NCBI GenBank assembly: GCA_964634875.1
Contig: CAZWKA010000007.1
Location: forward strand, 1,649-65,648
DNA from: an uncultured Gammaproteobacteria bacterium
Lineage (GTDB): Bacteria; Patescibacteriota; Patescibacteriia; Magasanikbacterales; GWA2-37-8
Length of the DNA stretch: 64,000 bases
Direction: 5' to 3'
Positions 1-64,000 of the stretch are shown one piece after another. Made by a program: the position numbers and the translations under genes. Position 1 is the first letter of the stretch. Each line of letters starts with the position of its first letter. Below the pieces are notes generated by a model. That model did no database searches. It worked only from the letters and a program-made list of their open reading frames with translations, and had not been told where the DNA came from.

Positions 1-326
1 GTCGCAAGCACGACCCAAAGATGGTGGTAAAAACTAAAAGTCCTTTTTTCAGGAAAAACATGAACAAAATACCAGATAGTCACAGCGATACCAATGCCCG
101 AAACATAGATCGAGCGCATGAGGACGCTGGCGTATTGGATAGGGACGTTGCGGAAAAGAAACAAAAGAATCGACCAAGCGGTGAGGGAGAAAGCGAAGGC
201 AGTAAACGAAAGGTTAACCCTGTTCTTAGGATCATTCACGAGAATAAAAATACTCATGATGAAATTGAAGATGCCTAAGAAGAGCAAAAGATAGTCTGGA
301 AAAGAAAGTTGTGCGATTGAAAACAT
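1..326 (-). CDS. Partial CDS (N-terminus; continues off the window start): polytopic membrane protein, possibly a sensor-type protein. Translation MFSIAQLSFPDYLLLFLGIFNFIMSIFILVNDPKNRVNLSFTAFAFSLTAWSILLFLFR...
   Basis: ATG at 326 on the minus strand opens a reading frame with no stop down to position 1. It encodes consecutive hydrophobic helices. The region is low-GC like the native genes. The plus-strand ORF 21..278 is its exact antisense. Confidence 0.35.
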   Translation of the reverse strand, partial: MFSIAQLSFPDYLLLFLGIFNFIMSIFILVNDPKNRVNLSFTAFAFSLTAWSILLFLFRNVPIQYASVLMRSIYVSGIGIAVTIWYFVHVFPEKRTFSFYHHLWVVLA

Positions 327-337
327 ATTTTCTTCTG

Positions 338-410
338 AAAAAAGAAGAAGCCGGTGTGCGCTTATACTTCTGAAGTGCTTGCGCACGACAGTAGTATAGC
401 ACACACCGGC
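338..410 (-). terminator. Rho-independent terminator downstream of the FabH-like cassette, on the minus strand
   Basis: Nested GC-rich hairpin gccggtgtg...gcgcacaccggc, followed on the minus strand by ttcttctttttt. Confidence 0.5.
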
Positions 411-442
411 CAGGAGTGGACAGGGTGAAGAGAAGGTCGTGA

Positions 443-1582
443 TTAGATCACCATGACGCCGTAGCCTAACATGGCACCGAGGCCGGCGCCGACCAGTAGG
501 AAGACGACCAAGTCTCCCTCGTTCACGAGACCCAGCTCGAAATCCTCCTCAAGCAGGAGGAACGTGCTGGCACACGTAGTGTTCCCGAACCGCTCGATGT
601 TAGTGGGGACTTTTCGCGGATCGAGCTTGAGCGCATCGACAGCATCCTGAATTCGCCACCTGTTTGCCTGGTGGAAATAGACGCGCTTGACCCGATCGAA
701 CGAGAACGGGTAGCCGAGAACGGGCTCAACTTGGACAGCCCAGTCTTCCTTGAGATCCTCGACCGCCTTCAGGATCGACGGGACAAAGATCTCACCCACG
801 AGTGGGGCATTCATCCTATAGAGCTGATCGAACAAGTTCGAGGCGCGGGGAGGATTACCCGAACCACCGGAACCGTAGGTCACGAGCTCGTGCTCGAGCG
901 TACGTTCACGCGCAGCCAAGAGGCCGCGCGGCTTCTGACCACTCGAACTATCAACCTCCACAATCTTGAAAACCGAGGTCGAAGCACCACTCGCGAAGAC
1001 CAGCGACCCCCAAGCCCACGGATCAGGATGCATCCGTAAGCGCTCTTCCACTTCCTCATCACCAAGAACCACGCCTTCAACGGCGTTCGAGAGGATGAAG
1101 ATAACATACTTGAACATGCGCGAGGCGGCATGGATGAGAATCTCGTGCAGCCCCCACGCGACCGCGGCGCAACCGAGATCCTGCTCAAGAGGATGTGCCT
1201 TACGCAAACCCACCCTGCTCAGAATCTTGCCGAAAGACGTACAGAGGTGCAGATCTTCAAAAGTGCACCCAAGACGCACCACGAGGGTGTGTCTCTGGTT
1301 GAGCTCATCAAGAGGGATCCCTGACTTACGGATAGCCTCTTGAGTCGCCTCAACGCACATTTGGGTGTCATTCCGACCACCCTGCTCGTAGGTCAGGGTC
1401 TGGCCGTTCTCATCAATCTGATGGCAGATTGTCCGAGGACCAAAGAGGTCGTACACCTTCGGAGCCGTTATCAGCTTCCCCTTGTGAGCGGGACGCGAGC
1501 GCCGCAGCGAACTCGCAACAGGGATCGGCTGAGGAAGGAATTTCCCCATCCCAATCAGATGAATCTCAGTTCGCGTAGCCAT
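443..1582 (-). CDS. 3-oxoacyl-ACP synthase III (FabH / KAS III) family ketosynthase. GC-rich foreign cassette.
   Basis: Catalytic Cys motif DLGCAAVAWGL, His motif HQANRWRI and Asn motif GNTTCAS match the FabH triad. The start at 1582 is preceded by AAAGGAG with 7-nt spacing. High GC compared with neighbouring genes. Confidence 0.75.
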   Translation of the reverse strand: MATRTEIHLIGMGKFLPQPIPVASSLRRSRPAHKGKLITAPKVYDLFGPRTICHQIDENGQTLTYEQGGRNDTQMCVEATQEAIRKSGIPLDELNQRHTLVVRLGCTFEDLHLCTSFGKILSRVGLRKAHPLEQDLGCAAVAWGLHEILIHAASRMFKYVIFILSNAVEGVVLGDEEVEERLRMHPDPWAWGSLVFASGASTSVFKIVEVDSSSGQKPRGLLAARERTLEHELVTYGSGGSGNPPRASNLFDQLYRMNAPLVGEIFVPSILKAVEDLKEDWAVQVEPVLGYPFSFDRVKRVYFHQANRWRIQDAVDALKLDPRKVPTNIERFGNTTCASTFLLLEEDFELGLVNEGDLVVFLLVGAGLGAMLGYGVMVI

Positions 1583-1932
1583 GATCAGGCTCCTTTTGCG
1601 AAGGCGGTGCCGATCACGGCAGCCTTTTGGTAAATATCTCGTTTCCCCTCCCACATAGTGGAGGGGTTGAGGAAGCGTGCTGCCATTATGAAATCCTCCT
1701 GGGCTGGGGTGGACAAGGCATTACCAGTTTTTTCCCACTCTGGGACTTGGACGAGAAGGGACCGGCTGTTTCCCTTCACTTTTTTCCTAAAACTCATCAG
1801 AAAAAAAATAAAAGGAACATCCAGTCCCGTTTATTGCTTTTTAAAGAGCGTGGCAAAGTTATGTAGAAAACTTAGACATGGCCGAATACAGCCCTTTACC
1901 CTATCTCAAAAAGGCCTTTTTGGCAAGGGTGC

Positions 1933-2679
1933 TTATCCCCGCGCGATGACCAATCCCCAAACCTCTTGAGTACCAGCATTTTTTAAAACCCGAGCACATT
2001 CTAACATCGTGCTTCCAGTAGTAAAAACATCATCAAGAAGTACTACTCGTTCTGGTGCAACATTCTTTTGCCAGCAAAAGGCTTCTTTCAAATTTTGCCG
2101 CCGTTCGACCCCGTTTAAGCGGGCCTGCTGCGGAGTGTCTTTTATCCGGTAAAGCCCGTCAACAAGTAGTTGAACACCAGAATCCTCACCTAACACGCTA
2201 ACAAGATGTGTCCCCAACACCTGTGCTTGATTAAAGCCCCGGCGTAGTTCGCGCTTGGGATGGAGCGGCACAGGAATTATGGAGACCGATTTTTGCGTCA
2301 CATCGCCAGCTGTAAGCCACGGAGGTTTGTGTTCGGTCAAATAATCTTTGAATATTTTTACCCAAACCTGTCCGGAATCCGCTGCCCCTTGGTACTTGAG
2401 CGCCTTAATAAGCTTGGCGGGAGGAGCTGTTTCATCATAGTTAAACAAAGCCGTCAGCCCAAGAAGCGGACTGACGGCACTGCATGAATTACAAATTTTT
2501 CCCTGAGTAGTCGGCACGCTACACACCGGACACGATACTTCACTTAAAAAAGGATATTGTTTTTGGCAAACAACACACCACCACTGACCCTCGCTCGAAC
2601 AACTGACGCAAAAAACAGGAAACAGCACTGACGCAAGATACTTATGGAGATCCTTAAAAAACATAGAGCCGAAAATCAA
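1933..2679 (-). CDS. comFC: ComF family protein (ComFC-like: N-terminal double zinc ribbon plus phosphoribosyltransferase domain)
   Basis: Four CxxC pairs at the N-terminus. C-terminal PRTase motif VVLLDDVFTTGSTM. Confidence 0.8.
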   Translation of the reverse strand: MIFGSMFFKDLHKYLASVLFPVFCVSCSSEGQWWCVVCQKQYPFLSEVSCPVCSVPTTQGKICNSCSAVSPLLGLTALFNYDETAPPAKLIKALKYQGAADSGQVWVKIFKDYLTEHKPPWLTAGDVTQKSVSIIPVPLHPKRELRRGFNQAQVLGTHLVSVLGEDSGVQLLVDGLYRIKDTPQQARLNGVERRQNLKEAFCWQKNVAPERVVLLDDVFTTGSTMLECARVLKNAGTQEVWGLVIARG

Positions 2680-2700
2680 GCGGAGCGACTTCCTTATTTC

Positions 2701-3294
2701 TTATTTTTCCCAAACGAAATTGCTTACGAGCCACGACGAACCTGAGCGCACCATGGTAACGGTAATATTTTGCTGGGAAGTGGTGGTCGCACCATCCTTC
2801 TGCTGCGTACGGACAGTTTTAAAATATAATTCAGCCGTATCAGGCGTCCACGCTTTCATTTCCATTGTAACGACCTGAGTAGTAACACCTACAAAACTAG
2901 TAGCAGGGGTCGTGCTTTGAGGCTTGATCCGCTGCCAAACTTCTGGCGTTACCAACACCTGAACCTCAGTAACGTTTTGACTGTTATTATCACTGGAATA
3001 CGTACCATACCGCTCCACAAAAACACGGGCGAGTTGTTTTACCCCATTTTGAAGGATTTCTTCAGAACTTGCCTGGCGGACCGGAAGACCCGCAGGAATT
3101 TCGGTAGGCTGTTGGGTTGAGCCGGTCGGGATGCCACCCTGGCCGTCTGGAGGCAGCAGCGTGTCACCTGCCGGGTTTTGTCCGGGAGTTTCTTTGTTTG
3201 CCCGAGAGCGGATAAACAAGGCGACACCTACCACTGCTATAACAAGCACAACGATACCAACGATGATAAAGATGCGAGAGCGCAAGGAAAGCAT
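2701..3294 (-). CDS. Hypothetical membrane-anchored protein at the end of the type IV secretion system (T4SS)-like operon (single N-terminal TM helix plus about 160-aa extracytoplasmic domain)
   Basis: N-terminal segment IFIIVGIVVLVIAVVGVALFI. Co-directional with and immediately downstream of VirB4. Confidence 0.5.
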   Translation of the reverse strand: MLSLRSRIFIIVGIVVLVIAVVGVALFIRSRANKETPGQNPAGDTLLPPDGQGGIPTGSTQQPTEIPAGLPVRQASSEEILQNGVKQLARVFVERYGTYSSDNNSQNVTEVQVLVTPEVWQRIKPQSTTPATSFVGVTTQVVTMEMKAWTPDTAELYFKTVRTQQKDGATTTSQQNITVTMVRSGSSWLVSNFVWEK

Positions 3295-3318
3295 AGGGAG
3301 AAAATTAGATAGTAGGAA

Positions 3319-5199
3319 TTAATGGGCGTTTTGCTGATCAAATTCTTTTTTCGCCTTCTCGATATCCAAAAGCTGCTGGGGATTAGTGGTAACAATCTGG
3401 TCTTCGGTATACGAAGCCACTACTTTGATCGCCGCATGCTTAAGACCGGCAAAGAAAATTCCTTCGCCAATACCGCTTTCGAGGAGCAAATATTTTTCGC
3501 TATCGGTCAGCAAGAACACTTTTTGGATCAGATCAATGGCTGCAGGCGACTGGCGCATGAGGAGCTGCAAGGACGAGCTGGTTACGATCGCTTGGCCATA
3601 CTGTGACTTAAGGAAATCATTCACATCCTGAGTGATGGTCGTTACACCCAAGAAGTATTTACGGCAGCGTTTGACGAGCGCATAAATAAACTTGGCACTA
3701 TCTTCATGCTGCATAAGCCACCACGCCTCATCAATAACCAGAATACGTTTTTTGCGCTCACTCCGGACGACATTCCAAATATAGTTCACAATAGCGTAAA
3801 TAGCCAATGGACGGAGTTCATCTTCCAAATCACGAACACTGAAAACAACAAGCTGGTTACGCATGTCGACGTTAGTCGGTGAATTAAAGAGACCGCTAAA
3901 GGTACCCTCGGTAAACTTTTGGAGTTTCAAAACCAGGTCTGCCGAACCCTCCATGCCTTCCAGGATTTCCTGGAGATCCTGCATGATGGGGGCTTGGATA
4001 GTATTTAAATCAGCTTCGGCCGTAATGTCCTTCTTGGCATACGTTTCAATCAGGGCCCGGTCAACAATCGAATCTTCTTGTGTGGTTATACCCCCAAGCA
4101 TAATACGCAGCAAACCTTTGACGGTAATGACTGCACCGCGAATAATATCTTCGGTGGAAAAATCCTTGCCTGTTGGCCGCGGCAGATCAAAAGGGTTAAT
4201 TTTACTTTCGCTCGACAAGGAAATATTGATGTACGTTCCACCCACCGCATCGGACAAATGTTTATATTCCATTTCTGGGTCAATGATGATAACATCAATA
4301 CCCATCATGAGGCTACGCAATATTTCCAATTTGATCGCATAACTTTTACCAGCACCAGAGGTAGCAAATACTACCATGTTGGCATTTTGCAAAGAAAACC
4401 GATCAAACAAAATCAAGCTATTATTGTGGCGGTTAATACCGTATAAAATTCCATCATCGCTCGTCAGCTCAGCTGAAATAAATGGGAACGAGGCAGCAAT
4501 TGGCGAGGAGTTCATGTTAAACGAGATCATCAGCTCGTCATTACACAGCGGCAGCGTTGAATTGAAGCCTTGTTCACCCTGGAACAAAACCTTGCGACTG
4601 CTAATGAGCTTGGCACCGAAAATACCTTCAATGTCCTCGGAGATTTGATCTAATTTTTCTTTAGTTTCGGCGTAGATAGTAACGTAAAAAGCAAATTGGA
4701 AGAAGTGCTCGACACCCTGAGTCAGGTTATCACGAAGCTGTTCAACATCGCGCAGCGCCGTCTCGCGCAGCGGGTCACGAGGGGCACCTTTATCAGCATC
4801 AGCATTAATCTGGGCTTCAAGCGCACCAACTTTGTTCTTGAGCTGCTTTAAAATGATCTCCGACTTAACCGGATAAAAGAACATGCTGATATCCATGGTG
4901 ATCGAAAGATTGATGACCGGCGAGCTCCATCCAATTGAAATATACCGAGGGTAAGAAACGACAAAAATAGTCCGGCAAAAGACTGTGCCGACCTGCAAAA
5001 AATTCGTTTCAACATTAAACGCTGCCGGGGCGATCAGGTCTCGGATCGAAACAACGCCTTCGCGGTAGATCCGCTCTTCTTCAAGCGTAATTAACTCCTC
5101 CTGCTCTTTCTTTTTGAGCACACCTTCTTCGCTCGCCAACTTTTTTCGGGCAGCGGAGTCGTCATTTTTACTATTGAGAAATTTTGGTTTAAAAGCCAT
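3319..5199 (-). CDS. virB4: VirB4/TrbE/CagE-family type IV secretion ATPase, Gram-positive-type (626 aa)
   Basis: Walker A motif FATSGAGKS. Walker B / 'DEAW' motif ILVIDEAWWL. Overall VirB4 architecture. Confidence 0.85.
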   Translation of the reverse strand: MAFKPKFLNSKNDDSAARKKLASEEGVLKKKEQEELITLEEERIYREGVVSIRDLIAPAAFNVETNFLQVGTVFCRTIFVVSYPRYISIGWSSPVINLSITMDISMFFYPVKSEIILKQLKNKVGALEAQINADADKGAPRDPLRETALRDVEQLRDNLTQGVEHFFQFAFYVTIYAETKEKLDQISEDIEGIFGAKLISSRKVLFQGEQGFNSTLPLCNDELMISFNMNSSPIAASFPFISAELTSDDGILYGINRHNNSLILFDRFSLQNANMVVFATSGAGKSYAIKLEILRSLMMGIDVIIIDPEMEYKHLSDAVGGTYINISLSSESKINPFDLPRPTGKDFSTEDIIRGAVITVKGLLRIMLGGITTQEDSIVDRALIETYAKKDITAEADLNTIQAPIMQDLQEILEGMEGSADLVLKLQKFTEGTFSGLFNSPTNVDMRNQLVVFSVRDLEDELRPLAIYAIVNYIWNVVRSERKKRILVIDEAWWLMQHEDSAKFIYALVKRCRKYFLGVTTITQDVNDFLKSQYGQAIVTSSSLQLLMRQSPAAIDLIQKVFLLTDSEKYLLLESGIGEGIFFAGLKHAAIKVVASYTEDQIVTTNPQQLLDIEKAKKEFDQQNAH

Positions 5200-5263
5200 A
5201 CCTTCATTGGAACACTAGAGCATTAAAACACCAGAACAAAAGGGTGTTTTAATGTTTTCATGA

Positions 5264-5953
5264 TTAAATCCCCTCTTCAACCTGCAGGTCGCTGAGCGCG
5301 GGCAGGTGTTCAGTGAGAGCAATATCTGGGTTATACGTGGAATAATACAACTCGATCAGCGCTTGGGTATCAAGCCTCACAATTGTAAGGCCCATACTTG
5401 ACAAACCGGATTCAATCTGGCGAACACGCATGTCAAGATCGTATTTACGCTGCAAAAACTTTTCTCCTTTAAGATGTATGGCATTTGCAGGATTCAGGAC
5501 TTCAGTAATACGGGTCCAAAAACTTTTTTGGTGGTTAGACACTGGATCATACGGGACAACTACAAAAAATTGTTTACTCATAATTTCACCAAGGCTGATC
5601 AGCTCGGTAACAAATGAGCGATAATCAGCGATCTGAGCACGGAGGAGTTCGTTAACCTGTTCACGCTCTTGTTGTAGGAGCTTGTCGAGGTAAGGTTTGA
5701 TATACAGCTTCCGGCTTTGGATAAGTACTTGAAGCGGATATTCGAGCGAGTTTAAAAATGAAACATACGAAGAAATAATCGCGTTTTGCTCATCTTCATT
5801 TTTGAGGGCAAAATTAATACTTGAAACCAGGAGCACAGCCCGAAGCGTCCCGTCTTTCATGATAACGGTGTCATTCTTAATTTCGCCGATCAAAAGATGG
5901 AGTTGTGACGGGACCAGTTTTTTTTTACTTTTGGCTGCATGTTTGTTTTTCAT
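5264..5953 (-). CDS. VirB4 N-terminal-domain-like protein (CagE/TrbE/VirB N-terminal domain family), encoded as a separate ORF upstream of the ATPase
   Basis: The segment LVPSQLHLLIGEIKNDTVIMKDGTLRAVLLVSSINF resembles the conserved start of VirB4 N-domains (for example the pKM101 TraB segment YLPYIGHLSDHIVLLEDGSIMSIARIDG). A 64-nt gap containing stops separates it from the ATPase ORF. Confidence 0.45.
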   Translation of the reverse strand: MKNKHAAKSKKKLVPSQLHLLIGEIKNDTVIMKDGTLRAVLLVSSINFALKNEDEQNAIISSYVSFLNSLEYPLQVLIQSRKLYIKPYLDKLLQQEREQVNELLRAQIADYRSFVTELISLGEIMSKQFFVVVPYDPVSNHQKSFWTRITEVLNPANAIHLKGEKFLQRKYDLDMRVRQIESGLSSMGLTIVRLDTQALIELYYSTYNPDIALTEHLPALSDLQVEEGI

Positions 5954-5955
5954 AC

Positions 5956-6384
5956 CTAATTTTCAGCCTTATAATAACCACCCGTATTGACCATCAGTGA
6001 CAAATTACGGATACGCATAGCTGGGACTTGCTTCGAGACCGCTTCAACTGCCAGCTCGGCAGCAGGAACCATTTTGCGCAAATCATTCAACTCACCCGTA
6101 GTATAACTTTTATTCCACACTCGACGGCTCGGACGGCGGGCAGCTTGAAAAATATTGAGCAAAAAATAATGGAATGATTGGCCGTTAATTTTGACAAACG
6201 CTAAAATGATCGCAAAACCACCAATCAACGCCAGCGCAGCAATAAACAATGGCGTGTCGGCTAATTTGAAGACAATAAAAAGCAAGAGCCCAGCCACAAG
6301 CAGAATTACAAATTGGCGGGTCGTTATCGGACCAAAAATCTTGTCTTCAACATCAATAAATTGTGGAACGGTAAATTGATTCAT
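5956..6384 (-). CDS. PrgI-family small membrane protein (VirB3 analogue of Gram-positive conjugation systems)
   Basis: VPQFIDVEDKIFGPITTRQFVILLVAGLLLF matches the PrgI-family signature (..KIKEKFIFGLTKRQ..) followed by two TM helices. It sits immediately upstream of VirB4, as in Gram-positive T4SS loci. Confidence 0.6.
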   Translation of the reverse strand: MNQFTVPQFIDVEDKIFGPITTRQFVILLVAGLLLFIVFKLADTPLFIAALALIGGFAIILAFVKINGQSFHYFLLNIFQAARRPSRRVWNKSYTTGELNDLRKMVPAAELAVEAVSKQVPAMRIRNLSLMVNTGGYYKAEN

Positions 6385-6391
6385 GGTAGGG

Positions 6392-7531
6392 CTAGGTTAA
6401 CTCTTTTTCCATGGAAATAAGGGCGTTTATCTCGGCGATCTGGATTTTGTTCTTATCAACCAGGACAGCACTGAGCGGACGGTGCTCAGCCAAACCTTGG
6501 GTTAATGCTTCCATATACGCCAAATATAATGGCGAGGTCTGCCAGGCATGTAGAGCCTGCAAATAAAGCACGATCGATTCATCTCTCAGGTTAGTGAACT
6601 TTTCCTGTAGACGTTTAGCTGCTTCAGTAGGATTAGCAGCTAAACGACGAAAATCAGTTAAGTTAAAGCGGGCAATTTCATCAACCGGACCAACTTCGAG
6701 TGTCACCTGCGCAACATCACGGACTAAAGGTTTTACCACTGGTTGACTACCTAATTTAAGCGGTGCTTCCAGCGGGCGCGGCTGACGCGGAGCAGACCGG
6801 GTCATTACCGGCGCAGGAGAAGGAGGTGGATTTTTTAGGGGAACCCCCTCTTTTTTAAGAGCTATAAGATCTTTAATTTCTAGAGGAGCAGCTGTGGTGG
6901 CGCTCCCCATAAGGGCATCAAACTCTTTGGATGTTTTTTTTGGCAAAACTGCAGAGGGTTGATGTGTAGGGTGTTTGAAGGCATTAAAGGGCGTGCTGAT
7001 GGCCGGGAACTTGGCGGCCTGAACAATAGCAGGCTCAAGTGTTTTCTTGGGTGGCGGCGTGACTGACCCACCAATTTCGAGGTCAGGGACAACAATATTT
7101 TTGGCAGCAATAGTAAACGCTGACGCAGCTGTTTTGGCGGCGGTTGAGCCGTGACCATCGGCCAGCTGCAAAACTTGCTCTTTTTGTTCATCGTTTAAAC
7201 CAAGACCGCCTTCCGCTACCGGCCTCCCCAAAGCGTTTTCGGTTTCAGCGCGGCTGCGGACGTCTTTAAGATACAGCTGGATAATGCTTCGGAAACGATT
7301 TTGGTTGTCGGGCGAAGCAAGCTTGCCAACCTGTTTCATGATCGCTTCGACTTCTACCCCCCGACTGGCGCTGGCAAGCGGAGTTGCAGGAGTTGCAACA
7401 ACCGGGGCAGGTGTTGCAGCCACGGCTTCAGGATTTTTTTTGAGCGCCTGAAGTTCACCGAGGGTCATGCGAACCACCGTTCCATCGGCTTTTTTCACCG
7501 TAACCATGGGTTGTCCAGTAAGAGGCGCCAT
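6392..7531 (-). CDS. Hypothetical T4SS-associated protein with Pro/Ala/Thr-rich low-complexity segments
   Basis: 379-aa ORF in the operon. Repeats such as AATPAPVVATPATP. No recognisable catalytic motifs. Confidence 0.45.
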   Translation of the reverse strand: MAPLTGQPMVTVKKADGTVVRMTLGELQALKKNPEAVAATPAPVVATPATPLASASRGVEVEAIMKQVGKLASPDNQNRFRSIIQLYLKDVRSRAETENALGRPVAEGGLGLNDEQKEQVLQLADGHGSTAAKTAASAFTIAAKNIVVPDLEIGGSVTPPPKKTLEPAIVQAAKFPAISTPFNAFKHPTHQPSAVLPKKTSKEFDALMGSATTAAPLEIKDLIALKKEGVPLKNPPPSPAPVMTRSAPRQPRPLEAPLKLGSQPVVKPLVRDVAQVTLEVGPVDEIARFNLTDFRRLAANPTEAAKRLQEKFTNLRDESIVLYLQALHAWQTSPLYLAYMEALTQGLAEHRPLSAVLVDKNKIQIAEINALISMEKELT

Positions 7532-7532
7532 G

Positions 7533-8519
7533 CTATAGAGCTAAAAGTTCGTCATTCCAATGGAACTGCCCATCGGACTCATTAAAATAATAGAGATCAT
7601 TAATTTTTTCATCCCGGTATTCTTCAGCGAGGTTACTAAGGAGGTTAAAAACTGCTCCCGGGTCAAGAAACTGCCCAGTAGCATCCTTCGTAAAATTAGC
7701 TTCGACATTTTTCTTAATTTCAGCATACGAAATTTTTTCACGAACCGGTTCTGTCGCTGGTGCCGCAAGCGTTTCTGGGCTAAATTGGGGAGCTATGCCT
7801 GCCGATTCATCTGCCCTTGTTTCAAGGGCAGCGGCAAAATTTTCATACCGATCCGGATTAATGTACGCACTTACAACATAGGGAGCTTTTTCAGGCTCAA
7901 CCCCAACGAAAAAATTCACTAAATCAATAAAACGTTCAACCGTTTCATTAGGATTAGCAAAAAAATAGGCATCAAACAACGGGTCATCTTTAACAAAAAA
8001 GATGGTTTGGATCTTGGATGCTATTTCTGCAGCCTCGATAGAGGTAGCCTGCGGACGCTGCATGCGTTTAACCATTTCAACAACTTCCACAACTGTAACA
8101 TTTTTACCGGCCAACGTGCCGACGATTGCCTCTGATGTTAAGAAGGCATTTCGCATATCACTGTACCAACCGCCAACTTCTGCATCATCAGTCGTGCGTA
8201 ACCCAAGATAGTCAAGTAGTCGATAATGCACATCTACATCAAGTAAAAACGCCGTAGGAATCTGCCGTGCACAAGCAACCTCCACTACAGTTGAACCGCG
8301 GAGATTGGTCAACATTTTCCAGGTAAGATCGGTATACCAGCGAAATAAGCTATAAAAATACTTCCGGTCTTCAAGCGCAGACTTATCAGCAAAAAAATCA
8401 TAAAGCTCTTGCCAAGCAAGTTGCATTTTTTTAGGCTCCCGAGAAAGGCCGCGAAAATCTTCTTCGATCTTGGCGATTTCAGCTGGAGTGTTTTTAAATT
8501 GTGGAATGTTGAAGAACAT
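7533..8519 (-). CDS. Hypothetical T4SS-associated protein
   Basis: 328-aa ORF tightly packed between the VirB6-like gene and the 379-aa gene (the start of 6392..7531 lies 2 nt after its stop). Confidence 0.45.
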   Translation of the reverse strand: MFFNIPQFKNTPAEIAKIEEDFRGLSREPKKMQLAWQELYDFFADKSALEDRKYFYSLFRWYTDLTWKMLTNLRGSTVVEVACARQIPTAFLLDVDVHYRLLDYLGLRTTDDAEVGGWYSDMRNAFLTSEAIVGTLAGKNVTVVEVVEMVKRMQRPQATSIEAAEIASKIQTIFFVKDDPLFDAYFFANPNETVERFIDLVNFFVGVEPEKAPYVVSAYINPDRYENFAAALETRADESAGIAPQFSPETLAAPATEPVREKISYAEIKKNVEANFTKDATGQFLDPGAVFNLLSNLAEEYRDEKINDLYYFNESDGQFHWNDELLAL

Positions 8520-8531
8520 TTTTTATTTTTA

Positions 8532-11342
8532 TTAAAGTTCGATCCTTCTTCCTTGTGGGTCTACATAATGGTCTGTGCCACCCTTTTGAGCATAAATTTC
8601 TTTTAACTTCGTACGCTTGAACAGTGTTTCAAGGCCAGCAGGATCTTTTGCTTTTGCAAGCATCTTAGAGAGCAGGCTCTCAATCTTGTCCTTTGCCATA
8701 TTAGCAAACGCATCGTTGAAATCCTCAATGTTTGTCTTATCGATAGAACTAACAATGTTAGCCGTTACATTACCAAACATGTTGGCAATACGATCTTGGG
8801 CGGCATCGCTCGAAATACTAATCTTTACCTGTCCATTAACTACCGCATTATCGACTGAGCCTCCAAAGCCCTGGATCTTAGTAGCTTTGGACTGCGCGAC
8901 AGACCATTCACGTTTACCACCGTGCCACTTGGCGTCACCGTTAACATCACTCATATCCGCAGCGTGGAAATTGCTTTCTCCGGTCTTAACATTAAAATCT
9001 TCTTTAAATAAGCCAGCCTTATTGACCGCACCATCATCAGCAGAAAAAGCTAAACCGGCAGTGAAGCTCTGCATGAAGCTGCCAAAATTCTTACCAAGAT
9101 TTTGCCTTAATTCTTCTAAGGCTGCATCAATTTCTGGCTTACTTTTACCTACCTGTCGCTGCAAAATAGAGGCAAGCTCATTTGCCTGATGCGCCGCAAC
9201 GTCATCAGCATCAGCGTCATGCTTCAGCGAGTTGCCTGACGCGTCAATCAGGGCAGTAAGTGTACCGTTATCGCCGAACATTGACCCGCGAGAACCGTTA
9301 AACGCCTGGAGCGAGGCCATGTCGGTAATTAAATTTTTAAGCTTACCTTGTTCTTTTTCAAAATTCGTATCACTTGGCGACAAGCCCGCAACAGCCGTCC
9401 GTTGGGCACGAATTTGATCACGTAAAAAGGCTACCTTCTGCATGGTACGATCAAAGTCAGAACTACCCGCCAAATCAATATCCTCTTTGGTATGTTTGGC
9501 AAGCACCTGTTCCTTGTAACGCGGGGTTTGATTGTTATCAGTAAGGTTCTTGTCTTTCGCCTCGGCAACCTGTAACTCTTCAGCACGGTCAAGTTTCTTT
9601 TTGATTTCCTCGGCATTCGCTTGGGCGGTAATAGCGGTATGCTCAAAATCCATGAAGGCCGCATCTTTCTTTTCGATCATCTCTGCTTCCTTTTTGGCAT
9701 ATTTTTCATCTTTTTTCTTTTCAGCCATTTTCTCAACAGCATGCTTTAGCACGCCGCTGCGAAGTTTTGCCCGACCACCGAGTAATTTGCTCGTACCAAA
9801 TGTTTCTTCTTCAATTTTTTCGTAATTTTCAGCTGTATCCTGCCAGTCTTCAACCTTTTTGGCTTTGCGGCGACTGCTTTCACCAATTAAAGGAATTTTC
9901 TTGAATGCAAAAGCAGCAACAGATGCTCCAACCCCAGCCAGACCCTTTTTACCGCGAGCCCAATCCTCTGCTCCTTTAGACCAATCACTGCGTTTTTTAC
10001 CCAAAGCTGCCCAACCGGCACGAGAGATACTAGCAATATTCTTACCCATATTAACCCAATTCTCACCACCAATGACCGGGGCTTTCATGGCCGCAAATTT
10101 TGCGGCTGCAGTTCCAGCATCAACCGCATGTCCACCAGCCCAGCGAGCTGCATTGATGCCGCTGGCGTATTTACCAACAGTCTTGCCAAAGTCGATCGCA
10201 CCACCAACCGCCGACGCCCCTGCTCCACCTAGTTCTTCGGCAGCTTTGGCACCAACCATGAGCATACCGATCGCAATGGCAAAACTGGCCATCTTTGGCC
10301 AGGACATAATGGCTGAAATACCGGCAGCCTGTACGGCAGAACCAATACCATCAGTACCAGCTGAGCCCTCCAGGCGATTCGGTGCCGTGGAATTATCGGA
10401 AATATCTTGGCTTATATTCCCATTACCCAAGGTTACAAATGACAACCAAACAAAAAATAATAAAACTGGCCCCGTAATGACGTTAGCCGTAAACTCACTC
10501 CACCACTTACCGGCGTATGATTCCGTTTGCGGCAAGATACTGAGCACAAAGGCCAAAGGCGATAACACAATCAAGACCCACAAGACAACCATGCGGGCGA
10601 GCAGCATATACAGAAAAACGAACATGACACCCATAACCATGGCAGCAAAGGTAACACCACCAACAGCGGCAATGAATTGCTCGGTAGCCGTAAACTTTGT
10701 CGGCGAAGTTCCCGCGGATAATTCCAATATCTGATTTAATTGGAAGGCGTTGATAAGGTTACCACCAGCAGTAGCAGCAATACCGTTGACGAAGGTGGTC
10801 ATGACAACCTGAGCAACATCAATGATCAAACCGCAGATAGTACGGCTAAAGTTGACCAAGATAGCGGCAAAAATAAATTTGCCAAGCAGTTTTTTCCATT
10901 CGTACTGTTCAAGACCAAGGATCGTTCCAAAAGCAATAATGAGTAAAATAACGACAAAAACCATGTTGGTAATATCACGAACCATTACCCAACCAACATT
11001 TACAGCTGCCGAATCGAGATAGCCATTATAGCCGCCCAAGGTGATAACGAAACTGAGGATAAAAACAGTTAGCCGGATAAATAAACCAGCGATGGCCAAG
11101 ATGATAGTTGCCAAGAGCTCCAACCAGAAAGCAGGCTCGATCAAGCGACCGATATCCGTTGCGGCATAGCTTGGCAGCGCAAGGACAGAACTGATAGCAA
11201 GGCCAACCACCGAACAAATCAAAAAAAGCGCAACAAACTTTCGTCTGTTACGAAGAAACGAACCGACCGTCTGAAGACACATGGAGACGCTCGCGAGCAC
11301 AAGAAAAAGTTCAAGATCAAAACTGAACGTAGTATACCACAT
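8532..11342 (-). CDS. VirB6/TrbL-like polytopic membrane protein with a long (about 500 aa) hydrophilic, coiled-coil-rich C-terminal extension
   Basis: About 8-10 predicted TM helices in the first roughly 430 aa. Lys/Glu-rich coiled-coil stretch (KKKDEKYAKKEAEMIEKK). Position within the T4SS operon. Confidence 0.5.
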   Translation of the reverse strand: MWYTTFSFDLELFLVLASVSMCLQTVGSFLRNRRKFVALFLICSVVGLAISSVLALPSYAATDIGRLIEPAFWLELLATIILAIAGLFIRLTVFILSFVITLGGYNGYLDSAAVNVGWVMVRDITNMVFVVILLIIAFGTILGLEQYEWKKLLGKFIFAAILVNFSRTICGLIIDVAQVVMTTFVNGIAATAGGNLINAFQLNQILELSAGTSPTKFTATEQFIAAVGGVTFAAMVMGVMFVFLYMLLARMVVLWVLIVLSPLAFVLSILPQTESYAGKWWSEFTANVITGPVLLFFVWLSFVTLGNGNISQDISDNSTAPNRLEGSAGTDGIGSAVQAAGISAIMSWPKMASFAIAIGMLMVGAKAAEELGGAGASAVGGAIDFGKTVGKYASGINAARWAGGHAVDAGTAAAKFAAMKAPVIGGENWVNMGKNIASISRAGWAALGKKRSDWSKGAEDWARGKKGLAGVGASVAAFAFKKIPLIGESSRRKAKKVEDWQDTAENYEKIEEETFGTSKLLGGRAKLRSGVLKHAVEKMAEKKKDEKYAKKEAEMIEKKDAAFMDFEHTAITAQANAEEIKKKLDRAEELQVAEAKDKNLTDNNQTPRYKEQVLAKHTKEDIDLAGSSDFDRTMQKVAFLRDQIRAQRTAVAGLSPSDTNFEKEQGKLKNLITDMASLQAFNGSRGSMFGDNGTLTALIDASGNSLKHDADADDVAAHQANELASILQRQVGKSKPEIDAALEELRQNLGKNFGSFMQSFTAGLAFSADDGAVNKAGLFKEDFNVKTGESNFHAADMSDVNGDAKWHGGKREWSVAQSKATKIQGFGGSVDNAVVNGQVKISISSDAAQDRIANMFGNVTANIVSSIDKTNIEDFNDAFANMAKDKIESLLSKMLAKAKDPAGLETLFKRTKLKEIYAQKGGTDHYVDPQGRRIEL

Positions 11343-11778
11343 TTTTTGGGGATCAACAATCGATGGGGATAACGGAACAAACTATTTTAGCTTACGTGAC
11401 TATCAACTATTTTTTTATAATTACGATTCGTTGTAGTCTGGTTTGCTTATCCTGCTCCACCTCCTTACCACTAGCTTTTCATTCCCGCGCAGGCGGGAAG
11501 TCCAGTGCACGTAGCACATGTCTTGCCTTTTGGATTACTGCCTACACGGGAATGGCATCTAAAGGCAGGCAGCAGGCTCACCGTCTCACGAATTATCCAC
11601 AGCTGATTATTGCTAACATAAGGTAAACTATGTCAGTATGGCCACAGTGAAGCACTTGACTTTTTTTTCAAAATTACGACGATTTAAGCTATAGTAATAC
11701 GTTTTGTTCATTACAACTACCTAACCAACCTTTTAACGCGGTTGTTTAGCGCTACAATCACCAAGCTTAGCTCCACTT

Positions 11779-11823
11779 CTAGGGTTGCGCCAACTATCGA
11801 ATATATAGCTGGCGCAACCCTAG
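11779..11823. promoter_or_regulatory. Near-perfect 17-bp-arm inverted repeat at the boundary of a GC-rich cassette (operator or boundary hairpin)
   Basis: ctagggttgcgccaact / atcgaatatat / agctggcgcaaccctag. Confidence 0.35.
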
Positions 11824-11898
11824 AAAGGAGCTTTTCCGTGAAACGCTGAGGTGCATGCCGCGCCTCAGCAAGTTACCGGCCTCGGAAGGAGCATGACC

Positions 11899-12459
11899 AT
11901 GAGCACGAAGAAGGAGTCTCTGTGCAAGCCGACCCCCCACAACCACCTCACGCTCGCGGCCCTCATCGCCGCACTCACCCTCAGCAGCGCCTGCGGCGGA
12001 GCCGTGGGGAAGGACGACCTGAACTCGGCCACGGCCAACACGCAGACCTCGATCGCCGACGTCGCCAAGGAGTGCGCCGACTCGAAGAAGGCGAGCGAGG
12101 AGACGAAGAAGGCCTGCGACGACCAGATCAAGAGCTGCGAGGACACGAAGCGGGTCTGCGAGATGCCGACCCCCAGCGCCATGACGACGGCGCGCTGCCA
12201 GGCGCTGATGCCGGCAGCCAACCGCACGTTCACCAAGTGTGGCGCCAAGATGGAGAGCGGCAAGCTGTGGCTCGACGTGGCCAACAAGTCGAACCCCGCC
12301 CTCAAGGACGTGGACTGCGTGGTCAACCTGACCGGCATCCTCGGGGAGGGCACGATCCCCATCAACAACCTCCACGTGACGCAGTGGAGCGACGCGGGCG
12401 ACCTGATCCTCAAGTTCTGGATCGATCACCCGCTCGGACGGACGATCTGCGAGCCCTAG
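11899..12459 (+). CDS. Cysteine-rich lipoprotein, hypothetical. GC-rich foreign cassette.
   Basis: GGAAGGAG sits 7 nt upstream of the ATG. Signal peptide LTLAALIAALTLSSAC with Cys right after the lipobox. 11 Cys in the mature part. The antisense and other-frame ORFs 11794..12486 (-) and 11922..12581 (+) are GC-composition artefacts. Confidence 0.65.
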   Translation: MSTKKESLCKPTPHNHLTLAALIAALTLSSACGGAVGKDDLNSATANTQTSIADVAKECADSKKASEETKKACDDQIKSCEDTKRVCEMPTPSAMTTARCQALMPAANRTFTKCGAKMESGKLWLDVANKSNPALKDVDCVVNLTGILGEGTIPINNLHVTQWSDAGDLILKFWIDHPLGRTICEP

Positions 12460-12555
12460 CTCGCCTACCCGCTGGCTCGCCTTCACCCCACCCCGGGGAT
12501 CGAAGGCGAGCCAACGGAGATTTCAAAAATTTACAACATACTTTATATATTTTTG

Positions 12556-12597
12556 AAAAAACAAAACCCTCTATAAAATAGAGGGTTTTGTTTTTTA
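12556..12597. terminator. Bidirectional rho-independent terminator
   Basis: aaaaccctctataaaatagagggtttt with T-runs on both sides. It ends both the plus-strand cassette gene and the minus-strand giant gene. Confidence 0.6.
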
Positions 12598-12618
12598 CTT
12601 ATACCTCTTCAAGACATT

Positions 12619-15600
12619 TTACTCTGCAGGAGCAGCAATGATAATTTTATTGGCAAAAGGAGTAAAGGCAAAATCATCTACCGCCGCACTACACTCTTTA
12701 ACACCGTTAGATCGAGGATCATTGTAGCACCCTGAAGCACGACCCGCACAATTTCCATTACACCACCCCCAATTATCAACCACCTGTACTTTTGGCACAA
12801 ATTCACAACAGCCATTTGGGAAGTTCGCAGGGCATTGGGCAGCCTCTTTAAAGCCGACACTATCGCGTGAACAGAAGTACACATGATCGAACAAGCGATA
12901 ATTAGCCACACAGGTTTTATCAATAATCCGACCAAAACTTTGGGCTGAGGCCTCTGGAGCACACACTGGCTCAATAACACAATCAGAATTTACTCTACAG
13001 ACAGTCTTAAGGTCGCGTGGAACTACACACTTACCAACCGGAGTCTGAGGATCATTTGGCAAGAGACAGGTTGCACCAGGTTTACCATTAGGCCCACCCG
13101 TGCAATCAGCATTTGTAGTACAAGAGATATCTTGAAGGTCTTTTACGACACAGTGTTTTTCGGCACCAACCGTTTCACATGTTGGCTGCTGATAGCCACG
13201 GTAGTTACGACCAGCTTGTTGGCCTGGCAAGGTGCTTTTACCGTCGCCCCAAAACACATTAACTTCACGGATAGGCATCTGATCGGCGTCCGCGGCAACG
13301 AAAAATTGCAGATCAACTTTGGCGCTTGGGGTGCGGCGGATAATATCTCTTCCTTGTGGTTCATTATCAATAGTCATGCCTGGCTTAGTCTGGTCTTCGA
13401 GACAGTGTCCTTCGGCATTACAAGCACCAACAGGGAACACAACTGGTGGACGAGGTTTTTTCTGCCAATCACCCGTAGCCGTTTTATCATTAAACGCACC
13501 TTTCGTGACCGCAAAAACGTTGCTGGAGTTGAATGTATACAAAGTATTAACCCGCGCAAATAACGAACCAAACGAATTGTTAGAATCAGCTGAGCTTGCC
13601 CCAACCTTTGTAGCATTTTTAACAGTCCCATCAGCCAACACCTGTAAACAACTTGATTTTGGGCCTCCAAGACATGCATATGGCGAACCAGGAACATACG
13701 TCGGCACTGCAGCATTACCTTTTACGATACTTAAAGGATACTTACAATTTTCTAGCCCAAACGATGGGAAACAGGTTGTCTCACTCTCTTTAGGCTCAAA
13801 CGGAGTCATGATAAGCGGCTGATTTTGATTCATGCTAGCTATTCCCAAACTACCAAAAGGTGCAATCGGGGTGGTGTACATATAGCCTAGACCGGCGAAA
13901 CCGAAATCACCATTGTAACTACTTGAAATACTATAGAGCGACTGCTTCCAAAGACGATTAGTCCAAGGGATCGATCGATCATCGGACGAACCTACTGTAT
14001 CGACTTCGGCTATACGAGTACAAATCTGTCGAAGCTTAAAACTCACTTTGTATTTGATAAAGTGGTCATCCCCGGCATCATACGAACCATGATAAAGGGT
14101 TCTGTAACCAAGGAAGGTTCCGTCATTATCAAACGTAAAGAGGATGGCATGCCAATTACCTTCGCCTGCGTGGGTGTCGGCAATAGTAGCGTTGGTGACA
14201 CTAGGGTTCCAAAACCCAAGTTCACCAAGATTTGTGCCTCGATTAGTTATGCCGCTTGGAACAAAAATGTTGCCATTCAACATTCCACAGTCACCCTTTG
14301 GCCCAGTATTTGCACATTCTGCAGAAAAGCTGCCATCATCCCCCATACAAATGTTTCCCTCTTGGCTTACAAACTCTCCATGTGTTCCATCGCGCTTCTT
14401 ACTACCGTACATGTAAATGAATTCGTTCGGCTTGCCCATGTAATGGCCAGTAAGTGCGCGTCCCGGGCCTTGCATATGATCTTTTGTCTGGTAAACAGTC
14501 TGAGGCTGGTCAAGGGGCGTAGCAGCATTTGGCCAAATCTCAAAAATGGCACCATTTGGATCTTCACTGTCCCGAATATCCTGGGTATGGATGATTATTT
14601 TCTCAATATCAGATTTACGCAATTTGCGCTCGTCTGCTGTTGCTTGATAAAAATCACGGTTGGTTGAGCCTACAAAGGTAGCAGCATTCCTAAATGGACT
14701 ATTCCAGTCACACGAGGTACCAGATTGGCCATACATATCCGACTGCTGGATTTTCTTGTTGTCATAAAATTCATAGGTACCAAACAACAAATCTTGGCCA
14801 TAAAAATACCTGCTCGCTGGATACGGCATGGCCGGATCCATTTTATCACCACCGGCATTGTTGGCGTCCAAGCAGTACTCACGACCAGACGCCAACCCCA
14901 AGTCAGCAGGAGATTGGTAACCGGCATCAGGATGCTGCTCGTTAATGTCGTTTGACCCGATAATACTGTCAACAGGGAACCAAGACAAGCAAGGGAAAAC
15001 ACCCTGCGCAGCGTTCACGTTGCGGGAGCTATCCGGTTCCAGACAAAAACCTTTCCAGCCTAAGAGCTGTTCGTTCCGACGTTGTTTTTGGCATGTTCCA
15101 GGCGTCTTGCCGGTCATCTGACAACCTTCATCATCGCTACAAGCTGAACCTTCTTTAAAACCACCCTGACAAATACCTTGGGGGACTTTTAAGTTACTTC
15201 CTGGTACCGCAGCAGCATCAAGCGTATTTGGTTTCTGGTAGTTCCAATACTTAGTGAGCGCACCATCACCGTAGGTAACCTTGGTATAGTTACAATCACA
15301 CGCCCCGGATACACTTGGGTCAGAGGTAAAACCATTGGTTTCACTACAGAACTTGGCATTACTAAACTGAGAAATTGCTTTTCCAATCACCGTCGTATTA
15401 GGGAACGGCGAATCCTTTTCAGGATACAAACGGCAGGCTTCAGCCGGAGACTTCTTAACCACCTCGCCAATCGTGCCATCAGGGTTTTGTAAACAGAGGC
15501 CATTCAAACAAATACCAATTCCGCCTTGACCACAAACCTTATCATTTTCTTTACACGATGCGTCGTTCGGTGCTGCGGCGTCTACACAATTCGTATTACC

Positions 15601-18600
15601 GCATGGTATTCTTCGCACCAAACGGAACAAGGGATTAGCGCTTTGGCCGCTAATATTTACCTGAGCCAGCTCTTCAACTGGGAAGATACCTGGGATAGAC
15701 CAGCCGGTAAAATCCATACCCGCCCAACTTGTATCACGCTGGGTATATAGTTCAGGAGTTAATACCTGGCCAGAATATTCCCCACCACCTTCAACCCAAC
15801 TGGCGCAATTGGTTATATTACTTTCGGCTTGGTTTTCTGGGGCACGATCACAGCGGCCGATATCATCACAGACTATTTTCCATTTACCGGTTTTATCATC
15901 CCAAACACGATGGCTAGAACGGCACTGGAGCCATTCGCCACAGGTACGATCGTGGTCAACTTTAATAATGATATTAGCATCCGCTGGATTAGCAGTAGAG
16001 CCGTCAACCGGTTTGACGAGGGCATCCTGAGACTCCTGGCTGGCAGCATACGTCGCCTTGCTTGACCAGTATTTATTTGGATTATCAGGTTCGTCAAACA
16101 ACGCACAGCCTTTCTTCTGACTCACCGTACCATTACATTCCGCTCCATCAATCTTTTCGTTTTTAATATAATAGTAAGAACGATCATTATCATTGTGATC
16201 AACAAATTGAGTACATTTATCTTGGGCAGCCGGACACTCACCAACAAAGTTTTGATATTTAGCGCCATCACCATACGACCAGAGGCCATAATTATTGCCC
16301 TGCTGGACGTAATCTGCATAACACGGCTGCGCTCCTACACCCTGGCAGGTCGCACCAGTGCCACAATCAGCATTGGCAGAACAGAATTTGCCGCTGTTGT
16401 TGCTACAGATACCAACCCCTTTCCAGAACCAGCCACTAGATTTTACACCCTTTACGTTTACATCAGCCTGGTATGTACAAATCTTCTGACCGGTAACCAG
16501 CGGATCTTTAAAATATGAATCACCCGTTGCACTGCCGAACGCCGAACAACCTACTGCTTCTTTCTGGCAAAGTGTTGTTTCATACGCGGCCGGATCGTTT
16601 TTAACCAAAGCCGTGGTGTATTGGAGACCCGTTGGGGTTGATTTCTGGACACCCGCAAATGTACAACCAAGATCAGCAACATTACAGGAAGCAGCCTGGT
16701 TAGCAACGAGATACACAGGCGTTGTCGCTGGAGTATCAGCTGGTACATAGACGGTTGATTTTACAAAACTGCCTGCTCCGGCAACCTGGATAATCTCACT
16801 GGCCTCATGGCCGCTGATATTGACATAACACCCTGACTGTCCGACAGGAATCTGACACGAAACCGTATCATTGCCAAGTTGGATTTCAACTTTTGTTCCG
16901 CCGGTGCCGACAAGCCAAACATTGAAGGCTTTAGGACCAGCGTCGGCAGGAGTATTTTGGGTATCAAACAAGGCCGTACAACCAATCGCACCTTCACGGC
17001 AAAGGTAGTTAAAACCTGTCAAAGCAAAAGTCTTATTGCTCGGGTCTTTATACTGCATACAACCCAAAGCCTCGCCAGGCAAATTGTCATTCACGTTACT
17101 GTCACAAACCGGATCCACTTTAAGACTGTTCTTAACAAGATAAATATAATCAGTAACCTCGACGAGGCGGATGTTATCGAGATATAATTTGGCGTTGCCC
17201 TGATTTTTGAAAACCAATTGGCCTAGTGTCCCGGCTCCACCATATTCGATCGGCCCCAAGCGATAATAATTCCAGGTATCCCCCACCCCAACTGCACCAA
17301 AATCTTTGGAGTAATTACCCTCGGTCGAAGCCAGGCTGACAGTTAAGGACTGAGCGTCACCCTTTGCCCAGAACGTAAGGTCGTAACTCTTACTCGGGAC
17401 CACATTAATGTCGCGCGTCAGAGCCGCTGCTCCAAGGTAGCCCAAAGAATGCTCGCCAACGCGGGTAGATTCGCTCGAAAGTTGCACGGCAGCTGGTTTC
17501 CACGGGGTCAAAACAGGAGCAGTCGTACCTTCAAAAGTGTCATTAAATACTTCCTTAATATTGTTACCGGCATTCCCTTTATAAGCACGACACGTGTTGG
17601 CCGACGCTTGGCAAGATTTACTGGTGCCCGCTGTATTTTGAACACCATCTGGCAAACCGTAGTAGAAACAAGAACCGTTCTGGTACTCACCACCCTGCAA
17701 ACAGAGTTGACATTGGTTATTGTTCCAAAAACCCTTCTTAGTAGCACACGTAGCCTGATCATATGATGTCGGCAAGAGCTCGCTGTTATTTAAACGGTAC
17801 GGTGTACACGAGTTAGAAACCGGGATGGTTTTGGCGAGTAAACGGTAGTAAACATTACCCTCATCATCGTTAAACTGTCGGCAGTCTGGGTCTGCTTTGC
17901 CGCTCTTATAGAGGGCCTCACTGCACTGGCGGGCATAATTATCGGCATCACTCTCTGTGCGATAAAAATACTTTGGTCCACCTGTCTCATCTTTAACCAA
18001 GGTAAAGACTTTTAATTGGTAACCACCGACCGTAGAACCCTCGTAGGTAATAAAGTTTTTCTGAACATTTACGTCTGGTGTGGCGCAAGGGCGGAGATAT
18101 GAATAATGTTCGACATTTTCTACCTCACCAAGTGTCGTGCTAAGGTTGGTAAAACTGCTGCAACTTTCTTCTTGGGCACTGCAGGAAGAACCAGAAGCAG
18201 GAATTATATATGCAACATCCTGGCCAAGCGAATAATTACTTGGCATTTCGCGATAACTGGCATAGCCGACACATTTTGCATCACATTGGTCATTCCAGAC
18301 AATTTGTTTATCGACCACCTCAGCTGCTTTAAACCGGCCAGGAATTTTGCTGCCGCCCTGGGCTGAAGTGTACCAATTGCAATTTACTTCATCCGCAATA
18401 CAAGCACCGGCATAATTACTACATTGTGCCTTTGGTGTAATCCTGGCGAGATCAGCTGTCGTGTTGGCCCAATCAATTTTTCGGGTACTTGGATCACTGT
18501 CATAACAACCTAAATAGTCCGGAGCTTTTTTGAGATACAGACTGTTCTGATTATTTGTTGCACCAGCGATCTTAAAGGCAGAGCAACCAGCTGAATTAGC

Positions 18601-20556
18601 GCTACAGGAGGTAGAGACTTTATTATTGAAGAAAGCACCGTTATTTACATATCCAACAGCACTATCAGGGCCAGCTGGATCCTGCCAGTTGCCTGCACTA
18701 TCTTGCGACAAGCTATACGTAGTACAGCCGACATTATCTTTTGTACAAACACTGGTGTCGAGGCTGCGGTAAACATAAGCCCGCTGCGCACCGCTGGCAT
18801 CTACGAATGAGCGGCAGGTACGGAATTGTGCATCACAGCTGTCCGCATTAAAGCGCCAGGTATTTTTCTCGCGCGCACAGTAACCGTAACTACTGCAACT
18901 ACCATCGCTATTATAAGCGACACAAGTTGACAGGTCAGCACAGTCTTCGAGACGGTCAGGAGCATCGGAACTGAGCAAGTTAGCGCTAAAACCGAGGGCG
19001 TTACAGCGGGCGGCAGGAGCCTTGATTACCCAATCTGGATCGATGAGGTGGCAGAAAGGTTTGGTAATAGGGTCATACGTAACACCGACGATCTTACCCT
19101 GCGGATCCTTAATATAATTACAATCATTAAAGCCTTTCACTACTTGGCCGAGCGTCCAAGGCTGGTCAGGATCGCTTTTAGCGGCTGCAAGCTCAAACCC
19201 AAGCGGAATGATTCGGGCTTGGCGAAGGACTTTCAGGTTTGAATAGCAATAGGCATTCAAATAACAATTCTTATCAGAATTATCTTCGGCACGGCTTGGC
19301 GGGATAAGCTTAAATTCACCATGCAGCCACCCCTTGTCAATTGCTTCCTGGATTGTCGTTGGATTACCGTTGCCAATTTCTTGTGCTGCCTGCACCAAAC
19401 CAGCGTCTGCGCGACAGTTGTAGAGGCCAGCCGCATCCGGACAGCTACTTAGCTGACCCAGGATGTCATATTCATTAACTGTATTAGTACGGACAGCTAA
19501 GAAACCACTGAAAAGCTGTTCAGCCTGACGGCGACCACTTGTAACGCCGCTATCGCTAAAGCTTGTGACCGCGCTGTTGATTGAGGCGCAACTTTCGCCA
19601 CCAACTCCACCAACACACAAACCAAATGGCAACACGCCTTTTTGTTGGAAATTTTTAAGTACTGTTCCAGCCAAAGTGCTGAGGAAGAAATTTGCCAGGG
19701 CACCTGGAAGATTTTTATAGTTGCCGGAATTAATAGCCGCGGTGATCTGGTCGCCACTCTTATCGACCTGGCGGGCATTTCCGGTAGCCTTAAACTCTTC
19801 TGCAATTAATGGGGCAGGAGTTTGGATATCACCAGAGATATTGGTTTTTTTATCAACAAAACCCTGGTTAGCGATACGTTCGGAATCTGCGGCACCAACT
19901 GCTCTCGCAGCTTGCTGGCTAATCTTAGAGGAAGCGGCAAGCTGTATACCAAGTCCAGTCTCATCGATCTGGAAGGCAGAATTAAACTGCTGCTCGATGG
20001 AACCGCCTACCGAACTGAACTTGCTTCTCCAGGCCTCTGCACTCCAATTTTTTTGAAAATCCGAAAAAGTACATGCTGGCTTGCGGGTAGGATCCCCCGT
20101 TCCACCACTCGGCAAATTAACACGGATACCGACCTTCATTGCTAAATCAAGCTGTGGATCAGGAATGCTACACAAGTTAAAACCAGCTCCTTTACTTAAT
20201 TCTTCGATACCATGCCCAAGCGCATCATTACCAACATTTTTGAGGTAATCACCAAAACTTTTGGTCTGAGCAAATGGATTTTGGCCCTTGCCTCCAGAGG
20301 CAAGCCAGACAGCCGAATCATAAGCAACTTTACGCAAGACATACGACACAACCGTACCAGCCGCCGCTTGGACAGCTACTTTAAGGCCTTCCAAAATTTC
20401 ATCTTTGACTTTAAAAGTCGTAGCCACCACGTCTGTTGTTACTACAACAGGGATAGTCGCTTTGGCCGTCCCAGGGAAACCAAATGACCCAACCACACTG
20501 ACAAAAGCAACCACCGCAAGAATACCGGCTAAACCTATTTTTTTAAATATAGACAT
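12619..20556 (-). CDS. Giant (2645 aa) secreted or cell-surface cysteine-rich protein, N-terminally anchored
   Basis: Single uninterrupted ORF. N-terminal signal/anchor MSIFKKIGLAGILAVVAFVSVVGSFGFPGTAKA. Over 150 Cys, Gly/Asn/Ser/Thr-rich, no cytoplasmic-type motifs. Co-oriented directly upstream of the T4SS-like genes. Confidence 0.7.
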   Translation of the reverse strand: MSIFKKIGLAGILAVVAFVSVVGSFGFPGTAKATIPVVVTTDVVATTFKVKDEILEGLKVAVQAAAGTVVSYVLRKVAYDSAVWLASGGKGQNPFAQTKSFGDYLKNVGNDALGHGIEELSKGAGFNLCSIPDPQLDLAMKVGIRVNLPSGGTGDPTRKPACTFSDFQKNWSAEAWRSKFSSVGGSIEQQFNSAFQIDETGLGIQLAASSKISQQAARAVGAADSERIANQGFVDKKTNISGDIQTPAPLIAEEFKATGNARQVDKSGDQITAAINSGNYKNLPGALANFFLSTLAGTVLKNFQQKGVLPFGLCVGGVGGESCASINSAVTSFSDSGVTSGRRQAEQLFSGFLAVRTNTVNEYDILGQLSSCPDAAGLYNCRADAGLVQAAQEIGNGNPTTIQEAIDKGWLHGEFKLIPPSRAEDNSDKNCYLNAYCYSNLKVLRQARIIPLGFELAAAKSDPDQPWTLGQVVKGFNDCNYIKDPQGKIVGVTYDPITKPFCHLIDPDWVIKAPAARCNALGFSANLLSSDAPDRLEDCADLSTCVAYNSDGSCSSYGYCAREKNTWRFNADSCDAQFRTCRSFVDASGAQRAYVYRSLDTSVCTKDNVGCTTYSLSQDSAGNWQDPAGPDSAVGYVNNGAFFNNKVSTSCSANSAGCSAFKIAGATNNQNSLYLKKAPDYLGCYDSDPSTRKIDWANTTADLARITPKAQCSNYAGACIADEVNCNWYTSAQGGSKIPGRFKAAEVVDKQIVWNDQCDAKCVGYASYREMPSNYSLGQDVAYIIPASGSSCSAQEESCSSFTNLSTTLGEVENVEHYSYLRPCATPDVNVQKNFITYEGSTVGGYQLKVFTLVKDETGGPKYFYRTESDADNYARQCSEALYKSGKADPDCRQFNDDEGNVYYRLLAKTIPVSNSCTPYRLNNSELLPTSYDQATCATKKGFWNNNQCQLCLQGGEYQNGSCFYYGLPDGVQNTAGTSKSCQASANTCRAYKGNAGNNIKEVFNDTFEGTTAPVLTPWKPAAVQLSSESTRVGEHSLGYLGAAALTRDINVVPSKSYDLTFWAKGDAQSLTVSLASTEGNYSKDFGAVGVGDTWNYYRLGPIEYGGAGTLGQLVFKNQGNAKLYLDNIRLVEVTDYIYLVKNSLKVDPVCDSNVNDNLPGEALGCMQYKDPSNKTFALTGFNYLCREGAIGCTALFDTQNTPADAGPKAFNVWLVGTGGTKVEIQLGNDTVSCQIPVGQSGCYVNISGHEASEIIQVAGAGSFVKSTVYVPADTPATTPVYLVANQAASCNVADLGCTFAGVQKSTPTGLQYTTALVKNDPAAYETTLCQKEAVGCSAFGSATGDSYFKDPLVTGQKICTYQADVNVKGVKSSGWFWKGVGICSNNSGKFCSANADCGTGATCQGVGAQPCYADYVQQGNNYGLWSYGDGAKYQNFVGECPAAQDKCTQFVDHNDNDRSYYYIKNEKIDGAECNGTVSQKKGCALFDEPDNPNKYWSSKATYAASQESQDALVKPVDGSTANPADANIIIKVDHDRTCGEWLQCRSSHRVWDDKTGKWKIVCDDIGRCDRAPENQAESNITNCASWVEGGGEYSGQVLTPELYTQRDTSWAGMDFTGWSIPGIFPVEELAQVNISGQSANPLFRLVRRIPCGNTNCVDAAAPNDASCKENDKVCGQGGIGICLNGLCLQNPDGTIGEVVKKSPAEACRLYPEKDSPFPNTTVIGKAISQFSNAKFCSETNGFTSDPSVSGACDCNYTKVTYGDGALTKYWNYQKPNTLDAAAVPGSNLKVPQGICQGGFKEGSACSDDEGCQMTGKTPGTCQKQRRNEQLLGWKGFCLEPDSSRNVNAAQGVFPCLSWFPVDSIIGSNDINEQHPDAGYQSPADLGLASGREYCLDANNAGGDKMDPAMPYPASRYFYGQDLLFGTYEFYDNKKIQQSDMYGQSGTSCDWNSPFRNAATFVGSTNRDFYQATADERKLRKSDIEKIIIHTQDIRDSEDPNGAIFEIWPNAATPLDQPQTVYQTKDHMQGPGRALTGHYMGKPNEFIYMYGSKKRDGTHGEFVSQEGNICMGDDGSFSAECANTGPKGDCGMLNGNIFVPSGITNRGTNLGELGFWNPSVTNATIADTHAGEGNWHAILFTFDNDGTFLGYRTLYHGSYDAGDDHFIKYKVSFKLRQICTRIAEVDTVGSSDDRSIPWTNRLWKQSLYSISSSYNGDFGFAGLGYMYTTPIAPFGSLGIASMNQNQPLIMTPFEPKESETTCFPSFGLENCKYPLSIVKGNAAVPTYVPGSPYACLGGPKSSCLQVLADGTVKNATKVGASSADSNNSFGSLFARVNTLYTFNSSNVFAVTKGAFNDKTATGDWQKKPRPPVVFPVGACNAEGHCLEDQTKPGMTIDNEPQGRDIIRRTPSAKVDLQFFVAADADQMPIREVNVFWGDGKSTLPGQQAGRNYRGYQQPTCETVGAEKHCVVKDLQDISCTTNADCTGGPNGKPGATCLLPNDPQTPVGKCVVPRDLKTVCRVNSDCVIEPVCAPEASAQSFGRIIDKTCVANYRLFDHVYFCSRDSVGFKEAAQCPANFPNGCCEFVPKVQVVDNWGWCNGNCAGRASGCYNDPRSNGVKECSAAVDDFAFTPFANKIIIAAPAE

Positions 20557-20579
20557 ACCTGGCCTAGAGTCAAGTGAAA

Positions 20580-21215
20580 TTAAGGTTGTGTGCTGGTTGA
20601 ACTCGCTTCAAGAGCTGCAAAGGCATCGAGCGTGCTTGACGAACTCATTGCCTCCGCTACTGTGGCGAGCAAGTCTTTGTCGGAAATTTTTTTCAAGTCT
20701 TCTTCATTGACGCCCGCCTGGATTAACATGGCACGGATTTGAGCGGGATCCTGCAGGGCAGCAGCAAAAGCAGCGGGTGTCAGACCATCAGGCTGTTCGG
20801 GCTCAGTAGGGATCGTAGAAGAAACAACACCCGATGAAGAAACGGTGGTTGCATCATTACATTGCCCTTTGGGGCAAAGCGCTAATCCTTTGGCCACAAC
20901 CTCTTTATCACTTAAGCCATAGCTAAAAGTGTCATACAAATACGGACTCGTGCTATACACATAGAGCTCGTCAAAATCGTTAAGTTCATCGTGATCCGTA
21001 TCGCGGTACCGTAACGCATCGGGAGTATTAACATCGTTTTTTAATGTCGTTGGTACTGTGCTTGTGAGAGCAAAAGGTGCGTAGAGCGTGTTGCGGATCT
21101 GTAAGAAACCTAAACCAACAGCAAGAACAGCAAAAACAAGCAGGAGGGAAAACCCAATTCTCTGCTCGCGAGTAAAGCTTCCGGTACGACTAAAATTCTC
21201 TGGCGCTTCCACCAT
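20580..21215 (-). CDS. Hypothetical membrane-anchored protein (N-terminal TM helix) upstream of the giant protein gene
   Basis: TM segment IGFSLLLVFAVLAVGLGFL. Its stop lies 24 nt upstream of the giant ORF start. Confidence 0.45.
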   Translation of the reverse strand: MVEAPENFSRTGSFTREQRIGFSLLLVFAVLAVGLGFLQIRNTLYAPFALTSTVPTTLKNDVNTPDALRYRDTDHDELNDFDELYVYSTSPYLYDTFSYGLSDKEVVAKGLALCPKGQCNDATTVSSSGVVSSTIPTEPEQPDGLTPAAFAAALQDPAQIRAMLIQAGVNEEDLKKISDKDLLATVAEAMSSSSTLDAFAALEASSTSTQP

Positions 21216-21294
21216 ACAACGCCCACGAAGTTAAAATGAATGTGCGGTGACTATAGCACATTTTTAAGAAAGAAGTAAGTGGATAACAACGCAC

Positions 21295-22119
21295 TTAGAC
21301 CGACTCATACTGCTTGGCTAGCTCAACCCATGCAGCAAGAGGCACTTCTTGAGCTCGGGCGTTGCGCGTTAGTCCAAGCTTATCAAAAATAGCCTGGAGC
21401 GTGCCCGCAGGTTTTTCTTTAAAGAGCGGCGTTAGGTTCTTGAACAAAAGTTTGCGACGGCTGGCAAAACCAGCTTTAACAATCTTAAATACAACCGCTT
21501 CAAAAATTTCGTCCCGCTCCCGCTTAAATGGAGTTATCTTAATAAGGGCGGAATCGACCCCGGGCACTGGCCAAAACGAAGCCCGCGGAACTTTGAGGAG
21601 GTATTCAGCTTCCGCATAATACTGCACGGACACCGCCAAGAGCGACATGTCACCGGGCTTTGCACAAATACGCTCAGCAACTTCGTGCTGAACCATAAAT
21701 ACCATGCTTTCCGGCGCCTGCTTGGCTTCCAGGAACATCCGAATAACCGGCGACGTGATTTGGTAAGGTAAATTGGCAATCACCTTGTACTTTGATGGTG
21801 GCACAAATTGATGCAGGGCATTCCCCCAGACTATTTCAATATTTGGATGTTGTTTTTGCTGTTTTTTCCAATACGGTTCCAACTTTTTTTCAATTTCGTA
21901 GGTGACAACCTTGCCAACTTTTTCTGCAAGCGGCAAGGTGAGGACGCCAAATCCTGGACCAATTTCAACAATTGTATCCCCTGCCCCCAAATCCTCGGCA
22001 AGCATGCGCTCAATGGGCGCGGGATCGATTAAATAATTCTGGCCATAGCGGCGAGAAGGCGTCAGGCCATAGCTCCGGCATAGGCGTTCGAGTTCTTCAG
22101 GAGAAAGAAAATGAGGCAT
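21295..22119 (-). CDS. rsmA: 16S rRNA (adenine1518/1519-N6)-dimethyltransferase
   Basis: YGQNYLIDP, SAM-binding VEIGPGFGVLT, and NLPYQITSP motifs. Confidence 0.9.
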   Translation of the reverse strand: MPHFLSPEELERLCRSYGLTPSRRYGQNYLIDPAPIERMLAEDLGAGDTIVEIGPGFGVLTLPLAEKVGKVVTYEIEKKLEPYWKKQQKQHPNIEIVWGNALHQFVPPSKYKVIANLPYQITSPVIRMFLEAKQAPESMVFMVQHEVAERICAKPGDMSLLAVSVQYYAEAEYLLKVPRASFWPVPGVDSALIKITPFKRERDEIFEAVVFKIVKAGFASRRKLLFKNLTPLFKEKPAGTLQAIFDKLGLTRNARAQEVPLAAWVELAKQYESV

Positions 22120-22120
22120 A

Positions 22121-22729
22121 TCATTCGATATGTAAACTACCCTGCCTTAAAATTTCCATTTTTCCGCCAATCACACTCACAATTGTTGTCGGTAATTCAT
22201 GCGGCAAAAGGCCAGCATCAACGAGCGCATCAGGTTGACTGTTTTTTCCAGCAAACATCATTTCGATTTCTCGCGGGTCATACAACTCACCTGCTCCGGA
22301 AAGATTGGCGGAGGTAGCAACAACCGGGCGACCGAACCGGGTAGTAAGTTCTTGCAGGAAAGGAAAACGAGTAACACGAATTGCTACCGTGCTGCCTGGT
22401 GACACCACTCCTCGGGCAAGCGGCGGGACGTTAGGATCAATTTTGTATTCACCGACAATCGTAAGGCTCCCTGGCCAAAATCGAGTCGCCAATGTTTCTA
22501 CGGCATCGTTCCACAATATGTATTCACGCGCTTTTTCTACCGTTGGCACCACCACCAATAAAGGTTTGTCACTGGGGCGTCCTTTAATTCCAAAAATAGC
22601 ATCAACCGCTTCTTGATTCGTCGCATCGCACCCGAGGCCGTAGGTGGTTTCGGTTGGAAAAACTAAAGTCTTACCTTGATGGAGGTAATCGAGAATTTCA
22701 AAATATTGTTTTGACAGAAAGACTCTCAT
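22121..22729 (-). CDS. tsaC: L-threonylcarbamoyladenylate synthase (TsaC/YrdC/Sua5 family)
   Basis: VFPTETTYGLGCDATN...KGRPSDKPL motif cluster. Confidence 0.85.
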   Translation of the reverse strand: MRVFLSKQYFEILDYLHQGKTLVFPTETTYGLGCDATNQEAVDAIFGIKGRPSDKPLLVVVPTVEKAREYILWNDAVETLATRFWPGSLTIVGEYKIDPNVPPLARGVVSPGSTVAIRVTRFPFLQELTTRFGRPVVATSANLSGAGELYDPREIEMMFAGKNSQPDALVDAGLLPHELPTTIVSVIGGKMEILRQGSLHIE

Positions 22730-22815
22730 AAAATAAAAGCTAAAAACGAAAAGTTTAAAATAGCTGTGTCGCCGTGGCGAATCGATTATTTTAGTTTTTC
22801 GTTTTGCGTTTTACA
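22730..22815 (-). repeat. Copy 1 of a roughly 85-nt palindromic intra-operon element
   Basis: aaagctaaaaacgaaaagtttaaaatagctgtgtcgccgtggcgaatcgattattttagtttttcgttttgcg. Related copies lie at 26137, 35450 and 46656. Confidence 0.6.
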
Positions 22816-23886
22816 CTACTGCTTAAGCCACCTCAAATACGCTTCCGACAGTGGCAATAACTCCCCTTCAAGCACGCTCTCGGGATCGGTTGACTCAAAG
22901 TCGGTGCGATGGTCTTTGACCAGATGATAGGGATGCAAGACATATGACCGAATCTGGTTGCCCCACTCCGCGGATTTATATTCGCCGCGCAGGTCTTGGC
23001 GCTCTTTGGCCAGACGCTCTTGTTCCAACCGATACAGTTTAGCCTTCAAAATTTTCATGGCCGTTTCTTTATTCTGCAATTGCGAGCGCTCGTTTTGGCA
23101 GGAAACACTAATGCCTGTCGGGATATGGACGATACGGACAGCGGAATAGGTTGTATTGACGCTTTGGCCACCCTTACCACCCGACATGAACGTATCAATG
23201 CGTAAATCTTTTGGCTCAATAGCGATACTTATTTCTTCATCAATTTCCGGTAATACTTCGATAAGCGCAAACGAAGTGTGGCGCATTTTTTCGGCATCAA
23301 AAGGTGAGATACGCACCAGACGGTGGACACCGTGTTCGCCCTTGAGGTACCCAAAAGCGTACCGACCGGTTACTTCAAAGGTAATTGATTTGTAACCAGC
23401 TTCAGCTCCGCGTGATTCGTCAATAATACGCGTCTTATATCCTTGTTTTTCACAAAAACGAAACACCATCCGTAGCAGCATCTCTGCCCAGTCCTGCGCC
23501 TCAGTCCCGCCACTGCCCGCATGAATGGAGACAATCGCATTCTTACTATCGTAGGGGCCGTTCAGCAATAAATAAAACTCATAATCACCGTACTCTTTTT
23601 CGAGTTTGGCAAATTCGGTTTCAATCTCGATTTCGAGCGACTTGTCTCCAGATTTTGAAAGCTCGATCAGATCAGTAACTCTTTTTTCAAGATCGGCCCA
23701 CTTTTCTACTTCGTTTTTTATATCTTGGTAGTCCTGGCTAACGGCCTGGGCATTTTCCGGGGTTTGCCAAAAATCAGGCGCATTCATTTGCTCGCCAAGC
23801 TGTTCCATTTTACCCTTCAAATCAGCAATTTTAAGCAGAGCCATGGTTTCCTGAATTTTCTCAAGCAATTGCTTCAATTTTTCCAT
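22816..23886 (-). CDS. prfB: Peptide chain release factor 2 (no programmed frameshift apparent)
   Basis: SPF motif in RISPFD, GGQ motif, and RF2-type N-terminus in a single frame. Confidence 0.9.
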   Translation of the reverse strand: MEKLKQLLEKIQETMALLKIADLKGKMEQLGEQMNAPDFWQTPENAQAVSQDYQDIKNEVEKWADLEKRVTDLIELSKSGDKSLEIEIETEFAKLEKEYGDYEFYLLLNGPYDSKNAIVSIHAGSGGTEAQDWAEMLLRMVFRFCEKQGYKTRIIDESRGAEAGYKSITFEVTGRYAFGYLKGEHGVHRLVRISPFDAEKMRHTSFALIEVLPEIDEEISIAIEPKDLRIDTFMSGGKGGQSVNTTYSAVRIVHIPTGISVSCQNERSQLQNKETAMKILKAKLYRLEQERLAKERQDLRGEYKSAEWGNQIRSYVLHPYHLVKDHRTDFESTDPESVLEGELLPLSEAYLRWLKQ

Positions 23887-23928
23887 AAGAAGTTTAAATC
23901 GTTCCCATTCTAGCTTACTTTAGCCCCT

Positions 23929-23957
23929 TTGACAATTGAGGTATTTTAAACTATGTT
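23929..23957 (+). promoter_or_regulatory. Sigma70-like promoter TTGACA-N17-TATGTT
   Basis: TTGACA at 23929, TATGTT at 23952. Drives the small two-gene cassette. Confidence 0.4.
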
Positions 23958-23975
23958 CACTATACGGAGGTTGCC

Positions 23976-24098
23976 ATGAAATACCAACTGCCGCGTAGTA
24001 TCAGGCTGTTACCAGGGTATATTCTTTTTAGCTTGCTCTACGCAGGAGCAATTGTCATCGTCCTTCTCTTTGATCACCGGAAAAGGAGATCTTCATGA
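23976..24098 (+). CDS. 40-aa hydrophobic peptide (MKYQLPRSIRLLPGYILFSLLYAGAIVIVLLFDHRKRRSS), translationally coupled to the next ORF
   Basis: GGAGG 6 nt upstream of the ATG. The stop TGA overlaps the downstream ATG as ATGA. Confidence 0.4.
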   Translation: MKYQLPRSIRLLPGYILFSLLYAGAIVIVLLFDHRKRRSS

Positions 24099-24406
24099 GA
24101 ATCCACCTTGTAACCATCTGGCAAGAAGCAAGCCAGCAGCTCAGTAACCACGCCCCAAACCTGGCTCGGATAGCTGGTGGGGGCGTTATCTACGTGTTCA
24201 AGACGAGTATTAACCCTATCCTTCGCCTGGTCTTCCCAGAGTGCCGCATTGACCAGCATAAATACTCGGTTGATCACGACTTCCCCCGCACCACCCGACT
24301 CGTAAAGGGGGTCGGGAGGACCCTGGCCAGCGCTAGCGACCTTGTCACCAGACTCGCTACTCAGGCAGAGCGCATCTGTCGCCCGCTGCACCAGCGTCGG
24401 ACATGA
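24095..24406 (+). CDS. Hypothetical 103-aa protein. GC-rich foreign cassette.
   Basis: AAAGGAG 6 nt upstream. Ends 20 nt before a hairpin terminator. The antisense 126-aa ORF 24074..24454 is judged an artefact. Confidence 0.5.
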   Translation: MRIHLVTIWQEASQQLSNHAPNLARIAGGGVIYVFKTSINPILRLVFPECRIDQHKYSVDHDFPRTTRLVKGVGRTLASASDLVTRLATQAERICRPLHQRRT

Positions 24407-24426
24407 CCAATGTTCCACAACCAAAA

Positions 24427-24459
24427 GGACGCCCCAACCGGGAGCGTCCTTCACTTTTT
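24427..24459. terminator. Rho-independent terminator (ggacgc-N11-gcgtcc followed by ttcacttttt)
   Basis: Stem and T-run seen directly. Also positioned to end groEL on the minus strand. Confidence 0.5.
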
Positions 24460-24495
24460 CGCTTATATACTTGACAAATTAATTAAAACTGATTT

Positions 24496-26229
<1,734 letters not shown>

Positions 26230-26523
26230 TTATTCAATCACCGCTAAAATTTTGTCATGCATCACGACGCGGTATTCTTCTTCATTTTTACCTTTACCAA
26301 ACTTTACTTCCTCGACGCCCTCACCCCATTTTGGGGTCAAAACTTTGTCGCCGACTTTAAGACCGAGCTTTAAAAGATCTTCGCCGTTGCCCACAGCTTC
26401 GATAGTACCATAGGCCTTTTTATCCTTATCAACTGTTTCTGGAAGAACCAGTCCGAATGTTGTTGTTTCTTCCTCTTGCTGCATTTTAACCAATACGCGA
26501 TTACCCAAGGGACGGATATTCAT
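26230..26523 (-). CDS. groS: Co-chaperonin GroES (Cpn10)
   Basis: MNIRPLGNRVLVK...GLVLPE, and the mobile loop. Confidence 0.9.
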   Translation of the reverse strand: MNIRPLGNRVLVKMQQEEETTTFGLVLPETVDKDKKAYGTIEAVGNGEDLLKLGLKVGDKVLTPKWGEGVEEVKFGKGKNEEEYRVVMHDKILAVIE

Positions 26524-26558
26524 AGTTTAAAAATTAAATAAATAAATGGTCTTACTAT

Positions 26559-26585
26559 TTATCACTCTTAAGTATCGAGTGCTAA
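26559..26585 (-). promoter_or_regulatory. CIRCE operator (HrcA box) upstream of groES
   Basis: The minus strand reads TTAGCACTC-gatacttaa-GAGTGATAA. One mismatch to the consensus TTAGCACTC-N9-GAGTGCTAA. Confidence 0.8.
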
Positions 26586-26596
26586 ATACCCTCCCC

Positions 26597-26624
26597 ATTC
26601 TACCCTATTTCGAAATGCTGTCAA
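26597..26624 (-). promoter_or_regulatory. groES sigma70-type promoter (TTGACA-N16-TAGAAT on the minus strand)
   Basis: -35 at 26619-26624 and -10 at 26597-26602, both read on the minus strand. Confidence 0.6.
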
Positions 26625-26648
26625 GTGGAAAATCCTTTTCTAAAAACC

Positions 26649-26676
26649 TTGACAACAAAGCGAATTTTGGTATACT
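26649..26676 (+). promoter_or_regulatory. Consensus-like promoter TTGACA-N16-TATACT driving the divergent GC-rich lipoprotein gene
   Basis: TTGACA at 26649, TATACT at 26671. The motif ggTATACTtgg is shared with 51876-51885. Confidence 0.5.
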
Positions 26677-26712
26677 TGGCCCCTGCCAAACTGGCAGAAG
26701 GAGCACCTGACC

Positions 26713-27159
26713 ATGCACCTGTCGCCACGTATTTTGAGTTCAGTCGTGACCTGCCTCTTGGGCTGTGTGGCTAGTCCACAGACCACTGGGCTCAAACCTG
26801 CTGCTGAGCTTCGGGGTGAGACCCAGCCTACCCAGACGCGCAAGACCGAAGCAGAGGCCACGGACGAGCCGGCTGCCGACACCGTCATCTGTGTACCGGA
26901 TGTTGCCGAAGATCTGGGCCGGAGCTACTTCATAGTGAAAGAGCGAACCGATGGAACAGTTTTTGTCGGCAGTTGCAGGAACCTGGACGTGATCTACGAT
27001 CTAAAGTGCGCGGATGGCCAGACGCCGAGCGCGATCAGGATAGAGCCCCCGCCAACGGACAGCAAGCGCTTCACCGAGGACAGTGGCACCAGGATCCTCC
27101 ACAGCTACTCCGACGTCAAGGAGCAGGTGACCCTCGCCTTGACCTGCCGTACACCCTAG
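26713..27159 (+). CDS. Small lipoprotein, hypothetical. GC-rich foreign cassette.
   Basis: AAGGAG 8 nt upstream. Signal peptide ILSSVVTCLLGCVASP (lipobox LLGC). A hairpin terminator follows at about 27200-27260. Confidence 0.6.
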   Translation: MHLSPRILSSVVTCLLGCVASPQTTGLKPAAELRGETQPTQTRKTEAEATDEPAADTVICVPDVAEDLGRSYFIVKERTDGTVFVGSCRNLDVIYDLKCADGQTPSAIRIEPPPTDSKRFTEDSGTRILHSYSDVKEQVTLALTCRTP

Positions 27160-27345
27160 TCGTCCAGCTATGCCTGGCAAAGCCCGCTCTTTCTGTTGAC
27201 AGCCCCGCTGTCGACAACTCAAAAATACTCCCAACACTGTTGAGAGTATTTTTATTTCGCTAAAAATCAGCTTTGACCATTGACGACACCGCGTTTACGT
27301 GCTTCACTGTCTCTGCCGTAAAAGCGGCCACAACACTCCGTGGAG

Positions 27346-27705
27346 GGAATGATGCGACAAACTTTGCTCCGCCTTCTTGGATATGCCTTTGGCATTGCCT
27401 TGGTTGTGTTACCCGGGAATACCTCAGCGAAGGGATCCGGGAATTGTTACTTGGGCAAAAACAGCGGTATCCCCTTCTTCAAGGTCAAATATTTAGGAGA
27501 TGGGCATTACCAACTCTGGTGCAGCGAGCAGCTCGTTGATGAGGTCTGGTACAATAGCAATTTTTACTGGGCGAGGATAACCTCTACTCCACCGTTTGAC
27601 ACCGTGGAGGAACGCGGCACAACCACCATTTATCACTTCACCCAACGACTGTCTGTCGACCAGGCCGACGTCTCGATCATGCCCGAACAAAAGGACAGTA
27701 GGTAG
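27346..27705 (+). CDS. Small secreted protein, hypothetical. GC-rich foreign cassette.
   Basis: GGAGGG lies immediately upstream of the tandem ATG ATG. Signal peptide MMRQTLLRLLGYAFGIALVVLPGNTSAKG. Confidence 0.55.
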   Translation, partial: GMMRQTLLRLLGYAFGIALVVLPGNTSAKGSGNCYLGKNSGIPFFKVKYLGDGHYQLWCSEQLVDEVWYNSNFYWARITSTPPFDTVEERGTTTIYHFTQRLSVDQADVSIMPEQKDSR

Positions 27706-27715
27706 GAGTAGCCGC

Positions 27716-27979
27716 ATGCTCAAAATCGGCCTTCTACTCTCCCTATTTGGCATTGGGCTCGCGCCGAGTTGTTGCGACCAGGCGAAGATGGCCTACGAAG
27801 CCGCCCAAACAGCGCGCACCAAGGCTGAGGAACTATACGACGCTTGCTACCGCCACCATACCACTGACTTCACTGAAGCGTGTTCTGGCGAAGATGCAAA
27901 CGTCAAGCAAGCAGAAACGAACGTAAAAAGAGCCAGCGACGCTGTCGGCAAGGAGTGCCACGGTATCGACCCGCTCTAA
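27716..27979 (+). CDS. Small Cys-containing lipoprotein or secreted protein, hypothetical (87 aa)
   Basis: AGGAG 7 nt upstream. Signal MLKIGLLLSLFGIGLAPSCC. Followed by the bidirectional terminator. Confidence 0.5.
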   Translation: MLKIGLLLSLFGIGLAPSCCDQAKMAYEAAQTARTKAEELYDACYRHHTTDFTEACSGEDANVKQAETNVKRASDAVGKECHGIDPL

Positions 27980-28049
27980 GCCCGCTCTTTAGCCGCCCAT
28001 CCGCGGCCTCCCCCATGAGTTCCTAAAAATTTGGGAACTGATGCACTAA

Positions 28050-28087
28050 AAATACCAGCCCTGCTAGGGTCTGGTATTTTTATTTTC
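28050..28087. terminator. Bidirectional rho-independent terminator
   Basis: aaaaataccagccctgctagggtctggtattttt. Confidence 0.55.
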
Positions 28088-29371
28088 TGGCAAAATAATT
28101 CCATCGGGACGAAGGGCTAAGGCCCACCCCACAAACCATATCAGTTGACCCGTAAACAATGTTGCCAGCCAGTGATCAAACAAACCCGCCACCGTGAGCG
28201 TAACAATAATGGCGGCACCAAGCCTAGACATCTGCCAAACTTTTTTAAAAAGTAAAATGTATATAACGGCAAAAACAAAACTAGCGAGCAGACCCCACTG
28301 GGCAATCGTTAAAAAATAAATGTTGTGCACGGGCTGGAGCTCAAAGGCGCGTGCTTCCGGATGTTTTGCAGCAAGCGCAACAGTATATGCACCCGGACCC
28401 ACCCCGAGCAGCGGATACTCTTTAATAGTTGTCAGGGCTTCGTGCAATTGCGAAGCGCGCTCACCGAGGGAGCGGGCTTCCAAACGGTTGCTAGGTGTGA
28501 AGCGAGCAAAAAAGAGCGGCTGAAGGGCGAGAATAAAAAAAAGGGTGATGAGCGTATAAAACCCAGCTTGTTTTAAAAAAACATTCCGAAGTGGCGTCTT
28601 GACGACACAGAGGAATATTGCCGCAAGTCCGGCTACACCAGATAACCAGGCACCACGCGAAAAAGAAAGAATAAGACCGCCGAGAATTACAAGCTGCCCA
28701 ACAGTGATAAGCAACTTTACTTTGTTTGAAGTAGTACCGAGATACAAAATAAGCCCCACGACAAACACTACCGCTAAATAAATACCGAGTGAATTCGGCG
28801 AGCCAAAACTGCCATATGCCCGAAGCCACCGTTCATCCCCAAACTCGATAACACTCGCTCCCAATTCTTTCGCTGTATGGCTAGCCAGTCCGAACCATGT
28901 ATTGGCCGTGACTTGCTGCATAAAAAATTGCCCCATACCAAAGAGCGCCTGCACCACGCCCCCCAGCCAGAGGGCTAGAGCAAGTGTACGAGCTGAATAC
29001 TGGCTCGTGAGGATAAGCAGCATAGCCCACAACCCCAAGAGCAACCAGGTAACCGCTTGGTACGAAACGCCGGGATTAAAACTGTGGCCGATACAAAGAG
29101 CCACAAAACCCAGTACGACGACAATAACAGCACTCGACGTACGGCGGCTCCAGGACGCCCTGGGGTGGCTTGCATCCCGGATCAACCTAAAAAAACCAAG
29201 CCCGATGACCAAACACAACAAAAGTTCGGTGGCATACAAACTTTTTGTCCCATACTCCCACGGTGAACCATTAATAAAGGCTGGCGAATAAATCCACCGC
29301 GTCTGCCAGGGCAGCAAAAACAGAAAGAGGCACAGCAGCGTATCGGTAATTTTAGCGAGCGACATATTCAT
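28064..29371 (-). CDS. O-antigen ligase (WaaL/Wzy_C)-family polytopic membrane protein
   Basis: More than 10 TM helices. The SFSRGAWLSGVAGL motif is typical of Wzy_C. The start was chosen at MNMSLAK to limit overlap with the upstream gene; the ORF could extend to 29452. Confidence 0.6.
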   Translation of the reverse strand: MNMSLAKITDTLLCLFLFLLPWQTRWIYSPAFINGSPWEYGTKSLYATELLLCLVIGLGFFRLIRDASHPRASWSRRTSSAVIVVVLGFVALCIGHSFNPGVSYQAVTWLLLGLWAMLLILTSQYSARTLALALWLGGVVQALFGMGQFFMQQVTANTWFGLASHTAKELGASVIEFGDERWLRAYGSFGSPNSLGIYLAVVFVVGLILYLGTTSNKVKLLITVGQLVILGGLILSFSRGAWLSGVAGLAAIFLCVVKTPLRNVFLKQAGFYTLITLFFILALQPLFFARFTPSNRLEARSLGERASQLHEALTTIKEYPLLGVGPGAYTVALAAKHPEARAFELQPVHNIYFLTIAQWGLLASFVFAVIYILLFKKVWQMSRLGAAIIVTLTVAGLFDHWLATLFTGQLIWFVGWALALRPDGIILPENKNTRP

Positions 29372-30305
29372 TTTTTTTAAGCCAAGCGGCGTGGTAGTCG
29401 CGCCGTGTGTCACGCTCATGAAACTTAAGCACGCCTTCAGCCAGAACCACATGATTATTGGGTTCTCGAGCCAAGGCTTTAATTTTCGGCGCGATCGATC
29501 GCCACTGGATTTTTTTTGCTTCGGCTTCGATCAAATTACCATAGCTTGTCCCCCACACCTTTTCTAAAATTTTCTTAATACTCTGCCCCAATAGGCCAGG
29601 CTTATTTCCCCGCGTATACGTAAGGGGGAAACGCAGTTCACCCTGCTGCCCCGGTACATAGTTAAGAGCCCAGGTATTGGCACGGCGAAACTGCCGGGCT
29701 ACGTCGCCGGTGTCATAAAGCACAAACATTTGCTGCAGCCAGTAAGCGAAATGAACATCGCCTGGTACCACACGGAGTGGGCCAAGGTCGAGATGCTCAG
29801 TATCGACAAAAAAACACAGGCACATCCGGCCGGATATTTTCTTACCATATGTCCGAAGTCCAAATAACCGTAAAATCGCATGGGTAAAAAAACGCACCAG
29901 CCAAATCCTTTTGGGGGCAGTGATAATAAAAAGATCAATATCGCTTGTCAGCGTCGCGTTTTCAGCACCTACCGAGTTACACACGAAAACCGCTTTTAAA
30001 AACGGCACCCAACTAACAAGCTGCACGGCGCGGCGGGCTTTTTTGAGCATGTGCTCGGTAGGCACAATCCGCTCTTGGCGGCGGGCAATAAGTTCCGCCC
30101 GCCCGGGTAAAAAATAATACCCCCCCTGACATTGCCAACGCGATGATTGGCGGCCGACCAGATACGCAGTAAACTCAGAAAAGGTTATTGTTGGCGGGAG
30201 CCACAAAAAAGTAAATAATTCCTCGAGCGTGAGCGGGAACTCGGCCACATCAAAATAGGCCAGTGTTGTACTTATAGATTGTTCGAGCGCAGGGTTTTGG
30301 TTCAT
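29352..30305 (-). CDS. Nucleotidyltransferase-fold (Pol-beta superfamily) protein of unknown function
   Basis: The segment CNSVGAENATLTSDIDLFIITA fits the [GS]x9-13DxD minimal NTase motif. Confidence 0.45.
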   Translation of the reverse strand: MNQNPALEQSISTTLAYFDVAEFPLTLEELFTFLWLPPTITFSEFTAYLVGRQSSRWQCQGGYYFLPGRAELIARRQERIVPTEHMLKKARRAVQLVSWVPFLKAVFVCNSVGAENATLTSDIDLFIITAPKRIWLVRFFTHAILRLFGLRTYGKKISGRMCLCFFVDTEHLDLGPLRVVPGDVHFAYWLQQMFVLYDTGDVARQFRRANTWALNYVPGQQGELRFPLTYTRGNKPGLLGQSIKKILEKVWGTSYGNLIEAEAKKIQWRSIAPKIKALAREPNNHVVLAEGVLKFHERDTRRDYHAAWLKKNEYVAR

Positions 30306-30337
30306 ACAAAATATCGATCGTATACTACACTAAAAAA

Positions 30338-30370
30338 AGCCCCCTGAGAACAGGAGGCTTTTTGAAAGAA
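30338..30370. terminator. Rho-independent terminator between yidC and the NTase gene
   Basis: aaaaaagccccctgagaacaggaggcttttt. Confidence 0.5.
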
Positions 30371-30371
30371 G

Positions 30372-31232
30372 CTAGGAAACAATCTGACCTTCGATTACCT
30401 TGCCTGAGTCATTCGGAGCAGCTGGAGGCTGAGTGGTCGGAGTATTTTTTTTGTTAACCAAGTATTGTTGTCCAGCCATAAGGAGTGTGCCGAAGAACCA
30501 ATAGAGCGACAAACCACCCGGGAGGCTGAAACCAATGATTGCAGTCATGACGGGCATAAAGTAAAGCATTTGCTTATTCATCATCGCCATCATACCCTCA
30601 TCCTTACCACCTTCACCCGCAGTTTTTGGCGGCATGCGGCGGGTCATCCCCCGGGCTTGCAAATACTGGGCAAGACCCGCCAGGACGGCGAGCACATAGT
30701 TAGGTTTGAGCAAGTTAAAAAAACCGAGTGATACCGGGTTGACCGTACCTGGATTGTGAACAAAGGAGTACAAGGTTTCGGCAATATTAGTGGAAGCGAG
30801 GCCGGCACGCAGCACTGTATAGAGCGCGATTAAAATCGGAATTTGAAGGAGAATCGGCAAACACGAAGCAAACGGGTTAACCTTATTATTTTTATAGAGT
30901 TCCATGGTGGCCTGAGCCAGCGCCTGCTGGTCGCCCGCATGTTTTTTCTTGAGCTCATCAAGTTTTGGCTGTAGCCCCTGCAGCGACTGTTGCGCTTTGA
31001 TCGATGACGAAGTGAGCGGATACAGCACGAGCCGGATCAACAGCGTGATAATGAGGATAACAAGACCCACGTCATGGCCGGGAACAATGTTATACAGGAC
31101 GATAAAGAGGTTGAAGATGGGTTTATAGAGTACAATGTGAAAGGCAGCGGAAATGGCAGCAAACATAGGGTAAATATCTAATGTCAAAATCCTAATGACT
31201 AATAAAAATCCAAATGTCCAAACCATTATCAT
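30372..31232 (-). CDS. yidC: Membrane protein insertase YidC/Oxa1 family (short form)
   Basis: NPFASCLPILLQIPILIALY and the conserved C-terminal TM bundle. Confidence 0.85.
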   Translation of the reverse strand: MIMVWTFGFLLVIRILTLDIYPMFAAISAAFHIVLYKPIFNLFIVLYNIVPGHDVGLVILIITLLIRLVLYPLTSSSIKAQQSLQGLQPKLDELKKKHAGDQQALAQATMELYKNNKVNPFASCLPILLQIPILIALYTVLRAGLASTNIAETLYSFVHNPGTVNPVSLGFFNLLKPNYVLAVLAGLAQYLQARGMTRRMPPKTAGEGGKDEGMMAMMNKQMLYFMPVMTAIIGFSLPGGLSLYWFFGTLLMAGQQYLVNKKNTPTTQPPAAPNDSGKVIEGQIVS

Positions 31233-31277
31233 TGGACATTTTATTTGACAAGAAATTAGGATTTAGGATTTAAAAAA

Positions 31278-32537
31278 TTATTCTTTAGTCTCTGCAGCTG
31301 GTTCTACTGATTCTTCAACAGCCACTGCTTCATTTGCTTCTTCTGCTGGGGATTGAGTTTCTGGCGCCTCTTCCTCACTTGCTTCAGCTGGTTTTTCTGG
31401 CGCACCCTCCTGAATCACACTAATTTTCCAACCAGTCAACTCTGAAGCAAGGCGCACGTTCTGGCCACTGCGGCCGATAGCAAGTGAAAATTGTTCAGAC
31501 GCTACCAATACTTTAGCCACCTTGGAATCTTCATCGAGCTCAACGCTCAATACTTTGGCTGGCGACAAGGCGTGAACAATATATTTTTTAGCGTCTTCAT
31601 TATACTGGATAACGTCAATCTTTTCGCCCCCCAACTCTTCAATAATTGTGGTAATGCGGCTACCACGCTGGCCGATACACGAACCGATCGGATCGATCGA
31701 AGTGTCGCTCGTCGCTACTGCTACTTTAGAACGAAAACCAGCTTCGCGCGCCACACCTTTGATCTCAATCACACCGTCAGCAACTTCCGGGATTTCTTGT
31801 TTAAAAATTTCTTTCACCATGCCCACAGAACTGCGGGATAAAATAATTTCCGGGCCACGCATGCCCATCTCAACTGAAGCGACATAAAACTTCATCCGGC
31901 TACCAGGACGATAGTGTTCGTTATAAATTTGCTGATCATGTGGCAAGATAGCCGTGATTTTACCAAGGTCAATCAAAACTTTACGCCCTTCCACGCGCTG
32001 GATAGTTCCCTGGATAATCGTTCCTTCCTGCCCCTTGAAGTCACCAAACACCATCGTGCGTTCGGCTTCGCGGATTTTTTGAATGATAACCTGCTTAGCA
32101 GTCTGAGCAGCCATGCGGCCAAATTCGTGAGTGATTGGAAGCTCGATATCAATAACATCACCCAATTTTACTTTGCCTTTAATGATTTTCGCTTCTGAAA
32201 TCATCATTTCAGTTTTTGGATTGAATCGAGGCAAGTCAGCTGTTTCCTCATCGGTAAGCTCGCGCCCTTCATCCTTGGCTTTTTTGCGCCGTTCAGTCAA
32301 TTCTTCCTGGGCTTTTTCAAGCGCTTCAGGATCAACATCTTCTACAACAGTCTTAATATCCCACGCCTGCATGTCGCCAGTTTCGGGGTCAAATTTTACT
32401 TTAATGTTTTGCTGTTTGTTGCCAAAATCCTTGCGGTAAGCGGCAGCGAGAGCAATTTCAATGGTATCCATGACCGCTTCATAGGACAAATTCTTTTCAT
32501 CGCAGAGGGCCTGAATCGCTTTGGTAATTTCGGACAT
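31278..32537 (-). CDS. nusA: Transcription termination/antitermination factor NusA
   Basis: N-terminal domain, S1 domain and KH domains (IGQRGSRI, AIGRSGQNVRLAS). Confidence 0.9.
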   Translation of the reverse strand: MSEITKAIQALCDEKNLSYEAVMDTIEIALAAAYRKDFGNKQQNIKVKFDPETGDMQAWDIKTVVEDVDPEALEKAQEELTERRKKAKDEGRELTDEETADLPRFNPKTEMMISEAKIIKGKVKLGDVIDIELPITHEFGRMAAQTAKQVIIQKIREAERTMVFGDFKGQEGTIIQGTIQRVEGRKVLIDLGKITAILPHDQQIYNEHYRPGSRMKFYVASVEMGMRGPEIILSRSSVGMVKEIFKQEIPEVADGVIEIKGVAREAGFRSKVAVATSDTSIDPIGSCIGQRGSRITTIIEELGGEKIDVIQYNEDAKKYIVHALSPAKVLSVELDEDSKVAKVLVASEQFSLAIGRSGQNVRLASELTGWKISVIQEGAPEKPAEASEEEAPETQSPAEEANEAVAVEESVEPAAETKE

Positions 32538-32776
32538 AGTACGTGAGTTAGAGAGGTTAATTAGTAATGAGTATAGCAGTTTTTAACAAAAAGAGCCACT
32601 TTTATAAAGTGGTCTTAGGCTAAGAGTAGCTGAATAGCTTAAATTTGTCAAGCAAAAATTTGGCTTTATGATTGACAAAAAATTAACTGTATAGTACATT
32701 GATCTGTTACTAAAATGTTTCATCGAGCAACCATCTCAGGTGGTTGATAAAGGGAACATTTACAAAAGGGAGACCA

Positions 32777-33334
32777 ATGCGCACATTTACTGTCTCAGCT
32801 GAGGGCAAAGTAGAGCCTGGAATCACAATCATCAAACCAGGGCTGTTTCCACGCAACTATCGTCATAGCCTGGAAATCGGTGAAGGCGAGGCAAGGAGGC
32901 AGATAGTACTTGGTATCGGCGAACAATCCTGTGACACTGCCCGAGTCACAGACAGAACCATCCATATTGAAAAATGCGACCTCTTCCAGAGGAGGGATGG
33001 CAAACTACTGTTCGTACGCGAACGGATCAATACCGACGAAAACCGTATTCTGGTTCGCTGGCAGACATGCACAGACCCATTTGCCCAAATTAGATTTGAA
33101 ACTCCGTCTGATAACGGAGCTCAGCCTGCGCTACTCATTTGCGGAGCGAAAAGCCAGGTCGATAGTTTGTGGTATATTGAGTGTGTCGTGATACTTTATC
33201 CCGACTCCTCAGTTATAGCGCAAAGCACAAGCTTTGGCATCACTCGAGCCCGCAAACTAACTCGCAGCCTCGAAGGGGATTTCCTAACGGTGTCCGGCGA
33301 AACACCGGTCGACACAGATGGAGTCTACCTCTAG
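32777..33334 (+). CDS. Hypothetical protein (no signal peptide). Moderately GC-rich cassette.
   Basis: AAGGGAGA 5-6 nt upstream of the ATG at 32777. A long-stem terminator lies immediately downstream. Confidence 0.5.
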   Translation: MRTFTVSAEGKVEPGITIIKPGLFPRNYRHSLEIGEGEARRQIVLGIGEQSCDTARVTDRTIHIEKCDLFQRRDGKLLFVRERINTDENRILVRWQTCTDPFAQIRFETPSDNGAQPALLICGAKSQVDSLWYIECVVILYPDSSVIAQSTSFGITRARKLTRSLEGDFLTVSGETPVDTDGVYL

Positions 33335-33384
33335 TCTTTCTCTCCCAACACCGGGCAGAGAGCACAATACCCCTGCTTCCGATC

Positions 33385-33433
33385 TTATTGCTTAAATACT
33401 TGAGCGATAAGATTAGCAGGGGTTTTGTTTTAT
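33385..33433 (+). terminator. Rho-independent terminator (cccctgct...agcagggg then ttttgtttt)
   Basis: Hairpin followed by a T-run. Same stem core as the terminator at 33885. Confidence 0.5.
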
Positions 33434-33499
33434 AACCGCCTACCACCATTGACATTAGAGGCTGAATGTGCTATTACTCTCCTCGGAGGGAAATAGTAC

Positions 33500-33841
33500 A
33501 TGAGCCTGAGACACGCATGTGCAGCAGTCGGACTGGTTCTCTTCTGTGGGGCATTTGGCCCCCTGGACTGCCTCAAGAAAAAGGCGGACGAGGCACGCCC
33601 CGAGGATCCCTGCAAAAAGGTCCAGTCGCATTTCCACGCCACTACCCAGAAGTTCGCCTCGGCTTCAAAAGGGGGCGCATGGTTCGATGCACTGTGCGAT
33701 GTGTGGACAGAGGCAGAGGCCATCCCGGACACATGCGCCAGCTTCCGCCAGGAAGTCTTGACCTTCCTGAGCAATCAGAATCTGCCCTCGCGCGAAGCGG
33801 CGTGTGACCCCTGCATGAACATTCCCGAGGAGTGCTACTAG
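33500..33841 (+). CDS. Small secreted cysteine-rich protein (113 aa). GC-rich foreign cassette.
   Basis: GGAGGG 9 nt upstream. Hydrophobic N-terminus AAVGLVLFCGAFGPL. 9 Cys. Confidence 0.55.
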   Translation: MSLRHACAAVGLVLFCGAFGPLDCLKKKADEARPEDPCKKVQSHFHATTQKFASASKGGAWFDALCDVWTEAEAIPDTCASFRQEVLTFLSNQNLPSREAACDPCMNIPEECY

Positions 33842-33884
33842 CAGCCCCTCGCACAACCAGCTCAAAGGGAGCCCTATCCCCCTG

Positions 33885-33945
33885 CTACATACCTACTGCT
33901 CAACTTATCTTGAACAGTGAGTACGGCAGGGGGTTTTGTTTTTAC
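33885..33945. terminator. Rho-independent terminator (ccccctgc...gcaggggg then ttttgttttt)
   Basis: Hairpin followed by a T-run. Confidence 0.45.
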
Positions 33946-35445
33946 TTATTTCTTCACCAACGAAGAAATAAAATTTTCAATCGGCGCGTAGTCATCAGTC
34001 AAAACAGGAGATGTGCTTGCAAGAGGATTTTTTTCTACACCCGCAAGAAAACTAGCTGCTTCACCTGTTGCCGCTGTCCAGTCTGGCGCTTGATGTGATT
34101 TAAGCGCGACAAGCATTATATTTTGAAGTTGTTCCTGATCAGTTGCGGTGTCAACAGGCAGTTGATACACCTGGGGGAATACTGCTTGCAGGGTGGCCAC
34201 TTTACGCTTTAAAAACGATGCCCCAGGCCCTCCGAGCGATGCATTGATGTTTACAATATATACCCCATCATCCGTAAGATGGTCAGCAATTTTTTGCACC
34301 GCTTCAATCGTGGTCAGCTGGAACGGAACATCAAAGTAAGAATGAAACGCATCGCCATAGATAGCATCATATTTTTTTTCACCAAGCCTGTTTAAAAAAA
34401 CCCGGCCATCCTCGTGGTAGATACTGAGACGCGAGTCTGGTTGCAGATTAAAATACTCTCGAGCGAGCTCGGTAACTCCAGGATCGATTTCAACGACATC
34501 GAGCATAGCATCAGGGTGTTTGGCCAAAAAATCTTTGGGGTATGAATAAGCTCCCCCACCGATCATGAGGGCGCTTTTTATTTCTGGATTAAAAAAATCC
34601 GCCAAGCGATAATATTTGGAATATGGGTAGACCAAGTCATTGTCGTCATCCAAAAACATTCCAGCTTGCGTCGCTTCGCGCGAGCTGACCATATTTAGGG
34701 TAGGGCGATTGGTGGCAGCGTCCACACTTTCGATCAAAAGAAAACGATTGTAATGAGTATCTACATCCACCCGAATACCGCTGGTCGCAAGCGTGCCCTG
34801 AAAAATATTAGGCACTACTAAAAAAATAGCAGCAACAGCGGCTAGGCCGATACGCGAACCCCGATACTGAGCAGAAAATACTAAAAAGGAGGCAACAAAC
34901 AACAGAAGCGCCAGGAGGAGCAAAATTTTAGTGGTGCCAAGATACGCAATAAGAAAATAACCGGCTGCAAACGTGCCGGTGATGCTGCCGACAGTTGAGA
35001 GTGCGTAGAGCCTGCCTACCAAACGCCCGGAAGCAGCCACTGATTCAATCTTAAGCCGCACTGCGTAGGGCGAAACCATCCCCAGCACGATGCTGACAGG
35101 AGCAAAAATTATACCCGCAGCGAGGAGCGCAGCCAGACGTAGATCAAGCGCGCTTGACCCAAAAAGCACCAAGACAGGAAATTTAATCGCAGCCACGAGG
35201 AGCATAAGTGCACCCGCGAGCGCCATAATTAACGCGAGCGAGCGAGCAGTAGCCTGCCGATCGGCTAAACGGCCGCCCCACCAATACCCCAGACTCAGGC
35301 TGCCCAGAATTACACCAATAATGCTTGTCCAGATGTATAGGGAAGTGCCCAAGTACGGCGCAAAAACACGTGAGCCAACCAACTCAAAAACCATGACGGT
35401 AAAGCCACAAATAAAGACAGTTATTTCGAGAAAATATCTCCGCAT
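33946..35445 (-). CDS. Spermidine synthase-like (polyamine aminopropyltransferase family) protein fused to an N-terminal polytopic membrane domain
   Basis: About 6 N-terminal TM helices. C-terminal aminopropyltransferase-type segments VLMIGGGAYS and DAIYGDAF. Confidence 0.6.
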   Translation of the reverse strand: MRRYFLEITVFICGFTVMVFELVGSRVFAPYLGTSLYIWTSIIGVILGSLSLGYWWGGRLADRQATARSLALIMALAGALMLLVAAIKFPVLVLFGSSALDLRLAALLAAGIIFAPVSIVLGMVSPYAVRLKIESVAASGRLVGRLYALSTVGSITGTFAAGYFLIAYLGTTKILLLLALLLFVASFLVFSAQYRGSRIGLAAVAAIFLVVPNIFQGTLATSGIRVDVDTHYNRFLLIESVDAATNRPTLNMVSSREATQAGMFLDDDNDLVYPYSKYYRLADFFNPEIKSALMIGGGAYSYPKDFLAKHPDAMLDVVEIDPGVTELAREYFNLQPDSRLSIYHEDGRVFLNRLGEKKYDAIYGDAFHSYFDVPFQLTTIEAVQKIADHLTDDGVYIVNINASLGGPGASFLKRKVATLQAVFPQVYQLPVDTATDQEQLQNIMLVALKSHQAPDWTAATGEAASFLAGVEKNPLASTSPVLTDDYAPIENFISSLVKK

Positions 35446-35449
35446 AAAC

Positions 35450-35535
35450 TAAAGGCGTAAAACGAAAAGCTACAAATAAAACTGTCGCCGGGGTGACTCG
35501 ATTATTTTTAGTTTTTCAATTTTCATTTTGAACTA
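35450..35535 (-). repeat. Copy 3 of the roughly 85-nt palindromic intra-operon element
   Basis: ...aaataaaactgtcgccggggtgactcgattatttttagtttttc... Confidence 0.5.
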
Positions 35536-35536
35536 T

Positions 35537-36310
35537 TTACTTCCCGGCCACACGCTTTGGCGCCTTACCAGTAATTTTAACCGTATCGCCCACATCCAAA
35601 AAGGCGTATAATTTTTCGACGTCCTTGTAGGCGATATTCACACAACCATGACTCATGGGACGAATGCCGAATTGGTTGTGCCAGTAGGCGCCGTGCAGAT
35701 AATACGTACGTTTGAATTCCAGATTCCATTTTGTATTCGGGAGGTCGTACCCTGGGCCACGGTAATGCTTGACCGGAACTTTGCGCATAATAGCAAACTC
35801 CCCAACCGGGGTGGGTGTTTGCGCAAGCCCGCTTGAGATTGGCATTGATCCAAGCTGTACATCATTTAAATAATACACGAGCTGTTGGGTATTCAAATCA
35901 ACTTCAGCGTGGCGTTTGAGACTACGATCCCCACCACCTTTCAGCGGGTTGTACCCAAGGTACGCTTCACCACCATCCTTATAGCCATCCCTATCAGTAT
36001 CACTAATATTTAAATCAGTACCAAGACCAAGCTCAGCTTCATCACTCAGTCCGTCGCTGTCAGTATCAACTGCCGACAATTTTTTGTTGTCGCCGACAAG
36101 CGGTGAATAGCCATTGGTTATCTCTTCACCATCACTAAAACCATCGCCATCGGTGTCAGCAACACTGGGATTCGTATAGTACACACCAACCTCCTCTACG
36201 TCAGTAAGCCCGTCCTGGTCGATATCATTCAGCTCCGCGGCTGCGGCCGGAACAACAAAAAAAAGCCCTGAGGCGACTGCTACGATAAAAAATCGATACA
36301 CACATTTCAT
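35537..36310 (-). CDS. L,D-transpeptidase (YkuD) family protein with N-terminal thrombospondin-type-3-like Asp-rich repeats
   Basis: Catalytic SHGCVNI motif. Repeats DTDGDGFSDGEE. Signal peptide. Confidence 0.8.
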   Translation of the reverse strand: MKCVYRFFIVAVASGLFFVVPAAAAELNDIDQDGLTDVEEVGVYYTNPSVADTDGDGFSDGEEITNGYSPLVGDNKKLSAVDTDSDGLSDEAELGLGTDLNISDTDRDGYKDGGEAYLGYNPLKGGGDRSLKRHAEVDLNTQQLVYYLNDVQLGSMPISSGLAQTPTPVGEFAIMRKVPVKHYRGPGYDLPNTKWNLEFKRTYYLHGAYWHNQFGIRPMSHGCVNIAYKDVEKLYAFLDVGDTVKITGKAPKRVAGK

Positions 36311-36318
36311 ACCAGTGT

Positions 36319-36519
36319 TTACATGTTACCAAGCGCGACAATAAAGAGCACTAGGGTCATTACAATAAAAATACAAAAACCAATAATTGCAGCCACAACC
36401 AAAGTCACACGCTTGAATGGCACGGCACGCTGCGAACCAAACTTCTTCCATACGATAAAAAACACCAACCAATACAAGATCGTCATTCCGCCAACAAGCA
36501 GAACAGAGAATGGAATCAT
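36319..36519 (-). CDS. Small two-helix membrane protein (66 aa)
   Basis: Hydrophobic ORF tightly spaced with flanking minus-strand genes. Confidence 0.35.
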   Translation of the reverse strand: MIPFSVLLVGGMTILYWLVFFIVWKKFGSQRAVPFKRVTLVVAAIIGFCIFIVMTLVLFIVALGNM

Positions 36520-36529
36520 AGACCAACAG

Positions 36530-37405
36530 TTATCGTATCAGTATAGCACCCTCCGTATCAGTTCGTAAAATAGTCACACCAGCCCGCTCCAATCGCTTTA
36601 TAACCCGCAGCGAAGGGTGCCCATAGCGGTTGGGACCGGTCGAAATAGTCCCCACCCTCGGCGCTACTGCTCGCAAAAACTCATCGCTGGTTGAAGTTTT
36701 ACTGCCATGATGCCCTATTTTGAGAATATTTGACTGCAGCGCTGGGCAGGGATACAGGTAGATACTCGAAACTGTACCGCAGTACCGTTTAAGGAGCGCC
36801 TGTTCCAACTGAAATTCTGTATCTGCAGTTAGTAAAAAGGAATTGGTTCTGTCGTCGAGGCGAAACACGATGGAATAATTATTACTGTCGTCAGTTGCGG
36901 TAGTTACTCCGAGGAGCGGATCAGGCGATACAAAGCGCAGCGTCGAACTGGCGATCGTCCACGTAGCCGGTTTATCGATAGTACCAAGCTTCGCCCCCGA
37001 AGCCTGCCGAACAGCATCCCAGGTTTGCCAATAAGGATCGTTCGGTTTCACCGCACCATTGGTAATAATCACCCGCACCTTATACCGCTTGACGACATCA
37101 ATACAGCCGCCATAATGGTCGAGATCGGGGTGCGTTACCACAAGATACTCAATTGACCGGTCGTACAACGGAAGCTGCTTACCCAGCTCTGACAATACCA
37201 ACGTATTTGCCCCACAATCAACCAGCATTTTTTCACCGTTCCTAAACTGGATGAGCGTGCTGTCGCCCTGGCCGACATCAAGAAAGATTACTTTAAATTG
37301 ATGACGGCGAACGTCGTCGTATTTTAGATACACCTGCACCCCAGCAAAAACGAAGCTGAGCACGGCTATCACAAAAATTATTTTTTTCATAAGCCTATCT
37401 GTCAT
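36530..37405 (-). CDS. Membrane-anchored MBL-fold metallo-hydrolase (ComEC C-terminal-domain-like)
   Basis: THPDLDHYGG metal-binding motif. N-terminal TM helix. Lies two genes downstream of the ComEC gene, which lacks an MBL domain. Confidence 0.65.
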   Translation of the reverse strand: MTDRLMKKIIFVIAVLSFVFAGVQVYLKYDDVRRHQFKVIFLDVGQGDSTLIQFRNGEKMLVDCGANTLVLSELGKQLPLYDRSIEYLVVTHPDLDHYGGCIDVVKRYKVRVIITNGAVKPNDPYWQTWDAVRQASGAKLGTIDKPATWTIASSTLRFVSPDPLLGVTTATDDSNNYSIVFRLDDRTNSFLLTADTEFQLEQALLKRYCGTVSSIYLYPCPALQSNILKIGHHGSKTSTSDEFLRAVAPRVGTISTGPNRYGHPSLRVIKRLERAGVTILRTDTEGAILIR

Positions 37406-37521
37406 TGCGAGGAGTGAGGCACGAATGACGAAGCAATCCCCTAGATTAAAAAATAATGCAATTAATTATTAAAAAGCTGGCACTACTACCGAGGGGATTG
37501 CTTCGTTTCGCTCGCAATGAC
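37401..37521. repeat. Palindromic MITE-like element, full intergenic copy (family GTCATTGCGAG...CTCGCAATGAC)
   Basis: gtcattgcgaggagtgaggcacgaatgacgaagcaatcccc ... ggggattgcttcgtttcgctcgcaatgac. Confidence 0.7.
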
Positions 37522-37526
37522 AGAAG

Positions 37527-38153
37527 TTATTTACTTACTACAATAATCTGATTCACCCACACCCCTTTTTCCTCAATCATACTTTCTTTTTCAATCCCAA
37601 AAGCCAAGCTACCTAAAATCTCCCGGATTTTTTCCGGCCGATGGTAATAAGAATCAATCTTAATAATCCCCTGTTTTGTCTCAACTTCGGGCGCTTCTTT
37701 TTGATTGATGTTGGTAACGATCAATTTTCCACCCGGCTTTAGTACCCGGTAAGCTTCGTCAAAAAAGCGTGTCGGATCTTTGAGATGCACAATAAGAAAA
37801 GCGGCCACGACAAAATCAAAATGAGCATCAGGAAATGACATACTTTCTGCATCACCAACGACTGTTTCGATCTTTGTTCTAATTTTATTCCGCAACACTT
37901 TCAACATTTCTTCCGATACATCAAGCGCCGTTACCAGAGCGCCCTTTTTAACTAGCTCAATCGCTAGGCGTCCCGTGCCTGCGCCCACATCGAGAACTGT
38001 CTTGCCCTCAAGATCGCCAAACAGCGGCAGCACTTTCTGTTGTTCAAAACTGTTGAGGTATTTTTCTTTTTTGTCGTAGGTGCTTGCGGCCAGATCGTAG
38101 CCAGTTTGTGAATTGTGGATCTTTATTTTTGACTTTGACATAACAAAATACAA
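37527..38153 (-). CDS. Class I SAM-dependent methyltransferase
   Basis: VLDVGAGTGRLAIEL glycine-rich SAM motif. Confidence 0.8.
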   Translation of the reverse strand: MYFVMSKSKIKIHNSQTGYDLAASTYDKKEKYLNSFEQQKVLPLFGDLEGKTVLDVGAGTGRLAIELVKKGALVTALDVSEEMLKVLRNKIRTKIETVVGDAESMSFPDAHFDFVVAAFLIVHLKDPTRFFDEAYRVLKPGGKLIVTNINQKEAPEVETKQGIIKIDSYYHRPEKIREILGSLAFGIEKESMIEEKGVWVNQIIVVSK

Positions 38154-38168
38154 AACAAAAAATATAAA

Positions 38169-38537
38169 TCAATTGAACGACTTTCTAACAGTACGAACAC
38201 TCGCTCCAAGCATGTTAGCAATTTCGGTAGTTTCTTTTAATAATCTCGTAACCGAATCTCTATTTGCCTTGTGTGAGGCTCTTAATAAACCAAGCCAAAA
38301 TTTACTTTCATTAGCAGATTTTAAAGCATGATTTAAAAAGACTGCAAAATCTTTTCGAGAATTTCCCCCTTGGGATTCCGCAATATTAGCTCCGATACTG
38401 GTACCGCTACGAAGAAGTTGTTTTGAAATAACCTGAACACTCCAATCATTCTTGTTCAAAGTATCTAGTAACTTAATTAATTGAAGCGCATGCTTATAAG
38501 CTCTATATTTAAGATTGTTTTCTTCAGTCATACGCAA
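38169..38537 (-). CDS. Four-helix-bundle protein (the family often found inside 23S rRNA intervening sequences)
   Basis: GTSIGANIAESQGGNSRKDFAVFLNHALKSANES matches the family signature. Confidence 0.7.
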   Translation of the reverse strand: MRMTEENNLKYRAYKHALQLIKLLDTLNKNDWSVQVISKQLLRSGTSIGANIAESQGGNSRKDFAVFLNHALKSANESKFWLGLLRASHKANRDSVTRLLKETTEIANMLGASVRTVRKSFN

Positions 38538-40174
38538 TATTTTGTATTTTTTTCTTTGTATTTAAACTTTGTTAGCAACCGCTCGCTCCTCGCAATGACA
38601 GCAAATAACGCAACATACAGTCCAATCATCCCCCACCACGGCAAAGCAGTATCGAAGGATGCCCAACTTTTCTCCCCAAAAAAACTAACGACCAGTATAA
38701 CATACTTGAGACCCAACGCAGCAAGCCAAGCGATTATTTGCCCCAAAGGGAAATATAAGAAACTCGCTACAAGCGAAACAAAACCGAAGAGCATGAGCCA
38801 GGGTATACACCATAATATTAACACATTCACCAAGGGCGCGACGGTTGATAAGCGGCCAAACTGAAAAAGGATGAGGGGCAGCGTGGCAATAATTGCCGAA
38901 AGGGTGGCAATAAGCGTTTCAACAAAAGGCTTAACTTTGTCATTGCGAGCTAAGCGAAGCAACCCCCTCGATAAACAAGTCCAGTTCTTGTTAAAAAATG
39001 AATCTGTAATCAAGGGGATTGCTTCGTCCCCGCCGCGGCAGGTCCTCGCAATGACATGCTCTAGCACGGGTGAGACATACACAAGCCCGAGCGTTGCTAA
39101 AAATGACAACTGGAACCCCGCGTCCCAGATAAGTACGTACGGATTCAATAGCGTCATCACTGCCGCAGTAAAGACAAGTACGTTACTGATGCGCGACAAT
39201 CGCCCCAACTGGCGCGCGACCAGAACCAAACTCCCCATGATCCCAGCGCGCACAACCGATGCAGAGGCACCGGTAAAAATAACAAAGATACAAATAATCC
39301 CAAGGATACACCAAAAGGCACGGCGACGGGATAGCCCGGCCAGCATAAAAATACTGCCGAGCACCGTGCCAATGATCGTAATGTTAAATCCGGAAACAGC
39401 AATGATGTGCGTAACGCCGGTACGGCTGAAATTCTCACTGAGTTCCTTGGGTAACCCACTTTTGCTGCCGTACAGGAGACCGGCCATGAAACTAGCTTCG
39501 GGCTCACCCCAAAGCCGGCCAATCTGTTGGCCAATACGTGATTTTAATTTTAGAATCCTACCCATCAGCGGGCTCCCGCTTTGGCCTTCTTCTAGAGTAA
39601 TAAACGGATTATTACACACCGACCAAACAGCTTGCTGAGCCAAGTATTTATCATACCGAAATGTCCCATCCGGGGCGACGAACGGAGCGTCAAGCAAGCA
39701 TTTGATGGTTAATCTGTCGCCGTACTGAAAAGCCGGGTATGATCGATTCTTAAGCAACATTTTTCCTGAAACAAAGTGTTCAGTCTTATTTTCAATCAAT
39801 TTTTCGACAGCGAGGATATAGCGAGTTTCGCCAATCTGCACGTCCGGTTCTGCGGTCACAAATCCCGTTACCGTTACCGGGCGCCCATTGTACGAGTGAA
39901 GCTCGCCGGGCGCATCCGCTGGAAACGAAACCAAAAAACGGAGTGCGCCAAGGATAAAAAATAAAACAACCAAAAGAATACACCTAGCGCCCAACCGAGA
40001 CCAATTCATAATCGCCAGGAACGCAGCGATAAAGAATAGAATAAATAATGGATACAAGAAGTAATCATCGGTGCAAAACGAAAAAATCCCTGCCCCAAGC
40101 ATAAACGAAAAACAAAACGCGAGGAACGTTTTGCTTCGTGAATTGATTATTGTGGTATATGCCCCCTCAAGCAT
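38528..40174 (-). CDS. comEC: ComEC/Rec2 family competence membrane protein (N-terminal OB/DUF4131 plus competence channel domain; no MBL domain)
   Basis: Polytopic protein with the competence-domain segment GVTHIIAVSGFNITIIG. 548 aa, compared with about 750-aa full-length ComEC. Contains an in-frame MITE copy. Confidence 0.75.
   Translation of the reverse strand: MLEGAYTTIINSRSKTFLAFCFSFMLGAGIFSFCTDDYFLYPLFILFFIAAFLAIMNWSRLGARCILLVVLFFILGALRFLVSFPADAPGELHSYNGRPVTVTGFVTAEPDVQIGETRYILAVEKLIENKTEHFVSGKMLLKNRSYPAFQYGDRLTIKCLLDAPFVAPDGTFRYDKYLAQQAVWSVCNNPFITLEEGQSGSPLMGRILKLKSRIGQQIGRLWGEPEASFMAGLLYGSKSGLPKELSENFSRTGVTHIIAVSGFNITIIGTVLGSIFMLAGLSRRRAFWCILGIICIFVIFTGASASVVRAGIMGSLVLVARQLGRLSRISNVLVFTAAVMTLLNPYVLIWDAGFQLSFLATLGLVYVSPVLEHVIARTCRGGDEAIPLITDSFFNKNWTCLSRGLLRLARNDKVKPFVETLIATLSAIIATLPLILFQFGRLSTVAPLVNVLILWCIPWLMLFGFVSLVASFLYFPLGQIIAWLAALGLKYVILVVSFFGEKSWASFDTALPWWGMIGLYVALFAVIARSERLLTKFKYKEKNTKYCV
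38939..39055. repeat. MITE-like palindromic element inserted in-frame within the ComEC ORF
   Basis: gtcattgcgagctaagcgaagcaacccc...ggggattgcttcgtccccgccgcggcaggtcctcgcaatgac. Translated as ...EHVIARTCRGGDEAIPLITDSFFNKNWTCLSRGLLRLARNDK... A further 19-nt arm at 38581-38599 supplies the last codons (VIARSER) of ComEC. Confidence 0.65.
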
Positions 40175-40251
40175 AGGCTGGAGTTTGGTTAAAAAGACGT
40201 ATCAAGCATTAGGCAAATACGAGGAAATTGAATTCACTGCTTGGGCATATA

Positions 40252-40890
40252 CTACGATCGGACGAAGAACTCATACACGATTAGAGCCACTTGAAAAATA
40301 ATCAATGCCTCAATAACCCATGCTGCAAAACGTATTTTGCGGCGCTGACTATTGTATAGAGCGACATCAGCGGGATCGATAGGCACAACGCTATACCCGG
40401 CAGCACGAAGCGCACCCGTCAATGTTTGAACATCACCGTATGAAAGTTGATACAACCAGGGGGCCTGATCACTGCACTCAATCTTGATCGCCCAGGTAGC
40501 TTGGAATTTGACGAGCGCGAACAGGTTAAGCGAAGGACTCGGCACAAAAGAAATTCTCGTAACCGACGATTTAGCCACAGTGTTGAGCAGTTTTGCGCCG
40601 TGCGATCTAACCTCCAACCCGGCCTCCCCGACACGCAAGTATTCCCGTTTGCCCAGAGCGCTCCAAAACCATATAGCAATAATAACCGTAAAAAGTTTGG
40701 CCGCGACCACGAGCGCCTCAACGTTAAATTCGTAAGGGTACTGCTCAAGATTCTTAACAACAAAAAAAGTACCCACCGCAACAGTGACAACAGTCATGAA
40801 AATAGCCAACCAAAAAACTCGCCGCAAATTAAAGCCCGGATTTTGGAGTATATATGTGTACGAGTTTTCAGGCATACATTTAGACAACAA
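40252..40890 (-). CDS. Hypothetical polytopic membrane protein
   Basis: Three to four TM helices. Overlaps the leuS end by 11 nt. Confidence 0.4.
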   Translation of the reverse strand: MLSKCMPENSYTYILQNPGFNLRRVFWLAIFMTVVTVAVGTFFVVKNLEQYPYEFNVEALVVAAKLFTVIIAIWFWSALGKREYLRVGEAGLEVRSHGAKLLNTVAKSSVTRISFVPSPSLNLFALVKFQATWAIKIECSDQAPWLYQLSYGDVQTLTGALRAAGYSVVPIDPADVALYNSQRRKIRFAAWVIEALIIFQVALIVYEFFVRS

Positions 40891-43800
40891 TACTTACCAA
40901 TTTGCCTTTGACATAAATGACCTTCTTTGGTTCTTGACCCTTCAGCCAAGCAACAATTTTTTCACTTGCTAGCGCCAGTTTTTTAACTGTTTCATCGTCA
41001 AGGTTCTTAGCGACCGTCAGCTGGTCGCGGACTTTACCATTGACCTGAATAACGAGCGCAAAGCTGTCATCGACTAACCATTTTGCATCGGCAATGGGCC
41101 ACGGCGCGAGCGCCACGCTACCGTCGTTACCGAGGGCACTTGACCACAACTCTTCGGCTACATGCGGCGCAAACGGCGCAAGTACTTTGATCAGCATTTC
41201 ATACACTGACTTGCCAATATGCGTAAAACCACTCATTTCATTAATGAACTCCATCATCTTGGCAACTGACGTGTTAAATTTCATTTCATCAATATCGCTC
41301 GACACTTTAGCAACGAGGCGGTGCGCTAACTTATATTGCTCCTCAGAAATCCCTGATTCATCAGCGGTAACTTTTTCTTGCAAGTTCCACACTTTTTCAA
41401 GAAAACGATAGACACCAACAACACCATTCGTATTCCAAGCTACTGCCTGGTCGAACGGACCCATAAACATAATATAGCTGCGTAAGGCGTCGGCACCAAA
41501 CTGAGCCACAATATCGTCGGGATTCACCACGTTCCCACGACTCTTACTCATTTTTTCACCATCTTCCGCAAGAATGATGCCGTGGGAAGTGCGCTTTTTA
41601 TACGGTTCGAGTGTTGGGACTAATCCCTGGTCATACAAAAATTGATTCCAGAAACGGGAATAGAGCAGGTGCAGCACCGTGTGCTCATTACCACCGTTAT
41701 ACCAATCAACGGGCGCCCAGTACTGTAGTTTTTCTGGTGCAGCAAAGGCAGTGTCGTTGTGCGGATCCATATAGCGCAGCCAGTACCAACTTGACCCAGC
41801 CCAATTCGGCATCGTGTCGGTTTCACGGCGGGCTGTGCCAGGAACAAAAACATTGTGGATGTCGGTGTAGTTTTTAAGGATTTGGTTTTCGGGCAATACT
41901 TCTTTAAGCTTTTCAAAACCATGATACCCCCAGGCACAACCAATAATATTCCTTCGGTCTAAGAATTCTTCAAGCTCATAGACGTCTGCTTTGGTATCTG
42001 TAAAATAAAAAGCATCTTGTTCGCTTATTTCCCAAGCCTTACAAATTGAAGCAATTTTTTCTTCTTTGGAATGGTGGTCTTCAAAAGTAAGCACATGCGT
42101 AGCATCAAGACCTGACACTGCAATTTTATTTTCAATGTATAATTTTGACCCACTTGAAACAATCGCAATTTTGGTGTTTTTAATCTTTTTAATTTCCGCA
42201 ATAAACTCAGCGAACAAATCAAAGCCCTCAGCATTCATCTGCGCTCCATACTCAGCTGTAAACCGCTGGTTCCACGCAACCATTTCATCCGTCATAGTAT
42301 GACCTTTAGCATGATACGGTTTTTTATCAAAATATTCTTCCATCTGCGCGAGGGCATCATCACGATCTTTAGCATAACCTGAAGTAACCCGTGCCCGGAG
42401 TGACGCCTCAAAAGTATCGCCAACGACACCGTCAAAATCAAAAATTAAATACTTAGGGGTGTCGGCTGACAACTTGGTACAGCGCGGACAATCGGTTTTT
42501 ACCCAATCATCAATTTTTGACAGCGGTGACTCGCCCGTGTCAGTCGGTTCATATTTTTCTACCTGGGGCAACGTGAGCGGCAGCTGGTCTTCCGGAACTG
42601 GCACATACCCACACTTATCACAAATGACAATGGGAATTGGTTCACCCCAGTAGCGCTGGCGTGAAAAAACCCAGTCACGGAGTTTGTAGTTGGTTTTGGC
42701 GACACCAAATTTCTCAGTAATTTTTTGCTTGGCTTCCGCCGAAGTAAGACCGCTAAACTCAGCGGAATGTATGAGCACACCGTCTTCGGTAAGCGCAAAG
42801 CCGCCAGCAGTAAACCAACGCCATTCAAATGGTCCGTCAACCACATTCACAAAGCCGCCTACTTCATCCTGCGGTATCCAAACCGGGTCATGCTTAGCAC
42901 TTTCGGCGAGCGCAATAGTATCTTTAGCTTCGTCATCAAGCTCAAAATGCAACGGATGAATTTCAGCATACCGATTTTCATCTTTGTGTGCCGCATGGTA
43001 TTGAGTGTGAAACTCAACGCCCAGCGACCGGACAAAACGAATATTCCTATATCCTGTTTCTTCCATAATTTCCCGCTTCGCCGCCTCAACCACATCTTCA
43101 CCATCTTCGACACCACCAATTATAAAGGTATGCGGTAAACGACTGCCCCAGACTGCGCCTTTCCATGAGAGCATCAAAATTGCACCATCACTTTTACGGC
43201 TGACAATAGCGTGCACCGTACGCCGACGGACTGTTTTTTTATCCGGCCGTGGCGGGTTTACTGGCTCGATGAATTGCGGCGCAATTACCTGTCGCACAGA
43301 AAGATTATATTTTTTAGCGAACTCAAAATCACGCTCATCGTGAGCGGGCACGCCCATGACTGCACCAGTACCAACCGTACTCAAAACATAGTTAGTAATC
43401 CATACCGGAACAGTTTCGCCGGTGGCCGGATTCACTGCGGTGACACCGGTTTCGATACCAGTTTTTTCGGGTTCTTCACGGGTATTCATAACCGCACGGG
43501 CGGCGATACATTCGGCAATATATTTTTTGACCTCGACTGTTGTTTCCCACCCGACTTCGAGCCATTTTTTGGCAACTTCGGGGGCAATAGCAATATAGGT
43601 GACGCCGAAAAGAGTATCCGGACGCGTCGTGAAGACTTCTATTTCTTCAAATCCAGGGAATTGCTTCGTCGTTTCACTCCTCGCAATGACAAATTTGATG
43701 AGTGCACCTTCACTTTTGCCAATCCAATTTTGTTGCTGTGCTTTGGCTTCGGGAATATACTTTACTTCTTCAAGTCCTTGAAGCAACTGCTCAGCATACT

Positions 43801-44389
43801 TGGTAATCGCCAGCATCCACTGTTCTTTGTTCCTTGCCTCAACCGGCGTGCCGCAACGTTCACAGCAACCACCAACCACTTCTTCGTTGGCGAGCCCAAT
43901 TTTGTCTTTTGGACACCAGTTAATCGGCTGATTTTTTTTGTACGCAAGTCCGGCTTTAAAAAATTGTAAGAATAACCACTGGGTCCATTTGTAATACTTG
44001 GGATCAGTGGTATCAATCACGCGAGACCAGTCAAAACCAAAACCAAGACTCTTAAGTTGCCGAGTAAATGTAGCGATATTTTCTTTAGTTACTTCGGCAG
44101 GTGGACGGCCAGTTTTGATAGCATAATTTTCGGTCGGCAAACCAAAGGCGTCAAAACCAATTGGATATAAAACGTTACATCCTTCCATCCGTTTCTTACG
44201 CGACACCACATCCATGGCGGTGAAAGGGCGCGGGTGACCGACGTGGAGGCCGGCGCCAGACGGGTACGGAAATTCAATGAGCGCATAGAATTTTTGTCTA
44301 GTGACATCGTCGCTAGCAGCAAAGGTTTTATTTTTGTCCCAATATTTTTGCCATTTCTTTTCAATTTCCTCCGGATTGTATTTTTTCAT
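40880..44389 (-). CDS. leuS: Leucine--tRNA ligase carrying embedded Nudix-hydrolase and HAD-hydrolase modules (1169 aa)
   Basis: HIGH motif (HVGHP), editing domain (TTRPDT, PAHDERD), KMSKS, and C-terminal anticodon-binding region. An inserted Nudix box GGVEDGEDVVEAAKREIMEETG lies between the editing domain and the YRLRDW...RYWGEPIP segment. An inserted HAD motif I LIFDFDGVV lies between CPRCTKLSADT and ARRETDT. Confidence 0.9.
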   Translation of the reverse strand: MKKYNPEEIEKKWQKYWDKNKTFAASDDVTRQKFYALIEFPYPSGAGLHVGHPRPFTAMDVVSRKKRMEGCNVLYPIGFDAFGLPTENYAIKTGRPPAEVTKENIATFTRQLKSLGFGFDWSRVIDTTDPKYYKWTQWLFLQFFKAGLAYKKNQPINWCPKDKIGLANEEVVGGCCERCGTPVEARNKEQWMLAITKYAEQLLQGLEEVKYIPEAKAQQQNWIGKSEGALIKFVIARSETTKQFPGFEEIEVFTTRPDTLFGVTYIAIAPEVAKKWLEVGWETTVEVKKYIAECIAARAVMNTREEPEKTGIETGVTAVNPATGETVPVWITNYVLSTVGTGAVMGVPAHDERDFEFAKKYNLSVRQVIAPQFIEPVNPPRPDKKTVRRRTVHAIVSRKSDGAILMLSWKGAVWGSRLPHTFIIGGVEDGEDVVEAAKREIMEETGYRNIRFVRSLGVEFHTQYHAAHKDENRYAEIHPLHFELDDEAKDTIALAESAKHDPVWIPQDEVGGFVNVVDGPFEWRWFTAGGFALTEDGVLIHSAEFSGLTSAEAKQKITEKFGVAKTNYKLRDWVFSRQRYWGEPIPIVICDKCGYVPVPEDQLPLTLPQVEKYEPTDTGESPLSKIDDWVKTDCPRCTKLSADTPKYLIFDFDGVVGDTFEASLRARVTSGYAKDRDDALAQMEEYFDKKPYHAKGHTMTDEMVAWNQRFTAEYGAQMNAEGFDLFAEFIAEIKKIKNTKIAIVSSGSKLYIENKIAVSGLDATHVLTFEDHHSKEEKIASICKAWEISEQDAFYFTDTKADVYELEEFLDRRNIIGCAWGYHGFEKLKEVLPENQILKNYTDIHNVFVPGTARRETDTMPNWAGSSWYWLRYMDPHNDTAFAAPEKLQYWAPVDWYNGGNEHTVLHLLYSRFWNQFLYDQGLVPTLEPYKKRTSHGIILAEDGEKMSKSRGNVVNPDDIVAQFGADALRSYIMFMGPFDQAVAWNTNGVVGVYRFLEKVWNLQEKVTADESGISEEQYKLAHRLVAKVSSDIDEMKFNTSVAKMMEFINEMSGFTHIGKSVYEMLIKVLAPFAPHVAEELWSSALGNDGSVALAPWPIADAKWLVDDSFALVIQVNGKVRDQLTVAKNLDDETVKKLALASEKIVAWLKGQEPKKVIYVKGKLVSIVV
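43656..43690. repeat. MITE arm (gggaattgcttcgtcgtttcactcctcgcaatgac) encoded in-frame inside leuS
   Basis: Translates as FVIARSETTKQFPG within the editing-domain entry region. Confidence 0.5.
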
Positions 44390-44474
44390 AACATGTTAAC
44401 TAATCAGCTGAAGCTTAGAATAGTCTTAGTCTACTCAAAAGACAGGTTAAAATCAAGCAACATCTACTTCGTTA

Positions 44475-45338
44475 TTATTTCTGACAATTTCGGCAAAAAT
44501 GCGTCCCTCGCCCCGCTACCTTAGTTTTTTCGATAGTGCCGGTTTTACACGTTTTACACCGCGCATTCTTGGAACCGTACACTTTTAGGTGCGCGGAAAA
44601 ATTGCCTTTGTTGCCTTCACTATCGATGTAATTATTAAACGTTGTGCCGCGATACTTAACCGCCTTTTTAATGATTGCATTTGAGGCAATGTGGAGCTTT
44701 TTAATCTCAGCCGGCGTCAGCGTAGCTGTCCGCCTGGTTGGCAGCACACCAGCCGCGTGACAAATTTCATCGGCATAGATATTCCCTATTCCCGCAATCA
44801 GCGCCTGGTTGAGCAGCAGCGCCTTGATGTTCGTTTTTTTATTTTTGAGCAGCGCCAAAAATTTCGCAAACGTAAAATCTTTTGTAAGCGGTTCAATGCC
44901 AAAACCATCCAAAACTTTTATCGACTGCTCCTCAGTAACTAATTTTAAATACCCAAACTTGCGCAGATCATTAAAAAATAGCTGTGACGCATCGCCAAAC
45001 GTAAAAATAGCACCCGTAAACTTATCCGGCAGTTGTGTGTTTAGCGTTTTAAAACTGTGACCGCCGCCGACAATAGTATTTTTGAAAACATACACGAGCT
45101 GCCCGGTCATTTTGAGATGCACCAGAAGAACATCCGTCGCTTTTTCAAAACGAAAAATCATCAACTTCCCCCGCCGGTCAATCTCACTGATTTTTTTACC
45201 AACTAAAAAAGCTGCCACCTCTTGGGGTTTTCCGGCAGCTACTTTAGGATACAGCGCCTTAAACTCAGTAATTTTTTTACCGATAATTTTGCGGCGTAAA
45301 TCTTGGCGGATCGTTTCAACTTCGGGTAATTCGGGCAT
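44475..45338 (-). CDS. mutM: Formamidopyrimidine-DNA glycosylase (Fpg/MutM)
   Basis: N-terminal MPELPEVE and C-terminal zinc finger CxxC...CxxC. Confidence 0.9.
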   Translation of the reverse strand: MPELPEVETIRQDLRRKIIGKKITEFKALYPKVAAGKPQEVAAFLVGKKISEIDRRGKLMIFRFEKATDVLLVHLKMTGQLVYVFKNTIVGGGHSFKTLNTQLPDKFTGAIFTFGDASQLFFNDLRKFGYLKLVTEEQSIKVLDGFGIEPLTKDFTFAKFLALLKNKKTNIKALLLNQALIAGIGNIYADEICHAAGVLPTRRTATLTPAEIKKLHIASNAIIKKAVKYRGTTFNNYIDSEGNKGNFSAHLKVYGSKNARCKTCKTGTIEKTKVAGRGTHFCRNCQK

Positions 45339-45344
45339 ACAAAA

Positions 45345-45388
45345 AAGAACACCTTTTCTTAAAAAGCGACCTTGCGGCCGCTTTTCTT
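45345..45388 (-). terminator. Rho-independent terminator downstream of the 45391..46314 gene
   Basis: aaagcgaccttgcggccgctttt hairpin with flanking T-runs. Confidence 0.4.
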
Positions 45389-45390
45389 TT

Positions 45391-46314
45391 TTAAACTGTT
45401 GGTTTGTTGCGTAGTTTGCGCCGAACCAACCAGATACTGAGCAAGGCGATACCCCATACTGGAGAGAAAATAAGTACCCAGATACCGAGTTCGGCTAATT
45501 CCTGGCCGACCTCAATAAGCGTACGGATTGCCTCTTTGACCACTGCAACCGGGCGCCAGACTGAACCATCTTGCTCCACAACAGGCAAAACACTAGGATC
45601 AGTCGACAGATTGACCGTCAAAACCGAAAGATCCACACTCTCTTGAAGATATTTGCGACGCGCTTCATAGCTTTCAATCTCGGAACGGATTTGAGTCAGT
45701 TCGCGCTGCACACTGAGTACGTCGGCAATACTGCCGGAACGCTTCATTATTTCAAGGAGTTGCGCTTCGCTGGCGCGATAATTTTTAAGCCGGGCTTCCA
45801 GATCAACATATTCTTCGGTCACATCTGTGCCCCGAATATTTTCACTTTCGAGTTCACCAAAATTTTTGACTTCCGCAATACCAGCGCTAAATTCTTTCGC
45901 TGGGATACGCACCGTAATGCGCCCCACCGGGACCAAACCATTTTTGTAAACAGTACTTTCAACCACGAAACCACCTTTTTTGAGGGCAAGGTCGGTAATT
46001 TGTTGCAGCGACCAATTCAGGTCTTTAACAACGAGCGACAATTCGCTCGAACGCACCACCATTCGCTCTTCACGGGCAGGCGAAGGACTTGCCGATGGCG
46101 CTACCTGGTCGGCTGCATACGAAGGAGCCTGGGCTACTTTACCCATTCCAAACCCACCATACGCTCCGCCCTCGTCAGATTCAACCAGGCTGTAAGAGCT
46201 GCTGCCGGTGGTCGTCATGCCCTGGCGCTCATAGTACGTTTTGCCAAAAGCAATCGCGAACACCAAACATAAAAATAAGCCGATACCAAGGGCAAGTTTA
46301 GCTTTGGAGGACAT
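45391..46314 (-). CDS. DUF4349-like periplasmic coiled-coil protein with N-terminal anchor and C-terminal TM helix
   Basis: N-terminal TM, central coiled coil and C-terminal TM (GIWVLIFSPVWGIALLSIWLV). Confidence 0.45.
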   Translation of the reverse strand: MSSKAKLALGIGLFLCLVFAIAFGKTYYERQGMTTTGSSSYSLVESDEGGAYGGFGMGKVAQAPSYAADQVAPSASPSPAREERMVVRSSELSLVVKDLNWSLQQITDLALKKGGFVVESTVYKNGLVPVGRITVRIPAKEFSAGIAEVKNFGELESENIRGTDVTEEYVDLEARLKNYRASEAQLLEIMKRSGSIADVLSVQRELTQIRSEIESYEARRKYLQESVDLSVLTVNLSTDPSVLPVVEQDGSVWRPVAVVKEAIRTLIEVGQELAELGIWVLIFSPVWGIALLSIWLVRRKLRNKPTV

Positions 46315-46331
46315 GGGGAAAGATTTAAAAA

Positions 46332-46655
46332 TTAGACAAGATGTTTATTGATCATTTCTTGCAACTTCTCTTTCTGGACACCACCCACAACCTGGTCAAC
46401 CATTTTGCCGTCTTTGAAAAGAAGGAAGCTCGGAATGCTGAGGACATTATATTGCCCGGCAGTATTTGGGTTCTCGTCCACATTAACCTTGCCAACCTTG
46501 AGGTTCTTCCCTTCGTACTCATGTGCAAGAGTCTCCACAATTGGCCCCATCATCTGACAAGGACCACACCATGGTGCCCAGAAATCTACAAAAACGAACG
46601 TATCGGATTTTAAAACTTCATCATTAAAATTTGCGTCGGTGAAAATGTGTTCCAT
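46332..46655 (-). CDS. trxA: Thioredoxin
   Basis: WAPWCGPCQM active site. Confidence 0.95.
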   Translation of the reverse strand: MEHIFTDANFNDEVLKSDTFVFVDFWAPWCGPCQMMGPIVETLAHEYEGKNLKVGKVNVDENPNTAGQYNVLSIPSFLLFKDGKMVDQVVGGVQKEKLQEMINKHLV

Positions 46656-46749
46656 AGGATTAAAATTAAAAGCTAAAAATAAAAGCTAAAAATAAATGTG
46701 TCACCGTGGCGACTCCACTATTTTTAGTTTTTCGTTTTGCGCTTTACGT
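46656..46749 (-). repeat. Copy 4 of the roughly 85-nt palindromic intra-operon element (infB-trxA spacer)
   Basis: ...aaataaatgtgtcaccgtggcgactccactatttttagtttttcgttttgcgctttac... Confidence 0.55.
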
Positions 46750-48765
46750 TTAAGACAAAACGAGTTTCTTCTCTTTCTTCTCTTCCTTATACGCCTGGAT
46801 GATATCCCCTTCTTCAACTTTTACCTTACCATCATATTGTACACCACCTTCATTGCCTTCGGGAAGTTCGTTGACTGATTGTTTGCCGCTTTGAAGGGCG
46901 CTGATTTTGCCAAGGCCAATAACCTGACCATCGCGCTTGATGCGGGCTTTGGAGCCTGCAATGAGCTTGCCGCCTTCGACGCGACCACCAACGATCATGG
47001 AATTTTTAGCTGTGCGGAAAATAGCCAAGACTTTGAGGTGACCAAGTTCAGTCGTAATAAATTCAGGGTTGAGCATTTTTTCAAGCTCGTCCTTTACCTC
47101 ATCGAACAAGTCGTAGATGACTTTATACTCTTTGTAGCGGACGCCGGTTTTCTGGATCATTTCCATCGCAATAGGCGTTTTGGTAACGTTGAAAGCGAAC
47201 ACCGTCGCATTTGCTGTTTCGGCCGCCGTGACATCATCGGCCATAATGTTCCCCAGACCCTTACCGATAACACGGACATTGGCTTCATCATTTTTAATTT
47301 TCTCCAAAGAACCAATGATTGCCTCAAGCGACCCTAGGGTATCTGCTTTAATAACTACGTTCAAAACTTTTTTCTGATCTTCTTCGTCATCAGATTCATT
47401 GACTTGAGTGGCGACTTGTTTTTCAGCACCAGTCTGCAGAGTGCGCTTACTCTTCATATTCACAAGCGTCGCTGTGCCAGCCTGGGCAATGTCGAGGATA
47501 TCGCCAACTTGTGGGGCGATTTTGAAACCCAAAATTCTAACCGGAGTGCTAGGTCCGGCTTTGGTAATCGCTTCGGCGCGATAATTTTTGAGCGCGCGAA
47601 CCTTGCCATAAATTTCACCGTTCACGACCAGCGGATCATTGATACTGAGCGTACCCGTTTGAACAAGGATCGTCACGACAGCACCTTCACCTTTGTCAAC
47701 GCGGGCTTCGATAACCGTACCAGCTGCCGGACGGTCCGGATTAGCTTTGATCGTGTCTTTGTATAAATCGGCCACCAAGAGCAAGGCGTCGAGAATTTTA
47801 TCAATATTCAGTTTTTGTTTGGCGGAAATTTCAACCATCACAGTGTCACCACCCCATTCTTGCGGGATAATATTGTATTGTCCAAGCGAAGCGCGCACCC
47901 GCTCAACATCAGCACCTGGTTTATCAATTTTGTTGATTGCAACGATGAAGGGCAATTTGGCGGCCTTAATAATGTTAATCGCTTCTACGGTCTGCGGTTT
48001 GATACCATCATCGGCGGCAACAACCAAAACAGCAATGTCAGCAACCTTGGCTCCACGACTGCGCATAACTGTAAAGGCTTCGTGACCCGGTGTATCAATA
48101 AAAGTAAGCGGGGTTTCTTCTTTAGTAACCGGGTTTGTCCAGATTACCTGGTACGCACCAATGTGCTGAGTGATACCACCAGCTTCGCGGCTCACCACAT
48201 TAGTACTCCGGATCGAGTCAAGAAGTGTTGTCTTACCGTGGTCAACGTGACCCATAACGACAACGACCGGCGCGCGCGGCGTGGTCATGTCACCCGCCAG
48301 CATGGTGGCCAAATTTTCAAGATGCGTATCGACAACTTCGGCTTCAGCGCCGCCTTCAGCGACCGTAAAGCCAAGTTCCTCGGCGAGGAGGACTGCAGTG
48401 TCGTGATCAATATTTTCATTCTGCGTTGCCAAGATACCATTTTTCATGAGCTCCAAAATAAGCTTGTTGATAGGCAGGCTTAATTTTTCAGCTAATTCCT
48501 TTACCGTCAAAACACCTGGAATGGAAACACTGATACCACTTTCCCGGCGCTGTTCTTTTTCGAGTTCTTTTTGTTTTTCTTTTTCAACCCGGTCGCGCTC
48601 CTCTAATACAAATTTGATGCGGCGCCATTCACGCTGGATTTGCTGGGCGACACGGTCATCGATCTTAACGGCGCGGGCGCCAATATCAAAACCAAACTCG
48701 GGCAGAATTTGTAAAAGTTTCTGGGGATGGATGCGGAGGCCGCGGGCCAGTTCGGAGACATTCAT
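46750..48765 (-). CDS. infB: Translation initiation factor IF-2
   Basis: G domain VVVMGHVDHGKTTLLD, DTPGHEAF, NKID, and C-terminal beta-barrels. Confidence 0.9.
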   Translation of the reverse strand: MNVSELARGLRIHPQKLLQILPEFGFDIGARAVKIDDRVAQQIQREWRRIKFVLEERDRVEKEKQKELEKEQRRESGISVSIPGVLTVKELAEKLSLPINKLILELMKNGILATQNENIDHDTAVLLAEELGFTVAEGGAEAEVVDTHLENLATMLAGDMTTPRAPVVVVMGHVDHGKTTLLDSIRSTNVVSREAGGITQHIGAYQVIWTNPVTKEETPLTFIDTPGHEAFTVMRSRGAKVADIAVLVVAADDGIKPQTVEAINIIKAAKLPFIVAINKIDKPGADVERVRASLGQYNIIPQEWGGDTVMVEISAKQKLNIDKILDALLLVADLYKDTIKANPDRPAAGTVIEARVDKGEGAVVTILVQTGTLSINDPLVVNGEIYGKVRALKNYRAEAITKAGPSTPVRILGFKIAPQVGDILDIAQAGTATLVNMKSKRTLQTGAEKQVATQVNESDDEEDQKKVLNVVIKADTLGSLEAIIGSLEKIKNDEANVRVIGKGLGNIMADDVTAAETANATVFAFNVTKTPIAMEMIQKTGVRYKEYKVIYDLFDEVKDELEKMLNPEFITTELGHLKVLAIFRTAKNSMIVGGRVEGGKLIAGSKARIKRDGQVIGLGKISALQSGKQSVNELPEGNEGGVQYDGKVKVEEGDIIQAYKEEKKEKKLVLS

Positions 48766-48962
48766 GAGAAAAAGGTTGAAGTTGAGTAAATTATTGCGTA
48801 AGTATAGCCTAGCCTCGCCAAAAGGTCAATAAACAAGGAAGGTGCCCCGCTTTTAGGATATGACTTTAAATTATGAATCCTATCTTGACCGATGGGCACT
48901 TTTATGATCTTCTAGACTATACGCTTCGCCAAATGTTTCACTGACCATCAAGGAGTTGAACC

Positions 48963-49475
48963 ATGACCCGATTATTCCTGCTATCCGGTTGTCTCACGCT
49001 TGTGCTGGCCTGCTCGGCAACAAGCCCGTTGCCTCCTACCGAAGTGGCGCCTGGGATCCCTCCCGCACACATGAACGCTCCTGACGACCAGGACTACAAC
49101 ACCCCGATGAACCAGCTCGTCTTGCACCGGGACATCATCTGCGGCGGCAATCCCCAATCTTTTGACCTGCTGCGGTGCATGCGCCTGGAGATCGAGGTTG
49201 GCTTGCGGTGCGGCCAAAAAGGCCGACTCGAGTCAGGCATAAACGGCAAGGACGAGAACCTCGACTGCCTGGTGCTTGCCAAAGATAAGCCCTACAGATT
49301 CGCTCTCGGCACCCTTGATGAGCGAGTTCCCGAATGCGCCGGAGGTAGTTGGCGGACTGACGTAGAGTGTAAAGCCGTCCTCAAGGCAGGCGCGTTCTAC
49401 TGTGGCCGGCACCTCGACCATCCCGAAACATCGCTGCCCGAGTTCTGCAGCGTGCTCACGCAACACCTGCCGTAA
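48963..49475 (+). CDS. Cysteine-rich lipoprotein, hypothetical. GC-rich foreign cassette.
   Basis: AAGGAG 8 nt upstream. Lipobox LLSGC. 12 Cys. Confidence 0.6.
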   Translation: MTRLFLLSGCLTLVLACSATSPLPPTEVAPGIPPAHMNAPDDQDYNTPMNQLVLHRDIICGGNPQSFDLLRCMRLEIEVGLRCGQKGRLESGINGKDENLDCLVLAKDKPYRFALGTLDERVPECAGGSWRTDVECKAVLKAGAFYCGRHLDHPETSLPEFCSVLTQHLP

Positions 49476-49887
49476 AAAGATCTTTTTCCTAGTTCCAAGC
49501 CCCCGACCATCACTCCTTTCGTCGTAAAAACCAGTGACCCCGCGCTCGCTCTGAGAAGCTTGAGCGCACCTTCTCCAAACACCCTTTAGCATAGAAGTAT
49601 TTTAAGGATGTTAGGAACAGGTTCAATAAATACCCTAATTTAAGCCATTTTAGCTTAACCACGGCGAAACACCCTTGACAAAATGCTCAAAATGTGCTAG
49701 GATTGTTCGTTCCTGAAAAAGATCAGGAAGTTCTTTTAAATAGTGGCTGATGCCGTAAAACCCTTTAGGGATAGAGGTTTCTACGGCATTTGCCAAACAA
49801 CCATTTCAGGGAGGCGGAAAAACCAAAATTCCACTGCCTTGAGACCCAACGTCGACCAAACGAACTTTTTCGGAGGAACCTGAACAT

Positions 49888-51043
49888 GAAGAACGCACAC
49901 CTGACGACCCTCGCCGCGCTCGCCCAGCGACTGAGCTCCCTGCTCATCCTGGCGGCGCTCAGCGCTTGCTTCGACTTCGGCGCCCTCGTGGGGCCGTGCC
50001 AGCCGAACTCCACCGCCCCGGGGTGCGTCAGCCCCCCGGACATCGCGTGCGAGGAGCCCGACGACTGCATCGGCAGCCGCCTCACCACGGTCTGCCAGGG
50101 CGGCCGCTGCCGCTCCACCGCGACGGGGAAGTGCAACAGCACCGTGAACTGCGCGAGCGGCCTCGAGTGCAACTCGGGCTCCTGCAAGGAGCCCATGAGC
50201 ATGATGCCCGACATGGGCACGGTCGACCCCAAGACCTGCCAGAATGAGAAGAACTGCGCGCCCGGCGCCGCGTGCACCGACCAGGCGCAGTGCCTCTCCG
50301 GCATCTGTGAGACCGGCACCTGCCGGGCGAAGCTCACCGAGACCTGCAAGGAGCACAACGAGTGCCAGGCCAGCCTGACCTGCGGGCCGAACAAGACCTG
50401 CCAGGCCAGCGGAGGCGCCGCGTGCACCGACCAGGCGCAGTGCCTCTCCGGCATCTGCAAGACCGGCACCTGCCGCGGCAAGGTCGGCGACGGCTGCACC
50501 ACGGCCGCGACCGACTGCGATGACAACCTCATCTGCCCGTCGGGCACCCGCAAGTGCACGGTGCCCACCCTGCCCAAGTGCACGGTCGGCACGCAGCTCG
50601 ACGGCCCCACCAACCCCTGCGGTGGCGACCAGACCAACACGGTGTGTTCGCCGCTCGACAAGTGTGGCGTTGATCGGTACGTCAGCAAGGCGGCCGACTG
50701 TGACCTCACGAAGGCCCCGATGTTCGCCGGCAACCCCGGCGGCAAGGGCGTCTGCGCCGTGGGTGTCAAGCAGTACATGTTCATCCAGAACAAGGGCGAC
50801 GCGACCAAGGTGTCCGTGATCGCGACCCCGCCCCGCACCATCGCCGACCCGGCCGACGGGTCGTTCTACACCTTCAACGACACGGAATTCGTCTCGGCCT
50901 TCGCGGCGAACGGCGGCGACCAGACCACCACGATCGCGTTCTGCTACAACACCAAGTGGAACGCCATCGGCAAGGGCGAGTCCCCGGCCTACGTGTGCGG
51001 CGGACCCAACAAGTGCTGCAGCAGCGCCGTCACCCCTCCGTAG
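49888..51043 (+). CDS. Lipoprotein with tandem Myxococcus-type cysteine-rich repeats (385 aa). Very GC-rich.
   Basis: GGAGGAA 7 nt upstream. Lipobox ALSAC. Duplicated CTDQAQCLSGICxTGTCR units fit a Cx2Gx2Cx2GxC pattern. The overlapping antisense ORFs 49765..50841 and 49781..50356 are artefacts. Confidence 0.65.
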
Positions 51044-51219
51044 GCTGAGGCTGCCTCACACCTACCCAATCGCTCCTTCCGCAGCCCCACGGCTGCCATC
51101 CTACCACCGGCGCGCCTCGACTCTGTCGAGCGCGCGCCACTTCCCATTATCGTTTTACTTTGTAGAAAAATAATGGGAGCGCCTTCCACCAACCGCCCTT
51201 CGACAAAAAGGAGCCCGAA

Positions 51220-51748
51220 CATGCGACTGATCCAGACCCTTTTTTTTGCCAGTTTTGTCTTGTTGCTCGGCTGCGCGACGCCCCAGGTGGCGTCGCCGCC
51301 GGTCGAACACCCCGCCACGTTGGGCGGCGAGCCGGTCGCCAACGGTAGCTGGGACGCCCAGCAGGAGGCGGATCGCGAGACGAGTGAGCGCATGGAGCGG
51401 TACAGGCTCCAGGACGACCTGATCCAGAACCGAATCGCCTTCATCTGCCCCGACGCCGATGGAAGCGAGAAGACCTCCACTCTGACGCCGGAGCGCTGCC
51501 AGCTGACAATGTCTGCCTGGCACGATAACTTCAAGATGCGGCGCGAGTGGTGCCGCCGCGTTAGCGACGGGAAGTGCAACTACCACGTCGACTTCCTCTT
51601 GTGCCAGGTGACGAACCCGCCGTGGAAGACGTCGGCCTGCGACGAAGAAGGGGCACAGTTCATCAAGAACTACCCCGAGCTCGGCGACGATAGCAAGGCG
51701 TACCACGAGCGACGCCCCGACCCGGGCTCCGACGTCTACTACCCGTAG
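51220..51748 (+). CDS. Cysteine-containing lipoprotein, hypothetical. GC-rich foreign cassette.
   Basis: AAAGGAG 7 nt upstream. Lipobox LLLGC. Confidence 0.6.
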
Positions 51749-51854
51749 ACCCAAACCCCACCCCACCAGTCGAGCGTTCCTGCCCCCGGCAGTGCAACGC
51801 TCCTGGCTTCCCCCTTTGCCAAGAAACCAAAGTTTATCGGCAGAGCAGGAAGGT

Positions 51855-51883
51855 TTGACACTCCACCCCTCCCCTGGTATACT
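51855..51883 (+). promoter_or_regulatory. Promoter-like TTGACA-N17-TATACT, 260 nt upstream of rny
   Basis: TTGACA at 51855, TATACT at 51878. The same ggTATACTtgg context as at 26669-26678. Confidence 0.4.
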
Positions 51884-52142
51884 TGGTTCAGTTACTTTAA
51901 TTTATAAAGATTTTTGAGCGAAAACTCTGGTTAGAAAAAAGTCCGAAATTTCCTTACTTTCACAGCATTTCGTAACTTATTTATGTCATTTACTCCTCAC
52001 ATTCTAAGAGAAAATCTCCCTTGGAAAGCGGCTTTAGCCGTCAGAGTGTTGTAATTGGCCTAAAATCTTCTAACCCACGGGGTCTCTTGTGAGACCTCTA
52101 TACGAGTAATCCTCATTAATCCTGAGGTTTTTTTATTTTTAT

Positions 52143-53675
52143 ATGGTAATCAAATACATTATCGCCGGCGTTATTGCCCTGGTCGGTACTGGTTTAGGCC
52201 TCCTTATTGGGTACATGCTCAGAAAGAAGATTGCCCAAGCCGAAGCAAATTCAATCGAAGCTCGAGCTGAAAAGCTCCTCATCGAAGCCAAGAACAAACA
52301 GCAAGAAATCTTGCTTGAAGGAAAAGAAAAAGCCACTAAAGTGCTTGATGAAGCCAAGCAAGAAGAAAAACAGATCCGCCAAGAACTCCGCACCATCCAA
52401 GAGCGCTTAGAGCGCCGCGAAACCACCTTTGACCAAAAACTCCTTGAGTTCCAAGCCCAAGAAAAGCAACTCTTAGAAAAGATTGAACGCGTTAAACAGA
52501 TTAAAGTAGAAATTGAAGGCCTTAAAGAAGAACAGATGCTCAAACTCCAACAAGTTGCTGCCTTGACCCGGGACGAAGCCAAGGATCAATTGCTGGTTAA
52601 AATAGAGGAACAAAGCAAGACGGATCTCATGGGCCGTATCATTAAACTGGAAAAAGAATCCTCCGAAGTTTTTGAAGATAAAGCCCGCGACATTATCACC
52701 GACGCGATCCAGCGCTGTGCCAGCAGCCACGCTGCCGAAACTACTTCGTCGATCGTCCACATCCCAAGCGAAGAAATGAAGGGACGTATTATCGGTAAAG
52801 AAGGCCGCAACATCAAGACGATTGAAAAACTGACCGGTTGCGAAATTATTATTGACGACACCCCGGAATCAATTATCGTTTCCGGCTTCTCCCCTATCCG
52901 CCGACAAGTTGCGAAACTCGCGATCGAAAAACTGATTGCTGACGGCCGCATCCAACCCGCCCGCATCGAAGAATTTGTTGAAAAAGCCAAACAGGATTTA
53001 GCGCTCGACATTAAAAAAGCTGGTGAAGAGGCGCTCTATAAAATGGGTATTACAGGTATTGATCCCAAACTCGTTAACATTGTTGGCCGCCTCAAGTACC
53101 GCACGAGTTATGGCCAGAACATCATGAACCACTCCACCGAAGTGGGCTACCTCGCCGCCCTGATCGCAGCCGAACTGGGTCTCGATGAAGCGAAAGCTAA
53201 GAAATGTGGTTTCTTCCACGATATTGGTAAATCAGTTGACCAAGAAACCCAAGGGTCGCATCCTGAGATTGGGCACATGATCCTCAAGAAGTTTAATATG
53301 GACGAGGATATCTGCCAGGCCGCACTCACCCATCACAACGACAAGCCATACAATATTTATTCTTCGGTTGCAAAAGCTGCTGACGCTATTTCCGGCGCCC
53401 GCGTTGGTGCCCGGCGCGACACCTACGAACAATACATTACCCGTCTCGAAGACCTCGAAAAAACTGCCGGCTCCTTCCCTGGTATCGAAAAAGTGTATGC
53501 TATCCAGGCTGGTCGTGAAGTTCGTGTGTTTGTCCGTCCGAATGAAATTGACGATTACGCTGCTTATCAACTAGCCAAAGATATCGCCCACAAAATTGAA
53601 CAAGAACTTAAGTACCCAGGAGAAATTCGCGTGTCACTGATTCGCGAGACCCGCGTGATTGAATACGCCCGCTAA
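52143..53675 (+). CDS. rny: Ribonuclease Y
   Basis: N-terminal TM, coiled coil, KH domain (GRIIGKEGRNIK) and HD domain (FFHDIGK). Confidence 0.9.
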   Translation: MVIKYIIAGVIALVGTGLGLLIGYMLRKKIAQAEANSIEARAEKLLIEAKNKQQEILLEGKEKATKVLDEAKQEEKQIRQELRTIQERLERRETTFDQKLLEFQAQEKQLLEKIERVKQIKVEIEGLKEEQMLKLQQVAALTRDEAKDQLLVKIEEQSKTDLMGRIIKLEKESSEVFEDKARDIITDAIQRCASSHAAETTSSIVHIPSEEMKGRIIGKEGRNIKTIEKLTGCEIIIDDTPESIIVSGFSPIRRQVAKLAIEKLIADGRIQPARIEEFVEKAKQDLALDIKKAGEEALYKMGITGIDPKLVNIVGRLKYRTSYGQNIMNHSTEVGYLAALIAAELGLDEAKAKKCGFFHDIGKSVDQETQGSHPEIGHMILKKFNMDEDICQAALTHHNDKPYNIYSSVAKAADAISGARVGARRDTYEQYITRLEDLEKTAGSFPGIEKVYAIQAGREVRVFVRPNEIDDYAAYQLAKDIAHKIEQELKYPGEIRVSLIRETRVIEYAR

Positions 53676-53798
53676 AATGAGCTGTGGAAAAGTGTGCTTG
53701 GCTGAGCATAGCCAAAAAAAGACGACCGTGATATAGTAGCCGTATCATTACTCAGGCCTCAAGGTCACATACTTGAGTCCTCTAAAAAGAATGGATCT

Positions 53799-54074
53799 AT
53801 GAACAAAGCAGAATTGGCCCAAACTTTGGCCGAAAAACTGAACGTTTCAAAACGTGAAGCCGAAGATATGCTTAACTTATTGGTCGAAACAATCACTATG
53901 ACCCTTAAGAAAGGCGAAGAAGTTGTGTTAACTGGTTTTGGCGCTTTCAGTGCCAAGCAACGCGCAGCTCGCACCGGTGTTAACCCACAGAATCCTTCAC
54001 AAAAAATCCAGATCCCAGCCGTTATGGTTCCTAAATTTAAAGCTGGCAAAGCCCTCAAAGACGCCCTCAAATAA
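53799..54074 (+). CDS. hup: DNA-binding protein HU
   Basis: MNKAELAQTLAEKL...GFGAF...PKFKAGKALKDA. Confidence 0.9.
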   Translation: MNKAELAQTLAEKLNVSKREAEDMLNLLVETITMTLKKGEEVVLTGFGAFSAKQRAARTGVNPQNPSQKIQIPAVMVPKFKAGKALKDALK

Positions 54075-54263
54075 TTATTACGGACAGTAAAGATCCTCCC
54101 GCTTGTCGGGGGGATTTTTTTATCTCCTTGCTATATTGACAAAAACCACAATCTCACATATACTGAACTGTTTCTTAGCCAGTCGCTCGGGAAATTTCCT
54201 AACCACCTTTTTTGGGTTGGTCAGGGTTCGCCCCGGCTGACTAGGAACACAGGAGGAACGCTA

Positions 54264-55451
54264 ATGTTCAAAGGAAAGATAGAAATTACGGCCATGGTCT
54301 TTGCCGTGCTCGCCGATGAGCGGTTGGGTCTGACGGCCGAACTACAACGGGCCCGCGATGAAGCGGCGGATGCGCAGAAGATCGGCAAGATCGAGAGTTC
54401 GCTGTCCGGCAACCGGGACGAGTGGTTCCGACGGCTCGACAATCTCGAGACGACCACCTTCGACAGGATCGACCTGCCGAAGGACGAGCTGCTCGCGATC
54501 TTCATGGCGGATCTTGCCATAGCGGAAGAGCACACACCCTGCAGTAATGGGTGGGGGCTCGACATGGCCATCCAGATGGTCGAGCAGCGGCTTAGCCCGG
54601 CGCACGGACGCCTGGCAGCCATCTGGCGCATGACCCTCGACGGACTCGCCGAGCGGAACGCCCCACTCGACGCCATGCTCATCACGAAGCTGGCGATCTT
54701 GAACGCCATCCGGCGCGAGCAAACGCCCGATCAACCGGCTATCGACAGTCTCATCAACGAGATCAAGAGTGCTGCGCTCCAGATCGACGAGGCAAAGCGT
54801 CGGAGCCGCGTGCTCTCGTGGCTGCTTCGGCAGGCCGGCATCGTCGCTCGCCGCACTGGCAACTACCCTCTGGCCAGTGAGATGCAGGAGCTGGCGGCCG
54901 AAACCGCCACCGACCGGGCGAACAAAACGATGTACCGCTTCCTCAGCCTGGTCGAACAGCACAACCAGGCGGTGTTCACGGGGAGCGACAACACCCCGTT
55001 CACCGCCCAGGCTCTCGATGACGCCTACGACGACGTCATGGAGGCCATGGGCAAGGGGCACGACTGGGCACCGAACCCCCCGATTCATGTCGTCTGGGCC
55101 TGGTGGCTCGCCGATCTGAGAGGTCCTCAGGACGAGGTGCTCATCGAGCAGACCATCGGCCTCAGCGGCAAGCAGGCCGAAGTCTTCGTGGACTGGATCA
55201 CCCTCATCCAGGCCATCCGGGCCGAGCGCCACGGTGACCACATCGCTGCCACCGAGTTCGCTCTCCGGATCATCGAGACGGCCAAGGGCGACGAGATCCG
55301 TGCGAGCGCCTACGTGCTCCTCGGCAACCTCGCCGTCACCGAGGACGAGCAGGCCAGCTACTACCTTCTGGGCAGCCGCGCCAACAAGAGCGAGGGCCAC
55401 CAGGTGGCCAAGCTCGCCGAGCGCAAGCTGCAGTCGCTGCTGCAGCGCTAA
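54264..55451 (+). CDS. Hypothetical all-alpha cytoplasmic protein (395 aa). GC-rich foreign cassette.
   Basis: AGGAGG 8 nt upstream. The antisense ORF 54342..55400 is an artefact. Confidence 0.55.
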   Translation: MFKGKIEITAMVFAVLADERLGLTAELQRARDEAADAQKIGKIESSLSGNRDEWFRRLDNLETTTFDRIDLPKDELLAIFMADLAIAEEHTPCSNGWGLDMAIQMVEQRLSPAHGRLAAIWRMTLDGLAERNAPLDAMLITKLAILNAIRREQTPDQPAIDSLINEIKSAALQIDEAKRRSRVLSWLLRQAGIVARRTGNYPLASEMQELAAETATDRANKTMYRFLSLVEQHNQAVFTGSDNTPFTAQALDDAYDDVMEAMGKGHDWAPNPPIHVVWAWWLADLRGPQDEVLIEQTIGLSGKQAEVFVDWITLIQAIRAERHGDHIAATEFALRIIETAKGDEIRASAYVLLGNLAVTEDEQASYYLLGSRANKSEGHQVAKLAERKLQSLLQR

Positions 55452-55611
55452 CCCTGCGCCACCACCCTTCCTTTCACAATGGCCGACCGGGCGGCCATCT
55501 CTTCATTCTTGAAAAATACTTTTCACGAGTGAAGATATCCTGACGCTGTTGGGATGCAGATTTCTCTACCTACTTTGCTTACCCAAAAAGATTGAGTATA
55601 CTCAAGGGCGT

Positions 55612-56427
55612 ATGAACCCCACTCAATTTCGCCAAAAAATTTATGCTTACGCTGCTAGCGCAAATCGCCAGCTCCCCTGGCGTGAAACCACCGACCCTTA
55701 CAAAATTTTGGTTTCGGAAATCATGCTCCAGCAAACTCAAGCTGAACGCGTGATTCCAAAATATAAAGCCTTTATTAAACAATTTCCCACTTTCAAAAAA
55801 CTAGCCAACGCAAAACTTCCTGACCTCCTAAGCGCTTGGCAGGGGCTTGGCTACAACCGTCGCGCACTGTCACTCCAAAAAGCTTCCAAAATAGTTATTC
55901 AAAAATACAAAGGAAAAGTACCTAACGATCCCGAACTCCTCAAAGAACTTCCTGGTATCGGACCGGCTACAGCAGCATCGATCGTTGTCTACGCTTTTAA
56001 CCTGCCATTTGTTTTTATTGAAACAAATGTACGCACGGTTTTTATTCATTCTTTTTTTTCGAACCGAACTGATGTTACTGATACTGAGCTACTTCCAATT
56101 ATCACCAAAATGTTAGATCGAGGTAACCCACGTAAATGGTATAATGCGCTCATGGATTATGGGGTTATGCTCAAAAAAACCCATAAAAACCCCAGTCGCG
56201 CGAGCGCCCACCATACCAAGCAATCCACCTTTAAAGGGTCTCTCCGGCAGGTGCGTGGACGAATTATAAAAATAATTACACATAAAAAAAATAGTACCCT
56301 CGAGGAACTTACTAAAGAAACCATTGATCTGCCACAAGCATCGTCCGATACCTTGGATACACTTATTACTCAGCTTGAGAAAGAAGGTTTTTTAAAAAGG
56401 AAAGGCACACGGATCAGTATTGCCTAA
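55612..56427 (+). CDS. HhH-GPD superfamily base-excision glycosylase (MutY/Nth-like)
   Basis: Helix-hairpin-helix segment LPGIGPATAASIVVYAF followed by the catalytic Asp in NALMDYG. The start was chosen at MNPTQF. Confidence 0.7.
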   Translation: MNPTQFRQKIYAYAASANRQLPWRETTDPYKILVSEIMLQQTQAERVIPKYKAFIKQFPTFKKLANAKLPDLLSAWQGLGYNRRALSLQKASKIVIQKYKGKVPNDPELLKELPGIGPATAASIVVYAFNLPFVFIETNVRTVFIHSFFSNRTDVTDTELLPIITKMLDRGNPRKWYNALMDYGVMLKKTHKNPSRASAHHTKQSTFKGSLRQVRGRIIKIITHKKNSTLEELTKETIDLPQASSDTLDTLITQLEKEGFLKRKGTRISIA

Positions 56428-56530
56428 AATCCCTAAACCCTTGATTTTTTTGTGGTTTTAGTGTATAAAAAAAGCATACCCTTATTACTTCGCACCTTAA
56501 AAACCAGCAACACAACCGGGAGGTGCTCGT

Positions 56531-57007
56531 ATGGACCACCGAAAGCCGCTAACTGTTACTTCATCCTGGACAGAGTCCCTAGAGCTGGCAACAGCGACCG
56601 TCTCGCTCTTCGCCATGCTCTTCGGCATCGTCTGGTATATGGGTGCTAGCGCTGAAGCCCACTGGATCAGCCCGCCGCTACTGTGGCACCACAATGCGGT
56701 CGGTAAGCCAACCGACTTTTGGTGGTTCCAGGGAGCGTGTGCCACCCTGCTCTACCTCGGCGCCGGGATTGCCTTCTTCTGGTCGTTCATGCGGATCCTC
56801 GCCCGTCACCAGACCAAGGAGAAGCAGCGGATCGCCGACCAGGTCGTCGCTGAGGCGCAATGGGACAAATTGTACGAGTCTTTCTTCACTTCCCCACGCC
56901 CACCCGCCCTCAGTTCAGTGGAGATGGAGACTCACCAACTACCCGTAGCGACTCCAAAGCGACGGACACGTCGTCCGGGGCGCAGAAAAGCAGCCAGAGC
57001 AGCGTAG
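56531..57007 (+). CDS. Hypothetical two-TM membrane protein with a basic C-terminal tail. GC-rich cassette.
   Basis: GGGAGGTG 6 nt upstream. TM helices TATVSLFAMLFGIVWYM and ATLLYLGAGIAFFWSF. Confidence 0.5.
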   Translation: MDHRKPLTVTSSWTESLELATATVSLFAMLFGIVWYMGASAEAHWISPPLLWHHNAVGKPTDFWWFQGACATLLYLGAGIAFFWSFMRILARHQTKEKQRIADQVVAEAQWDKLYESFFTSPRPPALSSVEMETHQLPVATPKRRTRRPGRRKAARAA

Positions 57008-57180
57008 ACAGGCTCTTTCTTATCTTCGTTCCCCGCGGCCAGCATTCTAGCTCGCCGCTTCAACCCTGTAGACACCTTCACCTTGAAGGTGTCTAGCGGA
57101 CTGAATAGTCACCCAAAAATTGACAGCTTACCCTGGCCGTGGTACTATGGAGGCGTTCTGAACTATCTCTTTTTTGTTCT

Positions 57181-57399
57181 ATGAAAGAAAACCTATACAA
57201 CATTTCTCAGCTTGTTTTAGCCATTTTACTCATTATTGTCGTCCTACTCCAACAAAAAGGCGGCGGCTTGGGTGCGGCTTTTGGTGGTTCCAGCAATGTT
57301 TACAGCACCAAACGCGGCGTTGACAAAATACTCCATTATTCGACTATTGTTGTTAGCGTACTTTTCTTCGGCTTGTCCTTAGTCCGCCTTATCTTCTAA
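57181..57399 (+). CDS. secG: Preprotein translocase subunit SecG
   Basis: LVLAILLIIVVLLQQKGGGLGAAFGG signature. Confidence 0.8.
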   Translation: MKENLYNISQLVLAILLIIVVLLQQKGGGLGAAFGGSSNVYSTKRGVDKILHYSTIVVSVLFFGLSLVRLIF

Positions 57400-57482
57400 A
57401 TTGCCTTGGTTCGAGGCCTCTTAGAACGCCAGACACAACCTGGCTCCGGCAAACAGCCTCCCTCCAATAACCTTCTTCCCTC

Positions 57483-59438
57483 ATGAAGTTCGGCACTTTT
57501 TTTACGTGGTTTAAAAAACAAACCCGCAGCATCTTGCCCAAGTCGAAACTTGACCACAAGCTTATCGGCTCAATCAATGCGCGGACAATCCCGAGCCTTA
57601 CCCAGCTTAAGTACGTCGGCCATTTTCTGGCACCACAAGAAAAAAAGATGCTAGGTATCCTGGGAACTGTCGTAGCTGTTGCGACATTGGCCCTGGGTGG
57701 TGTTTTTGTTGTCACTCACTTCACGGCTGTAGCTAAAGAAGGCGGTGACTACAGCGAAGCAATGGTCGGACAACCTAAATTTATCAACCCGATCTACGCA
57801 AGCGTCAGCGATATTGACAGCGACCTGAGCTTTTTAACCTATACCGGACTTTTCCGCTATACTAACGGCCACGAACTTACCCCTGATCTGGCCGAAAAAT
57901 ACACCCTCAGCGACGATAAAAAATCCTATACCGTCACCCTTAAACCTAACATCGTTTGGTCCGATGGAGAGCCGCTCAAGGCCGACGATATCATCTTTAC
58001 ATTTGAGACGATCCAAAACCCCGAATCAAGCAGCCCCCTCTTACCTGCTTTCCAAGGAGTAATCATTGAAAAAATAGATGAGTCAACTATCCGCTTCACC
58101 CTCAAAGAACCCTTTGCACCGTTTCTCAACAGCTTAACCGTAGGCATCATACCCGAACATATTTGGAGCGGGATTCCACCGCTTAATCTGAAGCTTGCTC
58201 CGACCAACCTCAAACCTGTGGGTACTGGCCCGTGGAAATTTAGCAGGCTCATCAAAGACGATCTCGGCACGATCCAAAGTTACGTTCTCGTACCCAACGA
58301 CTTATACTACGGCCAAAAACCATACCTTAAGACCCTAACGTTTAAATTTTTTGTTGACCCAAACGAAGCGGTCGAGGCAGTGCAAAACCAGTCGGTTTCG
58401 GCTATTAGCTTTGTACCGAGCAAATCCAAAGACAAACTCAACAGCAAAAACTTGGTAAGCCACACGCTCATTCTACCCCAGTACACCGCCCTATTTTTCA
58501 ACCAAACCCAAAACGATAACCTAAAAGACAAGGATTTACGCCTCGCTCTCGCGACTGCGCTTGATAAACAACAAATCGTGGACACAGCGCTTGAAGGCGC
58601 AGGGCAAGCGATCGATTCGCCACTTTTGCCGGGGAGTATTGGGTACTACCCTGATATCAAAAAAATCGCTTTTAACGTTGATGCGGCCAACGCACTTCTC
58701 GACAAAAAATGGGCTCGAATACAGCCCGAAGAATACTTTAAGCTGCGCCAAACGGCTCTCCTCAAAAATAGCCAGGCTGAAATTGATGCTGTAATCAAAA
58801 ACCCGCCCGAAGGCGAAACAGCGTCGAGCAGCGTCGATAGAATCAACCAGGATATCGCCGACCAGGTTCGCAGCGAAATGAGTTCGGAGCAAACCTTTTA
58901 CCGTAAGACCAAAGATGGTGTGCCACTCCGGCTCAGCATTACTTTTGTTGATACTAAGGAATACCAAAAAAGCGCCCAGATGGTCGCCGCCGCCTGGAAG
59001 GCGATCGGCGTACAAACCGACCTCAACCAGGTCAGCAGTCGTCAGATCAGCAGAGATGTATTTAAAAACCGTTCCTACCAAATCCTACTGTACGGCGAAA
59101 TCATTGGCGGTGATCCCGACCTGTTCCCTTTCTGGCACTCCACGCAAAGCGATTATCCCGGTCTTAATTTGGCTCAGTTTTCCGACCGCACCGCCGATAA
59201 ACATCTGGAAGAAGCCCGCTCAGCGACTGACCCAGCTGCCCGCGAAGCTTTGTATAAAAAATTCCAAGACATTTTGGTCGACCAATTACCTGCTATTTTC
59301 TTGTTTACGCCTAATTACAATTTCTTTGTGAACGAAAATATTAAAGGTATTACTGTCGAACGTATTACTGCGCCCAGCGACCGGTATAACACTTTGAGCA
59401 ATTGGTATGTAAAAACAAGTTGGAAATGGAAAGAATAA
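57483..59438 (+). CDS. ABC transporter substrate-binding protein, family 5 (oligopeptide/nickel type), membrane-anchored
   Basis: N-terminal anchor helix. Length and sequence fit the SBP_bac_5 family. No permease or ATPase genes are adjacent. Confidence 0.7.
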   Translation: MKFGTFFTWFKKQTRSILPKSKLDHKLIGSINARTIPSLTQLKYVGHFLAPQEKKMLGILGTVVAVATLALGGVFVVTHFTAVAKEGGDYSEAMVGQPKFINPIYASVSDIDSDLSFLTYTGLFRYTNGHELTPDLAEKYTLSDDKKSYTVTLKPNIVWSDGEPLKADDIIFTFETIQNPESSSPLLPAFQGVIIEKIDESTIRFTLKEPFAPFLNSLTVGIIPEHIWSGIPPLNLKLAPTNLKPVGTGPWKFSRLIKDDLGTIQSYVLVPNDLYYGQKPYLKTLTFKFFVDPNEAVEAVQNQSVSAISFVPSKSKDKLNSKNLVSHTLILPQYTALFFNQTQNDNLKDKDLRLALATALDKQQIVDTALEGAGQAIDSPLLPGSIGYYPDIKKIAFNVDAANALLDKKWARIQPEEYFKLRQTALLKNSQAEIDAVIKNPPEGETASSSVDRINQDIADQVRSEMSSEQTFYRKTKDGVPLRLSITFVDTKEYQKSAQMVAAAWKAIGVQTDLNQVSSRQISRDVFKNRSYQILLYGEIIGGDPDLFPFWHSTQSDYPGLNLAQFSDRTADKHLEEARSATDPAAREALYKKFQDILVDQLPAIFLFTPNYNFFVNENIKGITVERITAPSDRYNTLSNWYVKTSWKWKE

Positions 59439-59451
59439 CGTTTACTTAAAA

Positions 59452-59533
59452 GCGGACGTGGCGGAACTGGTATACGCGTACGTCTCAGAAGCGTATGGAG
59501 CAATCCTTGAGGGTTCGAGTCCCTCCGTCCGCA
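59452..59533 (+). tRNA. tRNA-Leu (anticodon CAG), long variable arm
   Basis: Acceptor stem GCGGACG/CGTCCGC. Anticodon loop CTCAGAA flanked by TACGT/GCGTA. T-arm GAGGGTTCGAGTCCCTC. Discriminator A, no encoded CCA. Confidence 0.85.
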
Positions 59534-59560
59534 CAAACAAACAACCCCACCAATAATCCC

Positions 59561-59697
59561 GTCATTCCGACCGACCTGCCGCGGCGGGGAGCGGAGGAAC
59601 CCCTTAAAGCTTGTTTTACTTTTTTAGGTTTGTTTAAAAACAGACGCTAAGGGATTCCTCCGCTACACTCCTGTGTCGTCGTTCCGTTCGGAATGAC
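59561..59697. repeat. Divergent copy of the MITE-like palindromic family, immediately 3' of tRNA-Leu
   Basis: gtcattccgaccgacctgccgcggcggggagcggaggaacccc...gggattcctccgc...cgttcggaatgac. It shares gacctgccgcggcgggga with the ComEC copy. Confidence 0.6.
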
Positions 59698-59795
59698 AAC
59701 CAACTTTTTTAAACTCACATTTTTACTTATTTTATTTCTTTGAATTGTAGAATCTTCTTATTTTCTCATTTCAAGCTAACTCAACAAACTCTCGT

Positions 59796-61829
59796 ATGAA
59801 CCCAACACCGCTTGCCCCCCTCGCACCACTTGACCTGGGGAAACCATCGACCACACCACAGCTGCCTTTGCGCCGCCGTACTCCGAACACACCCTTTAGG
59901 GCTGCGCCTGTTTCGGCTCGTCAGCCAGCCGCACCCCTCGCTCGAGCGCCAATTGCTGCAGCTCCACTACAGCGCTTTCCCGCGCCTACAGAAAGCAAAT
60001 TAAAAACCACCACACCACATCTCGCTCACAAACCACTTCCGCACTCAGCGCACCAAACCGCCCGGCCACGCCGCGACAAAGGAACGGGCTTTACCCCATA
60101 CCAGGCCTACCCAGGAAAACCAACGGGCACCGCACCATTCAAGCCAGCCCCTACTCAGGCCGGTGGCGGCACGCTTCGGATTATTCCAATCGGCGGCTGT
60201 GAAGAAGTTGGACGCAACATGACCATCTACGAATATGGCGATGATATTATTATCCTCGACATGGGCGTGCAATTCCCGGAAGAAGACATGCCGGGTATTG
60301 ATTATGTCATCCCCAACACCAAATATTTAGTCGGCAAAGAAAAAAATATCCGTGGGGTTATTTTTAGCCACGGCCACCTCGATCATATTGGCGCCGCACC
60401 AATCCTGCTTGAAAAACTAGGCAACCCACCGATCATTGGCATGCCACTCACCCTTGCGATGATCAAACATCGCCAGGAAGATTACAAAAAAGATACCGGT
60501 GCCAAACTCCGTACGATCCCGGTCAAAACCATTAACGATGTCATCCAGCTCGGAGCTTTTAAAGTGAAATTTTTCCAGGTAGAGCATTCGATCATGGATT
60601 CGATGGGTACCATCCTCGAAACCCCGGCCGGAAGCGTCATGCATGCCGGAGACTGGACCATGGAGCGCCAAGAAGACGGCTCAACACATATCCACTACGA
60701 ACAGCTTCAAAACGTAAAAAAACCAAGCGTCCTCATGCTTGAGAGTCTTGGTTCTATTCGCGAAGGCCGCCACGCTACACACGAAGAACTCTACAGTAAC
60801 CTGACTGAAATTTTGGAAAACGCCCCAGGCCGGGTTATCTTGGCTACGTTTTCTTCCATGGTGGAACGCGTTAAATGGGTTCTGGAAGCTGCCCAAAAAC
60901 TGGGTAAATTTGTCGCCCTCGCTGGGTACAGCATGAAAATGAACATTGAGATCGCGCGCGAACTTGGCTATATCAAAGTAGGCAAGGGCGTCCAGATCGA
61001 CATGCGCGATATTGGTAAATACCCGGATAATAAAGTCGTACTAGTCTGTACAGGCGCACAAGGAGAAGAAAATGCTGCCCTCAACCGTATTGCCAGCGGC
61101 GAACATAAGGATATCCGTTTCCAAAAAAATGACACTGTAATCTTCTCGTCTTCCGTTATCCCGGGCAACGAGCGCACGGTTCAACGCCTCAAAGACAATA
61201 TCTACCGCCAGGTCGATAACGTCATTCATGGCGACCTGATGGACGTGCACGTCTCTGGACACGGCACTCGCCGCGATATCGTTGACATGTTAAACCAAGT
61301 CAAGCCTGATTTTTATATCCCGGTCTACGCCAACCACTTCTTTCTCAAAGAAGCCCGGAACCTGGCTGTCAAAAATGGCTACCCTGCTAACCGGATCTTT
61401 GTACCCGATAACGGTACGGTTATGGAATTATCCGGCGGCAAAATTACGGTCTTACCTAAAAAAGTACCGAGCGAATATGTGTTCGTGGACGGCCTCGGCG
61501 TTTCTGACTCGCAACATGTCGTACTGCGCGACCGCCAGGTCCTGGCTGAAGATGGCATGGTTGTGATCATCGCGACGGTTGATACCAAGAGCGGCAAGCT
61601 GATCCAGAATCCCGACATTATCTCTCGCGGGTTTGTCTTCCTCAAAGATCACAAAGAGTTAATCGAGGACTTACGCCACCGCGTCAAAAAGATGGTCGTT
61701 GAATCTGACCCGCTATCCTGGGCTGACACCAACAACATCCGCAACAAGATCCGCGACTATGTCGGTCAATTCCTCTTCACGAAAACCGAGAAGCGCCCGA
61801 TGATCTTACCAGTGGTGATTGAGGTATAG
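59796..61829 (+). CDS. rnj: Ribonuclease J with a roughly 125-aa Pro/Ala-rich N-terminal extension
   Basis: MBL motif HGHLDHIGA, the beta-CASP region and the C-terminal domain. The low-complexity N-terminus (PLAPLAPLDLGKPSTTPQLPLRRRTP...) is GC-richer than the rest. Confidence 0.85.
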   Translation: MNPTPLAPLAPLDLGKPSTTPQLPLRRRTPNTPFRAAPVSARQPAAPLARAPIAAAPLQRFPAPTESKLKTTTPHLAHKPLPHSAHQTARPRRDKGTGFTPYQAYPGKPTGTAPFKPAPTQAGGGTLRIIPIGGCEEVGRNMTIYEYGDDIIILDMGVQFPEEDMPGIDYVIPNTKYLVGKEKNIRGVIFSHGHLDHIGAAPILLEKLGNPPIIGMPLTLAMIKHRQEDYKKDTGAKLRTIPVKTINDVIQLGAFKVKFFQVEHSIMDSMGTILETPAGSVMHAGDWTMERQEDGSTHIHYEQLQNVKKPSVLMLESLGSIREGRHATHEELYSNLTEILENAPGRVILATFSSMVERVKWVLEAAQKLGKFVALAGYSMKMNIEIARELGYIKVGKGVQIDMRDIGKYPDNKVVLVCTGAQGEENAALNRIASGEHKDIRFQKNDTVIFSSSVIPGNERTVQRLKDNIYRQVDNVIHGDLMDVHVSGHGTRRDIVDMLNQVKPDFYIPVYANHFFLKEARNLAVKNGYPANRIFVPDNGTVMELSGGKITVLPKKVPSEYVFVDGLGVSDSQHVVLRDRQVLAEDGMVVIIATVDTKSGKLIQNPDIISRGFVFLKDHKELIEDLRHRVKKMVVESDPLSWADTNNIRNKIRDYVGQFLFTKTEKRPMILPVVIEV

Positions 61830-61847
61830 TACCACTTACGTCAATCG

Positions 61848-61889
61848 TCATTGCGAGCGAGGTCTGCCTGCCGGTAGGCAGGGAATCCC
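61848..61889. repeat. Partial MITE copy (left arm) after rnj
   Basis: gtcattgcgagcgaggtctgcctgccggtaggcagggaatccc. Confidence 0.5.
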
Positions 61890-62263
61890 TTGGCGTTTGA
61901 ATACCATTTTTTGACCAATCTATACGCACCCACAAAAAACTTGGCTCAGCTAGCCAAGTTTTTTTATTTTCTTCACCGCTACCCTTTACAAAACTGCACG
62001 TATGGGTTCTACTTACATAAGATGCCTACGCACCATCTAAAGCTCTTTATCCCCGCCCGAAAGGCATTGTTGACAGTTCAAAAGTATGCTATGCTTGGCG
62101 CATTGTGTTTAAGGGATAGCAGCACTACTCTTGACAAAAGGGCTGCAACGGGCTAGCCTTATCCAGTTGTTCTTTCAAATATGTCGGGTGTGATATCTGT
62201 AAACTATTTTATAAGTTTATAGACACCACGCCCGAACATATAACCTTAAAACGAGGAGGCTTC

Positions 62264-62629
62264 ATGATGAGCAAGTTGAACGGCCTGGAGCAGCCTTTTG
62301 TGGAGCTGCTCAAGCGGCTCGATGCCCGAAAGGCGGAAGGGTATGCGCCCGACCGTCGCTACGAGAGCGATGACTACGTCTTTCTGGCAGATGTTGCCGC
62401 ACACGACCCGGACGCTGTCACCAAGCTCGCTGATGACCTGCGCCAGGAGACCGGCAACAGGTTCCACGCTATCTACATGCTGGACCGCGTCCGGGAAGAG
62501 ATGGAGCTGGGAAGCCAGCCTCGACTGGCTCTCGAAGAGCAGATTCACCAGCTTCGGCTTGGCAGCGACCGCATGCGCTTCCGCATGGCATGCGATGGCC
62601 AGCTCCAGAAGAACGACGATGCGTCGTAG
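62264..62629 (+). CDS. Hypothetical 121-aa cytoplasmic protein. GC-rich foreign cassette.
   Basis: GAGGAGG 6 nt upstream. Followed by two hairpins. The overlapping ORFs 62246..62548 (-) and 62298..62774 (+) are artefacts. Confidence 0.5.
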   Translation: MMSKLNGLEQPFVELLKRLDARKAEGYAPDRRYESDDYVFLADVAAHDPDAVTKLADDLRQETGNRFHAIYMLDRVREEMELGSQPRLALEEQIHQLRLGSDRMRFRMACDGQLQKNDDAS

Positions 62630-62815
62630 TAGTTCCGTGAAACCCTACGCACGCGCACCAGACAACCCAGGAGAGGCGACTCACGGTATCGCCTCTCCCC
62701 CTTACCCCTCTATAACCAAAGACTTAGCAAGGTCTTTTTTTTGTTTAAAGCCAACTATTGACTTTTTTCGCTAAAAAATATATTATAGCGACGTTCAATT
62801 TGAACGAAAAACGAT

Positions 62816-62887
62816 GGCCCCATCGTCTATCGGTTAGGACATTGCCCTTTCAAGGCGAAAAGACGGGTTCGACTCCCGTTGGGGCTA
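62816..62887 (+). tRNA. tRNA-Glu (anticodon UUC)
   Basis: Acceptor GGCCCCA/TGGGGCT. Anticodon loop CTTTCAA with stem TTGCC/GGCGA. T-arm ACGGGTTCGACTCCCGT. Confidence 0.85.
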
Positions 62888-63001
62888 CGAATAAAAATGC
62901 CGCTTAAACAGCGGCATTTTTTGTTGTAACCAAATTGGAAATCGAACTCTCGTGACTTTAGGTCTATAGTATGGTATTTTCATACTACATATATTTTTCC
63001 T

Positions 63002-63637
63002 ATGGAAAGACAAAATCAAAATCGCGAAAATCCCTCCATGCTACTCGAGCCCTGGCGTGAAATACCTACTCACTTTGTGAGTGTTTATCACCATACCAAC
63101 AAGGAGGCTCTTGAACCTATCAGCAGACAAGGTCTTACTCATTTTGTTGATCAAATTTCTGTAGAACACATGACTGCGGAAGAAAAAACGAAGACGATAT
63201 TTAACAGTCTTTGCGATACTTTTGCGAAAAAGCTGGGGAAACCGTTTGAAAGAGGTAAGGCTGTTTTTGCTGCAGTTGATAATGATGAAGCTGGCACCTG
63301 GTCGCATTTTGGCGATGTTGTACTGGAAATTAAAACTGACCCAGGTACGACATTTGTCTATGACAAAGTCCTGCACACAGCAGCGAGTATCGCTTGGCAT
63401 AGAACACCAGATGGAGAGCATTGGCTTCACGACCGACCAGAACAACGAGCGGCATTTGATGAGTTACAAAAACAATACCCAGAAAGCTTTGAATTTTATC
63501 TTGAAAAGTATTTGAAAGGAAGGATGAGTTTGACTGAATATAATACGCTGCCTGCAGAAGAGAAATATAAACGAATCTCAAAACCAGAAGTCGCTCTACC
63601 ATCCCCTGTTGACCCAAAGTTTATTCGTACAGTTTAA
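63002..63637 (+). CDS. Hypothetical 211-aa protein (native low-GC composition)
   Basis: Clean ORF followed by a canonical terminator. No recognisable motifs. Confidence 0.5.
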   Translation: MERQNQNRENPSMLLEPWREIPTHFVSVYHHTNKEALEPISRQGLTHFVDQISVEHMTAEEKTKTIFNSLCDTFAKKLGKPFERGKAVFAAVDNDEAGTWSHFGDVVLEIKTDPGTTFVYDKVLHTAASIAWHRTPDGEHWLHDRPEQRAAFDELQKQYPESFEFYLEKYLKGRMSLTEYNTLPAEEKYKRISKPEVALPSPVDPKFIRTV

Positions 63638-63671
63638 AAGTTTGCAAACTGCTACGAGTAACCCTACACCG

Positions 63672-63702
63672 AAAAACTCCTCTAAAATAGAGGAGTTTTT
63701 TA
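63672..63702 (+). terminator. Rho-independent terminator
   Basis: aaaaactcctctaaaatagaggagtttttt. Confidence 0.6.
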
Positions 63703-63757
63703 TTAAATAATTAAACTACATTTTCTATCTCCAATCTGTATTTTCAGATGGTTCTCA

Positions 63758-63786
63758 TTGACAAATCAGCTTTTTTTTAGTATGTT
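63758..63786 (+). promoter_or_regulatory. Promoter-like TTGACA-N17-TATGTT (same -10 as at 23952)
   Basis: TTGACA at 63758, TATGTT at 63781. Confidence 0.3.
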
Positions 63787-63947
63787 TATTTGTTATTTCT
63801 TGTATCAAATTTCATACCTAAGCAAAATAATTTTTCGCTTAGGTATGAGCTTTGACAGCTCCACGGTTCGTTTACAACGAGTCACGCCACAGAAGCATGA
63901 CTCTACATTTTTGCGATCAATCCACCTACCCCTACCAGGAGGAAACA

Positions 63948-64000
63948 GTGTTGCCGACGACGAAGCAGACCAAACTTGAAGGCCCCCTCTATGACCCAGG
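63948..64000 (+). CDS. Start of another GC-rich cassette gene (partial; runs off the window)
   Basis: AGGAGG at 63937-63942 followed by GTG (63948) / TTG (63951). The downstream sequence is GC-rich and open to the window end. Confidence 0.3.
   Translation, partial: MLPTTKQTKLEGPLYDP

Follow-up and report, generated by a model that had tools for sequence, protein, structure and literature searches.

NIMEs, described in Neisseria, are variable units of 50–150 bp that lie between inverted dRS3 repeats and form long intergenic arrays in one genus. The CGTC/TGTC-tagged REPs constitute a class that includes Neisseria dRS3 as well as RPE-4 and RPE-6 of Rickettsia (Di Nocera et al. 2013, PMC3733652); their units have an 8–9 bp stem starting from A-T and T-A pairs, a loop of 4–5 nt and a tail that is mostly CCA, and they are listed from five phyla, with copies in genes, including repair genes, and with no dedicated transposase. 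The Rickettsia palindromic elements (RPEs; Ogata et al. 2000, 2002), as described in PMC10969869 and PMC3733652, are confined to Rickettsia, and each is said to encode a conserved peptide. QMITE2 of Coxiella burnetii is a palindrome of 150–190 bp located mostly at gene 3′ ends, with direct repeats of 7–11 nt and a GTAG REP core, and is a landing site for IS1111 (Wachter et al. 2018, PMC5896051). Finally, MITEs are small and non-coding, and have terminal inverted repeats, a target-site duplication (TSD) and a related IS (PMC10969869, PMC5896051).

Copies of the repeat in the window

In the window (the whole 64-kb stretch of DNA that was analysed, from a genome of the candidate phyla radiation, CPR), GTCATTGCGAG has seven exact matches as against 0.99 expected with up to one mismatch allowed, and none of 100 shuffles reached seven. 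These matches lead to three full palindromes (copies A and B and the variant copy E) and three fragments (C, D and F; Table 1), and bases 1–37000 of the window hold no additional copies. The inner arm GGGGATTGCTTCG is present at four main-type copies (A, B, D; zero or one mismatch). Elsewhere in the window, matches to GGGGATTGCTTCG with two mismatches are chance background. The first-pass annotation had placed repeats at six sites, all of which are present, although three of its limits shift: 61847 replaces 61848 as the start of the rnj fragment, the LeuS fragment reaches out to 43650, and the fragment at the 3′ end of comEC spans 38580–38599.

Table 1 Repeat copies, host genes and neighbouring features in the window.
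Feature	Coordinates	Strand	Description
Lactamase_B gene	36530–37405	−	flanks copy A
Copy A, full, 121 nt	37401–37521	+	intergenic; exact 11-nt termini, both inner arms
Methyltransferase gene	37527–38153	−	flanks copy A
comEC, 548 aa	38528–40174	−	host gene; Pfam DUF4131 and Competence (3.6e-49 and 5.4e-18)
Fragment C, 5′ terminus (GTCATTGCGAGGAGCGAGCG)	38580–38599	−	encodes last ComEC residues (VIARSE...)
Copy B, full, 117 nt (39 codons)	38939–39055	−	in frame in ComEC loop
leuS, 1169 aa	40880–44389	−	host gene (Pfam); fragment D in loop before TTRPDT motif
Fragment D, 5′ half	43650–43690	−	in frame in LeuS (VIARSETTKQFP)
Copy E, full, 137 nt, sister subfamily	59561–59697	+	26 nt past tRNA-Leu(CAG)
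Fragment F, 5′ portion	61847–61889	+	terminus, side hairpin and inner-arm start; 18 nt past RNase J stop codon
Terminator-like hairpin of rnj	61934–61964		separate from fragment F, further downstream

Copy A is missing at the same junction in the relatives L121, L122 and L124, where the methyltransferase and Lactamase_B genes lie 1–3 nt apart. Copy B is divisible by three and open, in the ComEC frame only, whereas the intergenic copies A and E have stops in all six frames and lengths that are not multiples of three. The termini claimed earlier for the copy at 59561–59697 are not the ones found there: copy E ends in GTCATTCCGA and TCGGAATGAC, has the inner arms GCGGAGGAAC and GATTCCTCCGC, and represents a sister subfamily whose architecture recurs in L255 and in the ComEC loop of L207. 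Copies E and B share an 18-nt module (GACCTGCCGCGGCGGGGA) and have identical side hairpins, which in copy B (CCTGCCGCGGCGGGG) occupies the 5′ junction. Fragment D has lost its centre and 3′ arm, and all that is left of the 3′ inner arm is a few bases.

The element consists of two inverted units

Each half of the element is one unit, made up of a Y-GTC tag, ATTGC, a junction of 4–50 nt that sometimes holds a small lineage-specific hairpin, and GCAAT-CC, and a complete element is two such units inverted around a variable A+T-rich centre. One strand can fold as a long hairpin with an outer stem of 11–12 bp and an inner stem of ~13 bp. Folding, which the first-pass annotation had proposed as a check, confirmed that the three full copies are strong hairpins (−45 to −62 kcal/mol, z −5.3 to −8.9, with 0 of 200 shuffles folding as well). 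In particular, the two strands of copy A fold at −46.5 and −51.1 kcal/mol (z −5.7 and −8.3), the sense strand of copy B at −61.3 kcal/mol (z −8.9), and copy E at −60.1 and −61.8 kcal/mol. Fragments C, D and F alone fold no better than shuffles.

Pairing within a unit is confined to the 5 bp of ATTGC/GCAAT, across 12–50 nt, and the 8-nt ATTGCGAG pairs with a partner ~95 nt away; the subfamily switch from ATTGC/GCAAT to ATTCC/GGAAT preserves the pairing inside the unit. The internal arm matches the terminus in conservation, and folding has no preference for the transcribed (sense) strand. Conservation of the arms in sequence with little covariation, together with this lack of strand preference, argues for recognition at the level of DNA. 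Neither the window nor 18 loci gave an Rfam match at the gathering score, and searches at E up to 1 returned hairpin look-alikes only, far below threshold. A role as intrinsic terminator, which calls for a G+C-rich hairpin with a T run directly behind it, was rejected, as a terminator scan of 59300–62100 flagged neither copy E nor fragment F. (Copy A, which lies outside the scanned region, is not followed by a T run after its hairpin.)

In-frame copies in ComEC and LeuS

The gene of the DNA-uptake protein ComEC holds copy B in its interior and fragment C at the 3′ end. Consistent with the earlier description of a dispersed palindromic family with intragenic copies translated in frame, the open reading frame of comEC runs unbroken through copy B, where it reads VIARTCRGGDEAIPLITDSFFNKNWTCLSRGLLRLARND, and that of leuS, which encodes leucyl-tRNA synthetase, runs unbroken through fragment D, where it reads VIARSETTKQFP. 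That these copies are insertions, as also proposed, is borne out by the orthologues: the closest ComEC orthologues (P0003 and P0004) do not have the 39 residues, and the LeuS loop, which has 24 residues here, has 15–16 in 78 of the 101 orthologues with a delimitable loop; moreover, the intergenic copies, with their stops in six frames, share the same DNA. L122 has a native LeuS loop that does not contain the element, and in L124 a full element of 117 nt (39 codons) follows the same Phe codon. In both loops part of the native sequence has given way to the element, which is thus not a pure addition, a point against a plain selfish insertion. A separate Logan assembly, from a public run, encodes the same ComEC protein with the insert; residues 380–409 have an AF2 pLDDT below 50 (a low-confidence model).

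Unexpectedly, an element is present at one identical ComEC codon in at least 21 of 120 Patescibacteria orthologues. The codon that holds copy B is also occupied by elements in L124, L205, L206 and L207, and five ComEC genes with intact elements at the same codon are 49–63% identical over the N-terminal region compared. Some features are private to orthologous copies: copy B and the L124 copy match in their centres, and L205 and L206 have mismatched arms in common; different subfamilies also occupy the identical codon in lineages that are 59–63% identical. Most ComEC orthologues have no element, native loops of 24–31 residues being the mode, and the left flanks at the hot spot have no common motif beyond a T. 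The ComEC insertion, common to lineages that are ~50% identical, looks old or site-specific, and the family's earlier characterization as an "ongoing" source of protein novelty is not borne out. The perfect 11-nt termini in such old insertions are difficult to account for by neutral selfish DNA alone, and suggest selection, gene conversion or site-specific re-insertion.

Fragment C, the boundary of which was set by comparing L122 (empty site) with L121 (filled site), lies directly upstream of an inserted IVP gene. Of the 120 ComEC orthologues, 16 end in element-coded residues (15 of the VIAR type and one of the VIPS type), with the junction ~13 residues past a WW(G)M motif (11 aligned by eye).

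Distribution and genomic context

At least 120 genome stretches, drawn from many phyla, carry these termini and inner arms, and all share the inner arm GAAGCAATCC although the search pattern did not require it. The taxa include Alpha-, Beta-, Gamma-, Delta- and Epsilonproteobacteria, Chloroflexota, Bacteroidota, Firmicutes, Cyanobacteria, CPR and others; Coxiellaceae and Legionellales also carry the GTCATT...AATGAC family, and copies are found on megaplasmids or plasmids and on viral contigs. The family is thus pan-bacterial, and is neither lineage-specific nor a lineage marker. In public records, "none" is annotated under every match to it.

Among 129 copies, GTCATT is preceded by C 78 times and by T 45 times (123 in all), and in the window copies likewise by T or C; AATGAC is followed by G 83 times and by A 42 times (125 in all). 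Immediately downstream of GCAATC stands C in 55% or T in 35% of copies, with A following in 47%, and these bases pair with the other unit in the dimer. Elsewhere, in other phyla, copies lie in frame in UvrB, a histidine kinase, an ABC-F protein and others. Since family-wide only 31–39% of frames are open and the intergenic copies are closed, the ability to code acts as a filter and is not inherent in the element. Copies on the same contig are up to 84–93% identical in the variable interior, one pair (in L103) having clearly unrelated flanks. Presence or absence among syntenic relatives, the comparison that the first-pass annotation had called for, varies for the ComEC loop, the LeuS loop and the methyltransferase/Lactamase_B spacer.

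No neighbouring transposase or IS and no recurrent neighbouring protein family was found at 120 loci, and neither a transposition event nor a mobilizing enzyme was seen at the loci examined. One complete element, at positions 3313–3739 of L205, has both arms intact and encloses, in its centre, a GIY-YIG gene of 101 aa. IVP and DUF559 genes are also found in the slot that separates comEC from the methyltransferase gene. The 23S rRNA intervening-sequence/IVP (PF05635) cassette was rejected as a counterpart: none of 80 IVP loci had a terminus beside the gene, and an IVP gene was found at only one of 120 element loci, ~3 kb away.

Comparison with described repeat families

The full element is an inverted dimer of two units, each of which resembles a CGTC/TGTC-tagged REP unit as described. 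Common to both are the Y-GTC outer tag (CGTC often being TGTC), a stem that starts with A-T and T-A, and perhaps a CC(A) tail after the second half of the stem. The CGTC REPs likewise occur mostly as inverted head-to-head dimers with variable spacers of 20–100 bp that could form one large stem-loop, and all full copies of the present family are inverted unit pairs around a variable centre; both occur in several phyla, with intragenic copies, including in repair genes, and with no dedicated transposase. However, the unit stem here is 5 bp with a junction of 12–50 nt, as opposed to 8–9 bp with a loop of 4–5 nt, the best-conserved pairing here is between the two units (the outer stem), and the present family reaches many more phyla than five, including CPR.

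The first-pass annotation's likening of the family to the RPEs stands: both are palindromes of ~100–150 bp in frame in unrelated housekeeping genes, translated as extra peptides, with other copies intergenic, and the in-frame insertion, here in ComEC and LeuS, is in functional genes and absent from orthologues. Unlike the RPEs, the present family has no inherent open frame, has a variable centre and crosses phyla. This likeness is one of description, and the link to the RPE families is indirect, as PMC3733652 places RPE-4 and RPE-6 among the CGTC REPs. QMITE2, also compared by description, has a short form in Bradyrhizobium and Rhodopseudomonas, two taxa where the present family is abundant too, and its use as a landing site by IS1111 recalls the GIY-YIG, IVP and DUF559 genes in or beside the present element; its direct repeats and GTAG core are not seen here. 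As in NIMEs, a variable segment is enclosed by a pair of short REP-like units in inverted orientation, but the present copies are mostly solitary and often intragenic. Compared with known families by description, the family is real and new, and its kind (REP/RPE-like) is already known.

Origin and maintenance of the repeat

The copies are probably a non-coding, palindromic, REP-like selfish DNA repeat. Such a repeat would be spread and kept up as DNA by a putative trans-acting factor that reads the conserved ends and arms and inserts without a TSD. Because these genomes have almost no intergenic space, many insertions would hit genes, and the survivors would be those in tolerant surface or inter-helix loops with a length divisible by three and no stops in the host frame, a pattern that is observed and that such a filter may explain. 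Surviving intragenic copies would, on translation, add loops of ~39 residues to the host protein, as copy B does in ComEC. The half copies point to later decay by deletion of the centre and one arm, which would have left the half elements in the LeuS loop, at the ComEC C-terminus and downstream of rnj.

It is rather unlikely that the copies are instead host-maintained functional motifs, not currently mobile, with the hairpin (DNA or RNA) recognized by some host protein of wide occurrence (such as a nucleoid, RNase, gyrase-like or recombination factor) and kept by purifying selection at fixed places, among them the loop and the 3′ end of ComEC. The perfectly kept termini and inner arms in ComEC insertions of ~50% identical lineages, the sequence conservation across phyla, the fact that four of the six copies in the window sit in spacers or at the 3′ ends of genes, and the documented host roles of REPs (PMC3733652) would fit such motifs; against them stand the native, element-free loops at these sites in most orthologues, the decay of copies to halves, the little covariation and the lack of strand bias, terminator context and Rfam family, and a copy number that differs sharply between close relatives (0 in 13.5 kb of L122 versus three in 13.7 kb of L124). 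A broader proposal, in which GTCATT...AATGAC palindromes are a pan-bacterial class with ends and arms actively maintained by a putative hairpin-specific recombinase or nuclease, through re-insertion or conversion at fixed sites, or by selection, is distinctly unlikely; such maintenance would explain why one ComEC codon holds intact elements of different subfamilies across ~50% identical Patescibacteria.

Site-specific homing, in which rare ORF-carrying versions provide an endonuclease that cuts empty sites and the palindrome is copied in by repair, would likewise lead to repeated occupancy of one codon, and the GIY-YIG gene within the L205 element, the different subfamilies on the identical ComEC codon and the absence of TSDs, as expected of repair-mediated copying, all agree with it. 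We nevertheless find it quite improbable, given that the L205 element is the only ORF-carrying one among more than 250 loci, with none in the viral scan, that arms are lacking beside two other GIY-YIG homologues, that the IVP and DUF559 genes fit small selfish genes landing in or beside the element and not driving it, and that the hot-spot left flanks share only a T. Classical MITEs, that is, IS deletion derivatives moved by a DDE transposase acting on terminal inverted repeats, agree with the present copies in small size (117–137 nt), non-coding nature, perfect 11–12 bp inverted termini and multiplicity, but TSDs are absent from 120 of 129 copies and from all window and five ComEC hot-spot copies. 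In addition, no autonomous IS with the same ends and no long transposase-bearing version was found in a search of more than 250 loci (the sole long one carries GIY-YIG), and conservation is as strong in the internal arm as at the terminus. An origin as MITEs is highly improbable, and the label "MITE" of the first-pass annotation does not apply in the strict sense, the anatomy being closer to that of REP dimers. Next to no probability attaches to the view that the VIAR...ARND segments are ancestral in ComEC and LeuS and the intergenic look-alikes coincidental. Many distant ComEC orthologues do have such segments at the same position, a sharing that the earlier annotation had named as something that would refute an element origin; however, the DNA there is element copies at the same codon, with the palindrome and identical 11-nt ends of the intergenic copies, most orthologues and the nearest relatives lack the segment, and the same element occurs in unrelated proteins and phyla, all of which contradicts ancestry.

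Implications

In-frame colonization of essential genes is best known from Rickettsia, and is now found in CPR bacteria, with in-frame copies of the same family in six or more further protein families from different phyla. Since the family is unannotated in public records, spurious small ORFs are to be expected from it, as are unexplained insertions and "novel loops" when proteins are aligned or their structures predicted. Its near-identical ends in distant bacteria, together with the recurrent ComEC codon, provide a handle for finding the factor that spreads or maintains CGTC-type REPs. If the ends and arms are actively maintained, these palindromes would be more than another REP family, namely site-specific DNA of a new kind, mobile or functional, that makes no target duplication.

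A palindromic repeat family in the window

The first-pass annotation had described a family of imperfect palindromes in this window, and sequence searches together with folding confirmed it. The 11-mer GTCATTGCGAG has seven exact matches on the two strands of the window, where about one would be expected at up to one mismatch, and none of 100 shuffled sequences reached seven. Using this 11-mer together with the inner-arm motif GGGGATTGCTTCG, we delimited the complete copies A, B and E and the fragments C, D and F; no further copies were found in the rest of the 64-kb window. On folding, copies A, B and E each gave a long hairpin (−45 to −62 kcal/mol, z −5.3 to −8.9); fragments C, D and F gave none comparable. 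The outermost part of the element is a stem of 11–12 bp. Next comes a junction, in which a small side hairpin rich in G+C may lie (copies B and E have the identical 18-nt GACCTGCCGCGGCGGGGA), then the inner stem, (C)GAAGCAATCC/GGATTGCTTCG, and last a variable, A+T-rich centre. The AATGAC terminus of copy A (37401-37411) contains an ATG that is in frame with Lactamase_B, five codons before its likely start (MTDRL-MKKIIF...); the element could thereby give that protein a longer or altered N-terminus, or change where its translation starts.

Copies of the palindromic element, and other features of the window
Feature	Position	Type	Location or content
Copy A	37401-37521	complete, main type, 121 nt	between methyltransferase and Lactamase_B genes
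Copy B	38939-39055	complete, main type, 117 nt	inside ComEC ORF
Fragment C	38580-38599	partial copy	ComEC C-terminus
Fragment D	43650-43690	partial copy	inside LeuS
Copy E	59561-59697	complete, sister type, 137 nt, termini GTCATTCCGA/TCGGAATGAC	26 nt after tRNA-Leu
Fragment F	61847-61889	partial copy	18 nt after rnj
ComEC	38528-40174 (-)	ORF	DUF4131 and Competence domains
LeuS	40880-44389 (-)	ORF, 1169 aa	NUDIX (aa 388-510) and HAD_2 (aa 648-803)
Lactamase_B	36530-37405 (-)	ORF	
IVP gene	38169-38537	23S_rRNA_IVP (PF05635)	between ComEC and methyltransferase, directly after fragment C
85-nt repeats	22729-22813, 26141-26225, 35445-35529, 46661-46745	second, unrelated family	A-tract arm, short G+C hairpin, T-tract arm (AAAAGCTAAAAACGAAAAG...TTTTAGTTTTTCGTTTT)
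Tandem repeats	49765-51043	150-nt period	cysteine-rich, on overlapping long ORFs

The window also holds a G+C-rich stretch of tandem repeats (copies at 50264 and 50414 are 87% identical; the window overall has 48% G+C).

In-frame copies in ComEC and LeuS

Pfam and orthologue searches identified the two host ORFs as ComEC and LeuS; the source organism is a Patescibacteria bacterium, with Candidatus Magasanikbacteria as the best-named matches. Copy B adds 39 codons to ComEC in frame and translates to VIARTCRGGDEAIPLITDSFFNKNWTCLSRGLLRLARND, fragment C encodes VIARSE, and fragment D translates within LeuS to VIARSETTKQFP. A separate Logan assembly, from a public run, also encodes the same ComEC protein with its insert. 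An exhaustive phmmer peptide search for in-frame copies returned only three irrelevant repetitive matches, and a word-indexed search with a 41-aa query returned none.

Orthologues establish that the intragenic copies are insertions. In particular, the nearest ComEC orthologues, P0003 and P0004 (72–73% identical over the N-terminal region, 67–69% by BLASTP), do not contain the 39 residues, P0002 has a degenerate version of them, and the identity pattern (P0001,(P0002,(P0003,P0004))) indicates that the insert was lost in the P0003/P0004 lineage. The AlphaFold model of ComEC is of low confidence (pLDDT 59), so that the predicted placement of the insert in a loop is weakly supported. In LeuS, the segment from SxG to TTRPDT spans 24 residues in the window; it could be delimited in 101 orthologues, and in 78 of these it has 15–16 residues. 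In the syntenic relative L124, a complete element of 117 nt follows the very Phe codon that precedes fragment D, and the relative L122, 89% identical to the window here, has a native loop of 21 residues. The copy in the window thus appears to be what an internal deletion left of an element. That the L122 loop is itself a decayed remnant was rejected, a native loop of 21–22 residues being common to several orthologues. The proposal that this is a family resembling the Rickettsia palindromic elements (RPEs), with in-frame copies in ComEC and LeuS, was essentially right.

Stop codons interrupt all six frames of the intergenic copies A and E, and neither length is a multiple of three; copy B is open in the host frame only, and open frames make up only 31–39% across the family. 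The element is not a 'coding' element, and its intragenic copies are survivors of selection.

LeuS also varies on the scale of whole domains. The two extra domains of the window LeuS are embedded in the synthetase core; the L122 protein (954 aa) has NUDIX only, the L124 protein (1229 aa) has NUDIX and an alpha/beta-hydrolase domain, as do those of the loci L205 and L207, and PF00293 is present in many Patescibacteria LeuS matches. This is a recurrent, variable whole-domain insertion in an essential aminoacyl-tRNA synthetase.

An unexpected, recurrently occupied site in ComEC

The ComEC loop that follows the SPxLxx motif has 24–31 residues in most of 120 Patescibacteria orthologues; about 33 orthologues have 38–65 residues there instead. 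Of these long loops, at least 21 start with V-I/V-[A/P/L/S] and end in ARND, RGND or LRMT, which are peptide signatures of GTCATT...AATGAC elements of several subfamilies. We compared the DNA of five such genes (those of the window, L124, L205, L206 and L207), whose proteins are only 49–63% identical over the N-terminal region. The insertion codon is identical in all five, the flanks read T|GTCATT...AATGAC|A, and every hairpin is intact. The centre of copy B is closer to the L124 copy than to copy A, and L205 and L206 have a mismatched arm pair in common; such private features of orthologous copies speak for old, vertically inherited insertions. The L207 insertion belongs to the other subfamily, and this switch, together with the perfect termini, calls for conversion, re-insertion or selection. 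Element-coded residues also form the ComEC C-terminus in 16 of the 120 orthologues (15 of VIAR type, one of VIPS type), with the junction about 13 residues past a WW(G)M motif in 11 proteins aligned by eye.

Small genes between ComEC and the methyltransferase

ComEC of the window (36530-40174 region) lacks a metallo-beta-lactamase domain at its C-terminus. Two genes downstream there is a separate Lactamase_B gene, whose product has a hydrophobic segment of its own at the N-terminus; L122 and L124 share this arrangement, and some relatives have a further Lactamase_B_3 gene directly upstream of comEC. One candidate explanation, that a composite element had brought in the IVP gene and the methyltransferase as cargo, separating ComEC from its lactamase domain, was rejected because the methyltransferase and Lactamase_B adjoin ComEC in element-free relatives; their arrangement is ancestral. 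The IVP gene itself is present in some relatives and absent from others. The idea that the palindromes are ORF-less derivatives of IVP cassettes or of rRNA intervening sequences was likewise rejected; at 80 metagenome loci, an element terminus never adjoined an IVP gene.

The position between ComEC and the methyltransferase holds different genes in different relatives, all small and selfish in appearance: a 23S_rRNA_IVP four-helix-bundle gene in the window (38154-38599) and L121 (7486-7952), a DUF559 gene in L207 (3178-3817), and in L205 (3313-3739) a 101-aa GIY-YIG nuclease gene in the centre of a complete element with both arms intact. L122, L124 and L206 have no small gene there, nor a C-terminal element in ComEC; occupancy of the slot goes together with an element terminus at the end of ComEC (three of three cases, versus none of three). 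Repetitive extragenic palindromes (REPs) are landing pads for IS elements, and the present element seems to play a like role for small genes; it is not evidently an autonomous unit. Besides the L205 element, no copy at any locus examined carries an ORF; the L205 copy is a nested insertion or else a rare autonomous form. As a general autonomous form, GIY-YIG-carrying elements were set aside, this being the only case and other GIY-YIG genes being unflanked, and a scan of viral sequences for element versions of 390–420 nt found none.

As for the 85-nt repeats, their arms resemble the A-tract/T-tract inverted repeats that bracket metagenome IVP genes (for example CTAAAAACGAAAA in the locus L182), and complementary flanks at z < −2 occur in six of eight IVP loci. 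These repeats may be ORF-less relatives of IVP cassettes.

Distribution across bacteria

A scan of representative genomes for both termini 80–110 nt apart found the pair in at least 120 stretches, and the inner arm, though absent from the search pattern, occurs in most copies. Among the matches listed are Proteobacteria (Bradyrhizobium and other Alphaproteobacteria, Azoarcus, Accumulibacter, Limnohabitans, Legionellales, Coxiellaceae, Desulfobacteraceae, and Helicobacter rodentium and H. canis), Chloroflexus, Anaerolineae and Dehalococcoidia, Pedobacter, Mucilaginibacter and Sphingobacterium, Ignavibacteriota, Armatimonadota, Clostridia, Atribacterota, Planctomycetota and one cyanobacterium, as well as Parcu-, Kuenen-, Komeili- and Peregrinibacteria of the candidate phyla radiation (CPR). 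Copies are present on alphaproteobacterial megaplasmids, among them a Novosphingobium replicon with 38 such places, none of them annotated; IMG/VR viral contigs yielded 46 stretches, and three phage records partial matches. In other phyla, in-frame elements occur in UvrB of a gammaproteobacterial metagenome-assembled genome (MAG), in the HATPase_c domain of a Bacteroidetes histidine kinase, in an ABC-F protein of H. canis, and in a Wzy_C and a radical-SAM protein. In L114, a locus of a gammaproteobacterial MAG, an element (3182-3313) joins truB and a downstream cytidylyltransferase-like (ribF-type) gene in an uninterrupted 421-codon ORF (2528-3790), a possible element-mediated gene fusion.

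Kind of element and mobility

Of 129 copies, 123 have a pyrimidine as the left flanking base and 125 a purine as the right one, from which we define the ends as YGTCATT...AATGACR. Target-site duplications were absent in 120 of the 129 copies, and no recurrent protein family adjoined the elements at 120 loci examined. Conserved ends with neither a target duplication nor a transposase suggest a factor acting in trans, which would be responsible for movement. Near-identical copies on the same contig, considered as proof of recent transposition, gave a mixed result because some pairs sit in larger duplicated blocks.

Rfam contains no matching family. The arms are conserved as sequence with little covariation, and covariation is seen at about three variable base pairs past the inner arm (68–78% paired, versus 28–44% with shuffled partners); the subfamilies differ by a change from ATTGC/GCAAT to ATTCC/GGAAT that keeps the 5-bp pairing within each half. 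A structure acting at the mRNA level was considered and rejected, as sense and antisense folding of ten copies of known orientation revealed no consistent preference for the transcribed strand.

The tag, AT-initial stem and CC(A) tail make each half look like a CGTC/TGTC-tagged REP unit and the whole like a head-to-head dimer, an organization that such REPs also have (PMC3733652). Neisseria dRS3 and Rickettsia RPE-4 and RPE-6 belong to the class of REPs that Di Nocera et al. describe, which is without a transposase and also occurs within genes (PMC3733652). CGTC-tagged REPs have a strict unit geometry (8–9 bp stem, 4–5 nt loop) from which the present family departs, and we therefore file it as a related new family rather than as a proven member. 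Coxiella QMITE2, which Bradyrhizobium shares, may overlap the family. When the literature was searched for the literal element sequences, the only matches were to primers and due to chance.

Of the loose ends, the hot spot in ComEC is the most interesting. These findings newly document, in a CPR bacterium, a REP/RPE-like palindromic repeat family with translated in-frame copies, and show that the family is pan-bacterial.

Follow-up and report, generated by a model that had tools for sequence, protein, structure and literature searches.

A Patescibacteria Leucyl-tRNA Synthetase With Nested Nudix and HAD Hydrolase Modules

The 64-kb window analyzed here (the whole stretch of DNA, 64,000 nucleotides) contains a leucyl-tRNA synthetase (LeuRS) gene with two hydrolase modules nested in its reading frame, which raises the question whether these modules are intact enzymes, where else they occur, and what they might do inside a synthetase. 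The reading developed below, to which we assign a probability of roughly one half, is that they are tethered autonomous hydrolases that would clear nucleotide by-products of amino-acid activation.

The Synthetase Core

The gene is a single unbroken open reading frame (Table 1) and, judged by its profile and pairwise matches, a genuine bacterial-type LeuRS: the TIGR00396 model leuS_bact scores 943.9 bits (cutoff 548), and the LeuRS of E. coli and T. thermophilus both match with E ~1e-189. The inserts are in frame, and HIGH (here HVGH) and KMSKS are intact, as a first-pass annotation of the sequence had stated; the editing motifs are intact as well, and the zinc knuckle cysteines are C592, C595, C634 and C637. 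The excess length noted by that annotation amounts to about 340–370 aa over insert-free LeuS relatives of 802–828 aa. The Pfam editing-domain model tRNA-synt_1_2 matches aa 220–372 at model positions 1–143 of 185; in silico excision of both inserts leaves a 798-aa core in which the editing-domain model is matched unsplit, from 1 to 183 of 185. Since only "AEDGE" is found at the site of the leucine-specific domain directly before KMSKS, where E. coli has ~46 residues, this domain is absent. The LeuRS core is otherwise intact, and the protein is predicted to function as the leucyl-tRNA synthetase, an essential translation enzyme, of a tiny-genome Patescibacteria (CPR) bacterium, with both modules inserted into surface loops.

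Table 1. Features of the LeuRS gene and its nested modules (positions in the window).
Feature	Position (nt)	Residues (aa)	Strand	Evidence
Complete LeuRS ORF, 1169 aa + stop, with two nested hydrolase modules	40880..44389		(-)	ORF; TIGR00396; E. coli and T. thermophilus LeuRS
Rossmann fold first half, ZN-1-like Cys cluster, CP1 N-terminal three quarters (TTRPDT; GTGAVMGVPAHDERD)	43274..44389	1-372	(-)	Pfam tRNA-synt_1_2
HVGH	44234-44245	49-52	(-)
Nested Nudix hydrolase module	42797..43273	373-531	(-)	PF00293; box invariance; free-standing alignment; pLDDT 94.8; dN/dS
Nudix box GGVEDGEDVVEAAKREIMEETGY	43049-43117	425-447	(-)
Final ~40 editing-domain residues, conserved YKLRDWVFSRQRYWGEPIP segment, CxxC...CxxC zinc knuckle	42476..42796	532-638	(-)
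Nested HAD-IA phosphatase module with linker KLSADTP	41840..42475	639-850	(-)	PF13419; motif conservation; boundaries vs P0002; pLDDT 95.2
HAD motif I D651/D653	42425-42439		(-)
Rossmann fold second half, KMSKS, anticodon-binding domain, C-terminal domain	40883..41839	851-1169	(-)
KMSKS	41540-41554	946-950	(-)

Integrity and Position of the Modules

Over its full length, each module matches a free-standing protein of other Patescibacteria; it keeps all its catalytic motifs and is predicted to form an independent canonical fold; both nested hydrolases are apparently catalytically active. The Pfam NUDIX profile PF00293 matches aa 388–510 (E 9e-13, 48.8 bits; cutoff 21.1) and the HAD_2 profile PF13419 aa 648–803 (E 2.8e-6, 28 bits; cutoff 23.8), which bears out the initial recognition of complete Nudix and HAD modules; the positions initially proposed for them have to be revised.

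The Nudix module had been placed C-terminal to the editing domain; instead it splits the CP1 editing domain at Pfam model position 143 of 185, at E. coli LeuRS residues ~361–374 (chain numbering minus a 20-residue tag), a site occupied by a ~30-aa variable loop in the insert-free relative P0109. It aligns with the free-standing proteins P0241, P0244 and P0246 and is equivalent to the entire free protein of ~160 aa. The strict Nudix box is present in 88 of 88 Nudix-bearing proteins (among 120 homologs) and in 97 aligned modules, its catalytic Glu and Arg residues all being invariant, and the predicted structure (pLDDT 94.8) has the Nudix fold. Comparison with the 86%-identical gene of the close relative P0002 indicates purifying selection on the nested modules, the figure being that of the Nudix module (dN/dS 0.066, vs. 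0.05–0.06 for the LeuRS core). Its best structural matches include ApnA hydrolases, and its profile matches include the Ap4A hydrolases of lupin and Aquifex. An aromatic residue follows the box at +17 in 81 and at +18 in 95 of the 97 modules; an aromatic 17–18 aa past the Nudix box is the ApnA-hydrolase rule (PMC2425470). The family also has conserved motifs of its own, HKxENR and W504.

The HAD module had been assigned to the site of the leucine-specific domain; it is flanked instead by CPRCT upstream and GTARRETD downstream (E. coli ~477/483), directly past the second CxxC of the zinc knuckle and 96 residues before KMSKS, with exact boundaries given by the alignment with P0002, in which the HAD is absent. 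The HAD proper begins with KYLIFDFDG, at the equivalent of Met1 in its free-standing homologs, and the module matches free-standing ~205-aa proteins over their full length. Motifs I (LIFDFDGVVGDT, aa 648–659), II (S745), III (K775/K778) and IV (D798/D802) do not vary among 42 nested and 31 free-standing members, which share the family signatures EDHHSKEEK and GCAWGY; the predicted structure (pLDDT 95.2) is a HAD-IA fold with a C1 cap. The pyrophosphatase BT2127 is among the top Foldseek matches, and the pyrophosphatase PpaX is the best specific NCBIfam match of the family (13 of 32 members, best E 2.9e-9), with the qualification that all NCBIfam matches of the Nudix and HAD modules fall far below the curated cut-offs. 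The HAD segment has a GC content of 0.395 (GC3 0.349), the remaining gene 0.46–0.50. At the zinc-knuckle site the HAD is sporadic, a recent gain or loss in this lineage; the insertion of the Nudix module is ancient and widely distributed.

Hosts and Gene Neighborhoods

The synthetase is not the one-off oddity it was first taken for; LeuRS with nested hydrolases is one case of a phylum-wide Patescibacteria habit. Related genomes share the insertions: the identical Nudix-plus-HAD LeuS architecture occurs in at least 10 independent assemblies (NCBI, JGI, ENA, Logan) at 49–60% identity, and is therefore not an assembly artefact. Among aminoacyl-tRNA synthetases (aaRS), the HAD family is hosted by LeuS (in about five different loops), ValS, other class I aaRS, AlaRS, Asp/Lys/AsnRS and a Thr/Ala-SAD protein; its non-aaRS hosts are EngA, PNPase and CTP synthase, and it is also fused to Nudix or Ham1, both PPi-releasing enzymes. 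The Nudix family is, by its sequence relatives, almost exclusive to aaRS: 78 of its 80 closest metagenomic relatives reside in LeuS, one in ProRS and one is free, although the 78 may largely represent one ancient, vertically inherited insertion and not 78 separate events; independent aaRS-linked Nudix events number about four. Further domains nested in CPR LeuRS are a Ser_hydrolase alpha/beta fold and an endonuclease-like DUF559, and the 1722-aa LeuS P0005 carries a nested set of up to three Nudix modules, a HAD and an alpha/beta hydrolase.

Free-standing copies adjoin leuS or hisS, often immediately upstream of leuS, as the HAD does in loci L004, L036, L037 and L038, and as the Nudix protein P0241 does next to an insert-free 807-aa LeuS; HisRS and HAD genes overlap by 4 nt in one locus, and Nudix and HAD genes overlap in another. 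The HAD-leuS adjacency loci share synteny (DUF5671...HAD-LeuS-sigma70) and may reflect a single ancestral arrangement. In the sampled loci, a nested HAD never co-occurs with an adjacent free HAD, and vice versa. Since the modules are fused in some genomes and adjacent in others, they carry a classical signature of functional linkage. Patescibacteria would nest "clean-up" enzymes in synthetases and other essential nucleotide-using proteins, a seemingly undescribed and widespread practice; our search found no literature on hydrolases nested in such synthetases.

Possible Function and Alternative Explanations

As autonomous hydrolases merely tethered to LeuRS, the modules would depend on co-expression and co-localization and not on fixed geometry. 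The Nudix module would most likely cleave ApnA or related NTP-type substrates arising from the aminoacyl-adenylate, and the capped HAD-IA module would most likely act downstream on a small phospho-compound, either PPi (PpaX/BT2127-like) or the released NMP; these substrate assignments rest on weak signals. PPi removal would pull activation forward but favor Ap4A formation, and the Ap4A so formed would be cleared by the Nudix module, resulting in a "self-cleaning" synthetase. Of the initially suggested ApnA hydrolysis in cis, the hydrolysis is compatible with the structural matches and the conserved aromatic, whereas a geometry-dependent cis mechanism is disfavored because the HAD occupies about five LeuRS loops as well as unrelated hosts. 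The companion suggestion, hydrolysis of mis-activated adenylates in cis, finds no support because aminoacyl-AMP is an acyl-phosphate and not a pyrophosphate-linked Nudix substrate. Nor can one aaRS-specific chemistry explain every HAD fusion, because EngA, PNPase and CTP synthase make no PPi or ApnA.

It is possible, if rather unlikely, that the modules are hitch-hiking housekeeping hydrolases without a functional link to LeuRS, products of genome economy in gene-poor, promoter-poor CPR genomes where small genes end up within or beside essential genes that are constitutively expressed; LeuRS would simply offer, by its size, a number of loops that tolerate insertions. The single HAD family at about five LeuRS loops and in non-aaRS hosts, the unrelated Ser_hydrolase and DUF559 inserts, the changing insert positions that argue against geometric coupling, and the ability of P0002 to manage without the HAD would all agree with this explanation; yet the hosts are strongly skewed toward aaRS (roughly 10 of 14 independent host/site combinations), large essential proteins such as RpoB/C, gyrase, SecA, EF-G and IF2 do not appear as hosts among the top 150 representatives, the sole non-LeuS host found for the Nudix family, ProRS, is also an aaRS, free-standing copies adjoin synthetase genes, and no further insert of this kind was found in the other proteins of the 64-kb window.

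A sensory or regulatory role, in which one or both modules would bind a nucleotide or alarmone (e.g., Ap4A, (p)ppGpp-like, ADP-ribose), tune aminoacylation or editing allosterically, and so couple translation to nucleotide status as the first-pass annotation also suggested, is improbable; the Nudix module sits within the mobile CP1 editing domain and could affect its movement, but the invariant Nudix-box Glu/Arg and both HAD nucleophile/acid Asp residues are typical of enzymes and not of sensors, the same modules occur as free-standing proteins, and the HAD position within LeuRS varies. Degenerate, non-functional structural spacers are very unlikely: class Ia aaRS including LeuRS accept many lineage-specific insertions, and P0109 has its variable loop at the Nudix site, but motif conservation effectively refutes this possibility, and selection on par with the core, confidently predicted canonical folds and Pfam scores above gathering thresholds also contradict it. 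The low GC content of the HAD and its absence from the closest relative might suggest an intein, some other mobile element, or a chimera produced during sequencing or assembly, but this explanation has a negligible chance of being correct, as Pfam detects no Hint, LAGLIDADG or HNH/endonuclease domain in LeuRS, the HAD junctions (…CPRCT/KLSADTPKY… and …NVFVP/GTARRE…) lack intein splice residues (Cys/Ser/Thr, His-Asn) and repeats and are both in frame with flanks 77–81% identical in nucleotides to the P0002 gene, and the architecture recurs in independent assemblies.

Comparison With Known Systems

The catalytic core, ZN-1 region and CP1 are collinear throughout with canonical bacterial LeuRS (E. 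coli 4AQ7/3ZGZ; T. thermophilus 1H3N), and the CP1 T-rich and Asp motifs, HIGH, KMSKS, anticodon-binding and C-terminal domains are shared; unlike these enzymes, the present LeuRS contains nested enzymes of 159 and 212 aa, and unlike E. coli LeuRS it is without a leucine-specific domain and keeps the CxxC...CxxC knuckle. Catalytic domains inserted in a class I Rossmann fold are also represented by CP1 of class Ia aaRS and by NF040702 (isoleucine--tRNA ligase, N-acetyltransferase domain-containing), a curated exception model in the NCBIfam search of LeuRS, which returned no curated model for LeuRS with nested Nudix or HAD. In contrast to both, the inserts described here are stand-alone families that also exist as separate genes, and the Nudix module is nested in the already-inserted CP1, giving three nesting levels; the set of inserts is combinatorial.

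The Nudix module has the single-domain fold, complete box and conserved +17/+18 aromatic in common with Ndx1, Rv2985/MutT1, NUDT2, the Aquifex and lupin Ap4A hydrolases and RppH, which are among its best structural and profile matches at only 15–26% identity and with curated family scores far under cut-off; unlike Ndx1, MutT1, NUDT2 and RppH, it is embedded in an aaRS, has its own motifs, and has a predicted activity. The HAD module shares the DxDGV nucleophile, Ser, Lys and DxxxD motifs, the Rossmannoid core and a ~80-aa helical C1 cap with HAD-IA phosphatases such as B. subtilis PpaX and BT2127; its identity to solved structures is at most 19%, a profile search finds only 3mc1 (E 5e-4), and unlike PpaX and BT2127 its family is essentially limited to Patescibacteria and often nested inside other proteins. 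Finally, aaRS are the known cellular source of Ap4A, a LysRS-Ap4A-NUDT2 axis is known, and functionally linked enzymes form Rosetta-stone fusions such as NitFhit and GluProRS; the nested hydrolases resemble these fusions in being joined in some genomes and encoded by neighboring genes in others, and differ from NitFhit and GluProRS in being nested internally, not joined end to end, and in having a putative link to Ap4A.

The leucyl-tRNA synthetase and the placement of its two inserts

The leuS reading frame of the window is single and uninterrupted, and its product is a predicted bacterial-type leucyl-tRNA synthetase (LeuRS) with all core motifs present; it scored 943.9 bits against the NCBIfam model TIGR00396 (curated cut-off 548.4), the organism belongs to the Patescibacteria, and the nearest named homologues of the protein are found in Magasanikbacteria. 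The LeuRS proteins of E. coli and T. thermophilus aligned with it at E ~1e-189 in three to four collinear blocks. Both class I signatures, HVGH and KMSKS, are present, the CP1 editing domain was recovered by Pfam (PF13603, 191.9 bits), and TTRPDT and GTGAVMGVPAHDERD, representing the T-rich region and the conserved Asp, align with the editing-site motifs of E. coli. The leucine-specific domain, a variable and not family-defining element of the E. coli and T. thermophilus enzymes, is absent: in the alignment just AEDGE lies between HGIIL and KMSKS, in place of ~46 residues in E. coli. The gist of the first-pass annotation, a LeuRS carrying a Nudix and a HAD domain, agrees with Pfam, TIGR00396 and the motif positions, and every string that it quoted was found in this protein where expected. 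The mechanically called reading frame downstream of leuS probably has its true start farther downstream.

Coordinates of the features discussed; nucleotide positions refer to the window and residues to its LeuRS unless another locus or protein is named
Feature	Nucleotides (strand)	Residues (aa)	Remarks
TraG/VirB4-like P-loop ATPase	3319-5199		adjoins the 936-aa and 2645-aa ORFs
936-aa ORF	8532-11342 (-)		no Pfam match at E<=1e-4
2645-aa ORF	12619-20556 (-)		no Pfam match at E<=1e-4
ORF downstream of leuS	40252-40890 (-)		212 aa; TTG start; small-membrane-protein-like; 11-nt overlap with leuS 3' end
leuS	40880-44389 (-)		1169 aa
HVGH signature		49-52
Nudix module		373-531
Pfam NUDIX domain (PF00293)		388-510	48.8 bits, cut-off 21.1
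HAD module	41840-42475 (-)	639-850
Pfam HAD_2 domain (PF13419)		648-803	28 bits, cut-off 23.8
KMSKS signature		946-950
HAD site S1		~240
HAD site S2		between 372 and 532	holds the Nudix module in the window
HAD site S3		~595	inside the zinc-knuckle hairpin
HAD site S4		between 638 and 851	holds the HAD module in the window
HAD site S5		~1015	anticodon-binding region, Saccharibacteria LeuRS
Fpg/MutM (8-oxoguanine DNA glycosylase) gene	44475-45338 (-)		85 nt upstream of leuS, same strand
RNase J homologue	59796-61829 (+)		677 aa; metallo-beta-lactamase domain from aa ~139
ProRS of locus L063	1168-3093 (+)		LeuRS-type Nudix between anticodon-binding and C-terminal domains
DUF559 (PF04480)/MTES_1575 domain of LeuRS P0114		266-367	near editing-domain start

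In the alignment with E. coli LeuRS, residues 2-370 of the window protein correspond to residues 23-381 of the structure chain, and residues 532-633 to 394-497; the chain carries a 20-residue tag, after subtraction of which KMSKS falls at native positions 619-623, as expected. Because these tag-corrected blocks flank it, the 12-residue loop at native ~361-374 is the segment in whose place the Nudix module stands. The Pfam editing-domain model is broken by this module at position 143 of 185, and becomes contiguous (1-183 of 185) once both inserts are deleted in silico; the insertion loop is thus placed by alignment within the CP1 editing domain, and not past its end as the first-pass annotation had it. 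The HAD module falls between residues 633 and 853, equivalent to E. coli ~477/483. Its limits are set exactly by comparison with homologue P0002 (954 aa, 86% identical), which has the Nudix module and lacks the HAD: the junction reads ...CPACA-GPAKRETD... in P0002 and ...CPRCT-[KLSADTP-KYLIFDFDG...NVFVP]-GTARRETD... in the window. The insertion point lies directly past the second CxxC of a CxxC...CxxC knuckle, 96 residues ahead of KMSKS; the leucine-specific-domain site, to which the HAD had previously been assigned, is ruled out by the alignments with E. coli LeuRS and P0002.

Artefact, intein and origin of the HAD insert

An assembly chimera, raised earlier as an artefact at the insert junctions, is ruled out because independent assemblies share the architecture: Nudix combined with HAD at S4 was also found in P0004, P0009, P0013, P0026, P0027, P0032, P0042, P0080, P0252 and other LeuRS homologues, at 49-60% identity and drawn from NCBI, JGI, ENA and Logan. 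Inteins are marked by a Hint domain, an N-terminal Cys or Ser, and a C-terminal His-Asn followed by Cys, Ser or Thr. The intein check proposed in the first-pass annotation was run, and the intein or mobile-element explanation was rejected: Pfam returned no Hint or endonuclease domain, and the junctions lack splice residues, with the inserts beginning at F373 and K639 and followed by A532 and G851, and the HAD ending in ...FVP, not HN. Both HAD junctions are in frame, no repeats or microhomology were seen at them, and the flanks are 77-81% identical in nucleotide sequence to the HAD-less P0002 gene.

The HAD segment is lower in GC (0.395, GC3 0.349) than the rest of the gene (0.46-0.50, GC3 0.42-0.50). 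The LeuRS core is closest to those of the HAD-less P0002 (87%), P0003 and P0010 (73%), whereas for the HAD the nearest relative is the module of P0004 (60%), a protein whose core is just 62-71% identical. Together, the low GC3 and these discordant nearest relatives suggest that the HAD was gained laterally at an already existing insertion site. Alternatively, the HAD-less relatives may have lost it repeatedly and precisely.

Integrity and candidate substrates of the Nudix module

The Nudix insert aligned over its full length with free-standing proteins of 159-163 aa, among them P0241 (51% identity). The Nudix box GX5EX7REUXEEXGU fits exactly in the window (G425...G446-Y447) and recurs in strict form in each of the 88 proteins with a Nudix module in the set of the 120 top-scoring LeuRS homologues; G425, E440, E443, E444 and G446, including the catalytic Glu, are invariant in all 97 aligned Nudix modules. 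Relative to the P0002 gene, dN/dS was 0.066 for the Nudix module and 0.05-0.06 for the LeuRS core, with dS near saturation. The isolated module was modelled by AlphaFold (pLDDT 94.8) as a predicted single-domain alpha/beta/alpha Nudix fold.

In profile searches with this module, the lupin and Aquifex Ap4A hydrolases ranked fourth and fifth, behind the decapping Nudix enzyme AvrM14. A Tyr or Phe ~17 residues downstream of the Nudix box, which stacks on adenine, is common to Nudix Ap4A hydrolases (PMC2425470); the aligned modules have an aromatic residue at +17 (81/97) or +18 (95/97), and the window has Y464 at +17; such a residue is a weak and non-exclusive marker of ApnA hydrolases. Since MutT, NudI, RppH and ADPRase types score almost equally with the Ap4A hydrolases, ApnA hydrolysis is a lead, not an assignment. 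A MutT-like role within the GO system is conceivable, given the Fpg/MutM gene next door. The order Trx-Fpg-LeuS recurs in relative L034, but other clades did not show this synteny.

Integrity and candidate substrates of the HAD module

The HAD insert aligned end to end (42-57% identity, 97-98% coverage) with free-standing proteins of ~205 aa from Kaiserbacteria, Nomurabacteria, Paceibacterota and others, in which the start MKYLIFDFDG is the counterpart of PKYLIFDFDG in the window. Motifs I (D651-x-D653-G-V), II (S745), III (K775/K778) and IV (D798...D802) are invariant across the family, as are EDHHSKEEK and GCAWGY, two signatures of this family. In the AlphaFold model of the isolated module (pLDDT 95.2), strands 1 and 2 are separated by helices (module residues 15-89) in the C1 cap position, and the top Foldseek matches are all capped HAD-IA phosphatases; the modelled structure is an HAD-IA fold, in which a helical C1 cap is added to a Rossmannoid core. 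As a single sequence, the module retrieved from the PDB only a spurious histone-acetyltransferase match (E 0.02), and with the HAD profile 3mc1 was the only match.

Among HAD phosphatases, a C1 cap points to a small-molecule substrate, which is therefore predicted here. PpaX (NF009804) was the specific NCBIfam model matched by the most family members (13/32, best E 2.9e-9, below cut-off), and the HAD module of the window did not match it at E<=0.01; structures of the HAD-type pyrophosphatase BT2127 took Foldseek ranks 8-35, at 13-14% identity. With all NCBIfam scores far under cut-offs, neither the HAD nor the Nudix module is assignable to a characterised family.

Architectures and host range of the modules

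Read from the best matches among Patescibacteria homologues, LeuRS architectures comprise Nudix-only (~945-1000 aa), HAD-only (~1010-1045 aa) and combined Nudix and HAD forms (~1165-1180 aa), forms that include an alpha/beta-fold domain of the Ser_hydrolase type (~1130-1230 aa), and giants with up to three Nudix domains, an alpha/beta hydrolase and a HAD (P0005, 1722 aa). The Ser_hydrolase domain (PF06821, ~240 aa) occupies S3 in many LeuRS of Patescibacteria (CPR), including P0018, P0036, P0007 and P0029; P0030 is called "alpha/beta fold hydrolase" in NCBI. The endonuclease-like DUF559 domain in P0114, itself Nudix-bearing, may be what is left of a mobile endonuclease and may point to the way in which in-frame insertions originate.

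Members of the HAD family occur at no fewer than five LeuRS sites (S1-S5), and the nearest HAD neighbour shares the site in 25/26 cases at S2, 21/23 at S4 and 4/5 at S5; this grouping by site argues for approximately five independent insertions, each then inherited. Placement at so many positions would also imply that tethering, and not exact geometry, underlies the action of the HAD.

Searched against 1.84 billion representative proteins, the HAD-family profile retrieved 107 clusters at E<=1e-30, of which roughly half are free-standing. The non-LeuRS hosts are EngA/Der GTPase (at least 9 clusters), ValS, other class I aminoacyl-tRNA synthetases (aaRS; one with Ham1 too), AlaRS, class II Asp/Lys/AsnRS with an HD domain, a Thr/Ala-SAD protein, PNPase and CTP synthase; further fusions are Ham1-Nudix-HAD, HAD-Nudix and Ser_hydrolase-HAD proteins. 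In EngA/Der, the ribosome-assembly GTPases of Patescibacteria, up to two HAD domains, some of them from the window HAD's own family, are nested between or within the GTPase domains (P0248, P0250, P0283, P0307, P0309, P0315, P0353, P0291, P0314, P0335).

The host range of the LeuRS Nudix family is much narrower. A LeuRS-Nudix HMM scored 125-204 bits on every LeuRS copy, and the Nudix domains found in ValS or in HAD-Nudix fusions reached just 18-32 bits. In a metagenome scan with the C-terminal half of the module, which does not include the box, 78 of the best 80 loci lay in LeuS reading frames, one in a ProRS (L063, the only non-LeuRS host among them) and one was free; a HAD was found in none of the 80. 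These counts suggest that Nudix-in-LeuRS is the common and older state, and the added HAD sporadic. Overall, the Nudix and HAD modules are part of a strongly aaRS-biased, phylum-wide combinatorial system. Within the window, no similar inserts were found in other large proteins (TraG-like ATPase, the 936-aa and 2645-aa ORFs, RNase J, RNase Y, GroEL, SBP). The region of the two ORFs may be one of the giant loci, linked to the cell surface or to secretion, that are typical of CPR; the RNase J homologue is extended by ~130 aa at its N-terminus.

Gene neighbourhoods of free-standing copies

Neighbourhoods were examined as individual locus look-ups; a contig scan with the HAD alignment was swamped by the generic IFDFDGV motif, with 24 relatives among 600 matches. 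Free HAD genes were found directly upstream of a Nudix-bearing leuS on the same strand (L004), 12 nt behind a Nudix-like gene and 65 nt ahead of an 802-aa LeuS that has no insert (L036), upstream of leuS in L037 and L038, overlapping the end of hisS by 4 nt, and overlapping a Nudix gene with glyS near; the free Nudix P0241 lies upstream of an insert-free 807-aa LeuS. In the loci examined, nested and adjacent free HAD are mutually exclusive in both directions, which fits a single functional copy placed next to leuS or within it. The leuS-adjacent loci have a common synteny (DUF5671...X-LeuS-sigma70-DUF8128), and may therefore reflect a single ancestral arrangement, not independent events. Assembly GCA_040384245.1 contains two such syntenic loci of differing architecture (L007 and L037), one with a free Nudix and an 807-aa insert-free LeuS, the other with a free HAD and a 952-aa Nudix-bearing LeuS; two Patescibacteria were probably binned together in it.

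Interpretation

The combined evidence indicates an intact LeuRS with two autonomous hydrolase domains, each maintained by selection and each interchangeable with a separate gene. In the most economical model, the HAD would be a tethered hydrolase of PPi or of a small phosphate ester, and the Nudix an ApnA/NTP-type pyrophosphohydrolase clearing by-products of adenylate chemistry. PPi is released by aaRS, NTP-type Nudix enzymes and Ham1 alike, and as the HAD substrate it would unify most, not all, HAD partners, the exceptions being EngA, PNPase and CTP synthase. Removal of PPi in vitro drives aaRS activation and promotes Ap4A synthesis; a HAD pyrophosphatase would pull leucine activation forward, and a LeuRS-dedicated Nudix would destroy ApnA or other adenylate-derived by-products favoured by PPi removal. 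In a broader reading, with a probability of about one in four, Patescibacteria systematically nest complete housecleaning hydrolases in loops of aaRS and a few other essential nucleotide enzymes, and the window LeuRS is a self-cleaning synthetase; the proposed set of nested enzymes comprises Nudix, HAD, Ham1, Ser-hydrolase and HD, and LeuRS would be their principal hub.

The chief competing explanation is neutral hitch-hiking: housekeeping genes would have entered an essential gene that tolerates insertions, with no functional consequence. The several HAD sites in LeuRS and hosts such as EngA, PNPase and CTP synthase speak for this view; the skew of hosts towards aaRS and the free copies beside leuS or hisS speak against it. 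A sensor role, degenerate spacers or an artefact are unlikely next to invariant catalytic motifs and recurrence in independent assemblies.

If the self-cleaning reading is true, a new layer of by-product or alarmone control is built into an aaRS, and the modules could stand in for missing ppa, apaH and rppH in minimal genomes. Fusion, neighbourhood and host range offer a testable link between aminoacylation and ApnA/PPi hydrolysis in organisms of minimal metabolism. At the level of architecture, a bacterial aaRS can bear whole extra enzymes at several permissive loops, even in its editing domain, with its own motifs kept; such loops have practical value for LeuRS engineering, and the pattern recurs across the phylum in LeuRS of 950-1722 aa with Nudix, HAD and alpha/beta-hydrolase modules. 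Some of these proteins carry the public names "alpha/beta fold hydrolase", "HAD superfamily hydrolase" or "hypothetical protein", and the essential marker leuS can therefore look absent in CPR genome reconstructions.

No account of an aaRS with a nested Nudix or HAD domain, or of the recurrent LeuRS architecture, came up in full-text literature searches, and a review of the Nudix clan nowhere mentions tRNA synthetases (PMC5389931). The NCBIfam matches included no curated model for LeuRS with such inserts; while nothing comparable appeared for LeuRS, NCBIfam does hold an exception model for another synthetase with an added enzyme domain, IleRS with a GNAT domain.
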